A stretch of DNA of 64,000 bases from Candidatus Buchananbacteria bacterium. GTDB taxonomy: Bacteria; Patescibacteriota; Patescibacteriia; 2-01-FULL-39-33. This document shows positions 1 to 64,000 of this stretch, piece after piece. The first letter of the stretch is position 1; each line of letters opens with the position of its first letter. Below the pieces are notes generated by a model. It was not told the origin of the DNA. It did not search any database and saw only the letters and a list, made by a program, of their open reading frames with translations. Where the stretch lies: positions 1,988 to 65,987 of the forward strand of contig CAISTG010000036.1 in assembly GCA_903888345.1 (NCBI GenBank), read 5' to 3'. Made by a program: the position numbers and the translations under genes.

Positions 1-339
1 CGTAGTGATTGATTGAGTTCTCGATTGACCTGTTGATTAGCTGTTGCGGCAACTCCACGACCAACTAGTCCGCCCAAAGTTTTTCCGATAGTTCCACCAA
101 TTTTACCCAAAGTGGAACCGCCATAATTGTCGAGGCGCTCACCCTTGGCATTAAAGATGTTTTTTCCGTTTCTAATTGAGGTGCGTCTAATTAATTCTTC
201 TCGATATTGCTTATCATTTAAGCTTTTTTTGGCGCGAGCTAAATTTATTTCTGCTTCCATCGATGGCTCATCAGGAATTGGTGGTGGCTCAATGGTCGCA
301 CTACTGGAGTCGAGTTTTTCTGACGGATTTTGAACCATA
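1..339 (-). CDS. 5' part of a Gly-rich hypothetical protein that runs off the left edge of the window. The ATG is near 337-339 and the N-terminus reads MVQNPSEKLDSS...GGSTLGKIGGTIGKTLGGLVGRG.
   Basis: Open minus-strand frame with no stop from about 339 to position 1. The + strand ORF 127..333 overlaps it antisense and is probably spurious. No homology recognised. Confidence 0.4.
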
Positions 340-461
340 AAAATAATAACCTTAACAGTTAAAGTTCAACTAATTTACTTGCCGTCGTCATTATTAAATA
401 TTGACACCAGTAGAGTTAAATTAGCACCTGGATTCCCGCCTGCGCGGGAATGACAGGAACT

Positions 462-2954
462 TTAAGATAAGGTTATTATACCATTTTTTGACTTCACGAG
501 TAAAGTCTTTTTGGATTTTAGTTTATTGCCGATAATAATGTCAGCTAACGCTGTTTCGACTTGGTCTCGAATGATTAGATTGATGCCTCGAGCACCTTGA
601 TTTCCCTGTCTTTGGCCTGAGTTGCTTAGGGTGGCGACAATGTGTCGGGATATTTCCGGAGCGTATTTAAGGGTAATTTGTTTTTGACGTTCGACGCGTT
701 TGGCCAGTAGTAGTAATTCCTGTTCGGTAATTTTTTCTAAGTCACTGGTACTGAGTTGTTGGTAGTAAATAATTTTGTCTAGACGATTAATGAACTCGGG
801 CTTAAAAGTCGCTTTGATTTCTTGATTTACCTTTTGCTCAATCGCGGCACTTGGCGCTCCACCAAACCCAATGTCACTTTTGCCATTCCAATACTGGCTA
901 CCAATATTGGAGGTCATGATGACAATAGTGTTTTTGAAATCAATTTTATTGCCGGCAGCGTCAGTTAAATAGCCTTCGTCTAAAATTTGTAATAGTAAGT
1001 CAAAGATTTCGGGATTGGCTTTTTCGATTTCATCAAATAATACCAAGGAATGCGGTTGATGCTTAATTTTTTCGGTTAATTGTCCACTTTCTTTGTAGCC
1101 GACATAGCCTGCCGGTGAGCCGATTAATTTAGAGACATTGAACTTTTCGCCGAACTCGGACATATCAATGCGGACTAGATTTTTTTCCGAACCAAAGAAT
1201 TCTTTAGCGAGAATTTTGGCGGTGTGAGTTTTGCCAACTCCTGATGGACCAACCAACAAAAAGGAGGCCAAAGGACGGTGGTCAGGAGTTAAGCCAGCCT
1301 TAGCACGCTTGAGGTAGTTATTGATGGTTGCCAGTGCTGTTCCTTGACCGATAATTTGGGTTTGCAGATTTTTACCGAGACGACTAATTGATTTAACTTC
1401 CGGCTTAATGAGGTCAGTAGCGGGGATTCCGGTGGCCTTAGTAATCACCTTGGCAATCTGTAAAGGAGTCACTTGTGGCAATTTCGCTTTGAGTTGCTCG
1501 TTGGTTTTGTTTTTTAGGTTAGTTGTTTTGTGGCGTAATTGTTCGAGTTGATTTTTTAGAGTAAGTGCCTCAGTAAATTTTTCTTCGGTGATTAATTGAC
1601 CCAAATTTTGATTTAGTTCCTCTAGATCCTTGACTAATTCTTTGATTTTGAGTTCATTTTTTGAAAGTGGGCGATTGACTTTTAGTCCGGCGGCAGCCTC
1701 ATCGATTAAGTCGATGGCTTTGTCGGGTAGAAATTTATCGTTAATATACTTTTGACTCAACTCGACGGCGGTATTAATTGTTGCTTCACTGATCCCAACC
1801 TGGTGAAAAGTTTCGAAATATTCTTTGATACCTAACAAGATTTTTTTGGCCTCAGTTGCTGTTGGTTCAGGAACGCGGACAGTTTGAAAACGGCGAGCTA
1901 AAGCGGGGTCATTTTCGATTGATTTGCGGTAATCACCAAAAGTTGTGGCACCAATAATCTTAATTTCACCCCGAGCTAAGGCCGGTTTGAGAATATTAGC
2001 GGCATCAAGCGAGCCAGAAGAAGATCCAGCGCCGACGATTTGATGAATTTCGTCAATAAAGAGAATAACATTTTTGCGTTCTTCAACTTCACTGATAATT
2101 TCACGAATGCGTGATTCAAATTCACCGCGAAAAGAAGTGCCCGCTACCATCGAAGCGAGATCAAGCGAGTAGATCTTTTTGTTTAGTAATAATTCCGGTA
2201 CGTCGCCCAGTGTTATTTTTTTGGCTAAGCCTTCAATGATGGCGGTCTTTCCGACACCTGGGTCACCCAATAAGAGTGGGTTATTTTTGGTGCGGCGACA
2301 AAGAATTTCGATAATGCGATTTATTTCTTGATCGCGACCAATCACTGGGTCGATATTTTTTTGAATGGTTGAATCGGTTAAATGTCGGCCAAAGTAGTTA
2401 AGGATACTATTGGTCTCGAGGTCGGAATAATCGTCAAGTTGATCGTCCGAATTCTCTTGATCTTTAAAGGCATCAATGATCTCGGGAAATTTCGTAGATG
2501 TTTTCAGGATAATCTCCGCTTGTTTGGCGAGTTCAGTAACTGCTAGGTTGTTGGTCGCCAAGATTTTATTAATAATGACGTCGTTACTATTAATTAAGGC
2601 GAAGACTAGATGTTCGGTACCGATATACTGGTGTTTGTGTTGGTAGGCGGTTTTTGCGGCCTGTTCAATTGTTTTTTTGCTGGCAGGGGAGAATTCAGCT
2701 GGCGGTTGCTGGTCACTTAAATTGATATTTTGTCCGGTTTCGATTAAGCTGGCCAAGTCTTCTTGGTTGAGTTTAAGTGTTGTTAAAAATTGTCCACCAA
2801 TGCTGCCACGCTGTTTGAGTAAAGCATAAAACAGATGTGCCGGAGTTGCCTGAAGATGACCAAAGTCTTTGGCGATTAGTAGACTATTGGTGAGGCAGTC
2901 TTTAAAGTGTTGAGAAAATTTTTTAAAAATTTGTTGTTGGTCAGTTTCGTTCAT
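462..2954 (-). CDS. clpC: ATP-dependent Clp protease ATP-binding subunit. ClpC-type class I AAA+ chaperone with two nucleotide-binding domains and a short middle domain.
   Basis: Clp N-domain repeats at the N-terminus. First Walker A is GDPGVGKT and second Walker A is GPSGVGKT, with Walker B and sensor motifs present. Length of about 830 aa fits ClpC rather than ClpB. The ORF-track start at 2960 is a TTG, and the first ATG is at 2954 (MNETDQQ). Confidence 0.85.
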
Positions 2955-3090
2955 AGACAAGATTACTTTGTTGTTTGGAGTAATTTCTGTTATAATAAAA
3001 GTATATATTACTGCTGTGGATAAGTCAATTTGTAAATTTATTTGTTAAAAATATAATTTTATTAACAATTTAGGGTTGAGGGACAAATTT

Positions 3091-6000
3091 ATGCTCTTAA
3101 AATTTAAATCCGGTAGCTTGATCACGTTAAGTCTGGTCGTTTTAGTTGTTTTTTTAATATTAATAAACGGCGCCAAAGCCTGGACGGGGCCAAATAACGA
3201 TCCACCATTAGGTAATGTGGCGGCGCCATTGAGCGTTAATTGCGGTGCCGGTGAAGATCTGTTTTTAGTTTGGGATGGTACTAAATTTGTTTGTAATAAT
3301 GTTTCAACGACCGTCAACTTGATTCAAAATTATTATCAATCGCAGAACATCAATCCATTGAGTGGTGATTTATTGCAGACTTTGGGTAATGGGTCTGATG
3401 CTAGCGCTTTTGATGATGGAGTGATTATTGGTACAACGGCTAAATCCTGGCTAAATGTTGGAGGGGCTTTAACTGCTGGCTGGTTACATGCTAATAGCTC
3501 GGTTGGTACTAGTAGTATCGCTGGAAACCTTAGTGTTGACGGAGCTACTAAGTTAAACACTGTGGCCGCTAGTAGCCTGATGATTGGCGATGCTGACGCT
3601 AATTGGCAGGGGTGGATCATGAATTTAGACGGGGCAAAAATTCCCGTTTGGCAGGGACAATCTAACTTTAATACTGACTTTCCCCGAGGAGCACTGAGTA
3701 ATGGTGCTTACATTTTGGCTAATCAAAATAGTAATTGGGCTAATTTGACTTTCGTTTCTCTTAATAATCTGGGGCAGCAATATGAGGTAGCTTATGACGG
3801 TTCCGTCAATACGCTGTATTTCAGTGGCGAAAGCTTAGTGGTGTCTGAAGGAAGTTTTGTTGCTGGCCAAGCTGAATTTCGTGATAATGTCACTTTAAGT
3901 GGTGGTACTAATGGTAAAATTCAACAATTAAATCTTGGTGGTGGCGGGGAGTATCTTTATTCTGATCGTGATGTAAACAGCTCAAATAAATGGTCAATTA
4001 ATTTAGCTACTGCTGGTGTTGATCGTTTAACGATTAATGAGGGGGGTAATGTTGGTATCGGCACTAATCTACCAACGGCTAGATTAGAGGTGGCTGGTCA
4101 AATAAAAATCACTGGTGGTAATCCTGGCGCCAATAAAGTTCTTACTTCAGATGCTGATGGTTTAGCGTCGTGGAAAGAATGGTTGGTGGGTCAAGGTGGT
4201 AATTTAACACTGGGCACCTCAACCTTGCTTGATGTCTTAAAGAGTGGTGCTGACGCTTCGGCGTTTAGTCAGGCAGTCAACATCGGAGATGTTAGCCATC
4301 CAGCCAATTTTTATGTTAATGGTGGAGAAATTAAGGCGAAATACTTACATGCGACCGATGCGATTGGTGTTAGCAGTTTTGCTGGTAAGGTTGGCGTCGG
4401 CACCATTAATCCTAATAACACTATTGAAGTGGTGGATTTAATTAATTTTGATAATACCAACAGAAATACCAAATTAGGTTATCAAGCAGGGAAGAATATG
4501 ATTGCGGTAGGCGAAAACAATACAATGGTCGGCTATCAAGCGGGCTATTCGAGCGTTTCTGGCTTGAGCAGTTTAGCCAAAAATAATACCGTTATTGGTT
4601 ATCAGGCGTTGTATTCCAATACCACTGGCTATGATAATGCGGCCACTGGCTATCAAGCACTTTATTTAAATACGGATGGTTTCTTCGATACGGCCACCGG
4701 TTATCAGGCTTTGTATTCTAATGTTCATGGAACCTACAATACTGGCGTCGGTAATCAGGCTCTATACTCCAATCGTTACAGTCATTATAATACCGCCTTG
4801 GGAAATCAAGCACTTTATACGACAACTGGTGAGAGAAATGTGGCAATAGGTTATAGTGCCGGTAAATACGAAACTGGCGGTAATAGTTTTTATGTTGATG
4901 ATCGTGATCGCAGTAATACGTCCGGTGATAAGGCCGGTGCTTTGCTCTATGGTACCTTTGCTGATGATGCAGCGAGCCAGGCTTTGGTTGTTAATGCGAA
5001 ATTAACCGTTAACGGAACTATTAAAATTATTGATGGCAATCAAGGTAGTAATAAAGTCTTGACTTCTGATGCTAATGGTCTAGCTTCCTGGCAGAATCCG
5101 GCGACGATTACTTATGCCACCCCGACTTTAGCGCAAATTTTAGCTAAAGGGGCTGACGCGAGCAGTGTTACCTCAACTGTTTCCTTGGGTGGAAATTTAA
5201 GCACCAAAGGTGTGGCAGCTACTGGTGTTGTAGTGACTGGTGGACTGACCACAACCGGCAATATCGGTGTGGGTACCGCCAATCCAGCTTATAATTTAGA
5301 CGTTAATGGTAATCTAAATGTTGCTGCTGGTAAGGCCTATAAGTATAATGGTGCCAATGTTATTTTGGCGGATACCGCTAAGGTTAATTATTTTTTTGCT
5401 GGAGCGGGTAATGCGACCATGACTGGTACTGGCAATCTTGGTAGTGGCGGCAATGCGCTTTTTAGTAATACTGATGGAACCAATAATACAGCCTATGGTT
5501 TAAGCACTTTAGTGGCAAATTCCTCTGGCGCTGATAATACCGCCATTGGCAAGTTAGCCTTATATAACAATCTTGATGGAAATGATAATACCGCCATTGG
5601 TTCGTCAGCGTTGTCTGCTAATACGAGCGGCAAGGAAAATACGGCTTTGGGTAGTGACACTTTAGTTGCGAACACTTCCGGCAGTTACAATATTGCTCTT
5701 GGTTCGCTGGCACTGCAATTTTATACAGGAAATTATAATATCGCTATCGGCTATAAAGCGGCAATTCAGGCCGATGGTTTAACTAATGCCATCGCTATTG
5801 GTAAGAATGCTCGCGTTGATACTTCAAACTCGATGGTTTTAGGTGGTATTGGCAATGACAAAGTTAATGTCGGCATTGGTGTTACTAATCCTACCCAACG
5901 GTTAGTTGTGGACGGAGCGATTAAGTTAGTTGCTACTAGTACCGCTACTGACTCGCAAGGCAATAAGTATTGTAGCGCTGCTAAAGCCGGTTCGATTGTT

Positions 6001-6108
6001 TATGAAGATGTTGATCCGGGATCAGTAGGAACGGCCGCCCATTTTTGGGGTTGTACGCGAACCGGGACGAATACCTATCAATGGGTTAGGTTAGATTTTG
6101 TCAATTAA
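3091..6108 (+). CDS. Giant secreted or surface repeat protein, about 1005 aa, and a candidate pilus-associated adhesin. The N-terminus MLLKFKSG-SLITLSLVVLVVFLIL resembles a class III (prepilin-like) signal but lacks Glu5. The body carries beta-strand repeats of the form xVGIGTxxP...KVLTSDAxGLASW (tail-fibre-like) and many NTAxGxQALYSNTxG repeats resembling Hep_Hag/YadA heads.
   Basis: Short basic leader ending in Gly, followed by a roughly 20-residue hydrophobic segment that closely resembles the minor pilin at 18127 (KGQSLIELIVAVAV). Internal repeats are visible in the ORF translation. The gene sits directly upstream of pilM. The ORF-track start at 3076 is a TTG, and the first ATG is at 3091. 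Confidence 0.55.
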   Translation: MLLKFKSGSLITLSLVVLVVFLILINGAKAWTGPNNDPPLGNVAAPLSVNCGAGEDLFLVWDGTKFVCNNVSTTVNLIQNYYQSQNINPLSGDLLQTLGNGSDASAFDDGVIIGTTAKSWLNVGGALTAGWLHANSSVGTSSIAGNLSVDGATKLNTVAASSLMIGDADANWQGWIMNLDGAKIPVWQGQSNFNTDFPRGALSNGAYILANQNSNWANLTFVSLNNLGQQYEVAYDGSVNTLYFSGESLVVSEGSFVAGQAEFRDNVTLSGGTNGKIQQLNLGGGGEYLYSDRDVNSSNKWSINLATAGVDRLTINEGGNVGIGTNLPTARLEVAGQIKITGGNPGANKVLTSDADGLASWKEWLVGQGGNLTLGTSTLLDVLKSGADASAFSQAVNIGDVSHPANFYVNGGEIKAKYLHATDAIGVSSFAGKVGVGTINPNNTIEVVDLINFDNTNRNTKLGYQAGKNMIAVGENNTMVGYQAGYSSVSGLSSLAKNNTVIGYQALYSNTTGYDNAATGYQALYLNTDGFFDTATGYQALYSNVHGTYNTGVGNQALYSNRYSHYNTALGNQALYTTTGERNVAIGYSAGKYETGGNSFYVDDRDRSNTSGDKAGALLYGTFADDAASQALVVNAKLTVNGTIKIIDGNQGSNKVLTSDANGLASWQNPATITYATPTLAQILAKGADASSVTSTVSLGGNLSTKGVAATGVVVTGGLTTTGNIGVGTANPAYNLDVNGNLNVAAGKAYKYNGANVILADTAKVNYFFAGAGNATMTGTGNLGSGGNALFSNTDGTNNTAYGLSTLVANSSGADNTAIGKLALYNNLDGNDNTAIGSSALSANTSGKENTALGSDTLVANTSGSYNIALGSLALQFYTGNYNIAIGYKAAIQADGLTNAIAIGKNARVDTSNSMVLGGIGNDKVNVGIGVTNPTQRLVVDGAIKLVATSTATDSQGNKYCSAAKAGSIVYEDVDPGSVGTAAHFWGCTRTGTNTYQWVRLDFVN

Positions 6109-6113
6109 TAAAA

Positions 6114-7841
6114 ATGCGAAATAAATTTTTTAAAATTTCTTACGCCTTAACGATAATCGCTTTATTGCTGGTTGTCGGTGGTTTGGCAATTAATTTTTAT
6201 CAGGCTCAAGCTGAGGATGTAACTTATAGCTTGGGTGGTTGGATGTGGAGTGATAATTACGGTTGGGTATCTTTAAATAGTAGTAATAGTGGTTTGGTTA
6301 ATTATACTGGGAAGAGTTATCGAGTTGATGTTGCTAGCAATAATCAGTTATCTGGTTGGGGTTGGTCGTCAAATATCGGTTGGGTGTGTTTTGGCTTGAC
6401 TTGTGATCAAGAAAATATCTGTAACGGCCAAGAAACTTGTAATCCTAGTGATTTTGGGACGGCAGCGCCGCCAACTGGCGCCTGGCAAGCAACCATTACT
6501 GATGGCAAACTTGATGGCTGGGCGAAGATTTTGTCACTTAAGGATGAAGGCCTGTTGCATTTAGGCATCGCCGCGAGCAATTATTCTGGTCAAGCCGGAA
6601 TTGATTGTTATGATTGTACCTATAATACCTCAACTACTCCTTTACCAACTGGTGGCTGTCGTACTTGTTTTACCGACACGAAGTATAATAATGAAAACCT
6701 TCCTAATCAAGCAGTAGAATCAGTGGTTGGTGGTAGCGGTAAGATTTGCTCGGCTTGCACTGATTGTAATTTGAGTGGCATTGATAGTAAAATCGCTTGC
6801 CAAACTTGTCAAAGTTGCAAAGCTTATGGCGGCGTTGTTGATGGTTCTAATGGCGCTGTCCTGGGTTGGGGCTGGAATGGCAATCAGGCACCTAATAGTG
6901 AGGTTGGTGCTGGTTGGGTACAGTTTAATCCACTTAACGGAGAATCTGGCATTGTCTATCCTTGGCTACAAACGGTTTATGGAACGGTTTTTAGTCAGAA
7001 TTCGATCAGACAAAAGGCGGCCCTTAAAATGACTAACGCCACCTATTGTATTTTGGCTCAGGGTATTTATAATTTCAAATCCGGCAGTAATTGTAGCGCT
7101 AATGTTAACTTGCAATTTCCGACCTCGACTAGCAATGGCGATGTCGCCTACAAGAACGCTTTAGGGCGCTTGGATGTGGTCGGTTTAACTTTTGAAGTCA
7201 GAAAAACCAAAGATATTAGTTATAATAAGTATGGCAATAAAATTATTACCTTACCTGGTGGCACGGTGGTCGCGACTCCGGTATTGTTAGATAATTCAGT
7301 TTATGTTTATAACGGCGATCTCACTGTTAATTCTGGCTTTTCAATTTTAAATGGCACCAAAGAAAATGAGCGCGGCAACGGTGTTATTATTGTTAATGGT
7401 GATTTACATTTAGCAGCTGACTTTGATTATGAAGCAGATAATTTCGATAATAGTAATTTAAAAAAGCTAGCTTCAGTGGCCTGGATCGTTAAGGGCGACG
7501 TGATCGTTGATCCGGCAGTTAGTAAGGTAGTGGGTGCTTTTGTTGTCTTGGGTGATGGGAGTCCTTGCCTGGAGTCTAGTGGTGCTGCTTGTTCGACTAA
7601 CAATAACTATCCAATTTATCGAGAAAACGGCTATGGCTTATTTGTTTCTGGTAATTCTGCTAATCCTTTGGTTGTTTCCGGCTTAATTGTGGCGAAAGCT
7701 TTTTCTTTTCAGCGCACTTATGCCGATATCAATCAGGGTGCAGAAAAAATCATTTATGACGGACGGCTTATCGCTAATCCGCCGCCCGGTTTAACTGGTT
7801 TTACTGAAAGTTTACCAATTATTAGAGATTTTGAATTTTAA
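6114..7841 (+). CDS. Secreted, membrane-anchored Cys-rich protein of 575 aa with three GWxWSxNxGWVxF repeats. Function unknown, possibly a pilus or surface co-factor.
   Basis: N-terminal MRNKFFK leader plus a transmembrane helix, similar to the preceding gene's leader. Repeats read GGWMWSDNYGWVSLN, SGWGWSSNIGWVCFG and LGWGWNGNQ...GWVQFN. More than 20 cysteines lie in CxxC-like clusters. Confidence 0.5.
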   Translation: MRNKFFKISYALTIIALLLVVGGLAINFYQAQAEDVTYSLGGWMWSDNYGWVSLNSSNSGLVNYTGKSYRVDVASNNQLSGWGWSSNIGWVCFGLTCDQENICNGQETCNPSDFGTAAPPTGAWQATITDGKLDGWAKILSLKDEGLLHLGIAASNYSGQAGIDCYDCTYNTSTTPLPTGGCRTCFTDTKYNNENLPNQAVESVVGGSGKICSACTDCNLSGIDSKIACQTCQSCKAYGGVVDGSNGAVLGWGWNGNQAPNSEVGAGWVQFNPLNGESGIVYPWLQTVYGTVFSQNSIRQKAALKMTNATYCILAQGIYNFKSGSNCSANVNLQFPTSTSNGDVAYKNALGRLDVVGLTFEVRKTKDISYNKYGNKIITLPGGTVVATPVLLDNSVYVYNGDLTVNSGFSILNGTKENERGNGVIIVNGDLHLAADFDYEADNFDNSNLKKLASVAWIVKGDVIVDPAVSKVVGAFVVLGDGSPCLESSGAACSTNNNYPIYRENGYGLFVSGNSANPLVVSGLIVAKAFSFQRTYADINQGAEKIIYDGRLIANPPPGLTGFTESLPIIRDFEF

Positions 7842-7855
7842 TATTTATATATTTT

Positions 7856-8977
7856 ATGTTTGGCTCAAACAATTATAGTTATCTGGGAATTGACCTCGGA
7901 TCATCATCAATCAAAGTTGTCGAGTTAATGAACGTCAAAGGACGTCCACGCTTAATGACTTATGGTTTTACTGAAAAGAATATATCAAATATTGGCGATA
8001 CCGGATTAATTAGTGACGTTAATGAAGCTGCCTTGATTTTGCAAGATATTCTCAAAAAATCAAAAACAACCTCGACTAAAGTGGTGGCTGCTTTGCCAAA
8101 TTATTCAGTTTTTACTTCAATCTTAACTTTGCCCGCCTTAAATAAGAAAGAACTCGCGGCCGCTATCAGCTGGGAGGCCAAAAAAATTATTCCTTTGCCG
8201 TTAGAAGAAATAATTTTAGATTGGAAGATTATTGAAGAATTCGAAACTGGGGGAGCGCGGGGGCAGGATTCGCCATTGCTTGATAAAAGCGTAATGCAGG
8301 ACACTAACCCCTTAAAAAAGATTTTTTCTAAGCCACAAAAAAGCGTTAAAATTCTGTTGACGGGAGCGAGCAAAAGCTTGATCAAAAAGTATGTTGATAT
8401 TTTTGCTAAAGCCAATTTAAATTTATTGAGTTTGGAAACTGAAAGTTTTGCTTTGATTCGCTCATTATTGGGCTCAGATAAATCAACTATTATGTTGATT
8501 GATATGGGTGCTTCGACTTCAAGCGTGACGATTGTTAAGGGTGGGATTCCGGTCTTAACGCGATCATTGGAGTTGGGCGGGCAATCAATCACCAAGGCAG
8601 TTTCTTCGGCTTTGAATGTCACCATGGAAAGAGCCGAACAGTTCAAGCAGGATTTAGCGTTAGACGCAGAAACCTCGGAGAATTCATTGCCGAAAACCGT
8701 CGAGCAGTCATTTGCTCCTATTCTTAATGAAATCAAGTATACTTTTAATTTATATAATGAGGGCAATACGGCCAAAATTGAAAAAATTGTTTTGACTGGT
8801 GGCACGGCTTTAATGGGGCATTTGACTGGTTATTTAGCTAATTACTTTAATATTAATGTCTATATTGGTGATCCCTTTAGCCGGGTAATCTTTCCGACTG
8901 ATTTGAAGCCGGTTCTGGATCGAGTTGGCGCCCGTTTCGCTGTTTCTGTCGGTTTAGCGATGCGTGAAATCGAATAA
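7856..8977 (+). CDS. pilM: Type IV pilus assembly protein PilM, an actin-like ATPase.
   Basis: N-terminus LGIDLGSSSIKVVEL is the canonical PilM/FtsA-like phosphate-1 motif. Length 373 aa. It sits immediately upstream of the pilN-like gene. Confidence 0.85.
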   Translation: MFGSNNYSYLGIDLGSSSIKVVELMNVKGRPRLMTYGFTEKNISNIGDTGLISDVNEAALILQDILKKSKTTSTKVVAALPNYSVFTSILTLPALNKKELAAAISWEAKKIIPLPLEEIILDWKIIEEFETGGARGQDSPLLDKSVMQDTNPLKKIFSKPQKSVKILLTGASKSLIKKYVDIFAKANLNLLSLETESFALIRSLLGSDKSTIMLIDMGASTSSVTIVKGGIPVLTRSLELGGQSITKAVSSALNVTMERAEQFKQDLALDAETSENSLPKTVEQSFAPILNEIKYTFNLYNEGNTAKIEKIVLTGGTALMGHLTGYLANYFNINVYIGDPFSRVIFPTDLKPVLDRVGARFAVSVGLAMREIE

Positions 8978-8981
8978 TTTT

Positions 8982-10376
8982 ATGGATCCAAATTTACTGC
9001 CGCAAGGTTTGCGCGACAAAGAAGAGCAGGAATTAAAGAGGCAGCAAAGGCAGCCTCGTGGTTTTAAAATTGAATTAAATGAACCGACAGATAAGAAAAG
9101 TGCCGCCGCCGTAACCAAATCTGATCGGTCCGGAGCTAGTTGGTGGCAAAATATCTTGGGGATCGCCCCAGTTCCTGTTCTTGGCGATCAGAGCTTAACT
9201 AATCCAACAATTGATAAGACTAGTGTTAGCGACTTGGATTGGCTGACCAATAGTCATCAGAAGAAAGCACCGAAGCATCATCCAAAAACCAGCGCAAAGG
9301 TTACTAGACATAAACGAACTAAAGTAAAAAAACCGGCAAAGACTGGTTGGGTGGGACGACTTTTGGGTCAGCCACTGTCGCCAATCTTACCGATTGCTGC
9401 GGTTAATGATGATAGCTTCGAATCACTAGCCAAAACAGCTCCAGTGCCAGAAACTATTAAGGTCGCAGCTATGGCGGACCAGTCATCGACCATTAAGCCG
9501 GAGCCGAAATCTCAGCCACAGCGTACAGTATTAATTGAAACAAAACGGCCTCAACCTTCAGCTAGTGTCTCGGTTGGTTGGTGGTCAATTATTAAGGGTT
9601 TATTTGGCTGGTCTCACGTCGTTAAGCCTGATTTACAGTTTGCTATCACTAAAACTATTCCAGCACCTTCAGTGCCCGCCGCTAAGCCGACGGCGCACGC
9701 AACTAAGTCGCACTCGGGGCAAGAGACTAAAAAGCCTACTGAAGCAGTGAAATCGACAGTGAAGCCAATATATAATTTGGTGCCGAAACGCGAGCGTGGT
9801 GCCATTAATGTCAATTTGATGCCGCAAGAGCTCAAAGCGGATAGCAAATTATTAGTTACGCTGAAGTTTAATTGGTGGCTGTTTGCTATCATTTTACCGT
9901 TAGTTTTAGTAACTGGCGCGGCTGTAACTTTGCATTATTTGTCGCAAAACCTAGTTACCAGACTGAGTGCTAATGAACGCCAATTAACTGAACTAAATCA
10001 ACAAATTGGTGATTTTGTAATTGAAGAGCAAGCTAATAACCATACGGCACAAAAAATAACGATAGTTAAACGATTAATGGATAACAAAATTGTTTGGAAT
10101 AAGTTTTTTGCTTTGCTGGAAAAATATACTTTGGATGGCGTTTACTTCGATAGTTTAGTCGCCGATACTTCGGGAGAATTAGTGTTGCCGGGAGTTGCCG
10201 AAAATTACACTGTTTTGGCGCAGCAGATCGCTGTTTTTCGTGATGCTAGTGATTTCGTTAAAGAAGTTAAGATTTCTAGCGCGCAGCTGTACTCTGATGT
10301 CAAGGCCGGAGTGCTGGGCACTAGCTTCCAGGTGCGCTTAACGTTACAAGACAACATTTTTAAGCAAGCTAAATAA
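8982..10376 (+). CDS. pilN: PilN-like inner-membrane pilus alignment protein with an unusual N-terminal disordered extension of about 275 aa rich in K, P and T. It carries two INLLP-type PilM-binding motifs. Residues about 280-464 form a canonical PilN (motif, transmembrane helix, coiled coil, periplasmic domain).
   Basis: MDPNLLPQGLR lies at the extreme N-terminus (ATG 8982; the ORF-track start 8964 is a GTG overlapping the pilM stop). The second motif AINVNLMPQELK at about 9801-9836 is followed by the transmembrane helix WWLFAIILPLVLVTGAAVTL and a coiled coil. Confidence 0.7.
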   Translation: MDPNLLPQGLRDKEEQELKRQQRQPRGFKIELNEPTDKKSAAAVTKSDRSGASWWQNILGIAPVPVLGDQSLTNPTIDKTSVSDLDWLTNSHQKKAPKHHPKTSAKVTRHKRTKVKKPAKTGWVGRLLGQPLSPILPIAAVNDDSFESLAKTAPVPETIKVAAMADQSSTIKPEPKSQPQRTVLIETKRPQPSASVSVGWWSIIKGLFGWSHVVKPDLQFAITKTIPAPSVPAAKPTAHATKSHSGQETKKPTEAVKSTVKPIYNLVPKRERGAINVNLMPQELKADSKLLVTLKFNWWLFAIILPLVLVTGAAVTLHYLSQNLVTRLSANERQLTELNQQIGDFVIEEQANNHTAQKITIVKRLMDNKIVWNKFFALLEKYTLDGVYFDSLVADTSGELVLPGVAENYTVLAQQIAVFRDASDFVKEVKISSAQLYSDVKAGVLGTSFQVRLTLQDNIFKQAK

Positions 10377-10385
10377 TTATTAATT

Positions 10386-10985
10386 ATGACTTTGTCGGGA
10401 AAAAACAAGTTAACTGGCTTAATAGCGTTTATTGGCAAACAACAAAAACTGTTCGCTTGGTTGGTGGCACTTGTGATTTTGGTCGCGGGTTATCTGCTGA
10501 TTTTGCAGGGACCATTACGACTCTACGCCGAAAATGTGGTCGTAGAAGACAGGCTAATTGCTGAAATTAAACTGGCCACCAATAATTTAAATGATGCTCG
10601 AAATTATTCTTCACAACTTTATAAGCTATCGACCGAAGAATCGCGTTGGTTGAATTTGGTCTTGCCAGAAAAGCCCGATCCATCATCATTGATTGAGCAT
10701 TTGACTTCACTTGCGCGCCGTGCGGGTTTTAATGTTGCTAGTATTACTTTAGATGAAGCTAATAATCAGGTGGAAGCGCAGGCCGCAACTACTAATGGTC
10801 AGCAGAATATTGGCAAGATTGTAGTCCGACTGAATTTGACTGGTGGTGGCTATCAAGAACTAAAGCGCTTTTTAGATTTAGCGCAGTCTTCAATTATGAT
10901 GATTGACGTTACTTCAATAAATTTTGGCGGTAAAAATTCCGCTTATGATCTGGCCTTGATTGTTTATTATTATCGTAACCAATAA
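10386..10985 (+). CDS. pilO: PilO-like type IV pilus inner-membrane component.
   Basis: 199 aa with an N-terminal transmembrane helix, coiled coil and C-terminal periplasmic domain. Positioned between pilN and pilB. Confidence 0.55.
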   Translation: MTLSGKNKLTGLIAFIGKQQKLFAWLVALVILVAGYLLILQGPLRLYAENVVVEDRLIAEIKLATNNLNDARNYSSQLYKLSTEESRWLNLVLPEKPDPSSLIEHLTSLARRAGFNVASITLDEANNQVEAQAATTNGQQNIGKIVVRLNLTGGGYQELKRFLDLAQSSIMMIDVTSINFGGKNSAYDLALIVYYYRNQ

Positions 10986-10987
10986 CT

Positions 10988-11311
10988 ATGAGTGCGGCAA
11001 AATCAAAAATTAAAAGTTCTGATTGGTTTATCATGATTATCTGTTCGCTAATGCTGGCGGTAATGGTTTTCTGGTATTTTAAAATAAACAGTCCCAGTGG
11101 GGAAGTAGCGCTTCCCGGCTCAGTAGGTTCTTTTCAAATTATTAATCATCAAGCACTAACAGAGTTAAAAGTTTTAAGACTTTGCGGTCAGTGGCCATTT
11201 ACGGCGGTCGTGCGAAGTGCTGATCGAGGTAATCCGTTCGTGCCGAAGAAAGCAGGAGTCACAGAGGTCGTAACTTCTTCGACGCCTGATTGTTTGTCCT
11301 TAAGTCAATAA
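10988..11311 (+). CDS. Small single-pass membrane protein of 107 aa within the pilus operon. Possible functional analogue of PilP; unknown.
   Basis: N-terminal transmembrane helix FIMIICSLMLAVMVFWYF. No recognisable domain. Tightly packed between pilO and pilB. Confidence 0.45.
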   Translation: MSAAKSKIKSSDWFIMIICSLMLAVMVFWYFKINSPSGEVALPGSVGSFQIINHQALTELKVLRLCGQWPFTAVVRSADRGNPFVPKKAGVTEVVTSSTPDCLSLSQ

Positions 11312-11314
11312 CCT

Positions 11315-13057
11315 ATGAATGAATCAAATTACCTGAGTAAAATAAAAGAATATCTATTGACCAATCATTTAATTGATGAGGTGAAATTTCGCGCGGCTCA
11401 AGTTAAATCGGAGCGCTCCGCTCGTGATTTGGAAGAGGTACTTTTGGATGATAAACTTTTTTCAGAGCGGGAATTTAATGATATTAAATCTAAAATTTTC
11501 AATTTGCCTGGGGTAGATTTATCAGAGCGGGAAGCTTCCACTAAGATTTTAAATTTGCTACCACAAAAAGTAGCCGATAATTATCAGGCAGTTATTTTTG
11601 AAAAGCAAGACAATAAAGTGAAGGTTGGTTTGGTTAATCCAGCGAATTTCTTGGCACATGACGCGATTGATTTTTTGGCTAAACAAAACGGTTGGCAAGT
11701 CGATTACTATGTCATTTCAGTCTACGACTTTCGTCGCTTATTCAAACAGTATGGCAGCTATAAAAAGGAATTAAGTAGTGCCTTAGAATCTGCCGAAGAA
11801 AAATTCGCTGTTAAAGACACTACCGCTGATCTGCCGGCTGGCGAACAATTTGATGAGCGTGTCAAGACTGCTCCCGTCGCCAAAATCGTTTCCGTGATTA
11901 TTAGACATGCTGTGGATGGTAAGGCCTCTGATATTCATATTGAACCGGGACGAACCGAAAGCCGTGTTCGTTATCGTGTTGATGGAGTTTTGCATACCTC
12001 ATTGAATTTACCTACTTATTTGCACAATACGGTCGTGTCTCGTATTAAGGTTATGGCAAATTTGCGCTTAGATGAAACGCGTTTGCCACAAGATGGACGT
12101 ATTCGCTCGCAAATTGACGGCAAGAATATTGATTTACGTATTTCGGTTTTGCCCATGCTTAATTCTGAGAAGGTGGTTATTAGAGTCCTTGACACTTCGG
12201 CTGGCGTTCCTTCGCTTAAGGCTTTGGGATTTTCAGATCAGCATGTGGCTATTATAGAACGTAATATCAAAAAACCATTTGGTGTAATTCTTTTAACTGG
12301 TCCGACGGGTAGCGGGAAAACCACAACCTTATGCTCGGTTTTAACAACTTTAAAAAGTGAAGCTTCAAATATCACCACTTTGGAAGATCCAATTGAATAC
12401 TATATTGATGGAGTTAATCAATCACAGGTCAACCCGGAAGTGGGTTTTACTTTCGCTGATGGTTTGCGGGCGATTTTGCGCCAAGATCCAAATATTATTA
12501 TGGTGGGAGAAATCAGAGATAGTGAGACAGCGGAGTTGGTTATTCATGCTGGTTTAACTGGCCATATGGTATTTTCGACTTTGCATACCAATAACGCTTG
12601 GGGCGCTATTCCGCGTATGATTGATATGAAGGCGGAACCTTTCCTATTATCTTCAATTCTTAATTTAGTTATGGCACAGCGTTTAGTGCGTAAATTGTGT
12701 CCTGATTGTCGCCAAGAAGAAACTTTGCCACCAGCCTTATTGGAGAAGATCGCTAAAGAATTGGCTGGCGTACCACAAGAGTATTTGGAAACCTTCACAA
12801 AAAATCCGAAATTTTTTCATGGTAAGGGTTGTGCGTCCTGCAATAATACTGGCTACTCCGGTCGTGCCGTTATCGCCGAATTACTGGAGATAGAACAAGA
12901 TTTGCGCGATATTATTTCCAAAGAAAATTTTGATTCGCAGGCGATTGAGGCGGCCTTTAAAAAACAGAAATACGTCTCATTGTTGCAAGATGGTATCGTG
13001 AAGGCGATGTCTGGTTTGACTTCCATTGACGAAATTATGCGCGTCATGCAAACTTAA
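11315..13057 (+). CDS. pilB: Type IV pilus assembly (extension) ATPase PilB, GspE family.
   Basis: N-terminal GSPII_E N domain. Walker A is LTGPTGSGKTTT. Asp box and Walker B are present. His box is GHMVFSTLHTNNA. The tetracysteine zinc motif reads CPDC...CASCNNTGYSGR. Confidence 0.9.
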   Translation: MNESNYLSKIKEYLLTNHLIDEVKFRAAQVKSERSARDLEEVLLDDKLFSEREFNDIKSKIFNLPGVDLSEREASTKILNLLPQKVADNYQAVIFEKQDNKVKVGLVNPANFLAHDAIDFLAKQNGWQVDYYVISVYDFRRLFKQYGSYKKELSSALESAEEKFAVKDTTADLPAGEQFDERVKTAPVAKIVSVIIRHAVDGKASDIHIEPGRTESRVRYRVDGVLHTSLNLPTYLHNTVVSRIKVMANLRLDETRLPQDGRIRSQIDGKNIDLRISVLPMLNSEKVVIRVLDTSAGVPSLKALGFSDQHVAIIERNIKKPFGVILLTGPTGSGKTTTLCSVLTTLKSEASNITTLEDPIEYYIDGVNQSQVNPEVGFTFADGLRAILRQDPNIIMVGEIRDSETAELVIHAGLTGHMVFSTLHTNNAWGAIPRMIDMKAEPFLLSSILNLVMAQRLVRKLCPDCRQEETLPPALLEKIAKELAGVPQEYLETFTKNPKFFHGKGCASCNNTGYSGRAVIAELLEIEQDLRDIISKENFDSQAIEAAFKKQKYVSLLQDGIVKAMSGLTSIDEIMRVMQT

Positions 13058-13128
13058 TCTAGCGAGCGCTGATTTCTTGTCGGTCTGTTCCGACCCACTA
13101 ATAAATAATTATTTAATAACTTAGTTGT

Positions 13129-13509
13129 ATGCCAAAAAACAAACAGATTAATATCTTAATTGTGGAGGACGATGTATTTTTAGCGGATTTGTATAAAACC
13201 AAGTTTACTTTGGAAGGATTTAAAGTAATTACCGCCTATGATGGTGAAAAGGGCTTGGAAGCTGCCAAGAAAAATTTGCCGGATATTGTACTATTGGACT
13301 TGGTCTTACCAAAACTCAGTGGTTTCGATGTTCTCAAAGGCATTAAGGCTGATCCGGCTACCAAGAATATTCCGGTAATTTTGTTGACTAATTTGAGCCA
13401 AAAGTCTGATGTAGAAACCGGCATCAAATTAGGGGCGAATGACTATTTGATCAAGGCGCATTTTATGCCATCAGAAGTGGTTGAAAAAATAAAAAAACTT
13501 ATCAATTAA
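13129..13509 (+). CDS. Stand-alone response-regulator receiver domain, CheY/PilH-like, 126 aa.
   Basis: ILIVEDD acidic pocket. Phospho-acceptor Asp sits in LLDLVLP. A conserved Lys sits in YLIKAHF. There is no output domain. The gene lies between pilB and the pilT-like gene. Confidence 0.8.
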   Translation: MPKNKQINILIVEDDVFLADLYKTKFTLEGFKVITAYDGEKGLEAAKKNLPDIVLLDLVLPKLSGFDVLKGIKADPATKNIPVILLTNLSQKSDVETGIKLGANDYLIKAHFMPSEVVEKIKKLIN

Positions 13510-13519
13510 TTGACGGTTT

Positions 13520-14587
13520 ATGGAAGTGAGTCAGAACGCTGTGCTGCGTGATATTTTATCAGAATTGATTAAATTGCGGGCTTCCGATGTCCATTTTTCG
13601 GTTGGTAATTATCCTACTTTGCGTATTGGTCGCGAATTACGGTCGCTGGAGCAACGAGAGTTGATTAACCAGGAATTTATGGAAAAGTTGGTTAATTTTT
13701 TGTTAACCAAAGAACAGCAGGCCAAATTATATCGAGACAAAGAAATAATTATTGCCTATGATTTTGATAAACAGCTGCGTTTTAAGGTGATTATTTTTTA
13801 TCAGCGGTCCTTCTTGTCGGCGACTTTGCGGTATATTCCTCGCCAGCTTGCCACCTTAAGTGAATTGGGTGTAGCAGAAGTGATTTCCCAGTTTACTACC
13901 TTGAGTAGTGGTTTAGTAATAATTTCTGGCACTTTTGGTTCGGGGCGCTCATCCACGACGGCGGCTCTAATTGAGGAGATTAATCGCACCAAGAAAAAGT
14001 ATATTTTAACAATCGAGGATCCAATTGAATATATATTTGTTAATAATTTGAGCATTATTGAACAGCGTGAAGTTGGACGTGACACCAATTCTTTCGCTGA
14101 TGCCCTGAAGTATTTTCAGGAAGAAGATGGTGATGTGCTTTATCTAGAACAGATGTCGCCGTCAGAAATTATACCCTCAGTATTAGAGATTGCCAGTAAT
14201 TCTTTGGTGGTGACTTCGATGGCCGCAGATACGGCTACGAAAACAATTGCTGCGATTATCGATAGTTTCACCAGTTTTGATCAAGAACGAGTTAAGGATT
14301 TGTTGGCGAGTTCGTTGCGGGCGGTTGTTTGTCAAAAAATGATACCGCGGGCGGGCGGAGGAGTAAAAGTCATATGTGAAGTCTTATTGGCAAATAATTC
14401 TGTTAAATCCATAATTTCGAGTGGCAATATCAATCAATTGGAGGGCATTATCCAGACCTCGCGTCAGGAGGGAATGATTAGTTTTAACCAAGCCTTGAGT
14501 GAAGCCGTTAAAAGGGGAGAGATTAAACCGGCTGAAGCGCTGGCTCACGCTCCTAACGCGGCGGTCCTGCAAGATTTAATCCGTTAA
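13520..14587 (+). CDS. pilT: PilT-like retraction-ATPase homolog with degenerate catalytic motifs; probable pseudo-ATPase.
   Basis: Overall PilT architecture, length and the IEDPIEY Walker B/Asp box are kept. Walker A reads GTFGSGRSS, with Lys replaced by Arg (codon near 13946-13948). The His box (HTN) is replaced by SMAADTA. GEMRD is replaced by EQMS. The PilB in the same window keeps all of these motifs. Confidence 0.8.
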   Translation: MEVSQNAVLRDILSELIKLRASDVHFSVGNYPTLRIGRELRSLEQRELINQEFMEKLVNFLLTKEQQAKLYRDKEIIIAYDFDKQLRFKVIIFYQRSFLSATLRYIPRQLATLSELGVAEVISQFTTLSSGLVIISGTFGSGRSSTTAALIEEINRTKKKYILTIEDPIEYIFVNNLSIIEQREVGRDTNSFADALKYFQEEDGDVLYLEQMSPSEIIPSVLEIASNSLVVTSMAADTATKTIAAIIDSFTSFDQERVKDLLASSLRAVVCQKMIPRAGGGVKVICEVLLANNSVKSIISSGNINQLEGIIQTSRQEGMISFNQALSEAVKRGEIKPAEALAHAPNAAVLQDLIR

Positions 14588-14597
14588 TCTTATTACC

Positions 14598-15806
14598 ATG
14601 AGTATTTATCATTTTAAGGCGCGAGATAGTAAGGGCCAATATGTTGAGGGTGTCGTAGAGGCAATTTCGACCGAAGCTGCTGCCGAAATCGTCTCGGGTA
14701 AAAAACTGGCCATTTTGGAAATATCGTTACAGCCGTTAAGGTCACCCATTTTTTTGGCGGATTTTTTTGCTAAAAAGGTTTCTACCAAGGATTTAGTGGT
14801 TTTTTTTAGACAATTATCGGTAATGTTAGAAGCAAATTTACCTTTGGTTCGGGCTTTAAGGATCTTATCTCGACAAACCAAAAATAAGTTTTTTCAAAAG
14901 ATTATCGATGGTGCCGCAGACGAAGTGGATGGAGGTAGCCTTTTGTCGGCCGCGTTAGAGATTTATCCTCGAGTTTTCACCAAATTTTATGTAAATATTA
15001 TCCGCTCAGGTGAGACTTCTGGCCGTCTGTCTGAAGTCATGATTTATTTGGCTAATCAAAAGGAGAAGGATTACGACGTTGAATCAAAAGTTAAGGGGGC
15101 AATGATCTATCCCGCGTTTATTTTAGGTGCCTTAGCCGTTGTTGGTTTTATTGTTTTGACTTTTGTTATTCCGAGTATGACGGCGATGCTAGTCGAATCT
15201 GGAGTAACTTTACCACTTTTAACACGACTTTTGATTGGTTTATCAAATATTTTCAAAAATTACTGGTGGTTAATAATCTCATTGGTTTTGGCTTTTATCG
15301 TTTTCTGGAATTATTGGCTTAAAACCGAGATCGGACGCAAGTTTTTTGATGAGGCTAAGTTAAGGTTGCCAATTTTTGGCAAAGTATTTCAGAATATTTA
15401 TATCGTGAGAATTTGCTTGAGTTTTGCTACCCTGATTAAGGGCGGAGTGCCAATTGCTGTTTCGCTCGGGGTAGTTAAGGACGTTGTGGATAACGTTATT
15501 TATGAACAGATCTTAGTTACGGCCACTAAAAGCGTCGGTGAGGGCAATCAGATCGCTGCGAGTCTGGCTACGAGTCACTATATTCCGACCGTGGTCACTC
15601 AAATGATTGCCGTGGGCGAGGAATCGGGAAAGTTAGAGGAAATACTAGAAAAAGTGGCTGATTTTTACTCGCGCGAAATCGATAACACAGTTAGTAACCT
15701 CTCAAGTTTGCTCGAGCCAATTATTATGATTATTTTAGGGTTGGCAGTTGGCGTCTTTGTGGCGGCCGTAATTTTGCCGATGTGGCAACTCTCTTCCTCT
15801 TTTTAG
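14598..15806 (+). CDS. pilC: Type IV pilus inner-membrane platform protein PilC, GspF family.
   Basis: N-terminus MSIYHFKARDSKGQYVEGVVEA is typical of PilC. Two T2SSF repeats with three transmembrane segments. Length 402 aa. Confidence 0.9.
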   Translation: MSIYHFKARDSKGQYVEGVVEAISTEAAAEIVSGKKLAILEISLQPLRSPIFLADFFAKKVSTKDLVVFFRQLSVMLEANLPLVRALRILSRQTKNKFFQKIIDGAADEVDGGSLLSAALEIYPRVFTKFYVNIIRSGETSGRLSEVMIYLANQKEKDYDVESKVKGAMIYPAFILGALAVVGFIVLTFVIPSMTAMLVESGVTLPLLTRLLIGLSNIFKNYWWLIISLVLAFIVFWNYWLKTEIGRKFFDEAKLRLPIFGKVFQNIYIVRICLSFATLIKGGVPIAVSLGVVKDVVDNVIYEQILVTATKSVGEGNQIAASLATSHYIPTVVTQMIAVGEESGKLEEILEKVADFYSREIDNTVSNLSSLLEPIIMIILGLAVGVFVAAVILPMWQLSSSF

Positions 15807-15951
15807 TTAAAATAAGTTGTTAAATGTGCTATAATAATAATGTCAGGCTGTGGAAAACTTTTTAAAAGGTCGAAATCAATTTTTTTACGGCTCAACATTT
15901 TATCCATTCGCGAATGGGAAAAAATTTTTATTTAAAAACTAATCAAACATT

Positions 15952-16350
15952 ATGAATAAGAAAGGTTTTACTTTGATCGAATTATTGGTGGTTATCGCCA
16001 TCATCGCCATTCTTTCTGCTGTCGCCGTCGTTTATTTAACTGACGCTCGTACTAAAGCTCAGGATGCCGCTGTTGCTTCTAATATCTCAACTGCTTCAAC
16101 TCAATTAGAATTGGATAGAATTGCTTCTACCACTTTCGCCGTTAATGGCGACATTGCTTCTATCATCACCAAATTGGGCGCTTATCCTTGCGCTGCTGGT
16201 AAGACTGGTTGGACAGCTATTGGTAATAGCGATTCTAGCAGTGTGGCTTTTTATGCTCAGAATTGTTCTAATTCTAGCTACTTCTGTGCTGATACCAATG
16301 GTTTTAGAGGTTCTAGCACTTTGGCCGCTCTTAACGGCGCTTGCCGCTGA
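15952..16350 (+). CDS. pilA: Major type IV pilin, PilA-like prepilin.
   Basis: MNKKG|FTLIELLVVIAIIAIL is a canonical prepilin leader with a G-F cleavage site and Glu5. The C-terminal domain has two Cys pairs. The gene is followed by a strong terminator. Confidence 0.85.
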   Translation: MNKKGFTLIELLVVIAIIAILSAVAVVYLTDARTKAQDAAVASNISTASTQLELDRIASTTFAVNGDIASIITKLGAYPCAAGKTGWTAIGNSDSSSVAFYAQNCSNSSYFCADTNGFRGSSTLAALNGACR

Positions 16351-16380
16351 AGATAGGTTGACTGTAAATTTCAAACATGA

Positions 16381-16412
16381 ATCCGCCTCGGGTTACCGGG
16401 GCGGATTTTTTT
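16381..16412 (+). terminator. Rho-independent terminator after the major pilin gene.
   Basis: Stem atccgcc-tcgg ... ccg-ggcggat followed by a run of 7 T, placed about 30 nt after the pilA stop. Confidence 0.65.
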
Positions 16413-16446
16413 AATGGTCGAGTTATGGTATAATATTAGTAAATAT

Positions 16447-16854
16447 ATGTTACAACGACTAAGATTTAAAATTATTTTATATTTGGCAATTTTCGCGATT
16501 TTGCTACTAGCTTTGGCATTTTGGATTTATCTGGCACGCGCGCAGAGTCGGGATTATCAGCGCTTGGCTGACTTAAAGATAACGCAAGATATACTGGCTA
16601 GTTATTATGGCAAATTTGCGACCTATCAATTGCCAAATTGTCTTGTCGGAGAAACAGTCAGTCAATGTTTGTCGACTAAAGTTGGTTCTCCGGTAATTAA
16701 CAATATTATTGACCCACTTAATAATACGTCTTATAGTTACGTTATCGGTAGTTTAGCGGACTCTGATTATGAGATTAATTTTTCCTTAGAGGTGGGTATT
16801 GGTGGTTTAAGCCGAGGCAATTATGTTTTAACAAAAAATGGCATTAGACGATGA
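16447..16854 (+). CDS. Pilin-like protein without a canonical prepilin cleavage/methylation motif.
   Basis: MLQRLRFK, a hydrophobic helix, then ARAQSRDYQRLADLKITQDILASYY. This matches the conserved ARDARR.ADLKQIQTAL..YY alpha1-C motif of T4 pilins, but no G|FTLIE site is present. The alternative start at 16414 lies directly after the pilA terminator. The 3' end overlaps the pilD start. Confidence 0.45.
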   Translation: MLQRLRFKIILYLAIFAILLLALAFWIYLARAQSRDYQRLADLKITQDILASYYGKFATYQLPNCLVGETVSQCLSTKVGSPVINNIIDPLNNTSYSYVIGSLADSDYEINFSLEVGIGGLSRGNYVLTKNGIRR

Positions 16855-17624
16855 TTTATCTTAACTTATTAGTAGTCTCTCTGGGCTTGGTAGTCGGCAG
16901 CTTTCTTAATGCCTTGATTTATCGAATTCATAGTGGCGAATCAATTGCGGCCGGTCGGTCAAAATGCCCACATTGTCAGCACTCTTTAACGATTAAAGAT
17001 TTGGTGCCTGTTTTAAGTTTTGTTTGGTTACGCGGACATTGCCGATATTGTCGTCAAGCCATCGCCTGGCAATATCCGGTAGTTGAAGCAGTAACTGCTT
17101 TGCTATTTTGGTTGGCCTTCAGTGTCAATCTTCAACTCTATCCGACTAATTGGGAGTTAGTAGCACATTGTTTCCGAGATTTTTTGGTTCTTAGTGCTCT
17201 GGTTGTGGTGTTTGTCTATGATTTAAAGTGGATGTTGATTCCTGACAGCGTTGTTTTACCGGTGGTGGTGGTCACAGTGATTATTAATCTATTATTGGGC
17301 CAATCGCTGCTGCAATTATTGCTGAGTCTAGCTATTGGTTTTGGTTTTTTTGCTATTCAATATTATTTTTCTGGCGGTACCTGGATCGGCGGTGGTGATT
17401 TACGCCTGGGTTTGTTAATGGGAGCAGTTTTGGCTTGGCCCAATTTGTTGGTCGCGATTTTCTTGGCATATATCGTGGGAGCGACGGTCAGTGTCGGACT
17501 ATTATTGACCAAGAAAGTCAATCGTAAAACTGAGGTACCTTTTGGTGTTTTTTTGGCGCCGGCCACCGTAGTCGCTTTACTGTGGGGTAGTCAATTGCTT
17601 AATTGGTATCTTTCTCTTTTATGA
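16851..17624 (+). CDS. pilD: Prepilin peptidase / N-methyltransferase PilD (A24 family).
   Basis: N-terminal zinc motif CPHCQHS...CRYCRQ. Eight predicted transmembrane segments. Conserved Asp-containing segments are present. Confidence 0.9.
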   Translation: MIYLNLLVVSLGLVVGSFLNALIYRIHSGESIAAGRSKCPHCQHSLTIKDLVPVLSFVWLRGHCRYCRQAIAWQYPVVEAVTALLFWLAFSVNLQLYPTNWELVAHCFRDFLVLSALVVVFVYDLKWMLIPDSVVLPVVVVTVIINLLLGQSLLQLLLSLAIGFGFFAIQYYFSGGTWIGGGDLRLGLLMGAVLAWPNLLVAIFLAYIVGATVSVGLLLTKKVNRKTEVPFGVFLAPATVVALLWGSQLLNWYLSLL

Positions 17625-18130
17625 AACGAGGTTTTACCTTAGTTGAATTATTGGTGGCGATGGCAATTGTTAGTTTGTTGTCGACTTTTGTCGTTTTTAA
17701 ATATGTCGAAAATGATCAAGTAAAACATCTAAAAAATCAAGCGGAACTTATTATTGATGGCCTGGAAAAAACGCAAAATATGGCTTTGACCGGCCAAACA
17801 ACTAGTGACCGAACACCGCTAGCTTATCGTTTTCAGCTGGCGGAATGTACCACTGATTGTTCTTATCAAATAGTTGCTGTGTTTGCTGCTGATGGGCAGG
17901 ACGAAGAAGTCGTTGAGAATAAAAATTTCGGTCAAGCGCTTATAACAACTAATACTGGTCAGCCCTTGTTGGCAACTTTTAATTTACCGCGGGGCCGCTT
18001 AAGTCTTAATGACAATCAGGCGGATTCGGCTTGGGCACAGATTGCTAATGAGGATAGTTTCTTTTGTGTTAAAGTAATTGCTGTTTCTGGACGCCTCGAT
18101 TTGCTCAGTGGTGAATGTACTAATTTATGA
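17621..18130 (+). CDS. Minor pilin / pseudopilin with a prepilin-type N-terminus.
   Basis: MKRG|FTLVELLVAMAIVSLL. The ORF-track start at 17603 adds 6 residues. Confidence 0.75.
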   Translation: MKRGFTLVELLVAMAIVSLLSTFVVFKYVENDQVKHLKNQAELIIDGLEKTQNMALTGQTTSDRTPLAYRFQLAECTTDCSYQIVAVFAADGQDEEVVENKNFGQALITTNTGQPLLATFNLPRGRLSLNDNQADSAWAQIANEDSFFCVKVIAVSGRLDLLSGECTNL

Positions 18131-18705
18131 TGAGGGCTAAAGGTCAAAGTTTAATTGAATTGATTGTGGCAGTCGCCGTAATTCAGGTCGGCTTGTTTAG
18201 TATTTGGTCATTATTTTTGGTGAATTTTAATGCCGAAAAGGAGGCGGAATATCGTATTGTTGGTGTTAATCTAGCACGCGAAGGCATTGAAGTTATTAAG
18301 AATATTCGCGATGCTAATTGGCAAAAACGTCAGTATAATGTTATGGCGAATGAAACTCAGATCTACTCTTGGGATCAGAATTTAACGGCTGGCACGTGGA
18401 GTGTTAATTTTTCTAGTCGTGTACCTAATGCCGAAACAATGTCCGCCTTATATTTTGATAGTGCAGGATTTTTTACGACCGCCAAGACGGCTAGTACAAC
18501 TCCGTATAGTCGTCAAATCAAAATTAAGAATATTTGTTGTGCGGATGCTAATAGTGACTATAAATGCGATAACACCAATTATTACCTCAGTTCAGATTAC
18601 TGTGCTTCAAAGATTGGTATTAATGTGGTTAGTCAAGTGAACTGGCAAATCACTGGGCATCAACGGCAATCAATTATTGAAGATAATTTATATGATTGGC
18701 AATAA
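18127..18705 (+). CDS. Minor pilin / pseudopilin.
   Basis: MMRAKGQ|SLIELIVAVAVIQ prepilin-like N-terminus. C-terminal domain is Cys-rich. Confidence 0.7.
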   Translation: MMRAKGQSLIELIVAVAVIQVGLFSIWSLFLVNFNAEKEAEYRIVGVNLAREGIEVIKNIRDANWQKRQYNVMANETQIYSWDQNLTAGTWSVNFSSRVPNAETMSALYFDSAGFFTTAKTASTTPYSRQIKIKNICCADANSDYKCDNTNYYLSSDYCASKIGINVVSQVNWQITGHQRQSIIEDNLYDWQ

Positions 18706-19258
18706 CCAGTGGCGACAACAACGAGGCTTTACTTTGGCGGAAATGATTGTTACTGTCGGTGTGTTTGCTATTGCGCTTTCGATTGCTTCAGTTGTTATTT
18801 TGAGTGTGAATAAATTGCAGCAGAATACCGCTAATTTAGAAAAATTACAAAATGAAGGTCGCTACTTAATGGAAAAGATGGCCAAAGAAGTGCGTGGTCG
18901 AGCCTTGGATTATTCTCAGTTGTCTAGTGATCTTGATGGAGTCGCTAGCACTTTAGTTTTTAAACAAGATGAGTTGGGTGAGACTTTAGCTATCAGTTAT
19001 TTGCCTGACGACCAAGCCATCAGGTTAACTAGCGCTCAAGACGGCAGGACCAACTCCGCTAATCTAAATTCCGAGGAGGTGCTGGTAACATCGGCTAAGT
19101 TTATTGTTAATCCGCTTCTTGATCCGGCGACAGAAAGTACACCCCTAGAGCAGCCGCGAGTAACGATTTTACTAACTCTTAAGAATCGTGATGGGCGGGC
19201 AGAATTTCAAAAACAATTAACCTTACAAACCACCATTTCCAGTAATATTTATCGCTAA
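18692..19258 (+). CDS. Minor pilin / pseudopilin.
   Basis: ...QQRG|FTLAEMIVTVGVFAIAL prepilin motif with Glu5. Confidence 0.7.
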   Translation: MIGNNQWRQQRGFTLAEMIVTVGVFAIALSIASVVILSVNKLQQNTANLEKLQNEGRYLMEKMAKEVRGRALDYSQLSSDLDGVASTLVFKQDELGETLAISYLPDDQAIRLTSAQDGRTNSANLNSEEVLVTSAKFIVNPLLDPATESTPLEQPRVTILLTLKNRDGRAEFQKQLTLQTTISSNIYR

Positions 19259-19260
19259 AT

Positions 19261-20145
19261 ATGTTTAACGGTCAAACTGACAATCGAGGCGTAATCCTGG
19301 TCTTTACTTTATTGATTATGGCGATTTTATTATCTACCGCAATTGGTTTTTCTTATTTTATTATGAGCGACATCAATAAAGCGAAGGCGATCGATGATTC
19401 TATCATCGCTTATTACGCAGCTGATGCTGGCATGGAAGAATCTTTGTATCTTTATAAAAAAGAGCAGGTGGCACCGTCGTTAAATACCTTGAAGGCATTA
19501 CGGCCAACTGGTAAAACACTTGAATTGTCGGGTGGCGCTTGGAGTATTAATGATTCGACTGATTATGAAAAAGGTTTTTTGCGGCAACGTTTGTATAATG
19601 GCCAAAGTATTAAGTTTTTTGTTTTGAATCGTAATGCGGCGCAGCAGCCGAATGAGACTCAAAGTTTATCGGTTTATTGGTTGCGCGGGGAAGCAACGAC
19701 CGCTAAATTACAAGTGACCTTAACGCAACTAGTTCCGCAGCAGCAGGATGGCTCATTAGTTTATTATACGGACACCTCAGTTTTGGAGGCGGCGGATTCT
19801 GTTACCAATGCTAGTGGCCAGACCTGCTATTTATTGAAAAATTCTTCTTTACCGGGGAATCCGGTTTTAACTCAGCCGTCGGATTATGTGGCTGAATTGA
19901 AGGTGTTGGGGAGTCAACAGGACTTTGTTGACCGGATTGAAGTTAAAGCTTATAATAATTCCGAATGTAAGGATGTGGGAGTCAATGGTCTTAACGAACA
20001 AGGTATCACTAACGTGACTCTAAAGTCTCGTGGACATTATGGACGCGCTGATCAGAGTATTGTTGCTCAAATCGTGCCACAAGACCCAGTTTCGGGGTTG
20101 TTAGGATTTGTTTTGTTTTCCGAAAATGACATCACTAAGGAGTAA
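19261..20145 (+). CDS. PilX-like minor pilin / pilus-associated protein (PilX_N-type domain).
   Basis: N-terminal transmembrane helix followed by AYYAADAGMEESLY, which matches the A.YAAEAGLE motif of PilX N-terminal domains. Confidence 0.55.
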   Translation: MFNGQTDNRGVILVFTLLIMAILLSTAIGFSYFIMSDINKAKAIDDSIIAYYAADAGMEESLYLYKKEQVAPSLNTLKALRPTGKTLELSGGAWSINDSTDYEKGFLRQRLYNGQSIKFFVLNRNAAQQPNETQSLSVYWLRGEATTAKLQVTLTQLVPQQQDGSLVYYTDTSVLEAADSVTNASGQTCYLLKNSSLPGNPVLTQPSDYVAELKVLGSQQDFVDRIEVKAYNNSECKDVGVNGLNEQGITNVTLKSRGHYGRADQSIVAQIVPQDPVSGLLGFVLFSENDITKE

Positions 20146-20158
20146 TCATTGTCGTTAA

Positions 20159-22165
<2,007 letters not shown>

Positions 22166-22167
22166 AC

Positions 22168-22200
22168 TATTGACAAAACTCGTAGTTTATTATATATATA
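22168..22200 (+). promoter_or_regulatory. Sigma70-like promoter for the extra small pilin gene (approximate coordinates).
   Basis: TTGACA, a 17-nt spacer, then TATATA, about 60 nt upstream. The Shine-Dalgarno site AAGGAG lies 7 nt before the ATG at 22261. Confidence 0.4.
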
Positions 22201-22260
22201 AATTATTGTTTGTAATTTAAATTATCAACCAAAGAAGCAACTTGAACAAGGAGCCGAAAA

Positions 22261-22623
22261 ATGAAGCGATCTAATGGATTTACTTTGATAGAGGTGGCAA
22301 TAGTTGTGACGATAATTTGCATTATGGCAGCGCTACTTATTCCTAGTCTTTCTGGTCAGAGGGACGAGTATTTGAAACGTCAATCCATGGTCATTGACTT
22401 ATTTAATGATCAGGAGGTGAAAGTGGAAAGTTGGATGTTTTATTGGGTAGTTGATGATATTGCCAGTGCGTGGTGCGTAAATCACAGTATTCCGGTTGAT
22501 CAGCGCCAAGCCAAGACTAAAGAGCTGATTGATAGATTCAAGTATTCGGTCAATAACGCCAAGATTAAGCTCTTGCCGCTACCGACAGAAAATAACACCA
22601 TCGCTGCAGGCAATTCGCAATAA
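22261..22623 (+). CDS. Small type IV pilin-like protein of 120 aa, with its own promoter, Shine-Dalgarno site and terminator.
   Basis: MKRSNG|FTLIEVAIVVTIICIMAALLIP prepilin motif. A strong Shine-Dalgarno site precedes it, unusual in this genome. A perfect terminator follows. Confidence 0.7.
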   Translation: MKRSNGFTLIEVAIVVTIICIMAALLIPSLSGQRDEYLKRQSMVIDLFNDQEVKVESWMFYWVVDDIASAWCVNHSIPVDQRQAKTKELIDRFKYSVNNAKIKLLPLPTENNTIAAGNSQ

Positions 22624-22644
22624 TCTTGCTCATTTTGAACTATC

Positions 22645-22671
22645 GTCCAGACTCAGGTCTGGACTTTTTTG
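22645..22671 (+). terminator. Rho-independent terminator.
   Basis: Perfect 8-bp stem gtccagac, loop tcag, gtctggac, followed by TTTTTT. Confidence 0.7.
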
Positions 22672-22749
22672 ATTTTTGAAAGGCAATTATTGTTACTTGA
22701 TTTTTTGGGTGTTTTTGTGTTATACTCAAATCAAAATAGACACTAAATT

Positions 22750-24249
22750 ATGGCAAAAATATCTCAAATTAGGCTTGCCGAAATCTTTCCGGCAGCAATT
22801 ATTATCGCCACATTTCTAGTGGCGATTGGACTTTCGATGGTTAAGCCGATTTGGTCGGTTTATTTTATTATTGTGTTTTCGGTTTATTGGATCGTGCGTT
22901 TGTTTTATATGTTGATTTGGCTGTTGATTTCTTGGTATAAATATCGTCGCGATATTCGCGTTAATTGGTTTGCTGAGCTCAAGCAGTTGCCAAAAAATTA
23001 TTTAGATTATTATCATGTCATTACGCTGCCCACTTACAAAGAGCCTTATGAAGTTATTGAAAGAACTTTTGAGGGTTTATTAAAATGTGAATACCCGGCC
23101 AATAAAATAATTATTGTGTTGGGCGGTGAAGAGGGTGATAAGGAAAATTTCTTGTCAATCGCTGACAGGATTCGGGAGAAATACGCGCTTCATTTTTATC
23201 ACTTTATTACCACTGTTCATCCGCGCAGTCCCGATGAATTACCCGGTAAGGGCAGCAATGTCAATTACATGGAAGGCTTTTTGAAAGAATTTGTCGATGC
23301 CCAGCAATTGCCTTATGAGAATATTATTGTTTCTTGCTTTGATATCGAAACTTTGCCACATCCGCAGTATTTTGCTTGTTTGACTTATAAATATTTGACG
23401 CATCCGAATCCGACCCATGCCAGCTATCAACCATTAGTTTTGTATAACAACAACGTTTGGGAGTCTAACCCAATCATCCGAGTAGTGGCTTGTGCCACCA
23501 CCTTTTGGTTATTGACGGACATGTCACGGTCTGAACGCTTACTGACTTTTTCGAGTCACGCCATGCCATTTAAAATGATTATGGACGTTGGTGGTCATGA
23601 CAAAACGATTGTTTCCGAAGATAGTCGCATTTGTTTGCAGGCGATTGTTAAATATGACGGCGATTATGAGGTGGTGCCGATGTTTGTCACGGTCTCCATG
23701 GATACGGTGTATATTGGTAAATTCTGGCAGTCGCTGGGAAATCAGTATAAGCAGATGCGTCGCTGGGCTTGGGGTGTGGAACATTTCCCTTGGATGTGGG
23801 ATAACTTTTTTGGTAAGCATGCCAATAAGCGCATGCCACTCTCTAAACGTTTAAAATTCCTTTGGGTTCAGGCGGAAGGTATGTATTCTTGGGCTACCGC
23901 GCCATTATTGATTTTGGTTATTGGACGTTTGCCATTGCTCTTAGCTTCCTCTGGCGATAAAGCCACAGCCTTTGTACAAAATGCGCCGATCACTTTGGAG
24001 CGCTTGATGACTGTCGGTATGTTCGGTTTAATTTTGAATGCTGTGATGTATACCTTCGTGTTGCCCGAACGGCCGAAAGATAAATCATTATTTAATTATC
24101 TGATCATGGTGGCACAGTGGGTAATTTTTCCTTTCACGATGATAATTTTTGGTTCGATCCCAGCGATTGATGCGCAACTCCGATTACTTTTGGGTGGCAA
24201 GTATCGTTTGGGTTTTTGGGTCACTGAGAAAAAAATAACTTCTAAATAA
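22750..24249 (+). CDS. Processive family-2 glycosyltransferase of the cellulose/chitin/hyaluronan-synthase-like type, integral membrane.
   Basis: N-terminal and C-terminal transmembrane helices. Cytoplasmic GT-A domain with a CFDIE D-motif and a SED (TED-like) motif. QMRRW matches the QxxRW signature. A putative promoter TTGATT-N18-TATACT with an extended -10 lies about 45 nt upstream. Confidence 0.65.
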   Translation: MAKISQIRLAEIFPAAIIIATFLVAIGLSMVKPIWSVYFIIVFSVYWIVRLFYMLIWLLISWYKYRRDIRVNWFAELKQLPKNYLDYYHVITLPTYKEPYEVIERTFEGLLKCEYPANKIIIVLGGEEGDKENFLSIADRIREKYALHFYHFITTVHPRSPDELPGKGSNVNYMEGFLKEFVDAQQLPYENIIVSCFDIETLPHPQYFACLTYKYLTHPNPTHASYQPLVLYNNNVWESNPIIRVVACATTFWLLTDMSRSERLLTFSSHAMPFKMIMDVGGHDKTIVSEDSRICLQAIVKYDGDYEVVPMFVTVSMDTVYIGKFWQSLGNQYKQMRRWAWGVEHFPWMWDNFFGKHANKRMPLSKRLKFLWVQAEGMYSWATAPLLILVIGRLPLLLASSGDKATAFVQNAPITLERLMTVGMFGLILNAVMYTFVLPERPKDKSLFNYLIMVAQWVIFPFTMIIFGSIPAIDAQLRLLLGGKYRLGFWVTEKKITSK

Positions 24250-24250
24250 A

Positions 24251-25294
24251 ATGAATCAGGCTAGTAATAAAGTAATTTTTATAATCGTCACGCGAAACAG
24301 CAAACGGTTTATGCCGTCGTGCTTAGAATCGATTTTAAATCAGACTAATCGTGACTTTCAAGTGGCGGTCATTGATAATAATTCTGCTGATGGCACCGCT
24401 AGTTTTGTGCGTTCTAATTATCCAATGGTTTCGGTTATTGAGAACAATAAGAATACTGGTTTTGCCAAAGCTAATAATCAAGGCATTAGGTTATTTAAAG
24501 CGCCTTATGTGATTTTATGTAATCCAGATATTGTGTTGACGCCGGACTGGTTAGAAAAAATGCTGGCGGCAGCTGAAGCAGAGGAAAACCGCGGCTATGG
24601 GGTTTTTGGTGGACGCTTGCTCAAATTAAAAATGTTGAATTTAGAAACTGGTGATATGGAAAAAACGGAGGTGGTGGACTCTTGTGGTTTGAAATTGTTA
24701 AAAAATCATCGATTCGTGGAATTAGGGGCAGGCGAAGATCAATCCAATTGGACAACTGATCAACAAGTGTTTGGTCACTCTGGTGCGCTGGTAATGTTTC
24801 GTCGCACCGCTTTAGAAGAAGTAGCGATTCGAGATAAATTTCATCAGTTGGGCGATTATTTGGACGGTAGCTTTTTCTTTTATAAAGAGGATGTTGATTT
24901 GGCTTGGCGGCTAAATGTTTTGGGCTTCAAGTCTCTGCTGGTAGCTGGTGCCACCGCTTATCATTTGCGCACCTTTTCTTTAAGCGAAACAATTAAGACG
25001 AGTGAGGTGATTAGCAATCGTCGGCAGCAGAATTATCTCGCTAAATATTATTCTTATCGTAATCATTTATTGTTGTTGTTGGAAAATTCATTTTTCAGTA
25101 ATTTATTTTTGTATAGCCCACAGATTTTCTGGTTGGAGTTAAAAAAGTTAATTTACGTAATCTTTTTTGAGCCGCGAAATTTACTAGCTTGGGTGGAAGT
25201 AATTAAAATGGTGCCGGAGATTAGAATCAAGCGTCAACAGCTCATGGCGCAAGCTAAGATACTGCCAAGAGATTTTCGTGAATGGCTGGGATAA
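24251..25294 (+). CDS. Family-2 glycosyltransferase.
   Basis: IFIIVTRNS...AVIDNNSADGT N-terminal GT-A fold. DxD-like region present. Confidence 0.75.
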   Translation: MNQASNKVIFIIVTRNSKRFMPSCLESILNQTNRDFQVAVIDNNSADGTASFVRSNYPMVSVIENNKNTGFAKANNQGIRLFKAPYVILCNPDIVLTPDWLEKMLAAAEAEENRGYGVFGGRLLKLKMLNLETGDMEKTEVVDSCGLKLLKNHRFVELGAGEDQSNWTTDQQVFGHSGALVMFRRTALEEVAIRDKFHQLGDYLDGSFFFYKEDVDLAWRLNVLGFKSLLVAGATAYHLRTFSLSETIKTSEVISNRRQQNYLAKYYSYRNHLLLLLENSFFSNLFLYSPQIFWLELKKLIYVIFFEPRNLLAWVEVIKMVPEIRIKRQQLMAQAKILPRDFREWLG

Positions 25295-25326
25295 ATAATT
25301 ACGAATTGAAAATTAAGAATAACAAA

Positions 25327-26100
25327 ATGGAAATTTCAATCATTATTAATAATTATAAAACTCGAGGTCTACTCAAACAATGCCTGAAGGGGATTTATGC
25401 TAATCCGCCAGCAGTGCCTTTTGAAGTTGTTGTTGTTGATAATAATTCTGGTGATGGTTCGGTGGAGTTAGTGCAGGAAATGTTTCCGCGGGTTATGGTT
25501 ATCGCCTCTAAAGAAAATCTTGGCCACCATAAGGGTAATAATCTCGGTATCAAGAATTCGACTGGCAAATATATTTTAATTTTAAATACGGATATTGCGG
25601 TCATGGATGATGCCTTCGATAAGATGTATCGATTTCTCGAAGATCAGCCTCAAGTGGCTTTAATTGGGCCGAAGTTAAAAAATCCTGACGGGAGCATTCA
25701 AATGTCTTGCATGCGTTTTCCGCATTTACTCACGCCGTTTTATCGCCGCACTTTTTTGGGTAAATTTAAATTCGCTCAAGATGAAGTTCGGCAGTACTTG
25801 ATGGAAGACTTTAATCATCTAGAAACGAAACCAGTTGATTGGATCTTGGGTGCCTGCGAAATGGTGCGCCGCAGCGCAATTGATCAAGTCGGCGGCATGG
25901 ACGAAGATTTATTTTTATATTTTGGCGATGTGGCTTGGTGTAAAAAATTCTGGTTGGCGGGATTGCCCGTATATTATTTTGCTGATTGTGAAATTATTCA
26001 TTATCACAAGCGTGAGTCGGCTGAAAGTGGTATTCTATCGAGAATTTTCTGGATTCATATTTTAGATTGGATTCGGTATTTGACCAAGTGTTACAAATAA
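25327..26100 (+). CDS. Family-2 glycosyltransferase.
   Basis: ISIIINNYKT...VVVDNNSGDGS. The ORF-track start at 25282 overlaps the preceding gene; an internal Met at 25327 is the more likely start. Confidence 0.75.
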   Translation: MEISIIINNYKTRGLLKQCLKGIYANPPAVPFEVVVVDNNSGDGSVELVQEMFPRVMVIASKENLGHHKGNNLGIKNSTGKYILILNTDIAVMDDAFDKMYRFLEDQPQVALIGPKLKNPDGSIQMSCMRFPHLLTPFYRRTFLGKFKFAQDEVRQYLMEDFNHLETKPVDWILGACEMVRRSAIDQVGGMDEDLFLYFGDVAWCKKFWLAGLPVYYFADCEIIHYHKRESAESGILSRIFWIHILDWIRYLTKCYK

Positions 26101-26109
26101 TTATTTTGA

Positions 26110-26270
26110 CTTTCCACTTTTAACTTTTAACTAACTATTCTAACCTTTTAACTTTTAACTTTTAACTTTCCACTTTTAACTAACTATTCTAACCTTTTAA
26201 CTTTTAACTTTCCACTTTTAACTTTTAACTAACTATTCTAACCTTTCCACTTTCCACTTTTAACTTTTAA
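26110..26270. repeat. Array of 23 in-register heptanucleotide repeats: CTTTTAA (12 copies), CTTTCCA (5 copies) and CTAACTA+TTCTAAC (3 pairs). The higher-order unit is about 49 bp.
   Basis: Read directly from the sequence. Every unit begins in the same 7-nt phase from about 26110 to 26270, between the stop of the third GT2 gene and the ATG at 26285. Confidence 0.85.
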
Positions 26271-26284
26271 CTATTTATATATCT

Positions 26285-28255
26285 ATGTTCTTTCGCCGTA
26301 AACCTTGGTTGGCCAATTATCTGACCGATCACAATTTAATTAAGCGCCCCACTTCGTGGTGGAAAAAACTCCTACCGGTAGCTATTGTTGTTGGTGTTAT
26401 TTTGTTGATCGTAGTTGTTCCACTTGGCGTGAGTGGTTATCAAATTTATAGTAAATTAGTTAACTTAAATAAATTGGCGGAAGTAATGATTGCTGATGTT
26501 AAGGCAGGGAAGTTAACGGAGGTTAAAAATAATTTGTCAGCGGTTGAGGGCGACTTAATTTATATTAAAGCGAAAGCGAAATTAGCGGGACCAATTTTAC
26601 TTTGGCCGTCTATCGGCAAAACCGCCAAAACGGCGGATCAGATGCTTTCTGCCTCGATTGATTTATTGCAAGGCTATCAGCAGATTTTGGGAGTATTTTC
26701 TGATTTAACGAGCTCCACTGATGAAACACAGGTTATCACTAGTTTTAATTCACCAGAAGGCAAAAAGAAAATGCTCGCTGCCATTGTTAAAAATAGAAGT
26801 ACTTTAGAGGAGGCAAAATTCAAAATTAAAGCGGCCAAGATGGAGTTGGCAGCGATTAATACCAATGACTTGACTGGAATATTGAAAGATAAAGTTATTT
26901 ATGTCAATAATTTACTTTATGAAATTACTGATCAAAGTTATGTCGCCTTGCCTTTGTTTAAATATTTGCCGGAGTTGGCTGGCTATGGAATTGAAAAGAA
27001 TTACTTGATACTATTTCAGAATAATATGGAATTGCGGCCGACGGGCGGCTTTATTGGGAGCTATGGGTTAATCAAAGTTAAGGATGGTGAGATTATTAGT
27101 ATCACGACTGATGATATTTATAATTTAGATAAGTATTCTAAAGATATTTTGAAAGTACCAGCGCCTTGGGCAATGACCGCCTATAATGGCCAGAAATATT
27201 TGTTTTTGCGTGATGCTAATTGGTCGCCCGATTGGCCGACTGATGCCGAGCAAATCTTGTGGCTCTGGGATATCGAACGTGCCAACGCCAAATTACCACC
27301 GCAGAAGTTAGACGGCATTATCGCCATTACACCGGATTTTATAGCCAATTTTTTGGATTTGACGGGGCCAATAACGGTGGACGGAGTTACTTTCCATAAA
27401 AACAATTTTGCCATTGAATTGGAGCAGGCGGTGGAATTTAATTATGTCGATAAGGGCATTCCCATTGAGCAACGCAAAGCGATTATTGGTGATTTGACCA
27501 AAGAAATTATGAAGCGAGTCATGGCCTCTTCGCCAACTCAGCTGCTAGCACTCTGGGGTATTATGAAAGATAATATCGAGAGCAAACAAATTATTGCCTG
27601 GTTGAATGACGCGACCTTACAGGATTATTTCTCGAATGAAAATTGGTCCGGCGAGGTGCGAGCGGCGGACTCTGATTATTTGTATGTCGTTGATGCTAAC
27701 TTGGCGGCATTAAAAACTGATTCAGTTATGAAACGTTCGACTAGCTATGCTTTGTCGGTTGATGCGAATGGGGATTTAACTGCTCGTGCGGAAATAACTT
27801 ATCAACACGCCGGCAAGGCGGTGCAAGCCTTGATTAGTAAGTATCGTACTTATACTAGAGTCTATACGCCAGAAGGCACTTGGTTTACAAAGATTTATAC
27901 TAAAGACAAGACCGGCGTTCAGAATTATGACTTACAAAAGAATGTGGAGCTGAAAAGTGAATTGGGTAAACGTTCGGCAGGAGTATTTTTAGAGGTCCAG
28001 CCGGGAGAAACCAAAACCTTAGTTTTGGAATACAAATTACCGGCTAGTGTCAAGACTTTATACCAAAATGGCCTCTATAAATTGCTCGTCCAGAAGCAAC
28101 CGGGGACGACTGGACATAACCTGGGAATTGATTTAAAATTTGGGCAACTGATAACCGCTTATCATGCTGATAAATTGCCGGTGAGTTTTAAGGGAAAGAA
28201 TCTATTGTTTAACTTGGATTTGAATTCAGATCAAGAAGTAACGGTTAAATTTTAG
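26285..28255 (+). CDS. Large N-terminally membrane-anchored extracytoplasmic protein of 656 aa. DUF4012-like; family assignment is tentative.
   Basis: Single N-terminal transmembrane helix LLPVAIVVGVILLIVVVPLGV. Contains RPTGGFIGSYG, which I recall as characteristic of DUF4012 proteins found in envelope polysaccharide loci. No catalytic motif recognised. Confidence 0.45.
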   Translation: MFFRRKPWLANYLTDHNLIKRPTSWWKKLLPVAIVVGVILLIVVVPLGVSGYQIYSKLVNLNKLAEVMIADVKAGKLTEVKNNLSAVEGDLIYIKAKAKLAGPILLWPSIGKTAKTADQMLSASIDLLQGYQQILGVFSDLTSSTDETQVITSFNSPEGKKKMLAAIVKNRSTLEEAKFKIKAAKMELAAINTNDLTGILKDKVIYVNNLLYEITDQSYVALPLFKYLPELAGYGIEKNYLILFQNNMELRPTGGFIGSYGLIKVKDGEIISITTDDIYNLDKYSKDILKVPAPWAMTAYNGQKYLFLRDANWSPDWPTDAEQILWLWDIERANAKLPPQKLDGIIAITPDFIANFLDLTGPITVDGVTFHKNNFAIELEQAVEFNYVDKGIPIEQRKAIIGDLTKEIMKRVMASSPTQLLALWGIMKDNIESKQIIAWLNDATLQDYFSNENWSGEVRAADSDYLYVVDANLAALKTDSVMKRSTSYALSVDANGDLTARAEITYQHAGKAVQALISKYRTYTRVYTPEGTWFTKIYTKDKTGVQNYDLQKNVELKSELGKRSAGVFLEVQPGETKTLVLEYKLPASVKTLYQNGLYKLLVQKQPGTTGHNLGIDLKFGQLITAYHADKLPVSFKGKNLLFNLDLNSDQEVTVKF

Positions 28256-28283
28256 GGAGGAGTTTAATAATTAAGCCAGTAAC

Positions 28284-29285
28284 ATGAAAAAAATCGGAAT
28301 TGATTTGGGAACTACAAATATCTTAGTCTACATGCCGGGTAAGGGCGTCGTTATTAATGAACCGTCAGTGGTAGCGATTTCAGCGATTGATAAGAAAGTG
28401 ATTGCGGTTGGTTTAGAAGCCAAAGAAATGTTGGGCCGTACGCCGGACACAATTATTGCGCAGAAGCCACTCAAAGATGGTGTGATTGCTGATTACAAAA
28501 CTACCGAAGCGATGTTGCGTTATTTTATCAACAAAGCAATCGGCGGCATTAGATTATTTCGTCCGGAAGTTATGGTCGCTGTTCCAGCGGGCATTACTTC
28601 AACTGAACGCAAGGCAGTTATTGATGCGACGATTGCCGCTGGCGCTAAAGCGGCTTACATTATTAAAGAACCGGTGGTTGCCGCGATCGGGGCGAATATT
28701 CCCATTGGTTCCGCTTCGGGTCATATGATTATTGATATTGGAGGTGGTACTTCCGAAATCGCGGTGATTTCTTTGGGTGGCATCGTCACTTCGACTTCCG
28801 TGCGTATTGGTGGCAATAAATTAGATCATGCTATTACCGAATTTATTCGACGCAAACATAATTTAGCGATTGGTGAACGTACGGCTGAAGAGGTGAAGAT
28901 CAATGTTGGCTCGGCCTTATATTTGAAAGAAAAAATGTATATGGAGGTGCGGGGTCGTGATATGATTTCTGGTTTACCAAAAACGATCAAGGTTTCTTCT
29001 GATGATATTACCGAAGCGATTCAGCCAGAGTTAGAGGGGATTGTGATGGCCGTGAAATCTGTCTTGCATGAAACACCACCAGAACTTTCCGCAGATGTGA
29101 TTACTAATGGTATTACGATGTCTGGCGGAACTAGTTTGTTACGTAATATTGATAAATTAGTAACGCAAGCCACTGGTATCTCGACTTATGTCGCTGATGA
29201 TGCGCTGTATTGTGTGGCCAAAGGAACTGGCATCGCTTTAGAGAATTTAGAGAGTTATAAACGAAGTATCTTGGCAACAAAATAG
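28284..29285 (+). CDS. mreB: Rod-shape-determining actin homolog MreB, paralog 1 (Mbl-like, stand-alone).
   Basis: MKKIGIDLGTTN phosphate-1 motif. Full actin-fold motifs. Length 333 aa. Confidence 0.85.
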   Translation: MKKIGIDLGTTNILVYMPGKGVVINEPSVVAISAIDKKVIAVGLEAKEMLGRTPDTIIAQKPLKDGVIADYKTTEAMLRYFINKAIGGIRLFRPEVMVAVPAGITSTERKAVIDATIAAGAKAAYIIKEPVVAAIGANIPIGSASGHMIIDIGGGTSEIAVISLGGIVTSTSVRIGGNKLDHAITEFIRRKHNLAIGERTAEEVKINVGSALYLKEKMYMEVRGRDMISGLPKTIKVSSDDITEAIQPELEGIVMAVKSVLHETPPELSADVITNGITMSGGTSLLRNIDKLVTQATGISTYVADDALYCVAKGTGIALENLESYKRSILATK

Positions 29286-29378
29286 TTAATAGTAATTTAA
29301 AATATTAAAAAAGCTCCGCGCTGGGTTTGGACCAGGGTGGAGCTTTAAAGAACGGTTTGGGTTGTTGGCGGGGCCGAG

Positions 29379-29588
29379 TTATTCGGCTGCCGGGCGGTAG
29401 ACGACAACGCGCTTTATGTACGGATTGGAGGTTTCATGGACCATGTCTGTGGTGCGGATAATCTCTTCCGCTCCCAGTCTGTTGGTGTCTTGGTCCAGAA
29501 ACTGATATACAGTTTCGATGCTTCTCTGGAAGAGTGAGACCACAAATGTTTTGACGAGTGGCGGCTGTTTCTGTGTTGTGTCTGACAT
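29379..29588 (-). CDS. Small hypothetical protein of 69 aa with a strong Shine-Dalgarno site (cassette a).
   Basis: AAAGGAG lies 8 nt upstream of the ATG. No homology recognised. Locally higher GC content. Confidence 0.5.
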   Translation of the reverse strand: MSDTTQKQPPLVKTFVVSLFQRSIETVYQFLDQDTNRLGAEEIIRTTDMVHETSNPYIKRVVVYRPAAE

Positions 29589-29637
29589 GGATCATACTCC
29601 TTTGTTGGTTGTGATGGTTTTTTGATCGATATTACGC

Positions 29638-29925
29638 TTACGATTTCTTGCCAGGAGTCAGTACCAGAATGAACCCCGGGTCTGCTCCACTGTACCAGTG
29701 GATGCGTAAAGCGAGACCTCCGTAATAGGCATCGTAGAGTTCCTGCATGTCTTCGAGTGACTCGCAGACAAACAGTCGTTCTCCCAGTCCTTGGTCGTAG
29801 CCGCAGATGACCCGATGATCTTTTGATGGTAGCGAAGGCATTTTTGTCGGCCGCCCGCTAATGTCGCAGATTCGCCTCATGTCATCGGCTCCCGCAACGT
29901 TAGTCTTTTTTCCAAGCTCGATCAT
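29638..29925 (-). CDS. Small hypothetical protein of 95 aa with a strong Shine-Dalgarno site (cassette a).
   Basis: AAAGGAG lies 9 nt upstream of the ATG. A perfect consensus promoter lies about 70 nt upstream on the minus strand. Confidence 0.55.
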   Translation of the reverse strand: MIELGKKTNVAGADDMRRICDISGRPTKMPSLPSKDHRVICGYDQGLGERLFVCESLEDMQELYDAYYGGLALRIHWYSGADPGFILVLTPGKKS

Positions 29926-29996
29926 GTTAAGGTGCTCCTTTTCGATGTTGATTTGACCACGAATCCCGTGGCGGAATTTACTAAACAGGTAATATT

Positions 29997-30029
29997 AGAT
30001 TATATTATATATACTATAATATGTCAATA
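29997..30029 (-). promoter_or_regulatory. Consensus sigma70 promoter TTGACA-N17-TATAAT on the minus strand, driving cassette a (approximate coordinates).
   Basis: Minus-strand read is ttgacatattatagtatatataatataat, located about 30 bp upstream of and divergent from the GT4 gene start. Confidence 0.5.
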
Positions 30030-30073
30030 GCAGTTATTATTAAAAATAATTATTTTTGCTAAATTTAGATAAT

Positions 30074-31249
30074 ATGAAAATTGGAATCGACGCTTCACGC
30101 GCCAACAAACCAAATAAAACAGGAACCGAGTGGTATAGCTACCATATTATTGAGGAACTTAAGAAAATCGTTAATCCTGACGATCGGGTTTTGTTGTATA
30201 CCAATTCTGTCCTAACTGGCGGGTTGGAAAATTTACCGACTAATTTTATAGAGAAGGATTTAGCGTGGCCGCCTAAGTATCTTTGGACGCAAATTAGATT
30301 GTGGTGGGAACTAATAGTTTCTCCACCTGATGTGTTATTAGTACCCGCTCATACGATTCCTTTTTTGCCGTTGCCAAAGAAAATTAAAGTTTGTGTTAAT
30401 GTTCATGATGTCGGCTTTAAGCGAAGTCCAGAATTATATAAACCGATTCAGGTTTGGTATCATGATTTGACGATGCGGCGCATTAAGCAACGGGCTGATG
30501 TGATTATTACGATTTCCGAATTTTCGAAAAAGGAAATTATTGAGTTGTATCAAGTGCCAGAAAATAAAATTAAGGTAGTCTATTTGGGATTTGATGCGGA
30601 GAAGTATCATCGCCCTAGTGTCATCCTGAATGAAGCGGAGCGCAATGAAGGATCTCAAGTATTGCCACGGGATCCTTCGCAAGCTCAGGATGACGTATTA
30701 AAAAAATACAATATTAAACAACCTTATCTATTGTATGTTGGCCGATTGGAAAAAAAGAAAAATATCGCCAACATGATTGCGGCCTTTGCTTTAGCCAAAG
30801 AAGAACAACATGATTTGCAGTTGGTTTTAGCTGGTTCTTCCGGTCATCTTTTCGATGAAATTAAAAAAATCATTACTGACAATAAATTAGAAAACGAAGT
30901 TATTATTACTGGTTATGTTGATCAGGAGGATTTGCCGCAACTTTATAGTTCAGCTGAGATATTTCTTTTTCCAACTTTATATGAAGGCTTTGGGTTGCCT
31001 ATTTTAGAGGGCATGGCTTCCGGTGTTCCGGTTATTACTTCTAATTTTGCACCACATACGGAAGTTGGCGGTGATGCGGCTTATTATGCCGATGCCTACT
31101 CGCCGGAAAGTTTAGCTGATGGTATAATTAAGATATTAACAGATGTCGAATTAAAGCAGTCTTTAATTGCCAAAGGATTGGCGCGAGTCAAAGAATTTTC
31201 TTGGCGACAGACAGCCGAGGCAATTTATAAGATTATCTCCATTATTTAG
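30074..31249 (+). CDS. Family-1 (GT4-type) glycosyltransferase.
   Basis: C-terminal EGFGLPILEGMASGVPVI motif of GT-B retaining glycosyltransferases. Length about 390 aa. Confidence 0.8.
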   Translation: MKIGIDASRANKPNKTGTEWYSYHIIEELKKIVNPDDRVLLYTNSVLTGGLENLPTNFIEKDLAWPPKYLWTQIRLWWELIVSPPDVLLVPAHTIPFLPLPKKIKVCVNVHDVGFKRSPELYKPIQVWYHDLTMRRIKQRADVIITISEFSKKEIIELYQVPENKIKVVYLGFDAEKYHRPSVILNEAERNEGSQVLPRDPSQAQDDVLKKYNIKQPYLLYVGRLEKKKNIANMIAAFALAKEEQHDLQLVLAGSSGHLFDEIKKIITDNKLENEVIITGYVDQEDLPQLYSSAEIFLFPTLYEGFGLPILEGMASGVPVITSNFAPHTEVGGDAAYYADAYSPESLADGIIKILTDVELKQSLIAKGLARVKEFSWRQTAEAIYKIISII

Positions 31250-31270
31250 TAGCACCATTTCGAGTATATT

Positions 31271-31346
31271 TTGTCATTCCGGGCTTGACCCGGAATCTCA
31301 ATTCTAGTTATCGAGGTGGAGTCCGGGTCAAGCCCGGAATGACATA
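31271..31346. repeat. Palindromic double-hairpin repeat element, copy 1.
   Basis: tgtcattccgggcttgacccgga, a spacer of about 26 nt, then tccgggtcaagcccggaatgaca. It is a perfect 23-bp inverted repeat, and each arm is itself a hairpin (attccggg / cccggaat). A near-identical copy lies at about 41955-42075. Confidence 0.65.
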
Positions 31347-31368
31347 GTAGTAATTTATTTATTTATAT

Positions 31369-32337
31369 ATGAAACCAATTTTATTATCTGGCATTAAGCC
31401 AACCGCTCGCGTTCATATCGGAAATTACTTTGGAGCGATGAAACGCTTTGTGGAAATGCAATCAGAGTTTCAGAATTTTAATTTCATTGCTGATTATCAC
31501 GCCCTCAATCAAATGTTGGCAACACCGCAAGAAATTAAGCAATTAACTTTGGAATTAACTGCGGCTTATTTAGCGGTCGGATTAGACCCAAAAAAAACTA
31601 TTTTATTTCGCCAATCAGATGTACCGGAAGTGACCGAGCTTAATTGGATTTTCAATTCTTTAATTACCCCATCATATCTACAAAGCGCCCATGCTTATAA
31701 AGACGCAGTCGCCAAGAAAAAAGATGTGAATATGGGATTATTCTGCTATCCGGTACTGATGGCTGCAGATATTTTAATGTATGATTCTAATGTGGTTCCA
31801 GTTGGTAAGGATCAACAGCAACACGTAGAAATCGCTTGCGACTTGGCCAAGAAGTTTAATCACGTTTATAAAAAAGAAGTGTTTAAGTTGCCGAAAGCAG
31901 TTATTTGGGAGGGCGAGAGTTTACCCGGATTTGATGGCGAAAAGATGAGCAAGAGTAAGGGCAACGTGATTGAATTATTTGAAGCCGAAGAATCGATCAA
32001 GAAAAAGGTGATGAGCATCAAGACAGATTCTAAAGGTGTGCAAGATAAGAAAGATCCGGAAGCTGATTTGATTTTTGCTTATCATAAATTATTTTCCGCT
32101 CAGATGATTGACGAGTTGAGATCTAGATATGAAAATGGCGGTATTGGTTATAAAGAGTCCAAAGATATTTTATTTGCTAATATGATGGCTTACTTAAAAC
32201 CAATGCGTGATAAATATTTCAAATTGATTAAAGATGAAAAGTATTTGAATAAGGTTTTGGCTGATGGCGGTAAGCGGGCTCGCAAAGTGGCGGAGGCTAA
32301 AATGACGGCCGTGCGTAAGGTAATTGGAGTTAGATAA
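31369..32337 (+). CDS. trpS: Tryptophan--tRNA ligase.
   Basis: HIGN (HIGH-type) motif near the N-terminus. KMSKS motif. Length 322 aa. Followed by a hairpin and T-run terminator at about 32350-32382. Confidence 0.9.
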   Translation: MKPILLSGIKPTARVHIGNYFGAMKRFVEMQSEFQNFNFIADYHALNQMLATPQEIKQLTLELTAAYLAVGLDPKKTILFRQSDVPEVTELNWIFNSLITPSYLQSAHAYKDAVAKKKDVNMGLFCYPVLMAADILMYDSNVVPVGKDQQQHVEIACDLAKKFNHVYKKEVFKLPKAVIWEGESLPGFDGEKMSKSKGNVIELFEAEESIKKKVMSIKTDSKGVQDKKDPEADLIFAYHKLFSAQMIDELRSRYENGGIGYKESKDILFANMMAYLKPMRDKYFKLIKDEKYLNKVLADGGKRARKVAEAKMTAVRKVIGVR

Positions 32338-32391
32338 ATATATTTAAATAAAAAAAGCCATTTCAATTGAAGTGGCTTTTTTATGTTTGTG

Positions 32392-32428
32392 AAAAAAAAT
32401 CATCCCGCGAGCCAGGGTGGCGCGCGGG
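32392..32428 (-). terminator. Minus-strand rho-independent terminator ending the two-gene small-membrane-protein unit (approximate coordinates).
   Basis: Hairpin cccgcg...cgcggg followed on the minus strand by a run of 8-9 T. Confidence 0.45.
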
Positions 32429-32510
32429 ACGGGAAGGAACAAATATTAAGAATTTTAAGTGACTACAGTTGGATTGAAAACAAGCTTGATCTCGGCATCA
32501 TCGAAAGCCT

Positions 32511-32783
32511 TTATAGCGGCGGCGATTTTTCTTTCCGTTCACTTTTGGGAATGCCGCGGCGTACGCACCAACACTCTGCTTCATAATGAAAACCTTTATC
32601 AATGAAGACGTGATGCACCAGGGCAAAGCTAACCGGTTCTCCGGCAAACATTTTATCCAAAACAGAAGCAATTTTAGCGCGCCTGTTTTTGTCTGCTCTA
32701 TACGCCAAGTAGGCTGAAATAATCATGACTGGCATTATGAAGGCCATAATTAGCAATGCGTTAAGGGTCCATTCAGGTAACAT
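32511..32783 (-). CDS. Small membrane protein of 90 aa (cassette b1, second gene).
   Basis: AAAGGAGAG lies 7-8 nt upstream of the internal ATG at 32783. Transmembrane helix LNALLIMAFIMPVMIISAYLAY. The longer ORF-track extension to 32867 lacks a Shine-Dalgarno site and overlaps the upstream small gene. Confidence 0.5.
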   Translation of the reverse strand: MLPEWTLNALLIMAFIMPVMIISAYLAYRADKNRRAKIASVLDKMFAGEPVSFALVHHVFIDKGFHYEAECWCVRRGIPKSERKEKSPPL

Positions 32784-32806
32784 AGAGACTCTCCTTTGTT
32801 TGTCGT

Positions 32807-32983
32807 TTAGTGTACGGGAACAGTGCTGGCCGCTGCTAGCACAATGAATGTCATCCATAGAGCCCAATATCCGAAATAGCCGATTATCACACGAACACTA
32901 ACTGGAGACTTTCCTAGTCTCCTGGCCATAAATATAAATCCGATAGAAAGGGCAATTGTCATGAGTACGAAGAACAAATACAT
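32807..32983 (-). CDS. Tiny two-transmembrane-helix protein of 58 aa (cassette b1, first gene). It falls below the ORF-track size cut-off.
   Basis: AAAGGAGAT 7 nt upstream of the ATG. Translation is MYLFFVLMTIALSIGFIFMARRLGKSPVSVRVIIGYFGYWALWMTFIVLAAASTVPVH. A TTGACT-N17/18-TAnnnT promoter lies about 40-90 nt upstream. Confidence 0.45.
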   Translation of the reverse strand: MYLFFVLMTIALSIGFIFMARRLGKSPVSVRVIIGYFGYWALWMTFIVLAAASTVPVH

Positions 32984-33082
32984 GTTGCAATCTCCTTTAT
33001 TTGTTTTCGTTAGCTTATATTATTGAGTGGTGGATTTACCAGTCAACTACTAAGAATATCATGATTATTAGTAAAAGTCAAG

Positions 33083-33130
33083 TAAATAAAAATCGTCCAG
33101 CTCCAGTTTTGGTAAACTGAGGCTGGACGG
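33083..33130 (-). terminator. Minus-strand terminator for the secreted/membrane/zinc-ribbon operon (approximate coordinates).
   Basis: Perfect 8-bp stem cgtccagc / gctggacg with a T-run on the minus strand. Confidence 0.5.
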
Positions 33131-33153
33131 GAAAGAACTGATTGCTGAGGGTG

Positions 33154-33408
33154 TCAGCTTCGTAAGTAGGCGATAAACGCGCGCCACATGATTCTGAATG
33201 GGTTGCGCTGGCGACGAGCCTCACGTGCTTTCGTCTGTGTTTCTTGGTCAGTGGCCAGTCCGCAGTTGATGCAGAACATCATGCTGGGCCAAAGTTCATT
33301 GCCGCATGCGCATTTGGGCAGTGGCACTACCTTGTTGCCGCACATTTGGCAGTATTTACCGATTATTGCCGTGTTGCGGCAGTTGGAATTTGAACAAATG
33401 CTGGGCAT
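33154..33408 (-). CDS. Double zinc-ribbon small protein of 84 aa (cassette b2, third gene).
   Basis: CSNSNC..CQMCG and CACG..CINCG (four CxxC pairs), then a basic amphipathic C-terminus. AAAGGAGA Shine-Dalgarno site 8 nt upstream. Confidence 0.6.
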   Translation of the reverse strand: MPSICSNSNCRNTAIIGKYCQMCGNKVVPLPKCACGNELWPSMMFCINCGLATDQETQTKAREARRQRNPFRIMWRAFIAYLRS

Positions 33409-33410
33409 CT

Positions 33411-33872
33411 TTATTCTCCTTTAATCGCGTTCAGCGCTTGGTTAGAACTCGGACAGGTGGGACACTTGTCTCCGGCGAGTTCAAGCGGCTGCCAACCCTT
33501 GGTCAGCAGGGTGGGAATCTTGAAGTACACCGGTTCGTTGGTTTGTTTTGTTGCTTCGGGCAACAGATTGGACCTGACCGTGGCCGTTGAGCCGTCGAAG
33601 GTGACGCTGATTTTTCCCTTGTCGGGAAACTTCAGATCTTCTTTGTTCACAAACACCTTGAAGAGGCTGCTCTGGATCTCTGGGATGGCGGTTGGTGTGG
33701 TGGCAGTGACCGGCGGGTCTACTGCCATCAGGGCATTAATCATGAAAAAGATAAAACAGACAAAAGTAGCGATTGACCAAATGATCCGTTGTGGCTGTCT
33801 GTTCTTCTCGTCAATACATAGGATTAGCCACAACAGATTGACTACGGTCAAGATGATAAAATATATATGCAT
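33411..33872 (-). CDS. Membrane-anchored hypothetical protein of 153 aa (cassette b2, second gene).
   Basis: Two N-terminal transmembrane helices. C-terminal CPTCP motif. GGAGGAGA Shine-Dalgarno site 7 nt upstream. Confidence 0.55.
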   Translation of the reverse strand: MHIYFIILTVVNLLWLILCIDEKNRQPQRIIWSIATFVCFIFFMINALMAVDPPVTATTPTAIPEIQSSLFKVFVNKEDLKFPDKGKISVTFDGSTATVRSNLLPEATKQTNEPVYFKIPTLLTKGWQPLELAGDKCPTCPSSNQALNAIKGE

Positions 33873-33905
33873 GGCGGGATCTCCTCCATCGCGTTCAGCG
33901 ATTGG

Positions 33906-34382
33906 TTAGGACTTTTTGGTCTTGCTGAAGTATGACATATTCAGCACCTTTTTGTCGGCAGTGACTAGAATGACAAAGCATTGGAAGCCGTCTTCGGTGT
34001 CGCGAGACAGGATGAAGCCGGCATCAAGTTTGCCCATGGTTCCTTTAAGCGTCCAGGTCTTGGTGTTGAGTTGTGCGCCCTCGATGTTTTGAATGGTGAC
34101 CGTGATTGTTGTTTCGTCGAGATGTGGCTCCGACAAACCCATTGATGTTTTGATACTGTTGGTGGCGTGGACAATGTCGAGTTGGCCATCACCGTCGTAG
34201 TCAAACATGTTGATGGTATTGTTGGGGACAATCTCGCAGGTGGAGCGATTGAGGCCCACGGTCTGGTGCGGGAAGATCGCCAGCGACTTTTCTTGCGTCG
34301 TTGTGCTCACTTCCTGGGCATGAGCGGCGACTGCCGTCAGCAGAATTGCGAACAGTACGACAACGAAGATAAGGTTTTTCAT
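33906..34382 (-). CDS. Secreted hypothetical protein of 158 aa with a DYDGDGQLD calcium-binding-like loop (cassette b2, first gene).
   Basis: Signal peptide MKNLIFVVVLFAILLTAVAAHA|QE. A DxDxDG loop. Shine-Dalgarno site GGAGAAAAGGA upstream. Confidence 0.6.
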   Translation of the reverse strand: MKNLIFVVVLFAILLTAVAAHAQEVSTTTQEKSLAIFPHQTVGLNRSTCEIVPNNTINMFDYDGDGQLDIVHATNSIKTSMGLSEPHLDETTITVTIQNIEGAQLNTKTWTLKGTMGKLDAGFILSRDTEDGFQCFVILVTADKKVLNMSYFSKTKKS

Positions 34383-34457
34383 GTTTCGATCCTTTTCTCC
34401 GCATAAATGCGGTAGTTGTGAAGGTCCGGTTGATAGCTAACTTTAGCCAATCAATTA

Positions 34458-34490
34458 ATAATTATAGCATACATAGCAAAATTTGTCAAG
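34458..34490 (-). promoter_or_regulatory. Consensus sigma70 promoter TTGACA-N17-TATAAT on the minus strand (copy A of the duplicated ~80-bp module), driving the b2 operon (approximate coordinates).
   Basis: Minus-strand read is ttgacaaattttgctatgtatgctataat. The surrounding ~80 bp is about 90% identical to the 35880-35960 region. Confidence 0.55.
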
Positions 34491-34705
34491 TAGTTATCAA
34501 CAGGTAAAATAAATTTTGTTTAAATTTAGATATAATAATATTAATATTTCGGCGTAATTGAAGTGATTTTCATATTTCACGATTGTACTCCTTATTGTCA
34601 TTGCGAGGGATGCGAACTCAGCCGACCACGGTAATCTCAGTTATCTTGTGACAACTAGCCGGTAAGAGCTTGTTTCGGACGTTCTGCTGAACTACCTCGT
34701 AATGA

Positions 34706-34768
34706 CGAAAATTATAAAAATTAAACAAAAAAGAAGCGCCCCGCGTAGACCGAAGTCCCGCGGGGCGA
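34706..34768 (-). terminator. Minus-strand terminator after the 34787..35083 gene (approximate coordinates).
   Basis: Perfect 9-bp GC stem cgccccgcg / cgcggggcg followed on the minus strand by a long T-rich run. Confidence 0.55.
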
Positions 34769-34786
34769 TATTTGTGCTTTGTTGTG

Positions 34787-35083
34787 TCAGCTGGCCTGCT
34801 CGTAGCGGTCCAGCGTGGCGGCAACGTCGTTTACGGATATGCAGAGTGGCACCTGACGTAGACGGCCTCGGTGCATTCCGAATAGGCCGTTGATTTGTTT
34901 CGTGAATCGTGCCAGATCGACGTTCTCATCTTCGAGGATATCCTGGAGGATGGCGAGCCAATTCACGTGGTTGTATGCCTGACCGTAGTGGCAGGACAGA
35001 CACAGCGAATCACGCGCTCCGCCCTCATTCAACCCCATTGTCTTTCTCAAAGACGTCAGAACGCGTTCTTTTAGTGTGAGCAT
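34787..35083 (-). CDS. Hypothetical protein of 98 aa (cassette c, second gene).
   Basis: GAAGGAAAGGA Shine-Dalgarno site upstream. No homology recognised. It overlaps the spurious ORF-track entries on the opposite strand. Confidence 0.5.
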   Translation of the reverse strand: MLTLKERVLTSLRKTMGLNEGGARDSLCLSCHYGQAYNHVNWLAILQDILEDENVDLARFTKQINGLFGMHRGRLRQVPLCISVNDVAATLDRYEQAS

Positions 35084-35112
35084 GATCAGTAGTCCTTTCC
35101 TTCTCTGGGAGT

Positions 35113-35742
35113 TCAGCCGGCCTTTTTGCTGGGAGTGACGATCAGGTCAAAGCGACCGTCGCCCTTCAGATATTCCTTGATGTCGCGGTCGAAGACTTGG
35201 CAGTAAGCGATGGCATCAGCCATGCGGTTGTCACGGATCAATCCGCAGATCACATCCCTGAGCGTCTTCTGTTGCTGGCGACGCTCCTGTTCCAACTCGG
35301 AGTTGGTGGCCTGTTCTTTCTGCTTCAACTTTTTGGTTGCCTGCTTCAGTTTAACCAGGCCTTTGCTGAGTTTTGCTTCCAGCTCTGCCGAGGTGACTGG
35401 CTCCAGTTCTTCGATCTGACTCTCGAAATCTCCCTGGCTGATGTCGGAGAAGAATCTGAAATCAAGCCCGGAGTAATAGTGGGGCGGCTCAACTCCCACC
35501 CAGTTTACTGGAGAGTTAATCAAACCGCTGGCAAGTAGGGCGTTAACTGATCTGGTGATTTGTTGGCGCTCTACGGTCGACAGGTCACTCGGACGCTCCC
35601 TGGTGCCGCTAATCCTGGGATTCTCGCCAAAACCGTTTTTGAATTGAACGCTGGCGACAAATCCTTTCTGATCAGCGACGATGATGACCGGGATACGGAT
35701 GCCATGGAACTCAGTTACTCGGAAAATCTCGAATTTCTTCAT
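35113..35742 (-). CDS. Hypothetical protein of 209 aa with a central coiled coil (cassette c, first gene).
   Basis: AAGGAA Shine-Dalgarno site. Charged coiled-coil segment EELEPVTSAELEAKLSKGLVKLKQATKKLKQKEQ. A consensus promoter lies about 150 nt upstream. Confidence 0.55.
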   Translation of the reverse strand: MKKFEIFRVTEFHGIRIPVIIVADQKGFVASVQFKNGFGENPRISGTRERPSDLSTVERQQITRSVNALLASGLINSPVNWVGVEPPHYYSGLDFRFFSDISQGDFESQIEELEPVTSAELEAKLSKGLVKLKQATKKLKQKEQATNSELEQERRQQQKTLRDVICGLIRDNRMADAIAYCQVFDRDIKEYLKGDGRFDLIVTPSKKAG

Positions 35743-35886
35743 GATTGAAATTCCTTTCCCACTTCGTGGGTTTTCTTGGTTGTGATTGTTTGCTTTACTA
35801 AAATTCCCTTATTTTAAGGCAATGAAATAGATAACTACTGCATCGCCCTAGAATCAGGGAACTTAGTTTGTTAAAGTTCTAATATA

Positions 35887-35919
35887 TAATTATAGCATAC
35901 ATAGTAAAATTTGTCAAGT
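35887..35919 (-). promoter_or_regulatory. Consensus sigma70 promoter TTGACA-N17-TATAAT on the minus strand (copy B of the duplicated module), driving cassette c (approximate coordinates).
   Basis: Minus-strand read is ttgacaaattttactatgtatgctataat. Confidence 0.55.
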
Positions 35920-35957
35920 AGTTATCAACAGGCTAAAATTATTTTTGTTTAAATTTA

Positions 35958-35991
35958 AATAAAAAAACCACTCAGGTTTAATGTGAGTGGC
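35958..35991 (-). terminator. Minus-strand terminator ending cassette d (approximate coordinates).
   Basis: Stem ccactca / tgagtgg, then a run of 7 T on the minus strand. Confidence 0.5.
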
Positions 35992-36014
35992 TAAATTGGT
36001 GTTCAAGATTGATT

Positions 36015-36446
36015 CTAACGCCAAGGATCAAAGTCTAAACGAATATCGCGGATTTTATTAATATTTTCCATGGTAATTATCGTGTTTTGAGCGGTTTGAT
36101 CATAAAATTCCTTGGTCAGATAGATCGTCCAGGGCCTAGGGTTGCCGGGCTTGGAGCCATCAAGGAAATTAAAGTCTGACCCCATGGCTTTGAGCATCGC
36201 GCAGACGTAATTCGGGAAAAATCCGGTTTGGAAGGTTTCTACCGTTGTTGAATCAGATATTCCCCAAATTTGGTGTCGTTCAAAGCCCTCGAAAGTCACG
36301 CTGACTGGAATAGTCAATTTTTTTGACTGATAGATTAGCCAGATTAAGGTTTTTCTAAATATTTCTGGGTACTCCGAAGTATTGGCAATCAAATATTGGA
36401 GTGCTGAGATTTGTGTATCTGTGATCACGGGAGTTGGCTTTTCCAT
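36015..36446 (-). CDS. Hypothetical protein of 143 aa, paralog of the upstream gene (cassette d).
   Basis: Shares Q(I)xAL.Y(I)..., WLI.QS..LT.PV.V and INxIR..LDFD blocks with the 36453..37001 product. Confidence 0.55.
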   Translation of the reverse strand: MEKPTPVITDTQISALQYLIANTSEYPEIFRKTLIWLIYQSKKLTIPVSVTFEGFERHQIWGISDSTTVETFQTGFFPNYVCAMLKAMGSDFNFLDGSKPGNPRPWTIYLTKEFYDQTAQNTIITMENINKIRDIRLDFDPWR

Positions 36447-36452
36447 GTGTTG

Positions 36453-37001
36453 TTACACCTTTGGTTGTTTGCGTTTCTTAACCCAAGAAACACTTTCTTT
36501 GGGTTCAGGGAGATCGTGAGAACCGCCAAAATAGCTGGCATCCGCTAACCGGATAGCATTTATTTTCTCGAGATCAAGTCTCAGGCGCGTCGCTTTATCA
36601 TCATAGAGATGGGGCGAGAGCCAGGCCGTGTAGCCGTGGAAGTTATTAAGTTCTCCCTGCTCATCGTATATTCCGCCATGAACCGAAAATCGGAAAGTCG
36701 TGCTAGCTACAGTCAGCAAGGAGTTAAGGTGGGTGGTGTTACCACCGCTGATCATGTCATGAATACTGTTAAGCAGTTGTTCGCACAACTCTATCTGGCC
36801 CTTGGGTGTGCCGGGGCAATTTTTCGGAATACTGACACAGACTGGCCGCGTTAGGTTATTCGACTGATCAATTAGCCAGAAACAAAGTCGCTTGCCGAAA
36901 TTGCTGGCATCTTTTGATCCAGCGATGTAAATTTTCAGCGCCTCAATTTGTCGGTCAGATAGGGGTCTTGATTTAGCGAGTCGGGTCGTGGATGGGGCCA
37001 T
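36453..37001 (-). CDS. Hypothetical protein of 182 aa, tandem paralog (cassette d, first gene).
   Basis: Internal ATG at 37001 has a CAGGAGAA Shine-Dalgarno site 7 nt upstream. The ORF-track start at 37076 lies inside the promoter -35 element and is unlikely. Confidence 0.55.
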   Translation of the reverse strand: MAPSTTRLAKSRPLSDRQIEALKIYIAGSKDASNFGKRLCFWLIDQSNNLTRPVCVSIPKNCPGTPKGQIELCEQLLNSIHDMISGGNTTHLNSLLTVASTTFRFSVHGGIYDEQGELNNFHGYTAWLSPHLYDDKATRLRLDLEKINAIRLADASYFGGSHDLPEPKESVSWVKKRKQPKV

Positions 37002-37045
37002 GATACGGTTCTCCTGTTGGTTGATTTTAAAGGTGCGTCGATAGG

Positions 37046-37078
37046 TGAGTCTAACATAACGAATAGGGGTTGTCAATG
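37046..37078 (-). promoter_or_regulatory. Sigma70-like promoter TTGACA-N17-TAGACT on the minus strand, driving cassette d (approximate coordinates).
   Basis: Minus-strand read is ttgacaacccctattcgttatgttagact. It overlaps the divergent holB upstream region. Confidence 0.45.
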
Positions 37079-37117
37079 GTTGCTAAGGAGGTCGGTTTTG
37101 TGTTAATATTTACTCAT

Positions 37118-38149
37118 ATGACAGGTGAAAATTGGGAGGAAAAGCATAAGTTTTTATGGGAGGTTTGCGGGCACGAAAAAATCGTTTCCTATTTAAAGTC
37201 GGCTATTGCTACAGACCGGGTTAATCATGCTTATATCTTCGCCGGTCCGAGTGGTTTAGGCAAGGCTACCGTGGCCGATCGCTTTATTAAGACTCTTTAT
37301 TGCCAAGGTCAAGGCGAGTATAAGCCCTGTGGCCAGTGTCCGGCTTGTCGCCAAGTCGAAGCGCATACGCATCCTGATGTTTATCGTGTCGGTCGGGTCA
37401 TTAATGAAAAAACCGGAAAATTTTATCGCGAAATCGTGATCGATCAAATGCGTGACCTAAAAATGAAGTTATCACAGGGCACGTTGCTCTCGTCATGGAA
37501 GATCGCGATTATTGAGGATGCTGATTATTTGAATGTTAATGCCGCCAATTCTTTGTTAAAAGTATTAGAAGAACCGACGCGTAAAACTGTCATTATTTTG
37601 TTGGTTAGTGATTTATCACAAATGCTCAAGACGATTACTTCTCGAGTTCAGGTTTTGAATTTTTTGCCAGTCAGCCACGATGAGATTAAGGATTATTTAT
37701 TGAGCCAAGAAATTAGTAATGATAAGGCGCAACGCATCGCTAATTTATCGTTAGGCAAACCGCGGCTCGCCATTAAGATGATTGAGGATAACGATTATTA
37801 TAATACGGTGACGACGGACATCAAGAGTTTTGGTGAAATTTTTGAACTTGATATGTTCTCACGCTTAAAGAAAATGGATAGCCTGCTGGACTGGGATAAG
37901 GATGAGAGTATAAATATCTCGCGTCTTAATCTACTCTTCGATCATTGGCTGATGGGTTTGCGTGATTTAATAATGCTCAGCACTAATAATTCGCGTTTAA
38001 TGGCGATTGTCGCGGGTGAGCGATCGTTAGCGGCGGGTACGGCCAACCGGTTATTGCGGGTGTATGATTTGATTTCTACAGCTCGTGGTTTATTGGACCG
38101 GAATATTAGCAGTAAAAACGTTTTAGAAAATTTAATTATAAATATATGA
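37118..38149 (+). CDS. holB: DNA polymerase III delta-prime subunit.
   Basis: HAYIFAGPSGLGKAT P-loop. Zinc module C..GQC.AC. SRVQ sensor. Start ambiguous: ATG at 37118, or GTG at 37103 which is preceded by AAGGAGG. Confidence 0.8.
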   Translation: MTGENWEEKHKFLWEVCGHEKIVSYLKSAIATDRVNHAYIFAGPSGLGKATVADRFIKTLYCQGQGEYKPCGQCPACRQVEAHTHPDVYRVGRVINEKTGKFYREIVIDQMRDLKMKLSQGTLLSSWKIAIIEDADYLNVNAANSLLKVLEEPTRKTVIILLVSDLSQMLKTITSRVQVLNFLPVSHDEIKDYLLSQEISNDKAQRIANLSLGKPRLAIKMIEDNDYYNTVTTDIKSFGEIFELDMFSRLKKMDSLLDWDKDESINISRLNLLFDHWLMGLRDLIMLSTNNSRLMAIVAGERSLAAGTANRLLRVYDLISTARGLLDRNISSKNVLENLIINI

Positions 38150-39222
38150 AAGCTACCAAGCTGAAAATTTTAATCTTAGCTGTCCTGGCGCTGGCGGTTT
38201 CTGGTTGTACGCTTTTACCTACCGCGAACACTAGTAAGGTCGCTCCGGCGGATGGCGGGGTGTGGCGCTCTGTTGATGCGGGCGGCACGTTTACTCAGGC
38301 GGGTGACGTTTTGGCAACCAAGGGCAAGGTTTCGACGCTGAATAATTTGAGTATTTTGAAATTAGTGTTTGATCCGAGTGACGCTAATACGATTTATGCT
38401 TTGACAACGGCTTACGGTTTAGTTTATACGCTTGATGGCGGAAATTCTTGGTCTCAATTTAAAGCCCTCAATCAAGGGGCGGTGAGTGGTGTGGCCGTCA
38501 GTTCGGCTAATAAATGCTTGATTGATGTGTTAGCCGGCAATAAATTATATCAAACCGTTAATTGTGGTCGTGATTTCACTAATATTTATTATCATCAAAA
38601 AGCGATAGTTAATTTAACGGCGATTGCCCTTGATCCGAAAACACCGAACATTGTTTATTTGGGAACCAGTGAAGGTGAAATTCTCAAAAGCACTGACGGC
38701 GGTCAGGCGTGGGTGACGGTGATGCGCGAAGCCAATAATTCGATCATGGATATTATTATCGATAACGTTGATCAGCAGGTGGTTTATGTTGGAACATCAA
38801 AGAGCGGCATTTTTAAATCAATTGATGCGGGTAAGACTTGGAATAATTTAGGGGCTGGCTTGGCATCTTATGTCGGCAGTCATGAGTATAAACGGCTCAT
38901 TGCCGATCCAGCGACGCCTAACGGCTTGATTTTTATTTCGAAATTCGGTTTGTTACATACGAGCGATGGTGGCAGCACTTGGCAAGTGGTGGAATTATTA
39001 CCAGACGCGAAAAAATTAGCGATCACTGCGGTTGGTGTCAATCCCAAAAACAGTTTAGAATTTTATTACACAACCGCGACCACTTTAGTGAAGACTACTG
39101 ACGGCGGCCAAAAATGGTCATCGAAAAAATTGCCTTTCAGCACGCGAACAGCCAATGGCATTTTTGTTTCTCCAGCTAATCCGAATATCGTTTTCTTATC
39201 AACTGAATTAATTAAAAAATAA
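38146..39222 (+). CDS. Lipoprotein with BNR/sortilin-type repeats (Ycf48-like beta-propeller).
   Basis: Lipobox LALAVSG|C. Repeated S.DGG..W motifs: LDGGNSW, STDGGQAW, SIDAGKTW, TSDGGSTW and TTDGGQKW. Confidence 0.65.
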   Translation: MKATKLKILILAVLALAVSGCTLLPTANTSKVAPADGGVWRSVDAGGTFTQAGDVLATKGKVSTLNNLSILKLVFDPSDANTIYALTTAYGLVYTLDGGNSWSQFKALNQGAVSGVAVSSANKCLIDVLAGNKLYQTVNCGRDFTNIYYHQKAIVNLTAIALDPKTPNIVYLGTSEGEILKSTDGGQAWVTVMREANNSIMDIIIDNVDQQVVYVGTSKSGIFKSIDAGKTWNNLGAGLASYVGSHEYKRLIADPATPNGLIFISKFGLLHTSDGGSTWQVVELLPDAKKLAITAVGVNPKNSLEFYYTTATTLVKTTDGGQKWSSKKLPFSTRTANGIFVSPANPNIVFLSTELIKK

Positions 39223-39227
39223 AATAT

Positions 39228-39779
39228 ATGAGTATTATCGACAATCACAAGGAGGAATTTAATAAAGTAATTGAACATTTTAAATTAGAAATTGGCACCT
39301 TGAAGACAGGTCGTGCTAATCCTGCCATGCTGGACATGGTCCGAGTGGAAGCTTATGGCGCGATGAGTCCAATCAATCAAGTAGCTTCCGTCACAGTTCA
39401 AGATGCGCGCAGTTTGGTGATTCAACCGTGGGACAAGAGCGTGCTGAAAGATCTAGAAAAGGCGATCGTCGAGGCGAACTTGAACGTTTCTCCAGTCAAT
39501 GATGGTGAACGTATTCGCTTGAATCTGCCAGCCTTAACCGAAGAAACCAGAAAAGAAGTGGTTAAATTATTGAATCAAAAAGCCGAAGAAACAAAAATCG
39601 CTATTCGTTTAGAGCGCGATAAGATTAAGGAAGAAATTATTGAGGCGGAAAAAAATAAAGAGTTTGGCGAAGACGAGAAATTCGGTCAGTTGGAAGCTTT
39701 AGATAAGAAAGTTGGTGAGTTTAACGACAAGATTAAAGAATTGGTGGATAAGAAAGAGGAAGAAATAATGACCGTCTAG
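39228..39779 (+). CDS. frr: Ribosome recycling factor.
   Basis: 183 aa. Matches typical Frr over its full length. Confidence 0.9.
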   Translation: MSIIDNHKEEFNKVIEHFKLEIGTLKTGRANPAMLDMVRVEAYGAMSPINQVASVTVQDARSLVIQPWDKSVLKDLEKAIVEANLNVSPVNDGERIRLNLPALTEETRKEVVKLLNQKAEETKIAIRLERDKIKEEIIEAEKNKEFGEDEKFGQLEALDKKVGEFNDKIKELVDKKEEEIMTV

Positions 39780-40100
39780 GAAATGTTTTTTCCACTTCTT
39801 GTAGCCAAATCGCCTGCTGGCGATATCAGGGTTGGCTATATTCTTTTGGAATCAGCTCCGCTGAAGCTTATTTAACTATCCTTCGCTTCGCTACGGACTG
39901 AATTAGAAGAAGTGGAGTAAGAATCGCGACCTGATGAAAATCATGGCTGAATTTTCAGCTACGCTCACTAAACCAAAAACGCTGTCGCTGTTTTGGTTTG
40001 CCTAATGGCCGTTCGCTCCCACTGAAAATCAGCACAATCCGCCGCGGCGGATTCAAACGGTCGCACCCGGGGCAGGGAAATAAAAAATTTATTTTTAAAT

Positions 40101-41258
40101 ATGTTAATTACTATTGTTTTGTTTTTACTGGTTCTCTCTTTGCTAGTTTTCGTCCATGAGCTGGGCCACTTTTTAACGGCTCGGTTTTTTGGGGTGAAGT
40201 GCGAAGAGTTTGGGATGGGAATTCCGCCACGCGGCGTCGGTTTGCAAAAGCATCAGGGCAAATGGCGGTTGATTTGGGGTAATCGCGAGAATGTTCCCGG
40301 CGAGTCGATCATTTATTCACTTAATTGGATTCCGATTGGTGGGTTTGTTAAGATTAAGGGCGAAAATGGCGAAATGGAAAATGAAACTGATAGTTTTGGT
40401 TACAAACCAGTTTGGCAGCGCAATTTGATTTTAGCAGCTGGCGTAACCATGAATGTTTTATTGACGATCGTTTTATTGATGATTGGTTTTGCAATTGGGA
40501 TGCCTAGTTCGACTTCGAATTTAGAAGGAGGCATTATTGTTTCGAAACAGCAAGTGCAGATCGCTCAAGTAATTGAGAAGTCTCCGGCTCAGGCCGCTGA
40601 TTTACGAGTTGGTGATATCGTTTTGCAGGTTGATGGCCAAGAAATTAATAATAGCGAGCAATTACGAACAATTGTAATTGCCAAAGAAAATCAAGCAGTA
40701 AATTTTGTTATTGAGCGCAGCAACGATCAAATAGAAAAAACAATTACTCCAATTAAGATAGGAGAAAATATTGGAGTTGGCGTGGCGATTGCTGATTTAG
40801 GTACCGTGCGCTATCCGATTCATTTGGCTTTGTGGCAAGCGCTTAAAGCGACTTGGGGCTGGTTTATGATGATGATCTTAGCGATTGTCGCCTTAGTTAA
40901 ACAATTGTTTGGTGGACCAGGTGTAGGCGTGGAATTCGCTGGGCCGGTTGGCATCGCCGTTCTAACGGGTCAAGCGGCTAAATTAGGCTGGGTATATTTA
41001 TTGCAGTTTGCCGCCTTGTTATCACTTAACTTGGCGATCATTAATATCTTGCCGTTTCCCGCACTTGATGGCGGTCGCATTTTATTTTTAACAATCGGCA
41101 AAGTCCGGGGCAAAATGATTAGCTCTAAGTGGGAAAATGCCTCACATAATATCGGCTTTATTCTACTAATGGTATTGATTCTCTTTATCACTTATCGTGA
41201 TTTAGTAAAATACGGCGCGAAGATTTTGTCGGTCTTAATGCGGGCCGTTGGATTATAA
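40101..41258 (+). CDS. rseP: RseP-like site-2 (M50) zinc metalloprotease with a PDZ domain.
   Basis: HELGHF HExxH motif in the first transmembrane helix. PDZ domain. LDGG motif in the C-terminal transmembrane region. Confidence 0.85.
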   Translation: MLITIVLFLLVLSLLVFVHELGHFLTARFFGVKCEEFGMGIPPRGVGLQKHQGKWRLIWGNRENVPGESIIYSLNWIPIGGFVKIKGENGEMENETDSFGYKPVWQRNLILAAGVTMNVLLTIVLLMIGFAIGMPSSTSNLEGGIIVSKQQVQIAQVIEKSPAQAADLRVGDIVLQVDGQEINNSEQLRTIVIAKENQAVNFVIERSNDQIEKTITPIKIGENIGVGVAIADLGTVRYPIHLALWQALKATWGWFMMMILAIVALVKQLFGGPGVGVEFAGPVGIAVLTGQAAKLGWVYLLQFAALLSLNLAIINILPFPALDGGRILFLTIGKVRGKMISSKWENASHNIGFILLMVLILFITYRDLVKYGAKILSVLMRAVGL

Positions 41259-41288
41259 AAAAACCTGACGAGATAACTCGGCAGGTTG
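41256..41288. terminator. Bidirectional hairpin terminator between rseP (+) and the minus-strand cassette e (approximate coordinates).
   Basis: Stem cctgacgag / ctcggcagg flanked by an A-run on one side and a T-run on the other. Confidence 0.45.
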
Positions 41289-41299
41289 AAGGATCAAAA

Positions 41300-41578
41300 T
41301 TAAGCTTTAGAGTCTGGCGTCCGTTCAAAGACGACTAGAACAGATATTGAGGCGGTGGCAGTATCGGGCAAAACAGTAGTGTCATGAATTAGCCAGCCGT
41401 TTTCTTCAGCTTCCGTATTAATATTGTCGTGAATGTTGGTTTTGGTGCCAGTAATTACTTTGGAAAAACGTAACGGAACCAGCTTATTAACCGCCGCTTT
41501 GTTACCCCCGCCCCAATTGCGGTCTCTACTATTAGTGGCAACAGGATGTTTCAACTCAATAAAAGCCGTCTCGGCCAT
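41300..41578 (-). CDS. Hypothetical protein of 92 aa (cassette e, second gene).
   Basis: AAAGGAGAT Shine-Dalgarno site 6 nt upstream of the ATG. Confidence 0.5.
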   Translation of the reverse strand: MAETAFIELKHPVATNSRDRNWGGGNKAAVNKLVPLRFSKVITGTKTNIHDNINTEAEENGWLIHDTTVLPDTATASISVLVVFERTPDSKA

Positions 41579-41602
41579 TGGTATCTCCTTTTGGTAGGGC
41601 TA

Positions 41603-41857
41603 TCAGCCGGTGGGTTCAAGAATGTTGAGAAATTTTTTCAGTTCGTTGAGAAAATCCATCCCCATTTGCCGTATGGCGGAGATAGCGATATTGGGAAACA
41701 TTTCGCGTAGCAGAGAATACATTTCTATTTCCGCTCGGTCTTCGGCATGGTACTGACGTTGCTCAGCATCAGCGGCGATAATCTTTGGTTCGAAATAATC
41801 GCAAATCCTTCTGGCAATCGCAATCTGTTCCCAGCCAATCAGTTGTCTCTCAGCCAT
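41603..41857 (-). CDS. Hypothetical protein of 84 aa (cassette e, first gene).
   Basis: AAGGAGA Shine-Dalgarno site 7 nt upstream. A putative promoter TTGACA-N17-TAAGCT lies about 60 nt upstream on the minus strand, at about 41916-41944. Confidence 0.5.
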   Translation of the reverse strand: MAERQLIGWEQIAIARRICDYFEPKIIAADAEQRQYHAEDRAEIEMYSLLREMFPNIAISAIRQMGMDFLNELKKFLNILEPTG

Positions 41858-41954
41858 GATTCGTCTCCTTGTTGGTTGTTAAAACTTAGTGTAAAGGGCT
41901 TAAACTTAATTACTTAGCTTAGCAGTAAATCAATAAAATGTCAATACGTGACAA

Positions 41955-42075
41955 GTCATTCCGCAACGCAGCAGTGTCATTCCGGACTTGATCCGGAATC
42001 TCGTTTCGACTCAATTCCTCTAGGCTCAGATTCCGGGTCAAGCCCGGAATGACAGCTGAAACGGCTGGAATGACG
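41955..42075. repeat. Palindromic double-hairpin repeat element, copy 2, with extra GTCATTCC / GGAATGAC half-sites.
   Basis: tgtcattccggacttgatccggaatc, a spacer, then gattccgggtcaagcccggaatgaca. Additional copies of gtcattccg and ggaatgacg flank the core. Confidence 0.6.
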
Positions 42076-42112
42076 AGAAGAGTGTATTTAATATTAATTC
42101 TAATTAAATTGT

Positions 42113-42472
42113 ATGAAAATATCAGTCATTAATAATTTAGATCCGGTAATGGTGTTGCGTCGCGCTGGCTATGGCCAAGTAATGGATCGACGAGCAACGG
42201 AAATTAGTTATAATCGCCGGTTAGGTTCTGGCTTTTATCCGCGTTTTCATGCGTATATCAACGGAACGGTCATCAATCTTCATCTAGACCAGAAGCAGGC
42301 AAGCTATGAGGGTTCTAGCGCTCATAGCGGCGAGTATGACGGCGATACGGTGGAGACTGAGGGACAGCGGATTATTGAGTCAATGACGCGGTTAGCTAGT
42401 GAAAATCAGACTGCAGAAAACACTCCGGAACCGACAGAAAAGAGCGGCTTTTGGGGTAGAATGTTCAGCTAG
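42113..42472 (+). CDS. Hypothetical protein of 119 aa.
   Basis: ORF with an acidic, disordered C-terminus. No Shine-Dalgarno site. No homology recognised. Confidence 0.45.
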   Translation: MKISVINNLDPVMVLRRAGYGQVMDRRATEISYNRRLGSGFYPRFHAYINGTVINLHLDQKQASYEGSSAHSGEYDGDTVETEGQRIIESMTRLASENQTAENTPEPTEKSGFWGRMFS

Positions 42473-42529
42473 ACCGGCGCTTTGACATTAATCATTAAAA
42501 AGACTAAAATACCCTCATAAATTCAATCT

Positions 42530-43756
42530 ATGCGCCAATCAAAATTATTCCCTAAAACCATTAAAATCGCCCCTAAAGACGCGACTAGTGCTAGCCATAA
42601 ATATTTGGTTCAAGCCGGTTTTGTCGACATGCTTCAGGCCGGAGCTTATACTTATTTGCCTTTAGCCTGGCGCGTGATTACTAATATTAATAAAATCGTT
42701 CGTGAAGAAATGAACGCCGAAGGCGGACAAGAGTTATTAATGCCAGCTTTGCAATCGAGAAGTATCTGGGACGAGACAGGACGCTGGGACGGATCGCTGA
42801 GCGATGTGATGTATCAGTTTAAGGATGCTAGTGGTAAGGACCTAGGACTCGCCGCTACACACGAAGAAGTGGTTTATGATTTGATGCGCAAGTTTATTAA
42901 TTCGTATAAAGATTTGCCATTAGCAGTATATCAAATTCAGAATAAATTTCGGGCGGAATTACGACCGAAGGGCGGCTTAATGCGCGGTCGGGAGTTTATG
43001 ATGAAAGACTTGTATAGTTTTCATTTGACGCTGGAAGATTTAAATGGCTATTATCAAAAAATGATCGCCGCTTACTTGAGAGTTTATGGCCGTTGTGGCT
43101 TAGACGCTAAAGTAGTAGAAGCTTCTGGTGGTGTCTTCACCGATAATTTTTCGCATGAATTTCAAATAGTCTCGGATGCCGGAGAAGATCGAATTCTGTA
43201 TTGCGACGGTTGCGACTTTGCGCAAAATACTGAAATTTCCAAATTAAAGGCAGGTGATAAATGTCCGAAGTGTGGTTTGCCGATTAAAGAGGGTAAGAGT
43301 ATTGAAGTTGGAAACATTTTTAATTTCGGTGAAAAGTATGCCAAGGACATGAACGGTTATGTTAATGATGCTCAGGGTAACAAACAACCAATCTGGATGG
43401 CATCTTACGGTATTGGCATTTCTCGTTTGGTGGCGACGATCGTCGAGAAGTATCATGATGAGAAGGGAATGATTTGGCCAGAAGCGGTAGCCCCATTTAA
43501 AATTCATTTGATTTCAATTAAGAAGGATGAGGCCGCGGAAAAAATTTATGATCAGTTAGTAGCGGCCGGCGTGGAAGTTTTATTTGATGATCGTGATCTT
43601 TCGGCTGGTGCAAAATTTGCTGATGCTGATTTGATCGGTTTGCCGTGGCGCGTCGTTGTCAGTGAAAAAACTGGTGATCAGGTTGAAGTCAAAAAACGCC
43701 ATCAAACCGAGAGTAGCTTAATAGCGTTAACTGAATTGTTAGATCAATTAAAATAA
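42530..43756 (+). CDS. proS: Proline--tRNA ligase, short bacterial-type form lacking the INS editing domain.
   Basis: Class II motifs and a bacterial-type N-terminus. Only 408 aa. A CDGC...CPKC zinc-ribbon insert sits where the editing domain normally lies. Confidence 0.85.
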   Translation: MRQSKLFPKTIKIAPKDATSASHKYLVQAGFVDMLQAGAYTYLPLAWRVITNINKIVREEMNAEGGQELLMPALQSRSIWDETGRWDGSLSDVMYQFKDASGKDLGLAATHEEVVYDLMRKFINSYKDLPLAVYQIQNKFRAELRPKGGLMRGREFMMKDLYSFHLTLEDLNGYYQKMIAAYLRVYGRCGLDAKVVEASGGVFTDNFSHEFQIVSDAGEDRILYCDGCDFAQNTEISKLKAGDKCPKCGLPIKEGKSIEVGNIFNFGEKYAKDMNGYVNDAQGNKQPIWMASYGIGISRLVATIVEKYHDEKGMIWPEAVAPFKIHLISIKKDEAAEKIYDQLVAAGVEVLFDDRDLSAGAKFADADLIGLPWRVVVSEKTGDQVEVKKRHQTESSLIALTELLDQLK

Positions 43757-43778
43757 AAAACCAGTCGAGTGACTGGTG
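43748..43778 (-). terminator. Hairpin terminator for the minus-strand 43804..44130 gene; also follows proS (approximate coordinates).
   Basis: Stem accagtc / gactggt with a run of 10 A on the + side, which is a T-run on the minus strand. Confidence 0.5.
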
Positions 43779-43803
43779 GTGATTAAGGTGCGTTAGAGTA
43801 ATT

Positions 43804-44130
43804 TTATGCTTCGTCTTCCGGTAGATAGACTTGTCCTTGCTTGCAGAGCGACTGGCCTTGAAAGATCGATTTTTCTTTGTGCCGGAAATAGCCGTCATTG
43901 CAGCCGTTTTGGGCCTTCATCATTCGGCGAAATTTCTTGCTGCGTCGGCTGCGGCTCCAAGGCTTGGTTGATTGCCCATTAAACTTGTGATTTTCGCGAA
44001 CGAGCCTGAAGCTGCCGTCTGGTTGGCTGACTTTTCGGAAGACGCGTTCACCAATAATTACAATTGGAGAGTCGCCATAACCGCGACCGGAGAGGTGGTG
44101 TAGCTTTTTCTTTGTCAACGTTTGAGGCAT
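43804..44130 (-). CDS. Basic hypothetical protein of 108 aa (cassette f).
   Basis: AAGGAGT Shine-Dalgarno site 6 nt upstream. The promoter TTGACA-N17-TAGATT on the minus strand at about 44174-44202 lies within 10 bp of the mreB start codon. Confidence 0.5.
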   Translation of the reverse strand: MPQTLTKKKLHHLSGRGYGDSPIVIIGERVFRKVSQPDGSFRLVRENHKFNGQSTKPWSRSRRSKKFRRMMKAQNGCNDGYFRHKEKSIFQGQSLCKQGQVYLPEDEA

Positions 44131-44210
44131 GCAGTACTCCTTGGTGGTTGAAACAACTAAAATTCGTTATTACAATCTAGCAGATAACTTATATATTGTC
44201 AATAGCTATT

Positions 44211-45251
44211 ATGATTTTCAAAAAATTTTTCGGTAAATTAAATAAGGGCCTGGGTATTGATTTGGGCAGTTGTAATACGCTCGTTTTTCAACGTGATCGC
44301 GGTATTGTGATTAATGAATCGTCGGTGGTGGCGATTAATAATCGTACCGATCAGATTTTGGCAATCGGTGATGAAGCGAGAAGAATGCTGGGCAAGACCC
44401 CGCCGCATATTACAGCGACGAAGCCACTTGAATTCGGAATTATTTCTGATTTTGAGGTCGCCGAAAAAATGATTAAATATTTTACTAATAAAGTTAATAC
44501 CTCTCGCTTTTCTTTTTCAGCGATGCCGCGAATTGTCGTGGGTGTGCCACTGGATGTAACGGCCGTAGAAAAAAAAGCGGTTGAAGATGTTCTCTTAGCT
44601 GCCGGTGCCAGCCAAGTGTATATGGTAGAAAATATTATGGCCACGGCAATTGGCGCACGTATTCCGATTCAGGATCCGACCGGCAATATGGTGGTTAATA
44701 TTGGTGGTGGCTTAACAGAAGTAGCGGTTATTTCCTTAGATGGTATCGTTAACTTTAAATCATCTCGCGTTGCTGGCTTGGCGATGGACCGCGATATTAT
44801 TAATTTTGCGCGTGATGAATTTAGTTTAGTCTTAGGTGAAATGGTAGCGGAAGATATCAAGAAAAAAATCGGCTCCGCAGCGATTCTTAAAGAACAATTA
44901 GAAATGCCGATGCGTGGTCGTGATATTTTATCCGGTTTACCACGAGAAGCGCGGGCCCATGATGGCCAAATTCGCGAAGCAATCTCTAAGTCAGTTTTAA
45001 AAATTCTTGATACCATTAAAGCCACTTTAGAAACGACGCCTCCAGAACTAGTCGCCGATATTTATCAAAAGGGCATATATTTAACTGGCGGATCAGCGCA
45101 GTTGAAAGAGTTGGATGTGTTAATTTCGCGTTCCATTGAGATTCCTGTTCATATTGCCGACGACCCACAGACCTGCGCAGTGCGTGGTATGGGCGTCTTG
45201 CTCGATGACGAGGCCTTATTAAAAGATATTGTTTTGCCGACTTCGCAGTAA
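44211..45251 (+). CDS. mreB: Rod-shape-determining protein MreB, paralog 2, heading a mreBCD-PBP2 operon.
   Basis: GIDLGSCNT phosphate-1 motif and actin-fold motifs. Followed by mreC, mreD and mrdA. The ORF-track start at 44196 is a TTG; the ATG is at 44211. Confidence 0.85.
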   Translation: MIFKKFFGKLNKGLGIDLGSCNTLVFQRDRGIVINESSVVAINNRTDQILAIGDEARRMLGKTPPHITATKPLEFGIISDFEVAEKMIKYFTNKVNTSRFSFSAMPRIVVGVPLDVTAVEKKAVEDVLLAAGASQVYMVENIMATAIGARIPIQDPTGNMVVNIGGGLTEVAVISLDGIVNFKSSRVAGLAMDRDIINFARDEFSLVLGEMVAEDIKKKIGSAAILKEQLEMPMRGRDILSGLPREARAHDGQIREAISKSVLKILDTIKATLETTPPELVADIYQKGIYLTGGSAQLKELDVLISRSIEIPVHIADDPQTCAVRGMGVLLDDEALLKDIVLPTSQ

Positions 45252-45283
45252 GTAAAATATTTTTTAAATTTTAGTATTTATTT

Positions 45284-46081
45284 ATGCTGGAGAAAATTAT
45301 TAAATCAGCAATCTATGGATTAACGGCAATTTTACTTGCCGTCTTTTTTCACTATATCGGTTGGTTAAGGCCGGTAGAAAATATCTTTGTCACGGTGCTG
45401 TCACCGTTGCAGGGTTTGGTCTCGGTTGGCTCCCGGAGCACTGGCGGCTTTTATGACAGTTGGCTGCGCAAGCGCGATCTGTTAGCTGAAAATCAAAAAC
45501 TACAGAACGATTTAATCAAGATGTCGATTGACGCTTCGAAGTTGAAAGCTTTGGAAGAGGAAAATGTTATTCTGCGTAAAGAGTTAAATTTTATTGATGA
45601 GAAAAAATATAAATTCGTGGCCTCCAAGATTATTACTGGTGTTTCTGATCCTTTGTCGCAATCAGTCATTATTAATCGCGGTGCGCGCGATGGTATTGAA
45701 AAGGGTTTAGCGGTAATTGCTGAAGGTGGAGTTTTGGTTGGAAAGGTGATTGAGGTTAATCAGGATTATTCCAAAGTTCTATTGTTGTCGGACAATAAAA
45801 GTCGCGTGGCCGCTACCATTCAGAATCTGGATCATACCGTTGGTTTAGTGGAAGGCCAGTATGGCTTATCCTTTGCCATGACCAACATTCCGCAGAATCA
45901 GGACGTTAAAGAGGGTGATTTAGTGGTCACTTCCGGCCTAGAAGGTAAAATCCCGAAAGATTTATTGATTGCGAAAGTCGAAACCATTAAGGCAGTTGAA
46001 AGTGAAATTTTTAAAACGGCATTACTAACACCGATCGTGGTCTTGGATAATTTAAGTAATGTCATTGTCATAATTCCTTAG
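45284..46081 (+). CDS. mreC: Rod-shape-determining protein MreC.
   Basis: N-terminal transmembrane helix, coiled coil and C-terminal beta domain. Positioned after mreB. Confidence 0.7.
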   Translation: MLEKIIKSAIYGLTAILLAVFFHYIGWLRPVENIFVTVLSPLQGLVSVGSRSTGGFYDSWLRKRDLLAENQKLQNDLIKMSIDASKLKALEEENVILRKELNFIDEKKYKFVASKIITGVSDPLSQSVIINRGARDGIEKGLAVIAEGGVLVGKVIEVNQDYSKVLLLSDNKSRVAATIQNLDHTVGLVEGQYGLSFAMTNIPQNQDVKEGDLVVTSGLEGKIPKDLLIAKVETIKAVESEIFKTALLTPIVVLDNLSNVIVIIP

Positions 46082-46083
46082 TT

Positions 46084-46602
46084 ATGAAGAGTGAAAAAAT
46101 TTGGCTGGTTGTTTTATTAATCTCAGCTATTCTGGCGCAATTCGCTCTGGAGAATAGTTTTAGTTTTTTGGGTGGGAAAATAAATTTGATTCTGGTGGCA
46201 CTGGTAGTTTTAATTAACTTAATGGATTTTTCCTTTGTTATAATTTTTGCGGTTATTGCTGGTTTGATTTTGGATATTTATTCTGGTTTGCCGTTTGGCT
46301 TAATTAGTTTATCACTATTTTTGACGGCCCTCTTAGGTGAGTTGCTGTTTGTTAATTTTTTTACTAATTTCTCTTTTTATTCGCTACTCATTATGGGTTT
46401 CTTGGCGGCCGTGTTTTATCATTTGTTGTTTTCATTGTTAGTGGTCGGCAGTTACTTTGTCGGTTTAAGTGATTTTCTGCCTAAGCTAACTGATTTTTAT
46501 GGTCTTCTGTGGCAAGTGTTGAGCGCTGAGGTTTTGATGGTCTTAGCCTATTATTTGGTCAATATGTTATCAAAGCGCTTTAAACCGATATTTTTAAGAT
46601 AG
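46084..46602 (+). CDS. mreD: Rod-shape-determining protein MreD (polytopic membrane protein).
   Basis: About 5 transmembrane helices and 172 aa. Positioned between mreC and PBP2. Confidence 0.6.
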   Translation: MKSEKIWLVVLLISAILAQFALENSFSFLGGKINLILVALVVLINLMDFSFVIIFAVIAGLILDIYSGLPFGLISLSLFLTALLGELLFVNFFTNFSFYSLLIMGFLAAVFYHLLFSLLVVGSYFVGLSDFLPKLTDFYGLLWQVLSAEVLMVLAYYLVNMLSKRFKPIFLR

Positions 46603-46606
46603 TGGC

Positions 46607-48514
46607 ATGAATAATCCTTTTAAACAATTAGAGCCGATCGATCTAAATCGGAAGAGCTCTCGGGGCTGGGTAGAAACCAGTTGTGACTTGACCGGCGATT
46701 GCAGTAGCGGCGTCGAGGCGGGATTTTTGAGTTTATCGCTGAGCCGTTCCAAGATTATTGGTTTTTTTGCCGTCATCTTTTTGATTATTGGAGTCTTATT
46801 AGTAAAAAGTTTTTATTTACAAATTATTAGTGGTAATAAGTATTATGCTTTAGCCGAAAATAATCGTATTAAGGTTGATTATAATAAGGCGCATCGTGGA
46901 ATTTTTGTTGATCGTAATGGCAAAGTCTTAGTTAATAATCTTTTTGGCTTTACGATTTCATTATTGCCGGCTGATTTGCCTAAGGCGGCCGATAAAAAGG
47001 AACAGCAGTTGCGTGATTTGGCGGCCATTATCGGTTTGCCGTATGAGGAAATTACTGCTCGTTTAGTGGGCTCAGAAAAACGTTTTTTTCAGCCGATCTT
47101 ATTGCGGGCCGGCATTCCTTATGATCAGGCCATGATTATTAAGATTAAGGCTGAAGAATTGCCGGGCGTAGAATTGAGTGTTGATGCTTGGCGCTTGTAT
47201 CCTTATAGTGAGTCCATGTCGCATCTCTTGGGCTATATTGGTAAAATCGATAGTGACGAGTATCAGAAGTTATCAGCCGATTATCTGCTCGATGATAATA
47301 TTGGTAAGGCCGGATTGGAACAACAATATGAAACGAGACTAAAAGGAGTTAATGGTGAAACGCGGGTGGAAGTTGATGCCTTGGGTCGCAGAAAAAAAAT
47401 TATATCTCAAAGTCAACCAGTCGCTGGCAGCAATATCGTGCTCTCCATTGATGTTGATCTTCAGGAAAAACTTTATGCGATTTTTAAAGAAAAAATTCCG
47501 ACGGGTCGGGGAGCGGCCATTGTTACCAATTGTTCTAATGGAGAAATTTTAGCTTTAGTTGATTATCCGAGCTACGATAATAATTTGTTTACAGGCGGTA
47601 TCAGCCAAACTGAATATAAAAAGTTATTAGATGATGAGCGGAAGCCGTTATTTGGCCGGGCGATTTTCGGTGAGTATCCCTCGGGTTCGACCGTTAAGAT
47701 CGTAATGTCATCGGGCGCGTTGCAAGAAGGCATCGTGACCAAAAATACCACCGTCAACTCGACTGGCGGTTTGCATGTTGGTCAGTGGACTTTCCCTGAT
47801 TGGAAAGCGGGCGGTCATGGCGTCACTAATGTCACTAAGGCCATTGCGATGTCAGTCAATACTTTCTTCTATTATATTGGTGGCGGCTATGGTGACTTTA
47901 AGGGTTTAGGAATTGATAAGATTGTTAAATATTTTAAGATGTTCGGCTTAGGTGAAAAAACTGGCATCGATTTACCGGGTGAGCGTAAGGGTTTTGTGCC
48001 GACACCGGAATGGAAGAAGAATGTTAGAAATGAAGTTTGGTATATTGGCGACACTTATCATGTTTCCATTGGTCAAGGTGATTTACTGGTGACGCCACTA
48101 CAAGTTAATAATTATACAGTCGCCGTCGCTAATGGTGGGCATCTGTTGACGCCGCATTTAGCAATCGGTAGTGTTGACGCCAGCGGCAATAAACAACTTT
48201 TTAATTATCCAGAAATTAGAGATGTAGCGGTTAGTGCAGAAAACTTAAAAATTGTGCGTGAAGGTATGCGCGAAACAGTGACCGCTGGTTCGGCGCAAAG
48301 CTTGAAAAATATCCCCGTGGCTGTGGCTGGTAAAACTGGAACCGCTCAATGGAGTGAGACTAAAAACAACCATGCCTGGTTCACCGCTTTTGCCCCCTAC
48401 GACAATCCAAATTTCTGTATTACTGTTCTAGTAGAAGAGGGCGGGGAAGGGTCTTCAATCGCCGTACCGATCGCTAGAGAGGCTCTGCAATGGTGGTTTT
48501 CTGGGAAAAAATAG
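46607..48514 (+). CDS. mrdA: Penicillin-binding protein 2 (elongasome transpeptidase).
   Basis: SxxK (SGSTVK), SxN (SVN) and KTG (KTGTAQ) motifs. N-terminal transmembrane helix and dimerisation domain. Confidence 0.85.
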   Translation: MNNPFKQLEPIDLNRKSSRGWVETSCDLTGDCSSGVEAGFLSLSLSRSKIIGFFAVIFLIIGVLLVKSFYLQIISGNKYYALAENNRIKVDYNKAHRGIFVDRNGKVLVNNLFGFTISLLPADLPKAADKKEQQLRDLAAIIGLPYEEITARLVGSEKRFFQPILLRAGIPYDQAMIIKIKAEELPGVELSVDAWRLYPYSESMSHLLGYIGKIDSDEYQKLSADYLLDDNIGKAGLEQQYETRLKGVNGETRVEVDALGRRKKIISQSQPVAGSNIVLSIDVDLQEKLYAIFKEKIPTGRGAAIVTNCSNGEILALVDYPSYDNNLFTGGISQTEYKKLLDDERKPLFGRAIFGEYPSGSTVKIVMSSGALQEGIVTKNTTVNSTGGLHVGQWTFPDWKAGGHGVTNVTKAIAMSVNTFFYYIGGGYGDFKGLGIDKIVKYFKMFGLGEKTGIDLPGERKGFVPTPEWKKNVRNEVWYIGDTYHVSIGQGDLLVTPLQVNNYTVAVANGGHLLTPHLAIGSVDASGNKQLFNYPEIRDVAVSAENLKIVREGMRETVTAGSAQSLKNIPVAVAGKTGTAQWSETKNNHAWFTAFAPYDNPNFCITVLVEEGGEGSSIAVPIAREALQWWFSGKK

Positions 48515-48635
48515 GAGTTTTCCACAGTCCTTGACATTATATTTAGGCTATGATATTATATTAACTATAAATTTCTCAAATGCCTAACGGAAGGTGTTTT
48601 TAAATTGTATTAAAAATTAACTACTTTATTATAGT

Positions 48636-49094
48636 ATGAGCGACAATTATATCTCCACTGCGGGATTGAAAAAAGTTAAAGAAGAGCTAGAAAAACTCAA
48701 GGCGATTGATCGTCCTGAGGTTATTGATCGTATCGCCAAAGCACGTGAGTTGGGCGATCTTTCCGAGAATGCTGAGTATCATGATGCCCGCGAGAAACAA
48801 AGTTTCATCGAGGGTCGCATTATGGAATTGGAGAATGCGGTTAAGGATGCTGTGATCATCAAAGTCAAACAATCAGACGTTATCCAAATCGGATCAACCG
48901 TCCACGCCACTTGCGATAATGGCATGGAGGTCAAATATACTATTGTCGGACACAGTGAAGCGAGTCCGGCTGAGGGAAGAATTTCTCATCAGTCACCTTT
49001 AGGCATGGCCTTTTTGGGTAAAGGAATCGGTCACGAATTCGAATTAAAGATTCCGGCTGGCACTTTGAAATGTAAAATTAATCACATCGAATAA
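48636..49094 (+). CDS. greA: Transcription elongation factor GreA.
   Basis: N-terminal coiled coil with the acidic tip DLSENAEY. C-terminal FKBP-like domain. Length 152 aa. Confidence 0.9.
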   Translation: MSDNYISTAGLKKVKEELEKLKAIDRPEVIDRIAKARELGDLSENAEYHDAREKQSFIEGRIMELENAVKDAVIIKVKQSDVIQIGSTVHATCDNGMEVKYTIVGHSEASPAEGRISHQSPLGMAFLGKGIGHEFELKIPAGTLKCKINHIE

Positions 49095-49116
49095 ACAACC
49101 AATAGGAGGTTTGCTC

Positions 49117-49521
49117 ATGGCAACGGACAATCAGGATGATTATCAGGATTATGAGTTGAGGTCAGGCGAGACATTTGAAGAATTTGTTCGGCGTTTGATA
49201 ATTTTAGAGATTGCCAAAAAGAGCTTATTGGTCTTTCTCTGGCAGTTGCAACAAAAAATCGCTATACAGCAAAAAGCTGAGGCGGTTGTGGCGGCAGCGG
49301 AATTACTGAAGGGTTTTCGTAGTTATGCTCAACTGATTCCCACTGATGTCTTTGATGAACTGACGACCATGATGTTGGCTCTCGTTAAGGCGCTCTCGGC
49401 CACAGACGAAGTCGAACGGCGTCAGGCCATGCTCGTAGTAGAAATCTGGCATGACAGCAAGCCCAAAGTTGTTTTGGATTTGCCTCGGTTGCGGCAACTG
49501 GTATTTAATGTGACTTTGTAA
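49117..49521 (+). CDS. Hypothetical protein of 134 aa with a strong Shine-Dalgarno site.
   Basis: TAGGAGG lies 7 nt upstream of the ATG at 49117. Followed by a long terminator hairpin at about 49534-49582 (ccgtccg...cggacgg plus a T-run). The ORF-track start at 49111 is a TTG. Confidence 0.5.
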   Translation: MATDNQDDYQDYELRSGETFEEFVRRLIILEIAKKSLLVFLWQLQQKIAIQQKAEAVVAAAELLKGFRSYAQLIPTDVFDELTTMMLALVKALSATDEVERRQAMLVVEIWHDSKPKVVLDLPRLRQLVFNVTL

Positions 49522-49584
49522 TTAAATCAAAAAACCGTCCGACTCTAGTTAAGACTAACTAGTAGCGGACGGTCTTTTTTATTT

Positions 49585-51663
<2,079 letters not shown>

Positions 51664-51912
51664 TTACTAATTACGAATTAAAAATTTAATTATTTTGCTA
51701 AATTTAAACATATTATTATAATAATATCTGTCGGTCCGCCACGGCGGATTCCGACAGTAAGTGTTTAAATTAAGACTTTTCCACAACCTAATTTTAGCAT
51801 ATTTTTGCATTTTCAACAAGCTACTTGTTGCTTGCTTTTACTTCTTAAATATCGTAAGATTTAAGTGTTTTAATCGTACATTTATTCATACCGAATAGGA
51901 GGATAATATCTT

Positions 51913-52287
51913 ATGAATACTAGTACTTTGGTGGTAGTCGAGAGTCCATTTGCCGGTGATGTTTCCACCAACATTAAATATGCACGTGCCTGTGTTATGG
52001 ATTGTCTTAAGCGGGGTGAATTTCCCTTTGCTTCGCATCTGTTATATACACAAACTGGTGTTTTGCGTGATAATGTTCCCAGTGAACGTGAATTGGGGAT
52101 TATTGCCGGTTTAGCCTGGGGAGAAAGAGCTGATAAAACCGTGGTCTATATTGATTTGGGAGTAACTCGGGGCATGGAGTTTGGCATTAATGCCGCGCGT
52201 CAAGTTAAGAGACCGATTGAATATCGTACCTTGAATGGTGACGTCTTGTATCGGATTATTGGTAAAGCAACACCGATTAGTTTTTGA
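51913..52287 (+). CDS. Hypothetical protein of 124 aa with a strong Shine-Dalgarno site and a long leader.
   Basis: TAGGAGGA lies 9 nt upstream. A putative promoter TTGCTA-N16-TATAAT lies about 200 nt upstream and is followed by a nested hairpin. No secure homology; any NDT/Rossmann-like fold guess would be speculative. Confidence 0.45.
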   Translation: MNTSTLVVVESPFAGDVSTNIKYARACVMDCLKRGEFPFASHLLYTQTGVLRDNVPSERELGIIAGLAWGERADKTVVYIDLGVTRGMEFGINAARQVKRPIEYRTLNGDVLYRIIGKATPISF

Positions 52288-52404
52288 TTTTGTACCTCAA
52301 CGCTTACTTTCGAGTAAGCGTTTTTATATTTGCATTTAAAATCTGAATTTGTTATAATATATTTAAATTTAGATAGGAGGAAAGATTAAATTTAACAGAA
52401 TATT

Positions 52405-53859
52405 ATGTCAAGAACCACTATTAAGGAGGTGGCTGAAGCAGCAGGACAAGTCGTAACCGTTAAGGGTTGGGTGCATACCCGCCGGGATCATGGAAAATTA
52501 ATTTTCATTGATATTCGCGATCGTAGCGGCATTCTTCAAGTTGTATTTATTCCATCGAATAAAGAAGCACATGAATTAGCTCAAACTTTGCGTAGTGAAT
52601 TCGTGGTAGCGATTACCGGCCAGATCAATGAACGCCCGGCCAATATGATTAATGACAAGATTCCGACCGGCAAAGTTGAGATGTTAGCGACTGGATTAGA
52701 GATTATTAATGAAGCCAAGACCACGCCATTTCAGATTGATCAGGATACGATGGAAGTGAGTGAAGAATTACGCATGAAATACCGCTATTTGGATTTGCGA
52801 TCACTGCGCATGATGAACAATTTAGTGATGCGCTCCAAAGTTAATAAATTCTTTCGCGATTTTTTGGAGAAGCAGGACTTCTTAGAAATTGAAACACCGA
52901 TTTTAACTAAAGGCACGCCGGAGGGCGCGCGCGAATTTTTGGTGCCATCCCGCATTTGGCCAGGAAAGTTTTATGTTTTGCCGCAATCACCTCAGCAATT
53001 CAAACAATTACTGATGGTAGCTGGTACGGAAAAATATTTCCAGATCGCTAGATGTTTCCGCGATGAAGATACTCGTGGCGATCGCCAAGCTGAATTCACT
53101 CAACTTGATATCGAGATGAGTTTTATCGAACAAGAAGATCTGTGGCAGATTATTGAAGGTATGACGATTGAATTAGTCGAAACTTTATATCCGCATAAAA
53201 AGTTAACTGCTAAGCCATTTCCGCGCTTGACGCATGCCGAGTGTATGGAGAAATACGGCACTGATAAGCCGGATTTAAGAGTTAACAAAGAAGATCCGGA
53301 TGAGTTGGCATTTATGTGGCTGGTTGATGCTCCGATGTTTAAATATAGCGAGACAGAAAAGAAATTAGTTGCCGCGCATCATCCATTTACGATGCCGAAT
53401 CTTGATGATATGAAGGAGTTTCCTGAAGAACCGCGCAAGTGGCGTTCCTATGGTTATGATTTAGTTTTGAATGGCTTTGAAATTGGTGGTGGTTCAATCA
53501 GAATTCATTTACGCGATATCCAACAAAAAGTATTCGAACTATTGGGTGTGGGCGAAGCAGAAATCAAGAATCGTTTTGGCCATATGCTCGAGGCTTTTGA
53601 ATTTGGCGCGCCACCTCATGGCGGATTAGCTTTCGGCATTGACCGTGTGTTGGCGATTTTACAAAACGAACCGAATATTCGCGAGGTTATTGTTTTCCCC
53701 AAGACCGGTGATAGTCGTGATTTGATGATGGATGCACCTAACTATACTAGTTTAGCCGCTTTGCGTGAGGCTAATATCCGGTTGCCAGAAAAGCTAGAGG
53801 CCGAAGCTAAAGAAAAAGGTATTAACTTATACGGCGAGCAATCGCAGATTGCGGATTAA
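52405..53859 (+). CDS. aspS: Aspartate--tRNA ligase, compact form without the GAD insertion domain.
   Basis: N-terminal OB anticodon-binding domain. Class II motifs including FRDED.RGDRQAEFTQLD and a GIDR motif 3. Only 484 aa. Confidence 0.9.
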   Translation: MSRTTIKEVAEAAGQVVTVKGWVHTRRDHGKLIFIDIRDRSGILQVVFIPSNKEAHELAQTLRSEFVVAITGQINERPANMINDKIPTGKVEMLATGLEIINEAKTTPFQIDQDTMEVSEELRMKYRYLDLRSLRMMNNLVMRSKVNKFFRDFLEKQDFLEIETPILTKGTPEGAREFLVPSRIWPGKFYVLPQSPQQFKQLLMVAGTEKYFQIARCFRDEDTRGDRQAEFTQLDIEMSFIEQEDLWQIIEGMTIELVETLYPHKKLTAKPFPRLTHAECMEKYGTDKPDLRVNKEDPDELAFMWLVDAPMFKYSETEKKLVAAHHPFTMPNLDDMKEFPEEPRKWRSYGYDLVLNGFEIGGGSIRIHLRDIQQKVFELLGVGEAEIKNRFGHMLEAFEFGAPPHGGLAFGIDRVLAILQNEPNIREVIVFPKTGDSRDLMMDAPNYTSLAALREANIRLPEKLEAEAKEKGINLYGEQSQIAD

Positions 53860-53865
53860 GATTGT

Positions 53866-53891
53866 TACGTAGCGGGTTACGTAACAAAATA
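53866..53891. promoter_or_regulatory. Perfect 10-bp inverted repeat TTGTTACGTA-N6-TACGTAACAA: operator-like palindrome or terminator hairpin.
   Basis: Read directly. Located between the aspS stop and the next ORF start at 53905. Confidence 0.35.
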
Positions 53892-53904
53892 ATATTAATA
53901 TTTT

Positions 53905-54543
53905 ATGGTTTTTTCTCCAGAAACATCACAACCAAGTCAGACGCCGGAGTATGAATATGCTTTTAAGGATGCACAGACCGAATCTCCCGAGCAAATTATT
54001 CAGAACATCCAGGCCTTAAGGTTAAGGATTGCCGAGGCAGAGCAAAATATTATTAGCAATGAACAGGCCCTAACAGAGGCTACCGATGAACGTCGAAGGG
54101 GATTTTTGTTGGCGGAAATTGAGATCAACCGGAAATCGATAATTAAAGAGCAGGATTTTATTAAGGGTTATACTGACGGCGCAGCGCAACGAGCACAAAG
54201 TAATGATCCCGAAAAAGGTACTGATCAGATTGAAAGGGAATTCAAGAAAATTGAATTAAAAGTTGTTGATCCGGTAATGGATAAGGGGTTTTGTATTACT
54301 TACGACTGTCCCGATAGAAGCTTTTGCGCGCTATACAATATGGCCATTAAAAACGTTTTAGATAAAGAAAAAATGCGGCCATTTTTGCAAAGTGGCGATT
54401 GGTCTGAAGCGGGTTGGCATATGTGGGAAGTTTGGCAATTCACTGATCACGCTCAGATGGAAAGTTTTTTAGAGTTAATCCAAAAAGAAGCCGAAGATTT
54501 ATTTGAGCAATATAAAAATCAGAGTTACTTTTGGGAACAATAA
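53905..54543 (+). CDS. Hypothetical protein of 212 aa.
   Basis: ORF with an N-terminal coiled-coil-like segment and a C-terminal Cys/Trp-containing domain. No homology recognised. Confidence 0.45.
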   Translation: MVFSPETSQPSQTPEYEYAFKDAQTESPEQIIQNIQALRLRIAEAEQNIISNEQALTEATDERRRGFLLAEIEINRKSIIKEQDFIKGYTDGAAQRAQSNDPEKGTDQIEREFKKIELKVVDPVMDKGFCITYDCPDRSFCALYNMAIKNVLDKEKMRPFLQSGDWSEAGWHMWEVWQFTDHAQMESFLELIQKEAEDLFEQYKNQSYFWEQ

Positions 54544-54549
54544 TAATTT

Positions 54550-55368
54550 ATGAAAAAAATATTTTTGTTAGTTTTGGTTGCTTTAGCTGTTACTTTAACT
54601 GGCTGCGCTTTACCGTGGCAAAAAACAACGCCGGTGGCTTGTACGATGGAAGCCAAGCTTTGTTCTGATGGTTCGTCGGTGGGTAGAACTGGCCCGAATT
54701 GTGAGTTTGCTGCTTGTCCGACGCCAAAGTTATGTACTGATGGTTCGGTTTGCCCGGTGACATCAACTTCGCAGCTTGCCAATCCTGCCGCAGTTAATTG
54801 TGAGGGCAAGGGTGGAACGTCACTAGTAAAATATCGCGGCGATGGCGGGCAGTATGCCATATGTTATTTTGAAGATAATCGCGCTTGCGAGGAATGGGCG
54901 ATGTTTCGTGGCGATTGTCCTGTTGGTGGTATCAAAACAACCGGATTTAATACTGAAGCTCAAAGATATTGCGCTTGGTCTGGAGGTTCGACTTTTGCTG
55001 TAGCCAATGCCGTATGCAAATTTAAGGATGGATCGCAGTGTTTGGCTGAGGCATTTTATGTTGGTATCTGTCAAAAAGGCGCAATAACTGGCTCAGGTAA
55101 AAATAATTTTAGTGTAGGTGGTAATCTGACTATTAATAAGTCCGTTCATTATTTAACAGTTAGGAATTATAATTCACTGAGTGATTCCTGGGTTGAAAGT
55201 GGGCCCTTTGCCTTAAAATTAACAAGTGAAAGTAAATGCGAATCTGCCAGTGTTAAATTGACTAGTTGTTCTAATTTTAAAATACCCGATACTTATAGTG
55301 GTGTTACAATCGAGGGCTATATGAGCGGTCAAGAAATTATAGTATCGACATTAATTTTAGTTCAGTAA
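54550..55368 (+). CDS. Lipoprotein with a DUF333-like (so-called putative hemolysin) Cys-rich domain.
   Basis: Lipobox LTG|C. NPAAVNCEGKGG...ICYFEDNRACEEWAMFRGDCP matches my recollection of the DUF333 signature. Confidence 0.55.
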   Translation: MKKIFLLVLVALAVTLTGCALPWQKTTPVACTMEAKLCSDGSSVGRTGPNCEFAACPTPKLCTDGSVCPVTSTSQLANPAAVNCEGKGGTSLVKYRGDGGQYAICYFEDNRACEEWAMFRGDCPVGGIKTTGFNTEAQRYCAWSGGSTFAVANAVCKFKDGSQCLAEAFYVGICQKGAITGSGKNNFSVGGNLTINKSVHYLTVRNYNSLSDSWVESGPFALKLTSESKCESASVKLTSCSNFKIPDTYSGVTIEGYMSGQEIIVSTLILVQ

Positions 55369-55394
55369 TATTAATTTAATTTTTGCAATAGTAT

Positions 55395-56060
55395 ATGAAA
55401 TTAACTTTGGAGGGTGTTAAAAAAAATGCGTACGTTGATAATTTTATCCAGCAAACAGAAAAATATTTAGTTGCGCTGGGTTATACTGATCATGGTCCGC
55501 GACATGTCGGTATTGTAGCTACTCGTTGTCAAATGTTGGCCCAACGCCTTAAGTTGAGCGCGCACGACGTGGAGTTGGCTGGTGTCGCTGGGTATTGTCA
55601 TGACATGGGAAATTATTTGGGTCGCACGCAGCATCATTACTGGTCCGCCATGCTATTTTCTCAAATTTTTATTCCAGAAGCTGATCCGGCTGATGTTTCT
55701 CGTGTCTGTCAGGCAATTGTTAGTCATGATAAAGATGAAATCAAGATTGTTGATAAGTTGGCCGCTATACTGATTTTGGCTGATAAGTCTGATGTACATC
55801 GTGATCGCGTGGTACGTAAGGATTTGAAGGGCATCATGGGCGACATTCATGATCGAGTTAATTATGCCGCCACTAATAATAGTTTGAAAATAAATCCTCT
55901 ACGCAAGCAAATCGTGCTGAAGGTTACAATTGATACTAAGGAAGCGAGTCCGATGGATTATTTTCAGATTTTTTCCGAACGTATGTCATTTTGCCAGGTA
56001 GCGGCGCAGTTTTTGGGCTATCGCTTTGTTTTGATTATTAATAATTTTAAGTTATCATAA
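55395..56060 (+). CDS. HD-domain phosphohydrolase.
   Basis: H...HD...H...D pattern: HGPRHV, CHDMGNY, SHDKDE and ILADKSD. Confidence 0.6.
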   Translation: MKLTLEGVKKNAYVDNFIQQTEKYLVALGYTDHGPRHVGIVATRCQMLAQRLKLSAHDVELAGVAGYCHDMGNYLGRTQHHYWSAMLFSQIFIPEADPADVSRVCQAIVSHDKDEIKIVDKLAAILILADKSDVHRDRVVRKDLKGIMGDIHDRVNYAATNNSLKINPLRKQIVLKVTIDTKEASPMDYFQIFSERMSFCQVAAQFLGYRFVLIINNFKLS

Positions 56061-56125
56061 TTTTTTAGATTGAATTACTGTCTTATAGTAAAAGAAATAG
56101 CTCAATCTAAAAGGAGGGAAACAAT

Positions 56126-57181
56126 ATGGCAAAAAAAGTAACTAAAAAGGTTGTGACTCAAGCACCACCGGATAAAAACAAGTATAAAGGCAAGGGAGCG
56201 CTTGATGCTTTTTTAAATCTTTTATCGTTAATATCACTTGGTTGGACGTCCTGGGCGATTGGAGCGATTGCTTTTGAATTGATTTATCGCTATGTGGAAA
56301 TGCAATCAAAAGTAGCCAATATTAATATCTATTCCGATCAAGGTATTAAGTATGCGATTGCTTCGCTTTTGGTTATTGGACCGGTGTATTTCTTGGCGGT
56401 TAATTTGTTACATCGCCGTTATAAGACTGATGAACTTAACCATAATAGCGGAATTTATCGCTGGCTGACTTATTTGATGCTCTTAGCCTCGGCTCTTAGT
56501 ATCGTCGGATCGTTAATTGCTTTGATTGCTAGTTTCTTGAATGGTGATTATAGTTTGTCGATTGTGCTAGATATTTTAGTAATCATGGTGATCGCCTTAT
56601 TTATTTTTGGTTATTATTTTTATGATTTGAAACGTAGTGATTATAAGAAGATTGACCGAGTGTCAGCCATTGTTGGTGGCGTTGTGGTGGTGGCGATGAT
56701 TGTAGCGGTTATCTTCGGCTTTTTAAACGTTGAAACACCGGCAAAGACTCGCGCCAGGTTATTGGATTCACGGACTGAGAATGCCTTATCTAGTTTAGTG
56801 ATGTCGGTTGCTAATGATTATTCTATAAATAAAAAAGTGCCCAATCAGATTAGTAATTTAGCGGAATGGGTCAGTCCGAGTAAGGATATTTCTGTTGTCG
56901 GTATAACGTATCGCCAAATTGATAATCAGAATTTTGAGTTGTGTGCTGATTTTAATTTAGCTGCCGCGACTAAATATAATGTAGCCACCGATATGCCTTG
57001 GGGTGGCCATCCGGCGGGTCATGCTTGCTACAACTTTGATGCGAATCAGGCTTTGAATAGATATTATGGCACCAAGATTGATAATGGGATGGCGTCACCA
57101 GTCGTGACTCCCGCTGCGCCCGTTAATGTAATAGCTACTACTACCGCCACCACGACTGCTACTACCACTAAAAATAAATAA
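56126..57181 (+). CDS. Polytopic membrane protein of 351 aa with a threonine/alanine-rich C-terminal tail.
   Basis: About 5 transmembrane helices. AAGGAGGG Shine-Dalgarno site 8 nt upstream. C-terminal TTATTTATTTKNK. Confidence 0.5.
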   Translation: MAKKVTKKVVTQAPPDKNKYKGKGALDAFLNLLSLISLGWTSWAIGAIAFELIYRYVEMQSKVANINIYSDQGIKYAIASLLVIGPVYFLAVNLLHRRYKTDELNHNSGIYRWLTYLMLLASALSIVGSLIALIASFLNGDYSLSIVLDILVIMVIALFIFGYYFYDLKRSDYKKIDRVSAIVGGVVVVAMIVAVIFGFLNVETPAKTRARLLDSRTENALSSLVMSVANDYSINKKVPNQISNLAEWVSPSKDISVVGITYRQIDNQNFELCADFNLAAATKYNVATDMPWGGHPAGHACYNFDANQALNRYYGTKIDNGMASPVVTPAAPVNVIATTTATTTATTTKNK

Positions 57182-57300
57182 TAATATTAACTAACTTCCT
57201 GGATTCTCGGATATTCCCGCAATGGCTTGCTAGCCTTAATGCAAAAATTCCGAGAATGACGGATAATGATCTAGTCTAATAAACAATAATCCACAAATGT

Positions 57301-58020
57301 ATGGCCTTACCAGCAAAAGTAAAAAAATATCTTGACGCGACTGGCGTAGATTATGAAGCTTTGGTGCACAAAACGGTTTATACCGCCTATGATGCTGCTC
57401 AAACATTAAAAAAGGAATTAAAAGAAATCGCCAAGACCATTTTGATCGAGGCTGACAAAACTCATGTCTTATTGGTGCTACCGGCAGATAAGAAGATCGA
57501 TATGGAAAAACTCAAGAAAGCTTTGGGTGCTAAAAAGATTTCTATTCCTAGTGAAAAGGTGATGATCAAGGTCTTAAAAATTCAGCCAGGCACTTTATCG
57601 TCATTTGGTAAATTACACAATTTAGAAGTTGTCGTTGATAAAGCAATGTTGAATGCTCAGAAAATGGTAGTTTCAACCGGTAGTTTTACTGATTCAGTTT
57701 TTATGAAGGTTAAAGATTTTATTCAATCACAAGAGGCCCACTTGGCAAATGTCGCCATGGCTGGTGGTTATAAGATCCCGAAGCAAATGAAGAAAACCAT
57801 GAAGAAAGTTAAGAAACAAGTATCAGCAAAAAAGGATAAAATCACGAAAGTCAAAGTGCCTAAAGCGATCAAGAAACTAGTTAAGCCAGTTAAGAAGGCA
57901 ATTAAGAAAGCCGTTACTAAGCCAGTAGCTAAGAAAAAAGTTGTTAAGAAAGTAGCAAAGAAGGCTACTAAGAAAGTGGTTAAGAAGGTAGCTAAAAAAG
58001 TTGCTAAGAAGAAAAAATAA
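57301..58020 (+). CDS. YbaK/ProX-type aminoacyl-tRNA trans-editing deacylase domain fused to a Lys/Ala-rich histone-H1-like tail.
   Basis: Residues 1-165 align block by block with E. coli YbaK: KTILIEADKTHVLLVLPADKKIDMEKLKKALGAKKI against [39 protein letters not shown]. Residues 166-239 are KK(V/A)xKK repeats. Confidence 0.65.
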   Translation: MALPAKVKKYLDATGVDYEALVHKTVYTAYDAAQTLKKELKEIAKTILIEADKTHVLLVLPADKKIDMEKLKKALGAKKISIPSEKVMIKVLKIQPGTLSSFGKLHNLEVVVDKAMLNAQKMVVSTGSFTDSVFMKVKDFIQSQEAHLANVAMAGGYKIPKQMKKTMKKVKKQVSAKKDKITKVKVPKAIKKLVKPVKKAIKKAVTKPVAKKKVVKKVAKKATKKVVKKVAKKVAKKKK

Positions 58021-58026
58021 ATATTT

Positions 58027-58263
58027 ATGGGCACTCTAAAAAAATATTGGTGGTTAGTAGCCATAATTTTGGTGTTCATTGTAATTGGATTAATTTGGAA
58101 TATTAAGCTACCTAAGAATATTGAATATTGTGCCAGATATCAGACGCCGACTACTTGTGAGGTCATGGGTTGTGATTGGCCAGGCCCAACTTGTGCTTTA
58201 CCTGGTCAAAATTGTGGCTTTGCTTATAATCCTGACTTAGATAAATGTTTGCCTAAAAAATAG
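58027..58263 (+). CDS. Small secreted or membrane Cys-rich protein of 78 aa.
   Basis: N-terminal transmembrane helix WWLVAIILVFIVIGLIW, then 6 cysteines in 45 residues. Confidence 0.4.
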   Translation: MGTLKKYWWLVAIILVFIVIGLIWNIKLPKNIEYCARYQTPTTCEVMGCDWPGPTCALPGQNCGFAYNPDLDKCLPKK

Positions 58264-58270
58264 AAAATTT

Positions 58271-58972
58271 TTGATGCTTAATTACGAATTAGAACAATTT
58301 AGTGGTCCGCTCGATTTATTACTTAATTTAATCGAAGCGGAAAAGTTGGATATTTCTCAGGTTTCATTAGCCAAGGTTACTGATCAGTATTTGGCATATC
58401 TTGATGCCTCAATTGATTTGCCGGCCACTGAATTGGCAGATTTTTTAGTAGTTGCTACTAAATTGCTGGTTATCAAATCTAAAACTTTGTTGCCGAAGAT
58501 GGCGGACGAGGAAGAGGATAGTGCCGAGCAATTAGAAGCACAACTGAAGATGTATAAGGAATATTTGGAGGCGAGCAAGAAAATTGAGGCGATGATCGCC
58601 TTAAAACATTATGCTTTTACTCGCGAACGATTGCCGATTGACTTTCGACCGAAGTTTTCTCCACCGCCGAATTTACAACTATCCGATTTACAAAGCATGT
58701 TTGAAGAAGTTATTAAACGAATAGAATATGTGACGAGCTTGCCACAAAAGATCATGGAGCGGGCAGTCAGTTTAAAAGAAATGGTTAGCGGTATTAGGGA
58801 GGCCTTGCAACGCGCACAGAAAATGAATTTTCGCGAGGTGATTGCTCAAGCAAAATCTAAGGCTGAAGTCGTTGTCTGTTTTATGGCTTTACTGGAATTG
58901 ATTAAGTCGGGCGAAGCGGCCGTCAATCAAAAAGGAATTTTTGATGAAATCGAAGTTGAAAAAGCAATTTAA
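58271..58972 (+). CDS. scpA: Segregation and condensation protein A.
   Basis: N-terminus FSGPLDLLLNLIEAEKLDISQVSL is canonical for ScpA. Followed by scpB. Confidence 0.8.
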   Translation: MMLNYELEQFSGPLDLLLNLIEAEKLDISQVSLAKVTDQYLAYLDASIDLPATELADFLVVATKLLVIKSKTLLPKMADEEEDSAEQLEAQLKMYKEYLEASKKIEAMIALKHYAFTRERLPIDFRPKFSPPPNLQLSDLQSMFEEVIKRIEYVTSLPQKIMERAVSLKEMVSGIREALQRAQKMNFREVIAQAKSKAEVVVCFMALLELIKSGEAAVNQKGIFDEIEVEKAI

Positions 58973-58983
58973 TAGCGTCATTA

Positions 58984-59604
58984 ATGACAAAAAGAAGTAT
59001 GGATGTAAAAAATAAATTAGAATCATTATTATTCATTTCACATAAACCGTTATCTCTTAATGAGCTTGTGAAATTGTTAACAGAAGAAAAGAGCGTGATT
59101 GAGGCGGCTTTAGCTGAACTGCAAAACGAATATCAGACTCGCGCTGGTGGAATTGAGATTTTACAAGTTGAAGATAAATTTCAAATGGCGGCGAGCGGTG
59201 ATAATGCAGAATTGATCGCTAAGTTTTTAAATACGGAGATGGCTGGTGATTTGACTAAGCCGTCACTTGAAACTTTGACGATTATTGCTTATCGTGGGCC
59301 AATTTCTAAAGTTGAATTAGAGTTAATTCGCGGAATTAATTGCTCGATGATCTTGCGTAATTTATTGATGCGTGGTCTGATCGAATCTAAAGAAGATAAA
59401 GTTAGAGCGACCATTGTTTATCAGATCACTTTTGAATTTTTGAAATATTTAGGCCTAGCGACAGTTAATGAGTTGCCGGATTTTGAAAAGCTAAATCGCA
59501 GCAATAATTTAGAGAAGTTATTACAAGGCCTAGTTGGGGGTGACGCCGAGCAAGAAATCAAAAATGAGGTTACCGAAAGTTTTTCGGCACCGCTTACCAT
59601 TTAA
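58984..59604 (+). CDS. scpB: Segregation and condensation protein B.
   Basis: Two winged-helix domains: LESLLFISHKPLSL and LETLTIIAYRGPISKVELELIRG. Confidence 0.8.
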   Translation: MTKRSMDVKNKLESLLFISHKPLSLNELVKLLTEEKSVIEAALAELQNEYQTRAGGIEILQVEDKFQMAASGDNAELIAKFLNTEMAGDLTKPSLETLTIIAYRGPISKVELELIRGINCSMILRNLLMRGLIESKEDKVRATIVYQITFEFLKYLGLATVNELPDFEKLNRSNNLEKLLQGLVGGDAEQEIKNEVTESFSAPLTI

Positions 59605-59622
59605 TCATAATCTTAATTTATT

Positions 59623-60546
59623 GTGTTTGAAATCATTTTAAACCTGCTTTTAACCAGCATTTTCTTGCGGGCATCGGCTACGAGTTATCTCAATCCGATT
59701 TTACCGGCTAATACTTTGCCGTTGGCGCAACAAAAAATTGAAGCGCCGATACCAGAGCGTGATCCGGCGGCAACTAGCCTGGGCGTTAAAGTAACCGCCA
59801 AAAGCTTTATCGTTGTCGAGCCGGAAAGTGGAGCGGTCTTGTATGAAAAGAATTCACAAGAACCGCGTTCGATTGCTTCGATCACTAAATTAATGACTAC
59901 TTTAGTTTTCTTGGAATATAATCCAGGCTGGGATCAACAAATTACCATGCAGGCCGATGATTTTTCCGCTGGGGCGACGCCGGTCCTGCAAATCGGGGAC
60001 AAGATTACGGTCAGAGACTTATTTTATTCGATGTTGGTGGCATCTTCTAATGAAGCCGCCAAAGCTCTGGCGCGTTCAACTAGATTAAGTTCGGAAGATT
60101 TTGCTTTTCAAATGAATGTACGAGCGAAAGTCTTGGATATGAATAATTCGCAGTTTGTCGAGCCGACGGGACTTTCCATGGATAATCAAGCTTCCGCTGA
60201 GGATATTGTTAAATTAATTCAAGTCGCCTTTTCACATTCCGAAGTTCGCAAGGCTGGTTCTACCAAAAGCTATTCAGTTAAAGTTCTCAATAAAGATGCT
60301 AAGCGAGCCATGGAAAGTACCGACAAAATATTAAAGGAAGATTTTGGCACCAATAACGCTAGCTATAAGATTGAATTTGGCAAAACCGGCTTTATTAACG
60401 CTGCCGGCTATTGTTTTACTAGCCAGGTTAAGGATGATAAGAATCGCAAACTACTAATCGCTGTTTTGGGTAGCTCTTCTACTTATGATCGTTTTACTGA
60501 CACCAAAAGCTTGGCTTATTGGGTTTTTAACAGCTATAAATGGTAG
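59623..60546 (+). CDS. dacA: D-alanyl-D-alanine carboxypeptidase (S11, PBP5/6-like).
   Basis: SxxK (SIASITK), SxN (SSN) and KTG (GKTGF) motifs. N-terminal signal or transmembrane segment. Confidence 0.8.
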   Translation: MFEIILNLLLTSIFLRASATSYLNPILPANTLPLAQQKIEAPIPERDPAATSLGVKVTAKSFIVVEPESGAVLYEKNSQEPRSIASITKLMTTLVFLEYNPGWDQQITMQADDFSAGATPVLQIGDKITVRDLFYSMLVASSNEAAKALARSTRLSSEDFAFQMNVRAKVLDMNNSQFVEPTGLSMDNQASAEDIVKLIQVAFSHSEVRKAGSTKSYSVKVLNKDAKRAMESTDKILKEDFGTNNASYKIEFGKTGFINAAGYCFTSQVKDDKNRKLLIAVLGSSSTYDRFTDTKSLAYWVFNSYKW

Positions 60547-60587
60547 TATAATTGATTAAAATTTTCGCAGTACGAATTTTGAAATTT

Positions 60588-61349
60588 ATGAAAAAAGTAA
60601 TTATCGCTAATTGGAAAATGAATTTAGGTTTCCGTGATAGCATGAAGTTGGCAACGGAATTGGCGAAACAAGTACCGGAGATCGAATTGGGATCGAAGGA
60701 GGTTATTATTTGTCCTTCCGCCAGTTCATTGTTGCTCGTGGCGGAAATCCTAAAAGAGCATTTATTCGGCTTGGGCGTGCAGGATATTTTTTGGGAGGAT
60801 CAAGGTGCCTTTACTGGCGGTGAATCACCGAAATTTATTTATGAGGCGGGTTGCCGTTATGCTATTATTGGACACTCAGAACGACGGCAGTATCTGGCCG
60901 AGACGGATGAAATGGTCCATCAAAAAACCAAGGCGGCTTTAGCGGCAGGCGTGACGCCGATTCTTTGTGTGGGTGAAACTTTCGAAGAACGTAGCCGGAA
61001 TTTAACGGACAATGTTCTGATGAGTCAGGCGATTAAGGCTTTGTCGGGCATTGATTTATTGCCGAACGAGCAATTAGTGGTGGCTTATGAGCCGGTTTGG
61101 GTTATTGGCAGTGGTCGCTCTCTGGATCCGAGCGAAGCGCAACACGCGTTTAGGATTATTTATCAGGCACTGTTGGATCTTTTTCCCTTGCATGTCGTCA
61201 ATAACAATATTCGCATTATTTATGGCGGTTCAGTTGATGGCGTTAATGCGAGCGAATTTGTTGGACTCGAGCATTTCGGCGGTTTCTTAATCGGCGGCGC
61301 CAGCCTAAGAGTTGAAGAATTTATCTCTATTATCAAACAAACCAAATAA
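60588..61349 (+). CDS. tpiA: Triosephosphate isomerase.
   Basis: IIANWKMN, catalytic IIGHSERR and AYEPVWVIGSG motifs. The ORF-track start at 60552 adds 12 residues. Confidence 0.85.
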   Translation: MKKVIIANWKMNLGFRDSMKLATELAKQVPEIELGSKEVIICPSASSLLLVAEILKEHLFGLGVQDIFWEDQGAFTGGESPKFIYEAGCRYAIIGHSERRQYLAETDEMVHQKTKAALAAGVTPILCVGETFEERSRNLTDNVLMSQAIKALSGIDLLPNEQLVVAYEPVWVIGSGRSLDPSEAQHAFRIIYQALLDLFPLHVVNNNIRIIYGGSVDGVNASEFVGLEHFGGFLIGGASLRVEEFISIIKQTK

Positions 61350-61358
61350 ACTTAAAAT

Positions 61359-62216
61359 ATGGGTCGACCAGAAACAGGAGGAAATTATTGGCATCAGCCA
61401 GCATTCGACGCTGAAAATCAGGAGACAGATAATATTTATCAGCGTTTGGAAGATAGTGAGGCGGAAAAGTTGATTAATGAAAGGCTGGGTCAAGAGAAAC
61501 TACAGGAAACTGCTGATGTTTATCATTTATTAGAAAGAGAAGCGGGGTTATTACCGGAATCGTTTGAAAAAACCGAAACCATGGTGGCGGACTTAGCGCG
61601 ATTATTGCTAGAATTAGAAAAAGATTTAGTTAGCTATGATACGATTATTAGTGATGATTCCAGTGGTCGTTTGCCGTCATTGCTCTTAAGGAAGTTGATT
61701 GATGGCAAAAGAAAGGCGGCTGGTTTACCGTTAGTTAAGACGTTTTTTATCGCTAGTGGGCGCCATGATTTTGAGTTACTCAAGGACAAGTTAGCGGAAT
61801 TTATTAAGCAGCATCAGCAGGATAGCAGTAAGTTTTTGCTTGTAACTGAACATATCGGCAGTGGCAAGAGTATTGAAGCGGTAGTGAAATTATTTGAGGA
61901 ATTAAATTTAGATTTTGATTTAGCCGCGATTTCGTTAGCTGACCGTCGCCAGATGTTAAAGGGTGCGGCTAAAAGTTATCCGAATCATTTACGATATGGG
62001 GGACTTAACGATAGTGGTTACTATTTTTATGGCCATCTCGGATCGGGTGTGGTAAAGGATACTTTTGCTCATAATTCTACTGTTAGTATTCATCCGCTCA
62101 AGATTATTAATCATCAAAAACCAGATGCTTTAGAGAGTCAAGAGTTAATTAATAAGGCTCGAAAAAATATCAATTTTTTAGCGGAGCAACTGCAGCCATT
62201 AGTGGAATCGAAATAA
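61359..62216 (+). CDS. Hypothetical protein of 285 aa.
   Basis: ORF with a weak PRTase-like stretch LLVTEHIGSGKSIEAV, not secure. Confidence 0.45.
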   Translation: MGRPETGGNYWHQPAFDAENQETDNIYQRLEDSEAEKLINERLGQEKLQETADVYHLLEREAGLLPESFEKTETMVADLARLLLELEKDLVSYDTIISDDSSGRLPSLLLRKLIDGKRKAAGLPLVKTFFIASGRHDFELLKDKLAEFIKQHQQDSSKFLLVTEHIGSGKSIEAVVKLFEELNLDFDLAAISLADRRQMLKGAAKSYPNHLRYGGLNDSGYYFYGHLGSGVVKDTFAHNSTVSIHPLKIINHQKPDALESQELINKARKNINFLAEQLQPLVESK

Positions 62217-62227
62217 TAATTAAAACT

Positions 62228-63094
62228 ATGATTGTTCACATTAAAAAAATTATTGCTCTAGCGAATAAAGGTGGTTTTGCTGTCGGCGCCTTTAATACTT
62301 CGAATCTCGAAGTTACCTTAGGTATTATCCGTGGTGCAGTAAAAAGAAAATCGCCAATAATTATTCAGATTTCTGAATCAACTATTAAATACGCCGGACT
62401 TAAAAATATTATTGAATTAATTAATCAGTTAGCTTCGACCGATGGCAAAAGCATTCCGATCGCTGTTCATTTAGATCATGGCAAGGATTTCGAGTTGGTT
62501 AAGGATTGCGTGCGAGCGGGTATTTCTTCGGTTCACATGGATGCTTCTGATTTTCCTTATGAAATAAACATCGCCAAAACGAAAAAGGCGGTCGCGTTTG
62601 CTCATAAATTCGGAGCTTACTGCCAGGCAGAGCTGGGGGCAATGATAGGCAAGGAGGGGATGACGAAGATTGTGGTTCCCAAAAATGCTGATGACTACAT
62701 GACTAATCCCGCCCAAGTTAAGGATTTTGTCCGACGAACTGGCGTTGATACTTTAGCGGTTTCGGTTGGAACATTGCACGGGCATTTCGAGGGCAAAGAA
62801 AAAATTGATTTACCGCGAGTAAGAAAAATTCAGCAACAAATACCTAACACTCCCTTGGTGTTGCATGGAGCCTCTGGATCGGTTGCCAGTGAAGTTAGGG
62901 CTTCGATTAAATCTGGTATTAGAATTATCAATATTGACACTGATCTGCGCATCGCCTTTACCAAAACTTTGCGCTCAACTATTAAGACTTTGCCGGCTAA
63001 TTTTTATGACCCGCGTAAAGTCTTGGGGCCGTCGATTGATGCCGTCAGCTCAATGGTTGAAGAAAAAATTAATATTTTTGGCAGCGGTAAGTAG
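62228..63094 (+). CDS. fba: Class II fructose/tagatose-bisphosphate aldolase.
   Basis: FAVGAFN N-terminus. Metal-binding VHLDHG. GTLHG and LHGASG motifs. Confidence 0.8.
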   Translation: MIVHIKKIIALANKGGFAVGAFNTSNLEVTLGIIRGAVKRKSPIIIQISESTIKYAGLKNIIELINQLASTDGKSIPIAVHLDHGKDFELVKDCVRAGISSVHMDASDFPYEINIAKTKKAVAFAHKFGAYCQAELGAMIGKEGMTKIVVPKNADDYMTNPAQVKDFVRRTGVDTLAVSVGTLHGHFEGKEKIDLPRVRKIQQQIPNTPLVLHGASGSVASEVRASIKSGIRIINIDTDLRIAFTKTLRSTIKTLPANFYDPRKVLGPSIDAVSSMVEEKINIFGSGK

Positions 63095-63214
63095 ACTGTC
63101 GAAGGCATTGATTATTACGTTTAATCGTGCTATTATGGGAGTCTAATCGAAGCGTCAGCGTTGAGATCAAAAAGATCGTTTAATCCGGCGAGGCGGTTCA
63201 TAATATTTAAATTT

Positions 63215-64000
63215 ATGTTTTGGATTATATTAATTTCATTAATTTTGGTGGTCAGTTTGGCGGCTTTTTTGTATATTATTTTAAAACGTTTACCCGAACT
63301 TAAGGCACTGGATATTGACAGTATTCCGAAAGAAAAACAGGGCGAGGCAAAAATTAAAATTCTGGAAGCTAAATTTTTACGACAGCGACAAATGAATTCC
63401 GAAAGACTAAATAAAGTTTTAAATCCCGTTAGAAACAAAACAGTTTCTTGGCTCAATCAAGTTCAAGATCAAGTGAAGTTGATGGAAAAAAAGTATCAGC
63501 GAGAAATTCAGGTGGAAGAAGCCAGAACGAAGAGTATCAACGAACTATTTGCCGAAGCGCAAGCCTTTTTAGATAATCAAGATTATACTGCCGCCGAAAA
63601 AAATTTGATTGAAATTATCGCTCGAGACAAAAAGAATCTTAAGGCCTATGAAATGCTGGCCAGCTTGTATCGTCAGGCAAAAAATTACGAACAGGCCGAA
63701 GAAGTGATTAAATATTTAATTAAGCTGCGCTCGCTTAAATTCCGCAAAGATAAAAACATCGAAATTAAAAAGGAAAAAATCGAAGATGCGGAAGCGGAAA
63801 TGCTGGAAACCGTTGACGTTGATAATGAGCTTGCTCGCTATTATGATGATTTAGCCAAGGTGTACGAATTAGCTAATAAAAAAGAACGGGCGCTCGACTC
63901 CTATTTACGGGCTAACGCCATCGAGCCGAATAATCCGAAATATCTAGATAAGGTGATTGAATTGGCTATTGTGGCTGGGGATAAGGGCTTAGCCAAGAAA
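63215..64000 (+). CDS. 5' part of a membrane-anchored TPR-repeat protein that runs off the right edge of the window.
   Basis: ATG near 63215. N-terminal transmembrane helix FWIILISLILVVSLAAFLYIIL. TPR-like helical repeats (AYEMLASLYRQAKNYEQAEE, LARYYDDLAKVYELANKKERALDSYLRA). It is absent from the ORF track because it has no stop within the window. The antisense ORF 63133..63456 is probably spurious. Confidence 0.5.
   Translation, partial: MFWIILISLILVVSLAAFLYIILKRLPELKALDIDSIPKEKQGEAKIKILEAKFLRQRQMNSERLNKVLNPVRNKTVSWLNQVQDQVKLMEKKYQREIQVEEARTKSINELFAEAQAFLDNQDYTAAEKNLIEIIARDKKNLKAYEMLASLYRQAKNYEQAEEVIKYLIKLRSLKFRKDKNIEIKKEKIEDAEAEMLETVDVDNELARYYDDLAKVYELANKKERALDSYLRANAIEPNNPKYLDKVIELAIVAGDKGLAKK

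Follow-up and report, generated by a model that had tools for sequence, protein, structure and literature searches.

Shine–Dalgarno-led mini-operons as a probable flexible genome between the Shine–Dalgarno-free housekeeping genes of a Patescibacterium

What are the compact blocks of small genes that stand, each gene with its own Shine–Dalgarno (SD) site, between the housekeeping genes of a chromosome that otherwise starts translation from AU-rich, SD-free regions? The window, by which we mean the whole stretch of 64,000 nucleotides analyzed, comes from a Patescibacterium of the Parcubacteria group near Ca. Buchananbacteria, and its backbone consists of co-directional housekeeping genes in strong synteny with relatives, 11 of which were compared. 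An earlier note, made from the letters alone, had described at least six minus-strand cassettes here; we confirmed these, but its list was incomplete, as a plus-strand unit at 22170–22671 had been missed. In total, at least nine small expression units lie at backbone operon boundaries, mostly in the opposite orientation; seven or eight are fully self-contained, and unit F is carried on the greA transcript. The region 32356–35038 was recovered at 99.9–100% identity in independent assemblies from several samples, so the cassette region is not an assembly artefact. The units and two further elements are as follows.

22170–22671, + strand: unit H, with a TTGACA-N17-TATATA promoter, the SD acaaggag, a 120-aa pilin-like protein with an N-terminal methylation motif, and a hairpin followed by a T-run.
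29305–30027, − strand: unit A (MreB/GT4 site), with a perfect TTGACA-N17-TATAAT promoter (30027–29999), a leader hairpin, ORFs 29638–29925 (95 aa) and 29379–29588 (69 aa), both preceded by AAAGGAG, and a terminator at ~29313–29344.
32392–33081, − strand: unit C4, with a TTGACT-type promoter (33081 or 33046), two small membrane proteins, 32807–32983 (58 aa) and 32511–32783 (90 aa, true ATG start), and a terminator (32392–32433) read from the sequence, not from the hairpin scan.
33083–34530, − strand: unit C3, with a promoter-leader module (perfect promoter 34489–34461, two leader hairpins), three ORFs encoding a secreted (33906–34382), a two-TM membrane (33411–33872) and a double zinc-ribbon protein (33154–33408), a 26-nt junction repeat (33424–33449, 33888–33913) whose hairpin precedes two of the SDs, and a terminator (33093–33130).
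34597–34706, no strand assigned: MITE/REP-like palindromic element (GTCATTACGAGG...CCTCGCAATGAC) between units C2 and C3, of a family found also at 31267–31349 and 41960–42090, inside the GT4 gene, and in relatives L019 and L021.
34723–35955, − strand: unit C2, with a second promoter-leader copy (perfect promoter 35917–35889), ORFs 35113–35742 (209 aa) and 34787–35083 (98 aa), and a terminator (34733–34768).
35961–37076, − strand: unit C1, with a TTGACA-N17-TAGACT promoter (37076–37048) 42 bp from the holB ATG at 37118, tandem paralogues 36453–37001 (182 aa) and 36015–36446 (143 aa), and a terminator (35968–35991).
41257–41944, − strand: unit D (RseP/ORF119 site), with a TTGACA-N17-TAAGCT promoter, ORFs 41603–41857 (84 aa) and 41300–41578 (92 aa), and a terminator (41264–41298).
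43755–44202, − strand: unit E (ProS/MreB site), with a TTGACA-N17-TAGATT promoter 9 nt from the mreB ATG at 44211, a basic protein of 108 aa (43804–44130), and a terminator (43760–43778).
49095–49584, + strand: unit F, an SD-led 134-aa ORF (49117–49521) 17 nt after greA, lacking its own promoter and sharing a strong terminator with the convergent gyrB.
51830–52330, + strand: unit G, an SD-led 124-aa gene (51913–52287; DUF7768, nucleoside 2-deoxyribosyltransferase-like) with a hairpin terminator.
56100–57181, + strand: DUF5671 membrane protein, whose SD is the strongest of the window (aaaaggaggg, −12.3 kcal/mol).

The contrast in SD sites that the earlier note had drawn held up when quantified. 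An SD was absent from 49 of the 51 large backbone ORFs, real ones standing only at 22261 and 56126, and present before all 16 cassette ORFs (Fisher test, p = 1.4e-13); SD:anti-SD duplex energies averaged −0.2 kcal/mol for the former and −8.3 kcal/mol (−5.9 to −11.4) for the latter. An unbiased scan of the window for an SD with a start codon and an ORF of at least 30 aa returned the cassette ORFs (apart from 36015, whose weaker SD, AAGGTG, the motif list did not capture), 22261, 56126 and one GVG-type holB start at 37100, the remaining matches being positions inside larger genes or short ORFs judged to be chance. The surrounding start context differed too: backbone leaders had a GC content of 18.5%, T at −1 in 76% and A at +4 in 60%, and cassette leaders had 45% GC and C at −1 in 75%. 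Relatives show the same dichotomy. The anti-SD motif is reportedly missing in about half of Parcubacteria (PMC9297842), and SD-like motifs inside the backbone genes were not significantly avoided, thus giving no separate indication that an anti-SD is active. The cassette SDs are presumably read by the host ribosome, since their spacing is kept right in at least eight genomes.

Such signals might simply mark a class of highly expressed genes. On this account, the units would be native, lineage-specific small genes that are inherited vertically and often lost, with no lateral exchange; however, no SD precedes pilA (15952), probably the major pilin gene, or other backbone genes that are likely to be well expressed. 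Both the SD sites and the style of promoters and terminators are specific to the units, though the host also uses consensus-type promoters (42482, 48531). Minus-strand TTGACA-N17-TAnnnT promoters were found at 44202, 41944, 37076, 35917, 34489 and 30027, each directly 5′ of a block, so that the claim of such a promoter opening every block stood for six of seven, with TTGACT before block 32511–32983. Three of the sites are perfect TTGACA-N17-TATAAT, as had been noted, and no other perfect site occurs in the 64 kb; all seven blocks indeed close in a hairpin and T-run, the terminator hairpins after units ranging from −8 to −25 kcal/mol. The plus-strand genes 49117 and 51913, described as sharing this style, are both SD-led with a terminator, but the former lacks its own promoter. 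What lies close to the host gene is not, as had been thought, the first cassette gene at about 25–60 bp but the −35 hexamer, at 9–47 bp from the host start codon, and this only in units A, C1 and E; unit D is ~170 bp from the host start, with repeat elements between. ORF 42113, taken earlier for a host gene, is a conserved backbone gene.

Cassettes differed from the backbone in base composition, in both GC (0.48 vs. 0.41) and GC3 (0.53 vs. 0.39), a difference that the earlier note had proposed to look for. In unit G, GC3 (0.34) is not above the backbone. On the side of vertical inheritance, GC3 is just slightly above backbone in units D, C1 and C4, and the plus-strand GC and AT skews of cassette regions equal those of the flanking chromosome, a pattern more in keeping with long residence than with recent import.

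The cargo consists of small, clade-restricted and fast-evolving proteins, secreted, membrane or zinc-ribbon in C3 and C4 and small soluble in other units, with five envelope or secreted proteins in all. The cassette ORFs look coding, with purine bias at codon position 1 and GC2 lowest. Their lack of recognizable homology, stated earlier, was borne out: no library tried gave homologues outside the clade except for unit G, the only cargo with family matches (Pfam DUF7768 and two PHROGs families). For the 209-aa protein of unit C2, 1.84 billion representative proteins yielded no relative, and a profile search with the C1 paralogues, a real tandem pair (Smith–Waterman z = 16), returned only these two proteins. 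Structure models of two cargo proteins had pLDDT of 49 and 52, too low for use. The earlier suggestion of a toxin/immunity or anti-phage role found no support in Pfam, PADLOC or PHROGs. Selfish or defensive two-gene modules in permissive intergenic sites would explain the five units in which a pair of genes for small proteins forms an operon with its own promoter, as well as the high turnover at fixed hot spots; in one relative, a nucleotidyltransferase/HEPN-like pair of toxin–antitoxin type and a diversity-generating retroelement occupy the neighboring junction. Pfam and PADLOC, however, gave no match of the cargo to a toxin, antitoxin or defense family, no domain resembling a DNA-binding antitoxin was detected in it, and units E, F, G and H consist of one gene each. 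Secreted and membrane proteins such as those of C3 and C4 make a poor fit to classical toxin–antitoxin pairs, and we consider such modules improbable. The likeness to type II toxin–antitoxin operons lies in the several two-gene operons, the small proteins and the patchy distribution; the absence of family homology and the secreted and membrane cargo set the units apart.

Proteins without relatives are also typical of phage accessory genes. Phage morons are independent promoter–ORF–terminator units between conserved genes of lambdoid phages, and the units resemble them in being self-contained, wedged between conserved genes, missing in relatives, deviant in base composition, and loaded with unknown or accessory cargo. 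They differ in that the backbone is a cellular housekeeping chromosome, to which most units are antiparallel, and in that a different translation-initiation signal sets them apart. An origin as remnants of a prophage or integrated element, or as morons from phages infecting the lineage, could draw on this architecture and on the PHROGs matches of DUF7768. We regard it as highly improbable: the 64-kb window contained no capsid, terminase or other phage gene and no integrase, transposase, att-like direct repeats or terminal repeats; the units are spread over at least eight separate junctions of a cellular backbone; and IMG/VR pattern scans and tblastn against 50,697 phage and 72,556 plasmid records left the cargo unmatched.

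Occupancy of the junctions in relatives supports the blocks being accessory, not core, as the earlier note had held. The direct junctions that it had proposed to seek exist, and two relatives share the backbone with every covered site empty: in L015, MreB/GT4, TrpS/HolB, RseP/ORF119, ProS/MreB, GreA/GyrB and LigA/GT2 are all direct, and in L022 the same holds except for GreA/GyrB, which is outside coverage. The TrpS/HolB site (units C1–C4) carries a cassette in four relatives and none in six (direct also in L011, L013 and L020); it is occupied at HolB identities of 80%, 56%, 54% and 50% and empty at 67%, 53%, 52%, 52% and 52%, a patchy distribution that does not track HolB identity and speaks against vertical inheritance. 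The ProS/MreB site is filled in the window only (empty in 7/7 covering relatives), as is GreA/GyrB (direct in L013 and L015); the unit H site, LigA/GT2, is empty in L015, L019 and L022; no minus-strand gene was found at MreB/GT4 in L013, L015, L019, L020, L022 or L023; and the unit G site is covered by no relative. No relative has a counterpart of units C1, C2, C4, E, F or H, nor, with one possible exception, of unit A, which again does not suit simple descent. Most relatives are distant (HolB identity 50–56%), and an empty site thus cannot separate gain in the window from loss in the relative.

Two units have a longer history. RseP/ORF119 is occupied in six of eight relatives, by positional counterparts of unit D with the same signals in L013, L014, L019, L020, L023 and the P0020 contig, with L015 and L022 empty; unit D gene 1 is related to L023_13898 (E = 4e-4) and L014_4392 (z = 4.4). 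The C3 membrane protein, related to L010_278 and L023_9318, and its promoter-leader can be followed in relatives as far as a HolB identity of 50%. Cargo families thus recur at the same site, and D and C3 are old clade residents, not recent arrivals, as vertical inheritance would also have it.

The sequences of unit C3 point to exchange. In L010, the closest relative, C1 is absent and a C3-homologous cassette adjoins holB. Four-fold-site identity between the window and L010 was 0.80 (95% CI 0.66–0.91) for the zinc-ribbon gene and 0.41 (0.32–0.50) for HolB, the single backbone reference gene, with dS of 0.40 and 1.7; the promoter-leader is ~90% identical, and the secreted and membrane proteins between are 41% and 33% identical. 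Conserved ends with a diverged middle point to recombinational exchange, and silent-site divergence so far below the backbone indicates that part of C3 has probably been exchanged laterally; selection acting at silent positions in the small zinc-ribbon gene is a possible alternative cause. Silent-site identity about twice that of HolB in the zinc-ribbon gene and promoter-leader, together with the patchy occupancy, makes purely vertical inheritance unlikely in our view. Of the earlier picture of horizontally acquired or selfish mini-cassettes, the accessory status and the exchange in C3 remain, but there is no sign of self-mobility and two units are long resident.

Modules are re-used with different cargo. 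The ~110-nt promoter-leader has two copies in the window, in C3 and C2, which share a 75-nt repeat at 84% identity, and is common to L010 and L021, before different cargo; the C4 terminator is 85% identical to that of an L021 cassette. A 47-aa ORF of L021 resembles L023_9019 by eye, through a shared GWYRC motif and with no alignment statistic.

Taking together the anatomy, SD dichotomy, variable occupancy, module re-use, mosaic divergence and lack of detectable relatives, we consider it fairly probable that the SD-led mini-operons are a flexible genome of the clade, variably occupying junctions between SD-free housekeeping genes and exchanged among related genomes. A self-contained unit has a sigma-70 promoter close to consensus, in many cases with an extended −10, and a short leader in which a small hairpin often stands immediately 5′ of the ribosome-binding site; every ORF is preceded by a canonical SD, and an intrinsic terminator closes the unit. 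Each thus brings its own signals for starting transcription, recruiting ribosomes and ending transcription, so that its GC-richer, more structured mRNA would be expressible wherever it lands, with no read-through either way between unit and backbone. Units are present, absent, duplicated or re-loaded at the same few junctions of an identical backbone, promoter-leader and terminator modules being re-used with different cargo, and in at least unit C3 the ends have probably been exchanged or homogenized by recombination while the middle diverged strongly. We infer that turnover proceeds via homologous recombination in conserved flanks or modules.

Flexible genomic islets and integration hot spots occur between conserved core genes in bacterial pangenomes, and the same few junctions, variably occupied between conserved flanks, with content replaced or added presumably via recombination in those flanks, resemble them; unlike islets, the units are very small (0.4–1.5 kb), lack mobility genes, and share re-used modules and a uniform strong-expression design. 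Small exchangeable units in tandem at one locus (four in TrpS/HolB), with a conserved promoter module before variable cargo, recall integron cassettes, but there is no integrase, attC or attI, each unit has its own promoter and terminator, and many loci are involved. In Bacteroidia, translation is SD-blind and the SD-led rpsU is read by bS21-free ribosomes (PMC9976891, PMC7797042); here too nearly all genes are SD-free with A/U-rich leaders and a small defined set keeps a strong SD. The SD-led set in the window, in another phylum, comprises accessory genes without known relatives instead of a ribosomal protein gene. The envelope cargo may, tentatively, serve strain-specific surface, host-contact or phage-contact functions.

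The Shine–Dalgarno (SD) site separates the small cassette genes from the large housekeeping, or backbone, genes between which they lie. We compared a backbone set of 51 large non-overlapping ORFs of the window, 49 of them on the + strand, with a cassette set of the 16 small ORFs listed in the earlier note, and scored each start by its predicted anti-SD pairing energy over the 20 nt upstream; a canonical SD was defined as a purine-rich sequence complementary to the 16S 3′ CCUCC and placed 5–10 nt before the start codon. The pairing energy averaged −0.2 kcal/mol among the backbone ORFs (n = 51) and −8.3 kcal/mol among the cassette ORFs (range −5.9 to −11.4), all 16 of which had correct spacing. 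Only two backbone ORFs, 22261 (pilin-like) and 56126 (DUF5671), carry a genuine SD, and the contrast claimed in the earlier note is thus confirmed (16/16 versus 2/51; P = 1.4e-13, Fisher's exact test). A blind scan of the window for an SD motif followed by a start codon and an ORF of at least 30 aa recovered the cassette ORFs other than 36015, whose weaker AAGGTG was missed by the motif list, together with 22261, 56126, and a holB start at 37100; the remaining matches were sites within larger genes or short ORFs that we took as chance. The leaders differ as well, those of the backbone having 18.5% GC with T at −1 in 76% and A at +4 in 60%, and those of the cassettes 45% GC with C at −1 in 75%. 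The SD tracks gene class and not strand, since gyrB is a minus-strand backbone gene without an SD and the + strand has three SD-led genes.

The same division is seen in the syntenic relatives found via HolB homologues (L010, L011, L013–L015, L019–L023, and the P0020 contig). The first gene of their minus-strand units has an AAGGAG-type SD and a TTGACA-N17 promoter in every relative, whereas SDs and GC-rich leaders are both lacking in their backbone genes; the scope examined for the lack of SD and the A/U-rich leaders is the 64-kb window and the loci of five relatives. Within the backbone genes, avoidance of SD motifs was not significant in comparison with synonymous-codon shuffles (z −1.5 to +1.5) and is therefore uninformative on anti-SD activity. 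The holB start recovered by the scan is an in-frame GTG (37085–37102) with AAGGAGG 8 nt upstream, arising at the junction with unit C1. An SD is absent at that position in L010 and L011, and the conservation of TTAATAT a short way 5′ of the ATG at 37118 suggests a leaderless or very-short-leader mRNA as the usual template of holB.

The units also carry their own predicted transcription signals. On the minus strand, TTGACA-N16–18-TAnnnT occurs nine times in 64 kb, and six of the matches lie directly upstream of cassettes (44202, 41944, 37076, 35917, 34489, and 30027); the perfect TTGACA-N17-TATAAT is found only three times in the window, always among these six. The earlier note had given every block a TTGACA promoter, which holds for six of them, three being perfect, and fails for the block at 32511–32983, where TTGACT takes its place. 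Its claim of a hairpin and T-run after every unit stands: the terminator scan gave −8 to −25 kcal/mol for eight units, and the terminator of C4 (32392–32433) was read directly from the sequence. With a promoter defined as −35 and −10 hexamers spaced 17 ± 1 nt and a terminator as a GC-rich hairpin with a T-run downstream, six units are predicted to be autonomous transcription units with a promoter and an intrinsic terminator. The comparison of composition proposed in that note likewise sets the cassette genes (GC 0.48, GC3 0.53) apart from the backbone (GC 0.41, GC3 0.39), and the cassette reading frames have normal coding signatures. A chimeric assembly was rejected as the source of the cassette region because independent assemblies of several samples agree, reproducing 32356–35038 at 99.9–100% identity.

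Smaller elements accompany these signals. In C2, C3, and A, the SD is directly preceded by a small hairpin. In C3, which consists of a promoter-leader followed by secreted (33906), membrane (33411), and zinc-ribbon (33154) protein genes, a 26-nt internal junction repeat (33424–33449 and 33888–33913, 92% identical) directly precedes the SD of each of two successive genes and contains the 5-bp hairpin ATCGC-TGAAC-GCGAT. A diverged form of the repeat is kept in L010, and it may be an mRNA processing or stabilizing element or a recombination junction. At unit E, the −35 (44202–44197) is 9 nt from the mreB ATG, and the −10 overlaps that of a + strand promoter-like site (44148–44176) that would drive mreB; the two predicted promoters may compete for RNA polymerase.

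Pfam confirmed the backbone genes as MreB, GT4 glycosyltransferase, TrpS, HolB, BNR protein, Frr, RseP, ProS, a second MreB, GreA, GyrB, ClpB-like ATPase, PilM, a class-II (Asp/Lys/Asn-type) aminoacyl-tRNA synthetase, ScpA/B, TpiA, and Fba, and further identified DUF4012, DUF5671, and DUF5654, which we take to be families typical of the candidate phyla radiation. The HolB homologues carry the names Ca. Buchananbacteria, Falkowbacteria, or "Patescibacteria group"; a HolB-based search of genome contigs returned solely an unrelated Sphingobacterium locus. No integrase, transposase, or phage gene was found across the whole window. Rfam and tRNA scans of the window returned nothing, and no rRNA was found; hence none of the conserved leaders is a known riboswitch, and a tRNA integration site is absent. 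A possible phase-variable or regulatory tract, made of arrayed 7-nt units (CTTTTAA/CTTTCCA; 26104–26289) with a higher-order periodicity of 14/21 nt, directly precedes the start of the DUF4012 gene at 26285.

To place the units in the clade, we compared the neighborhoods of eleven HolB homologues, which range in identity from 80% down to 50%. The backbone order is kept throughout: LigA, three GT2, DUF4012, MreB, GT4, TrpS, HolB, BNR, Frr, RseP, ORF119, ProS, MreB, MreC, a 172-aa gene, PBP2, GreA, and minus-strand GyrB. The occupancy of the junctions between these genes varies.

Occupancy of backbone junctions in the relatives, with one further SD-led gene (percentages are HolB identity to the window)
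TrpS–HolB, units C1–C4 (4.7 kb), minus strand: occupied in L010 (80%), L021 (56%), the P0020 contig (54%), and L023 (50%); without a cassette in six, namely L011 (67%), L013, L015, L020, L022, and L019, the last with a palindromic repeat element only
RseP–ORF119, unit D, minus strand: occupied in 6 of 8 relatives; empty in L015 and L022
MreB–GT4, unit A, minus strand: minus-strand gene in 1 of 7 relatives (the P0020 contig); none in 6 of 7
ProS–MreB, unit E, minus strand: occupied in 0 relatives; empty in 7 of 7
GreA–GyrB, unit F, + strand: occupied in 0 relatives; empty in 2 of 2 covering the junction
LigA–GT2, unit H, 22170–22671, + strand: SD-led gene for a pilin-like protein (N-terminal methylation motif), with a TTGACA promoter and a terminator of its own; occupied in 0 relatives, empty in 3 of 3 covering the junction
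56100–57181, + strand: DUF5671 membrane protein gene with the strongest SD of the window (aaaaggaggg, −12.3 kcal/mol); region covered by 0 relatives

In total, there are nine SD-led units and the SD-led gene 56126, the latter not assigned as accessory. The empty sites that the earlier note had proposed as a check were found: L015 and L022 (both 52%) have small minus-strand genes at no covered junction, the gaps being 2–25 bp or the flanking genes overlapping. In L010, C3 directly adjoins holB, with neither C1 nor C2 present. ORF 42113 belongs to the backbone, with 62–69% identity among the relatives. A conserved SD-less + strand gene of 115–117 aa follows MreB in L013 (7321–7674), L023 (3604–3951), and the P0020 contig, with 60% identity between L013 and L023; it is absent in the window, where unit A fills the junction. 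Across the 11 relatives, the same junctions are variably filled between conserved core flanks. As accessory DNA whose presence varies and part of which has been exchanged laterally, the units partly uphold the earlier picture of acquired cassettes in place of core genes; on the other hand, some units are old residents of the clade, and nothing found shows self-mobility.

The promoter-leader of C3 (34383–34545) is a reused module. A second copy precedes C2 (75-nt repeat, 84% identical), and alignments place it next to holB in L010 and L021; a promoter-leader of like style adjoins the holB site of L023 in a comparison by eye only. In L021, the C3-type promoter-leader precedes an unrelated 47-aa ORF, whose terminator is 85% identical to the C4 terminator of the window and which resembles gene 2 of the L023 cassette by eye only, in GWYRC...GLWP.[FW]N.KTGETR, without an alignment statistic. 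The L010 C3 membrane protein has a homologue in gene 1 of the L023 cassette (E = 3.5e-10). The recurrence of promoter-leader, terminator, and cargo in L010, L021, and L023 points to one old expression platform at the TrpS–HolB junction with cargo mixed and matched by lineage. The window and L010 differ unevenly along this platform.

Divergence between the window and L010
HolB: 80% amino-acid identity, dS about 1.7
C3 promoter-leader: about 90% nucleotide identity over 154 nt
C3 secreted protein: 41% amino-acid identity
C3 membrane protein: 33% amino-acid identity
C3 zinc-ribbon gene: 89% amino-acid identity, dS 0.40

At four-fold degenerate sites of conserved residues, the identity between the window and L010 is 0.80 (95% CI 0.66–0.91) for the zinc-ribbon gene and 0.41 (0.32–0.50) for HolB, while the secreted and membrane proteins show 0.42 and 0.36. 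Selection on silent sites would be an alternative explanation for the conservation of the zinc-ribbon gene. Because silent-site identities differ along the cassette, we read the pattern as one of age: the ends of C3 appear to be younger than the backbone, and the middle appears to be at least as old and fast-evolving. Young ends around a divergent middle are expected when divergent alleles recombine through conserved ends, and surface and receptor loci under diversifying selection show such conserved ends and hypervariable middles. Together, the presence and absence of units, the duplicated modules, and the mosaic divergence indicate turnover by recombination.

Other accessory DNA shares the intergenic junctions of the cassettes. 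A MITE/REP-like palindromic family (GTCATTCCGGGCTTGACCCGGAATC... and variants) occupies the same sites.

Palindromic elements
Window: 31267–31349, 41960–42090, 34597–34706, and 30610–30699
L019: 9793–10000
L021: about 100–330

One copy lies in frame within the GT4 gene and adds about 18–20 residues, which are absent in GT4 of L013, L015, and L020. Between GT4 and TrpS, L020 has a 7-kb + strand island (1827–9011) encoding a nucleotidyltransferase/HEPN-like pair, an 897-aa AAA_5 (AAA+ ATPase) protein, a 657-aa VWA protein, and a diversity-generating retroelement (bAvd and reverse transcriptase). The island genes lack the AAGGAG-type SD and have mostly AU-rich, backbone-like leaders; not all accessory DNA of the clade is of the SD-led type.

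The cassette-encoded (cargo) proteins gave only a weak zinc-ribbon match (33154) and DUF7768 (51913) in Pfam, and DUF7768 alone in PHROGs, so with these exceptions the absence of recognizable homology stated in the earlier note is mostly borne out. No cargo protein matched a toxin or antitoxin family in Pfam (E up to 0.1) or PADLOC (E up to 0.01), and the one PADLOC match was at chance level (E = 0.008) with no stretch passing on its own; the earlier suggestion of toxin/immunity or anti-phage modules is thus unsupported. An exhaustive phmmer search with the 209-aa protein against 1.84 billion representatives returned the query alone, as did a profile search with the paralogue pair of C1 (36453 and 36015) and a search with the zinc-ribbon protein. 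A tblastn search of GenBank phages and PLSDB plasmids with 15 cargo proteins, concatenated, was empty, as were pattern scans for three cargo proteins in viral contigs; a promoter 20-mer had three chance matches in unrelated contexts in metagenome contigs and none in viral contigs. At 90% clustering, each of the ten cargo proteins checked stands alone or in a cluster of two.

Inspection of the sequences showed 33906 to have both a Sec signal peptide and a DxDGDG loop, and 33411 to have two transmembrane helices plus a C-terminal domain that is conserved (...PVYFKIP...GWQ.LE...KCPTCP). In 33154, a double zinc ribbon is joined by an amphipathic tail; 32807 and 32511 encode small membrane proteins, and the remaining cargo are small soluble proteins. 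The pair 36015/36453 are tandem paralogues (27% identity, z = 16, Smith–Waterman with shuffles), a relationship that BLASTP failed to pick up. AlphaFold2 models of the pair (pLDDT 49) and of the secreted protein (pLDDT 52) were unusable. For the gene-2 family of unit D, neither a profile search of PDB nor Pfam searches with its members had any match; visual inspection suggested a DUF4177-like pattern as a candidate. A common C-terminal motif of 29638 and 35113 was marginal (z = 4.2) and is not claimed.

Among known systems, the units resemble phage morons in having their own promoter and terminator, absence from relatives, and deviant composition, but they are flanked by MreB, GT4, TrpS, HolB, Frr, RseP, ProS, GreA, and GyrB, and phage genes are absent. 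They differ from integron cassettes, as IntI and other integrase or recombinase domains are absent in the window and no attC-like common inverted repeat is found at the cassette ends. They are not recognizable as type II toxin–antitoxin pairs, neither partner resembling a known toxin or antitoxin family, or as known anti-phage defense systems, with no match to a PADLOC-DB model beyond the chance-level one. In population behavior, they are like flexible genomic islets at hot spots. The units are moron-like and flexible-islet-like, and the SD marking of flexible genes is their unusual feature. The SD dichotomy has a parallel in Bacteroidia, whose ribosomes disregard SD sites with the exception of the one on rpsU, a message translated by bS21-free ribosomes (PMC9976891). 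There, the anti-SD is sequestered by bS21, bS18, and bS6, and rpsU has an extended SD; rpsU, rpsR, rpsF, and the 16S rRNA all lie outside the window. The likeness lies in SD-poor genes with A/U-rich leaders, in the window and the loci of five relatives, whereas the SD-led set here is accessory. We know of no description of a separate translation-initiation signal marking the flexible genes of an SD-less Patescibacterium.

We propose that each unit is probably an insulated expression module in a genome that starts translation on AU-rich, unstructured, SD-free leaders, the GC-richer cassette genes bringing their own ribosome-recruiting signal before every ORF along with a strong promoter and a terminator. 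Most units lie at operon boundaries, antiparallel to the backbone, and transcription would run neither into nor out of them. Correct SD spacing is kept in at least eight genomes diverged to silent-site saturation, which would imply that the host ribosome reads the cassette SDs. If an SD-less Parcubacterial lineage still reads the SD, that would be relevant to reports that half of Parcubacteria have lost the anti-SD, a motif reported in only 48% of them (PMC9297842).

That the SD forms a private translation channel for a regulon of flexible mini-operons, with the promoter-leader and terminator modules as a recombinase-free landing pad for cargo, strikes us as improbable. Were it true, a change in anti-SD availability would switch all accessory units together and leave housekeeping translation untouched, because backbone mRNAs would not use the anti-SD; the trigger could be growth phase, host contact, or, as in Flavobacterium, a subpopulation of ribosomes without bS21.

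Patescibacteria make up, to our knowledge, a large share of bacterial diversity, with their strain-variable genes and translation initiation almost unstudied and almost no genetic tools in existence. As an annotation rule, the SD flags flexible genes in this clade, with near-perfect specificity in the window, and could be applied genome-wide to find the accessory pool of uncultured organisms. The promoter-leader is predicted to be a ready-made strong expression element. The locus itself is a compact source of experimental targets: secreted and membrane proteins, probably expressed at high levels, whose middles are hypervariable and whose ends are conserved. As this pattern is typical of diversifying surface loci, these proteins are candidate host-attachment factors or phage receptors of an episymbiont, and with low confidence we suggest that the cargo of C3 and C4 may act at the envelope in a strain-specific way, for example in contact with hosts or phages.

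Follow-up and report, generated by a model that had tools for sequence, protein, structure and literature searches.

The window (the whole stretch of DNA analysed, 64 kb) is a chromosome segment of housekeeping genes (mreB, trpS, holB, frr, proS, gyrB), collinear with relatives. Between trpS and holB lies an island of four transcription units, TU1 to TU4, with TU2 and TU3 behind two copies of a promoter module, c2 and c1 (Table 1). The likely start of holB is the ATG at 37118, 8 nt past a TAATAT box, and the holB promoter stands back-to-back with that of TU1. A third promoter of the same architecture, c3, heads a cassette of about 790 nt (cargo 29305..29925, minus strand) between mreB and a glycosyltransferase (GT) gene.

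Table 1. Features of the trpS–holB island, its flanks and the c3 unit, by position in the window
Feature	Position	Strand	Remarks
c3 unit terminator hairpin	29305-29345		shared with mreB; read from sequence
p69	29379-29588	-	c3 cargo; ORFan
p95	29638-29925	-	c3 cargo; ORFan
promoter c3	29985..30080	-	same architecture; 12/12 promoter scan
c3 -10	30004..29999	-	12/12
c3 -35	30027..30022	-	
c3 palindrome	30059-30069		TCTAAATTTAG
trpS	31369..32337	+	left flank
bidirectional terminator after trpS	32351-32382		
whole trpS–holB island	32383..37076	-	four transcription units; 4.7 kb
TU4	32511..33046	-	promoter TTGACT-18-TAATAT at 33046..33017
p90	32511-32783	-	TU4; shortened ortholog of relatives' trpS–holB-spacer small membrane-protein gene
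p58	32807-32983	-	TU4
TU3 intrinsic terminator	33084..33129	-	stem CGTCCAGC/GCTGGACG, then T-run; sequence reading, missed by automatic scan
p84	33154-33408	-	TU3; zinc-ribbon-like, below Pfam cut-off; GC3 0.62
p153	33411-33872	-	TU3; membrane helices; GC3 0.62
p158	33906..34382	-	first gene of TU3 (behind c1); signal-peptide-like N-terminus; ORFan; GC3 0.67
promoter module c1	34453..34538	-	alignment, repeat and promoter scans
c1 predicted start site	about 34452-34456	-	
c1 -10	34466..34461	-	TATAAT
c1 extended -10	34469..34467	-	TGc
c1 -35	34489..34484	-	TTGACA
c1 TTGATAA / DnaA-box-like element	34494-34502		
c1 palindrome	34519-34530		TCTAAATTTAAA
non-coding segment, TU2 terminator to c1	34598..34713	-	12-13-nt inverted termini CGTCATTACGAGG / CCTCGCAATGACA
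TU2 intrinsic terminator	34725..34767	-	stem CGCCCCGCG/CGCGGGGCG, then T-run; automatic scan
p98	34787..35083	-	second gene of TU2; ORFan; GC3 0.65
p209	35113..35742	-	first gene of TU2 (behind c2); strict ORFan; GC3 0.65
promoter module c2	35881..35967	-	alignment, repeat and promoter scans
c2 predicted start site	about 35880-35883	-	
c2 -10	35894..35889	-	TATAAT
c2 -35	35917..35912	-	TTGACA
c2 palindrome	35948-35959		TTTAAATTTAAA
TU1 intrinsic terminator	35961..35990	-	stem CCACTCA/TGAGTGG, then T7; sequence reading, missed by automatic scan
p143	36015-36446	-	TU1; ORFan
p182	36453-37001	-	TU1; ORFan
TU1	36015..37076	-	promoter TTGACA-17-TGtTAGACT at 37076..37048
holB	37118..38149	+	DNA polymerase III delta'; right flank

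The cargo of TU2 and TU3 is compositionally foreign, with a GC3 of 0.62-0.67, where the flanking trpS and holB have 0.38-0.44. Including the c3 unit, whose p95 and p69 have a GC3 of 0.56-0.59, the range for cassette cargo is 0.56-0.67, against 0.30-0.45 for the plus-strand housekeeping genes. The TU1 genes p182 and p143 have a GC3 of 0.47-0.50 and the TU4 genes p58 and p90 a host-like 0.44-0.45. [quoted passage not shown] As TU4 is an old resident gene, the word cassette fits TU2, TU3 and the c3 unit, and TU1 less clearly. The island is absent from five relatives (L006, L070, L071, L072 and L124), where the trpS–holB spacer is 200-240 nt, spacers of this length coming from four related Parcubacteria contigs with three distinct spacer sequences. 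In five relatives (L006, L070, L071, L007 and L074), 4-45 nt separate mreB from the GT gene, the two genes that flank the c3 cassette.

Searches with p209 and p182 returned self-matches alone in 5.8 billion proteins, as did a full HMMER search with p209 of 1.84 billion representatives. Pfam, PHROGs, PADLOC and NCBIfam gave nothing above threshold for the cargo proteins tested, so readings of the cargo as toxin-antitoxin, defence-system or phage genes have no support. As the cargo ORFs have no homologues, their coding status has to be judged from the periodicity of GC3, from Shine-Dalgarno sites and from the layout of the operons. p158 (158 aa) is predicted to begin with a hydrophobic helix at residues 2-19 (...AVAAHA/QE) and to continue in beta strands, and p209 (209 aa) to contain a single long helix at 118-170; their single-sequence AlphaFold models were poor (pLDDT 52 and 47). 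No BLASTP similarity was found between any TU2 and TU3 protein, which agrees with a preliminary description of this DNA that called the genes behind the two promoters unrelated, and the two cargoes share no DNA similarity beyond the module, identity ending about 8 nt after the -10. Within TU1, a 46-nt DNA repeat, 72% identical, connects p143 and p182, and BLASTP gave no confirmation of their paralogy.

The two operons have structured 5'UTRs (z = -3.1 and -5.3), that of TU2 about 140 nt long with a stable 70-nt hairpin at 35797-35867 and that of TU3 about 73 nt. The non-coding DNA that separates c1 from the TU2 terminator has no significant overall fold (z = -1.1) and is possibly a small hairpin or MITE-like element. 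We also considered a non-coding RNA in the 190-nt segment upstream of c1 and rejected it, as the fold was not significant (z = -1.1) and no Rfam family matched.

Local alignment of c1 with c2 gave 78 identical columns out of 87 (90%), with one 1-nt indel. A repeat search of the window returned the pair as a 75-nt direct repeat with a spacing of 1428 nt, and nhmmer, queried with a single sequence, recovered its partner copy with E = 2e-9 to 7e-9. Exactly two occurrences in the window were counted for the 22-mer TTGTCAAGTAGTTATCAACAGG, and likewise for the 19-mer ATAATTATAGCATACATAG, where 100 shuffles predict 0.00. The preliminary description had put the identity of the two regions at about 90%, and the pairwise alignment that it proposed upholds this, sets the limits at 34453-34538 and 35881-35967 and excludes chance similarity of AT-rich DNA. 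Relative to the predicted start site, identity extends from about -83, at the TTTAAATTTAAA palindrome, to about +1, and both edges are sharp, with no gradual decay. The same flanking context had been claimed on both sides; it holds upstream, for about 48 nt, but downstream for just about 8 nt beyond the -10. Sixteen of the 17 spacer positions match, and 27 nt across the -35 are identical. As the 90% identity over 87 nt includes spacers, we conclude that c1 and c2 are alike through common descent, not convergence.

On the minus strand both copies read TTGACA-N17-TGcTATAAT, matching the sigma-70 consensus at 12/12 positions, with TG at -15/-14, and in this the preliminary description was right. 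The 22-mer that it quoted as the promoter contains just the -35 and the DNA upstream; the TATAAT lies 17 nt further, on the low-coordinate side. There are just three 12/12 promoters in the whole window, against 0.053 expected from 300 dinucleotide shuffles. An ATG preceded by GGAG/AAGGA follows the predicted start by 73 nt (c1) or 140 nt (c2). Judged by their hexamers, spacing, extended -10, AT-rich upstream region and orientation towards genes, c1 and c2 are predicted sigma-70-type promoters, on the assumption that promoter rules in CPR bacteria are those of the general sigma-70 model. We infer that the module fires and that the ORFs are expressed. Alignment of 15 accessory promoters, all on the minus strand and taken both from the window and from relatives, showed that TTGAC[AT]-17/18-TGn-TAnnnT is kept while spacers vary; TGn is found in 13 of the 15 and is absent from c3 and TU4.

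Of the 32 TTGACA sites in the window, the three perfect promoters, and no others, have the palindrome centred 35-36 nt upstream of the -35. The palindrome is 12 nt long and forms the distal edge of every long-form copy; a short form in relatives has it 24 nt upstream, about one helical turn less. The palindrome is also found at the host promoters of gyrB and an aaRS gene, so the module looks host-derived and was not necessarily imported with the cargo.

The preliminary description had also suggested a search for further copies, and in the 64-kb window this found the looser c3, whose kinship with c1 and c2 is not statistically secure. c3 is just 69-70% identical to them, was missed by single-sequence nhmmer and scored E = 0.15 with a leave-one-out profile. 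The kinship is thus architectural, not statistical, and the number of module copies is two to three in the 64 kb of genome covered.

Several relatives, L006 and L071 among them, keep an ‘orphan’ promoter, with no gene, in the trpS–holB spacer, and in another species (L072) a related module lies at the GT–trpS site. Profiles built without the L072 module found it at E = 6e-8, 0.0012 and 0.0096. By base-by-base count its core is 89% identical to c2 and 70% identical to its positional ortholog in L132, and homology between L072 and L132 picks up again just past the -10. The positional ortholog of the L072 gene in L132 has a different promoter. We rejected the idea that all cassettes are recent insertions that brought their own module: a gene family of long standing resides in the trpS–holB slot, the L072 gene has the L132 ortholog with its different promoter, and the palindrome also stands at host promoters. 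The system is wider than at first described: the window contains three copies, relatives contain orphan ones, and an older gene is also resident in the variable slot.

It seems probable that c1 and c2 are copies of one strong, housekeeping-type (sigma-70) promoter module, which recombination duplicated separately from the moron-like foreign ORFan cassettes that they drive. As we picture it from the sequence, the module would consist of an AT-rich upstream part, the TTTAAATTTAAA palindrome near -71, a TTGATAA element near -48, the -35 TTGACA, a 17-nt spacer and TGcTATAAT, and would end at the transcription start. The c2 copy would drive p209 and p98, and c1 would drive p158, p153 and p84. TU2 and TU3, short operons with a structured 5'UTR, Shine-Dalgarno sites and their own intrinsic terminator, would be autonomous ‘moron-like’ cassettes, occupying a variable trpS–holB slot of the Parcubacteria (CPR) chromosome beside an older gene that resides there behind a promoter of its own. 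Copying of the module by recombination, separately from the genes driven, would amount to promoter reuse. Reuse through modular assembly or recombination is what the preliminary description had proposed, and several findings support it: a discrete unit from about -83 to about +1 facing ORFs preceded by Shine-Dalgarno sites, separate operons each ended by a terminator, the foreign GC3, relatives that lack the island, and the same architecture before unrelated genes at other intergenic sites.

We infer the mechanism of copying from the geometry, in which c1 and c2 are direct repeats around a 1.34-kb insert of cargo, terminator and small hairpin element. Such an arrangement would result if an incoming circular or cassette DNA carried a module of its own and recombined with the chromosomal one in a single, Campbell-type crossover. 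Unequal or illegitimate recombination might give the same result.

Tandem duplication of a whole cassette, with genes that later diverged beyond recognition or were replaced while the promoters stayed alike, would also place c1 and c2 in direct repeat, 1428 nt apart and in the same orientation. TU1 may hold a duplicated pair in p143 and p182, in which case duplication would be a local process here. We nevertheless consider this history unlikely, because the TU2 and TU3 cargoes have no detectable protein similarity, nor DNA similarity beyond the module, and because identity stops abruptly at about +1 and -83. Identity of 90% in non-coding DNA beside fully diverged coding DNA is implausible without gene replacement, which would again be recombination at the module edge. 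The resemblance could instead reflect shared regulation, two independently evolved promoters being served by the same polymerase and the same regulator. Consensus hexamers and a phased palindrome are functional elements able to converge, and c3 and the promoters of relatives resemble c1 and c2 chiefly in those elements. Such convergence is possible for c3 against c1 and c2. For c1 and c2 themselves it is disfavoured and we give it hardly any credence, as they match at 16/17 spacer positions and over the 27 nt across the -35, which vary in other promoters, and nhmmer gives an E of about 1e-9 after composition correction.

Alternatively, the repeat might serve recombination or attachment, or might be a terminus of some small mobile element (a MITE or IS remnant, or an att-like palindromic site), its match to a promoter being incidental. 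Direct repeats do flank an insert, the palindrome marks the distal edge of every long-form copy, small hairpin or MITE-like repeats lie nearby, and contigs from other samples break beside the module. This is improbable, however, as the 12/12 match and extended -10 are kept in diverged copies despite varying spacers, the orientation is always towards ORFs preceded by Shine-Dalgarno sites, and the palindrome is shared with ordinary host promoters. The module ends carry no terminal inverted repeats, the module has no target-site duplications, and no recombinase, tyrosine recombinases included, was found within the ±10 kb collinear with annotated relatives or among the minority of window ORFs scanned. 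Nor was any target-site duplication or circular form found. A final concern is that the source is a MAG contig, which might have fused unrelated fragments at a short shared AT-rich sequence. The TU1-c2-TU2 junction is found in the source contig only, contigs from other samples ending on both sides of c2; neither a TU2-less allele nor another c2 junction was found in those contigs, which are short, with p143 absent from the record. An artefact is nonetheless very improbable. The p98-c1-p158 junction recurs, identical in every base, in L001, L002 and L003, which are independent assemblies of other samples, the gene order p209-p98-p158 is recorded, as gene order only, for a fourth contig, and on either flank of the island, trpS and holB keep the synteny seen in relatives. 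c1 and c2 also differ at nine positions, so they are not one collapsed repeat.

On the reading that we prefer, a promoter module copied separately from its genes, c1 and c2 are an instance of promoter reuse and of putative mobile promoters (PMPs), a known phenomenon. Promoter reuse is documented in prokaryotes, and Matus-Garcia, Nijveen and van Passel (2012) describe PMPs as non-coding sequences that precede non-paralogous genes of the same genome and are at least 80% identical across 50 nt or more (PMC3575422). Their families are mostly pairs, with about 92% identity, and the survey by design sampled -150..-50 from the start codon, mostly missing the -10 (PMC3575422). c1 and c2, 90% identical over 87 nt, with non-paralogous cargo and related copies in another species, are alike in these respects. 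Known RNA families and insertion sequences are outside the definition, and no match was found in Rfam (at gathering score for the module, with just hairpin-type chance matches elsewhere in the region) or, by blastn with the island, in phage and plasmid collections. Relative to the start codon c1 lies at -71..-156, within reach of the surveyed -150..-50, and c2, farther away because of its longer 5'UTR, at -139..-225, a marginal overlap. Unlike the PMPs as that survey describes them, here the unit is the whole promoter from -83 to +1, it drives inserted ORFan cassettes in a CPR genome, and relatives have orphan copies without a gene. To our knowledge, CPR bacteria were not in the 2011 genome set of the survey.

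Short intergenic repeats such as Correia elements, ERIC and REPIN also give neighbouring genes strong promoters, and they are described as having terminal inverted repeats, target-site duplications and tens to hundreds of copies (PMC3575422, and works cited there). The module is similar in being short repeated intergenic DNA that supplies strong, here predicted, promoters. It differs in having no terminal inverted repeats and two to three copies in 64 kb, and its exact 20- and 23-mers are absent from three public collections (viral, genome and metagenome); it was synteny that led to further copies. Phage morons are autonomous units of promoter, gene or genes and terminator with deviant GC in phage and prophage genomes (Juhala/Hendrix; PMC3594210). 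The cassettes resemble them in having their own promoter, gene(s) and terminator, in a composition unlike that of their neighbours, and in lying between genes that are adjacent in related genomes (trpS–holB and mreB–GT). Unlike morons, they lie in a bacterial chromosome segment of housekeeping genes, with no phage genes, PHROGs match or phage DNA match around them. We know of no morons that share one promoter module. An integron cassette lacks a promoter of its own, bears attC and relies both on IntI and on a Pc promoter common to the cassettes. As in integrons, a fixed site gathers unrelated, often ORFan small genes in one orientation, but each unit here has its own promoter and rho-independent terminator, and we found no attC-like site after the cassette ORFs and no integrase in the parts of the window examined.

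No new mechanism emerges from this case. Promoter reuse is regarded as a quick way of switching on acquired genes, and few cases show the exact limits of the unit; here the copied unit would run from about -83 to the transcription start, on foreign ORFan operons, and in relatives the slot is found ‘empty’, with an ‘orphan’ promoter or ‘differently filled’. The case may offer a first concrete view of how CPR/Patescibacteria, with small and highly syntenic genomes, hold strain-specific accessory genes: in few intergenic slots, on the strand opposite the housekeeping genes, with near-ideal predicted promoters before them and terminators after. As many accessory genes encode secreted or membrane proteins, a role in host or phage interaction is possible. 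The module is also a candidate strong, insulated promoter for synthetic biology in this uncultured group.

A bolder reading, which we regard as unlikely, is that the slots mreB–GT, GT–trpS, trpS–holB and rseP–proS form a capture-and-expression platform with a resident strong promoter and phased palindrome. Foreign DNA would then integrate at the module by homologous recombination or through an unlinked recombinase acting on the palindrome, and would at once be highly expressed and insulated by terminators. This would be integron-like gene acquisition with the promoter itself as the portable recombining element, and empty slots would persist as ‘orphan’ promoters firing into a terminator.

Two details of the module may be added. 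The upstream edge of c2 adjoins the T-run of the TU1 terminator, which lies directly upstream. The window shows no enrichment of DnaA boxes (25, where 16.6 are expected), so a role for DnaA is kept as a lead only; c1 and c2 contain a DnaA-box-like TTATCAACA, and the L072 module has a perfect TTATCCACA in the same place.

The two promoter modules c1 and c2 form a genuine direct repeat. A repeat scan of the window returned 75 nt repeated at a spacing of 1428 nt, and local alignment gave 78 identical positions over 87 columns (90%) with a single 1-nt indel, bearing out the roughly 90% identity in the preliminary description and fixing its boundaries. Single-copy nhmmer searches found each copy from the other (E = 2e-9 to 7e-9) notwithstanding heavy composition correction, and the 64 kb contain two copies each of the 22-mer quoted there and of a 19-mer on the -10 side, with 0.00 expected from shuffles. 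On the minus strand both copies carry TTGACA-17 nt-TATAAT, a 12/12 promoter, with the TG at -15/-14 of an extended -10; the window holds three 12/12 promoters against 0.053 expected. The 22-mer had been taken for the whole promoter. A perfect promoter is indeed present at both places, but of its two hexamers the 22-mer covers just the -35, and the -10 lies 17 nt further on. Similarly, the shared context holds upstream, for about 48 nt before the -35 to the TTTAAATTTAAA palindrome, but downstream identity stops about 8 nt past the -10, at the expected transcription start.

The genes behind the modules are unrelated, as had been proposed: p158, with a signal-peptide-like N-terminus, and p209, with a long central helix, show no similarity to each other (p-numbers are protein lengths in aa). 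Housekeeping genes in the window all lie on the plus strand and have a third-codon-position GC (GC3) of 0.30-0.45; the genes behind c1 and c2 are on the minus strand, at 0.62-0.67. Pfam, PHROGs, PADLOC and NCBIfam gave no match above threshold to this cargo. Searches of p209 and p182 against 5.8 billion proteins returned only self-matches, as did full HMMER with p209 against 1.84 billion representatives, and the island DNA matched nothing in phage and plasmid collections. The cargo ORFs are probably coding genes. In the 5'UTR of TU2 lies a 70-nt hairpin that is very stable (z = -5.3), and the 5'UTR of TU3 is also structured (z = -3.1). A small GC hairpin lies immediately 5' of the Shine-Dalgarno (SD) sequence in TU3, the c3 unit and the L125, L127 and L130 cassettes; such 5'UTR hairpins could be mRNA-stabilising or insulating elements. 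The inserted cassettes have long 5'UTRs and SD sites, whereas holB, the glycosyltransferase gene (GT) and gyrB lack an SD sequence and have a -10-like box (TAATAT, TAAATT, TAATTA) that stops 8 nt short of the ATG, which suggests leaderless mRNAs.

Coordinates of the features (window positions unless a related contig, L-numbered, is named)
Feature	Position	Strand	Content
c1	34453-34538	-	promoter module
c2	35881-35967	-	promoter module
c3	29985-30080 (promoter 30027..29999)	-	third promoter
Island	32383-37076		4.7 kb between trpS and holB; four minus-strand transcription units; contains both repeats
TU1		-	p182 + p143
TU2 (behind c2)	terminator 34725-34767	-	140-nt 5'UTR, p209, p98, GC-rich hairpin + T-run
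TU2 5'UTR hairpin	35797-35867		
TU3 (behind c1)	terminator 33084-33129	-	73-nt structured 5'UTR, p158, p153, p84
TU4		-	p58 + p90
Hairpins 5' of SD	34395-34412; 29945-29965		TU3; c3 unit
-10-like boxes	37095-37120; 30050-30076; 51645-51675		holB; GT; gyrB
Palindrome upstream of gyrB; at the aaRS promoter	51678-51708; 52362-52373		TTTAAATTTAG
DnaA-box-like 9-mers	34494-34502; 35922-35930; L072 8996-9004		TTATCAACA in c1/c2; perfect TTATCCACA in L072
Orphan promoters	L006 5870-5985; L071 11015-11125; L128 2696-3070	-	
GT|trpS slot genes	L072 9040-9150 / L132 4775-4895		
Reverse transcriptase genes	L130 842-1828; L131 817-1803		Pfam RVT_1, 328 aa
Nested-hairpin repeat	31270-31346; 41955-42074		TGTCATTCCGGGCTTGACCCGGAATCT ... 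AGTCCGGGTCAAGCCCGGAATGACA
Segment adjoining c1	34598-34713		
Small ORFan units (p84b + p92; p108)	41250-41950; 43760-44215	-	

Judged by its TrpRS relatives, the nearest named being 'Parcubacteria group bacterium ADurb.Bin326' (86% identity), the source organism belongs to the Parcubacteria/Patescibacteria (CPR). In five related contigs (L006, L070, L124, L071, L072) the trpS-holB gap is just 200-240 nt, and no island protein is encoded in it. The gap of L125, L127, L130/131, L132/133 and one JGI contig contains other small genes on the minus strand, one or two in each, and these form a single fast-evolving small membrane-protein family (BLASTP 1e-7 to 1e-20). A profile of this family ranked p90 top among 976 ORF segments of the window (E = 1e-5); TU4 is therefore the slot's old resident, and its GC3 is host-like (0.44-0.45). 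TU2 and TU3 are later additions, foreign in composition, and TU1 is intermediate. The p98-c1-p158 junction has an exact match in three independent assemblies, with the gene order also recorded for a fourth contig; the TU1-c2-TU2 junction is present in the source contig alone. Close relatives (TrpRS 81-87% identical; L071, L132, the window, L125/L127) range from 29% to 46% GC, so the GC3-rich cargo could stem from GC-richer members of the clade, not from distant sources. In L130 and L131 a reverse transcriptase gene lies directly upstream of trpS, the position of GT in other relatives.

The remaining 12/12 promoter in the 64 kb, c3, has a like architecture, with the same palindrome (TCTAAATTTAG) centred 36 nt upstream of the -35, compared with 35-36 nt in c1 and c2; these are the only three of 32 TTGACA sites in the window with the palindrome at that distance. 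The c3 unit (about 790 nt) is inserted between mreB and GT, which in five relatives are separated by 4-45 nt, and carries the ORFans p95 and p69 (GC3 0.56-0.59), ending at a hairpin that it shares with mreB. Another species, represented by the 958-kb contig L072, has a module copy at a third site, between GT and trpS: TTGATA-17-TGaTATAAT with the long palindrome distance and a spacer start, AAATTTTACTA, common to c2, preceding a GC3-rich gene of 236 aa. Single-sequence searches found neither copy. Profiles built without the L072 copy recovered it (E = 6e-8, 0.0012 and 0.0096), and one built without c3 reached c3 only with E = 0.15; the kinship of c3 with c1 and c2 is therefore architectural, with common descent unproven.

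Over its 5'UTR and first 63 codons the L072 gene is homologous to its L132 positional ortholog, the homology beginning right after the -10; counted base by base by hand, the core promoter of L072 matches c2 at 89% identity and that of L132 at 70%. It looks as if the promoter had been replaced, with the break near +1, a boundary like that of c1 and c2, although because the DNA is short and AT-rich the case is suggestive at most. The two slot genes share a conserved 5'UTR of about 100 nt (about 85% identical), which may be a structured RNA, and 70% aa identity over the first 63 codons; their C-terminal parts are unrelated and their GC3 is 0.65 in L072 vs 0.32 in L132. The slot gene is a mosaic.

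When 15 accessory promoters of the window and related contigs are aligned at the -35, all fit TTGAC[AT]-17/18-TAnnnT, and 13 have TGn directly before the -10; their spacers differ. A gene-less, near-perfect minus-strand promoter is retained in the trpS-holB spacer of L006/L070/L124, L071 and L128. The L006-type and L071 promoters are 12/12 (TTGACA-17-TGaTATAAT), that of L128 being TTGACT-17-TGtTATAAT. Those of L006 and L071 have the palindrome and aim directly into the trpS bidirectional terminator, which predicts a hairpin RNA of 40-55 nt as their product. These orphans either lost their cargo recently or have a role of their own. In L006, L071 and L125 the palindrome is centred 24 nt upstream of the -35, compared with 35-36 nt in the long form (c1, c2, c3, L072). 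The gap, about one helical turn (about -59.5 vs -71.5), is consistent with a putative protein site or bend on a single helix face. The motif is enriched in the window (nine strand matches at six sites, 1.2 matches expected). Host genes carry it too: one occurrence precedes gyrB, in a stretch of about 31 nt that nearly matches the upstream half of c3, and another, at about +5..+16, follows closely on the -10 of the promoter (TTGCAT-17-TGtTATAAT) of a gene for a class II aminoacyl-tRNA synthetase. The motif may serve as a site for a host regulator or for DNA bending, and its presence at these promoters argues for a module of host-type parts, not alien DNA. A DnaA-box-like 9-mer lies at about -48..-40 of the module, and its L072 counterpart, a perfect box, is in the equivalent position; such 9-mers are not enriched window-wide (25 vs 16.6 expected).

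Putative mobile promoters are defined in practice by upstream regions of non-paralogous genes that share 80% identity or more across 50 nt or more, and more than 4000 families are reported, mostly pairs with about 92% identity, whose means of movement is not known (PMC3575422). The c1/c2 pair falls within this definition. Promoter reuse is a known phenomenon, to which the pair adds one instance. The units resemble phage morons (PMC3594210) in carrying a promoter and terminator of their own, in deviating in GC and in being placed between genes that adjoin in relatives; they lie outside any phage and are therefore moron-like, not morons. Nor are they integron cassettes, since every unit comes with a promoter and terminator and no attC or, in the stretches inspected, intI was found, or Correia/MITE-type repeats, which the lack of TIRs and few copies in the 64 kb searched argue against. 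Sequence comparison supports the earlier interpretation of a reused promoter part: the case is a clean, well-bounded one, in which the module heads moron-like ORFan cassettes that occupy variable slots between genes of a CPR chromosome.

Any account of its origin must start from what is observed: the repeat and its limits, the consensus elements, separate terminated operons, foreign composition, absence in relatives and a design recurring elsewhere. It seems probable that c1 and c2 each fire strongly and independently to give two insulated mRNAs, and that copying of the module involved no accompanying gene. Unequal or illegitimate recombination is a possible copying route; possibly, instead, a whole unit was duplicated and its cargo then replaced. 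A single crossover between the chromosomal module and one on incoming circular DNA would leave module-cargo-terminator-module, but we consider this rather unlikely, and that the module is a promoter-centred gene-capture platform improbable. In the ORFs scanned and the stretch collinear with annotated relatives the genes are housekeeping only (ClpB-like, GyrB, RseP, aaRS and others), and no recombinase, target-site duplication or circular form was found there.

The window also contains a small REP/MITE-like nested-hairpin repeat, to whose termini those of the segment adjoining c1 are similar; it gave only sub-threshold hairpin matches in Rfam (WsnRNA46, miRNA precursors). GGAATGAC occurs eight times (1.5 expected). 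Two further small minus-strand ORFan units each have their own TTGACA-17-TGc promoter, with a weaker -10, and terminator. One (p108) is immediately upstream of the gene at 44196; the other (p84b and p92) sits between rseP and a 119-aa ORF, and at the rseP site a JGI relative has a similar gene pair, of 104 and 96 aa.
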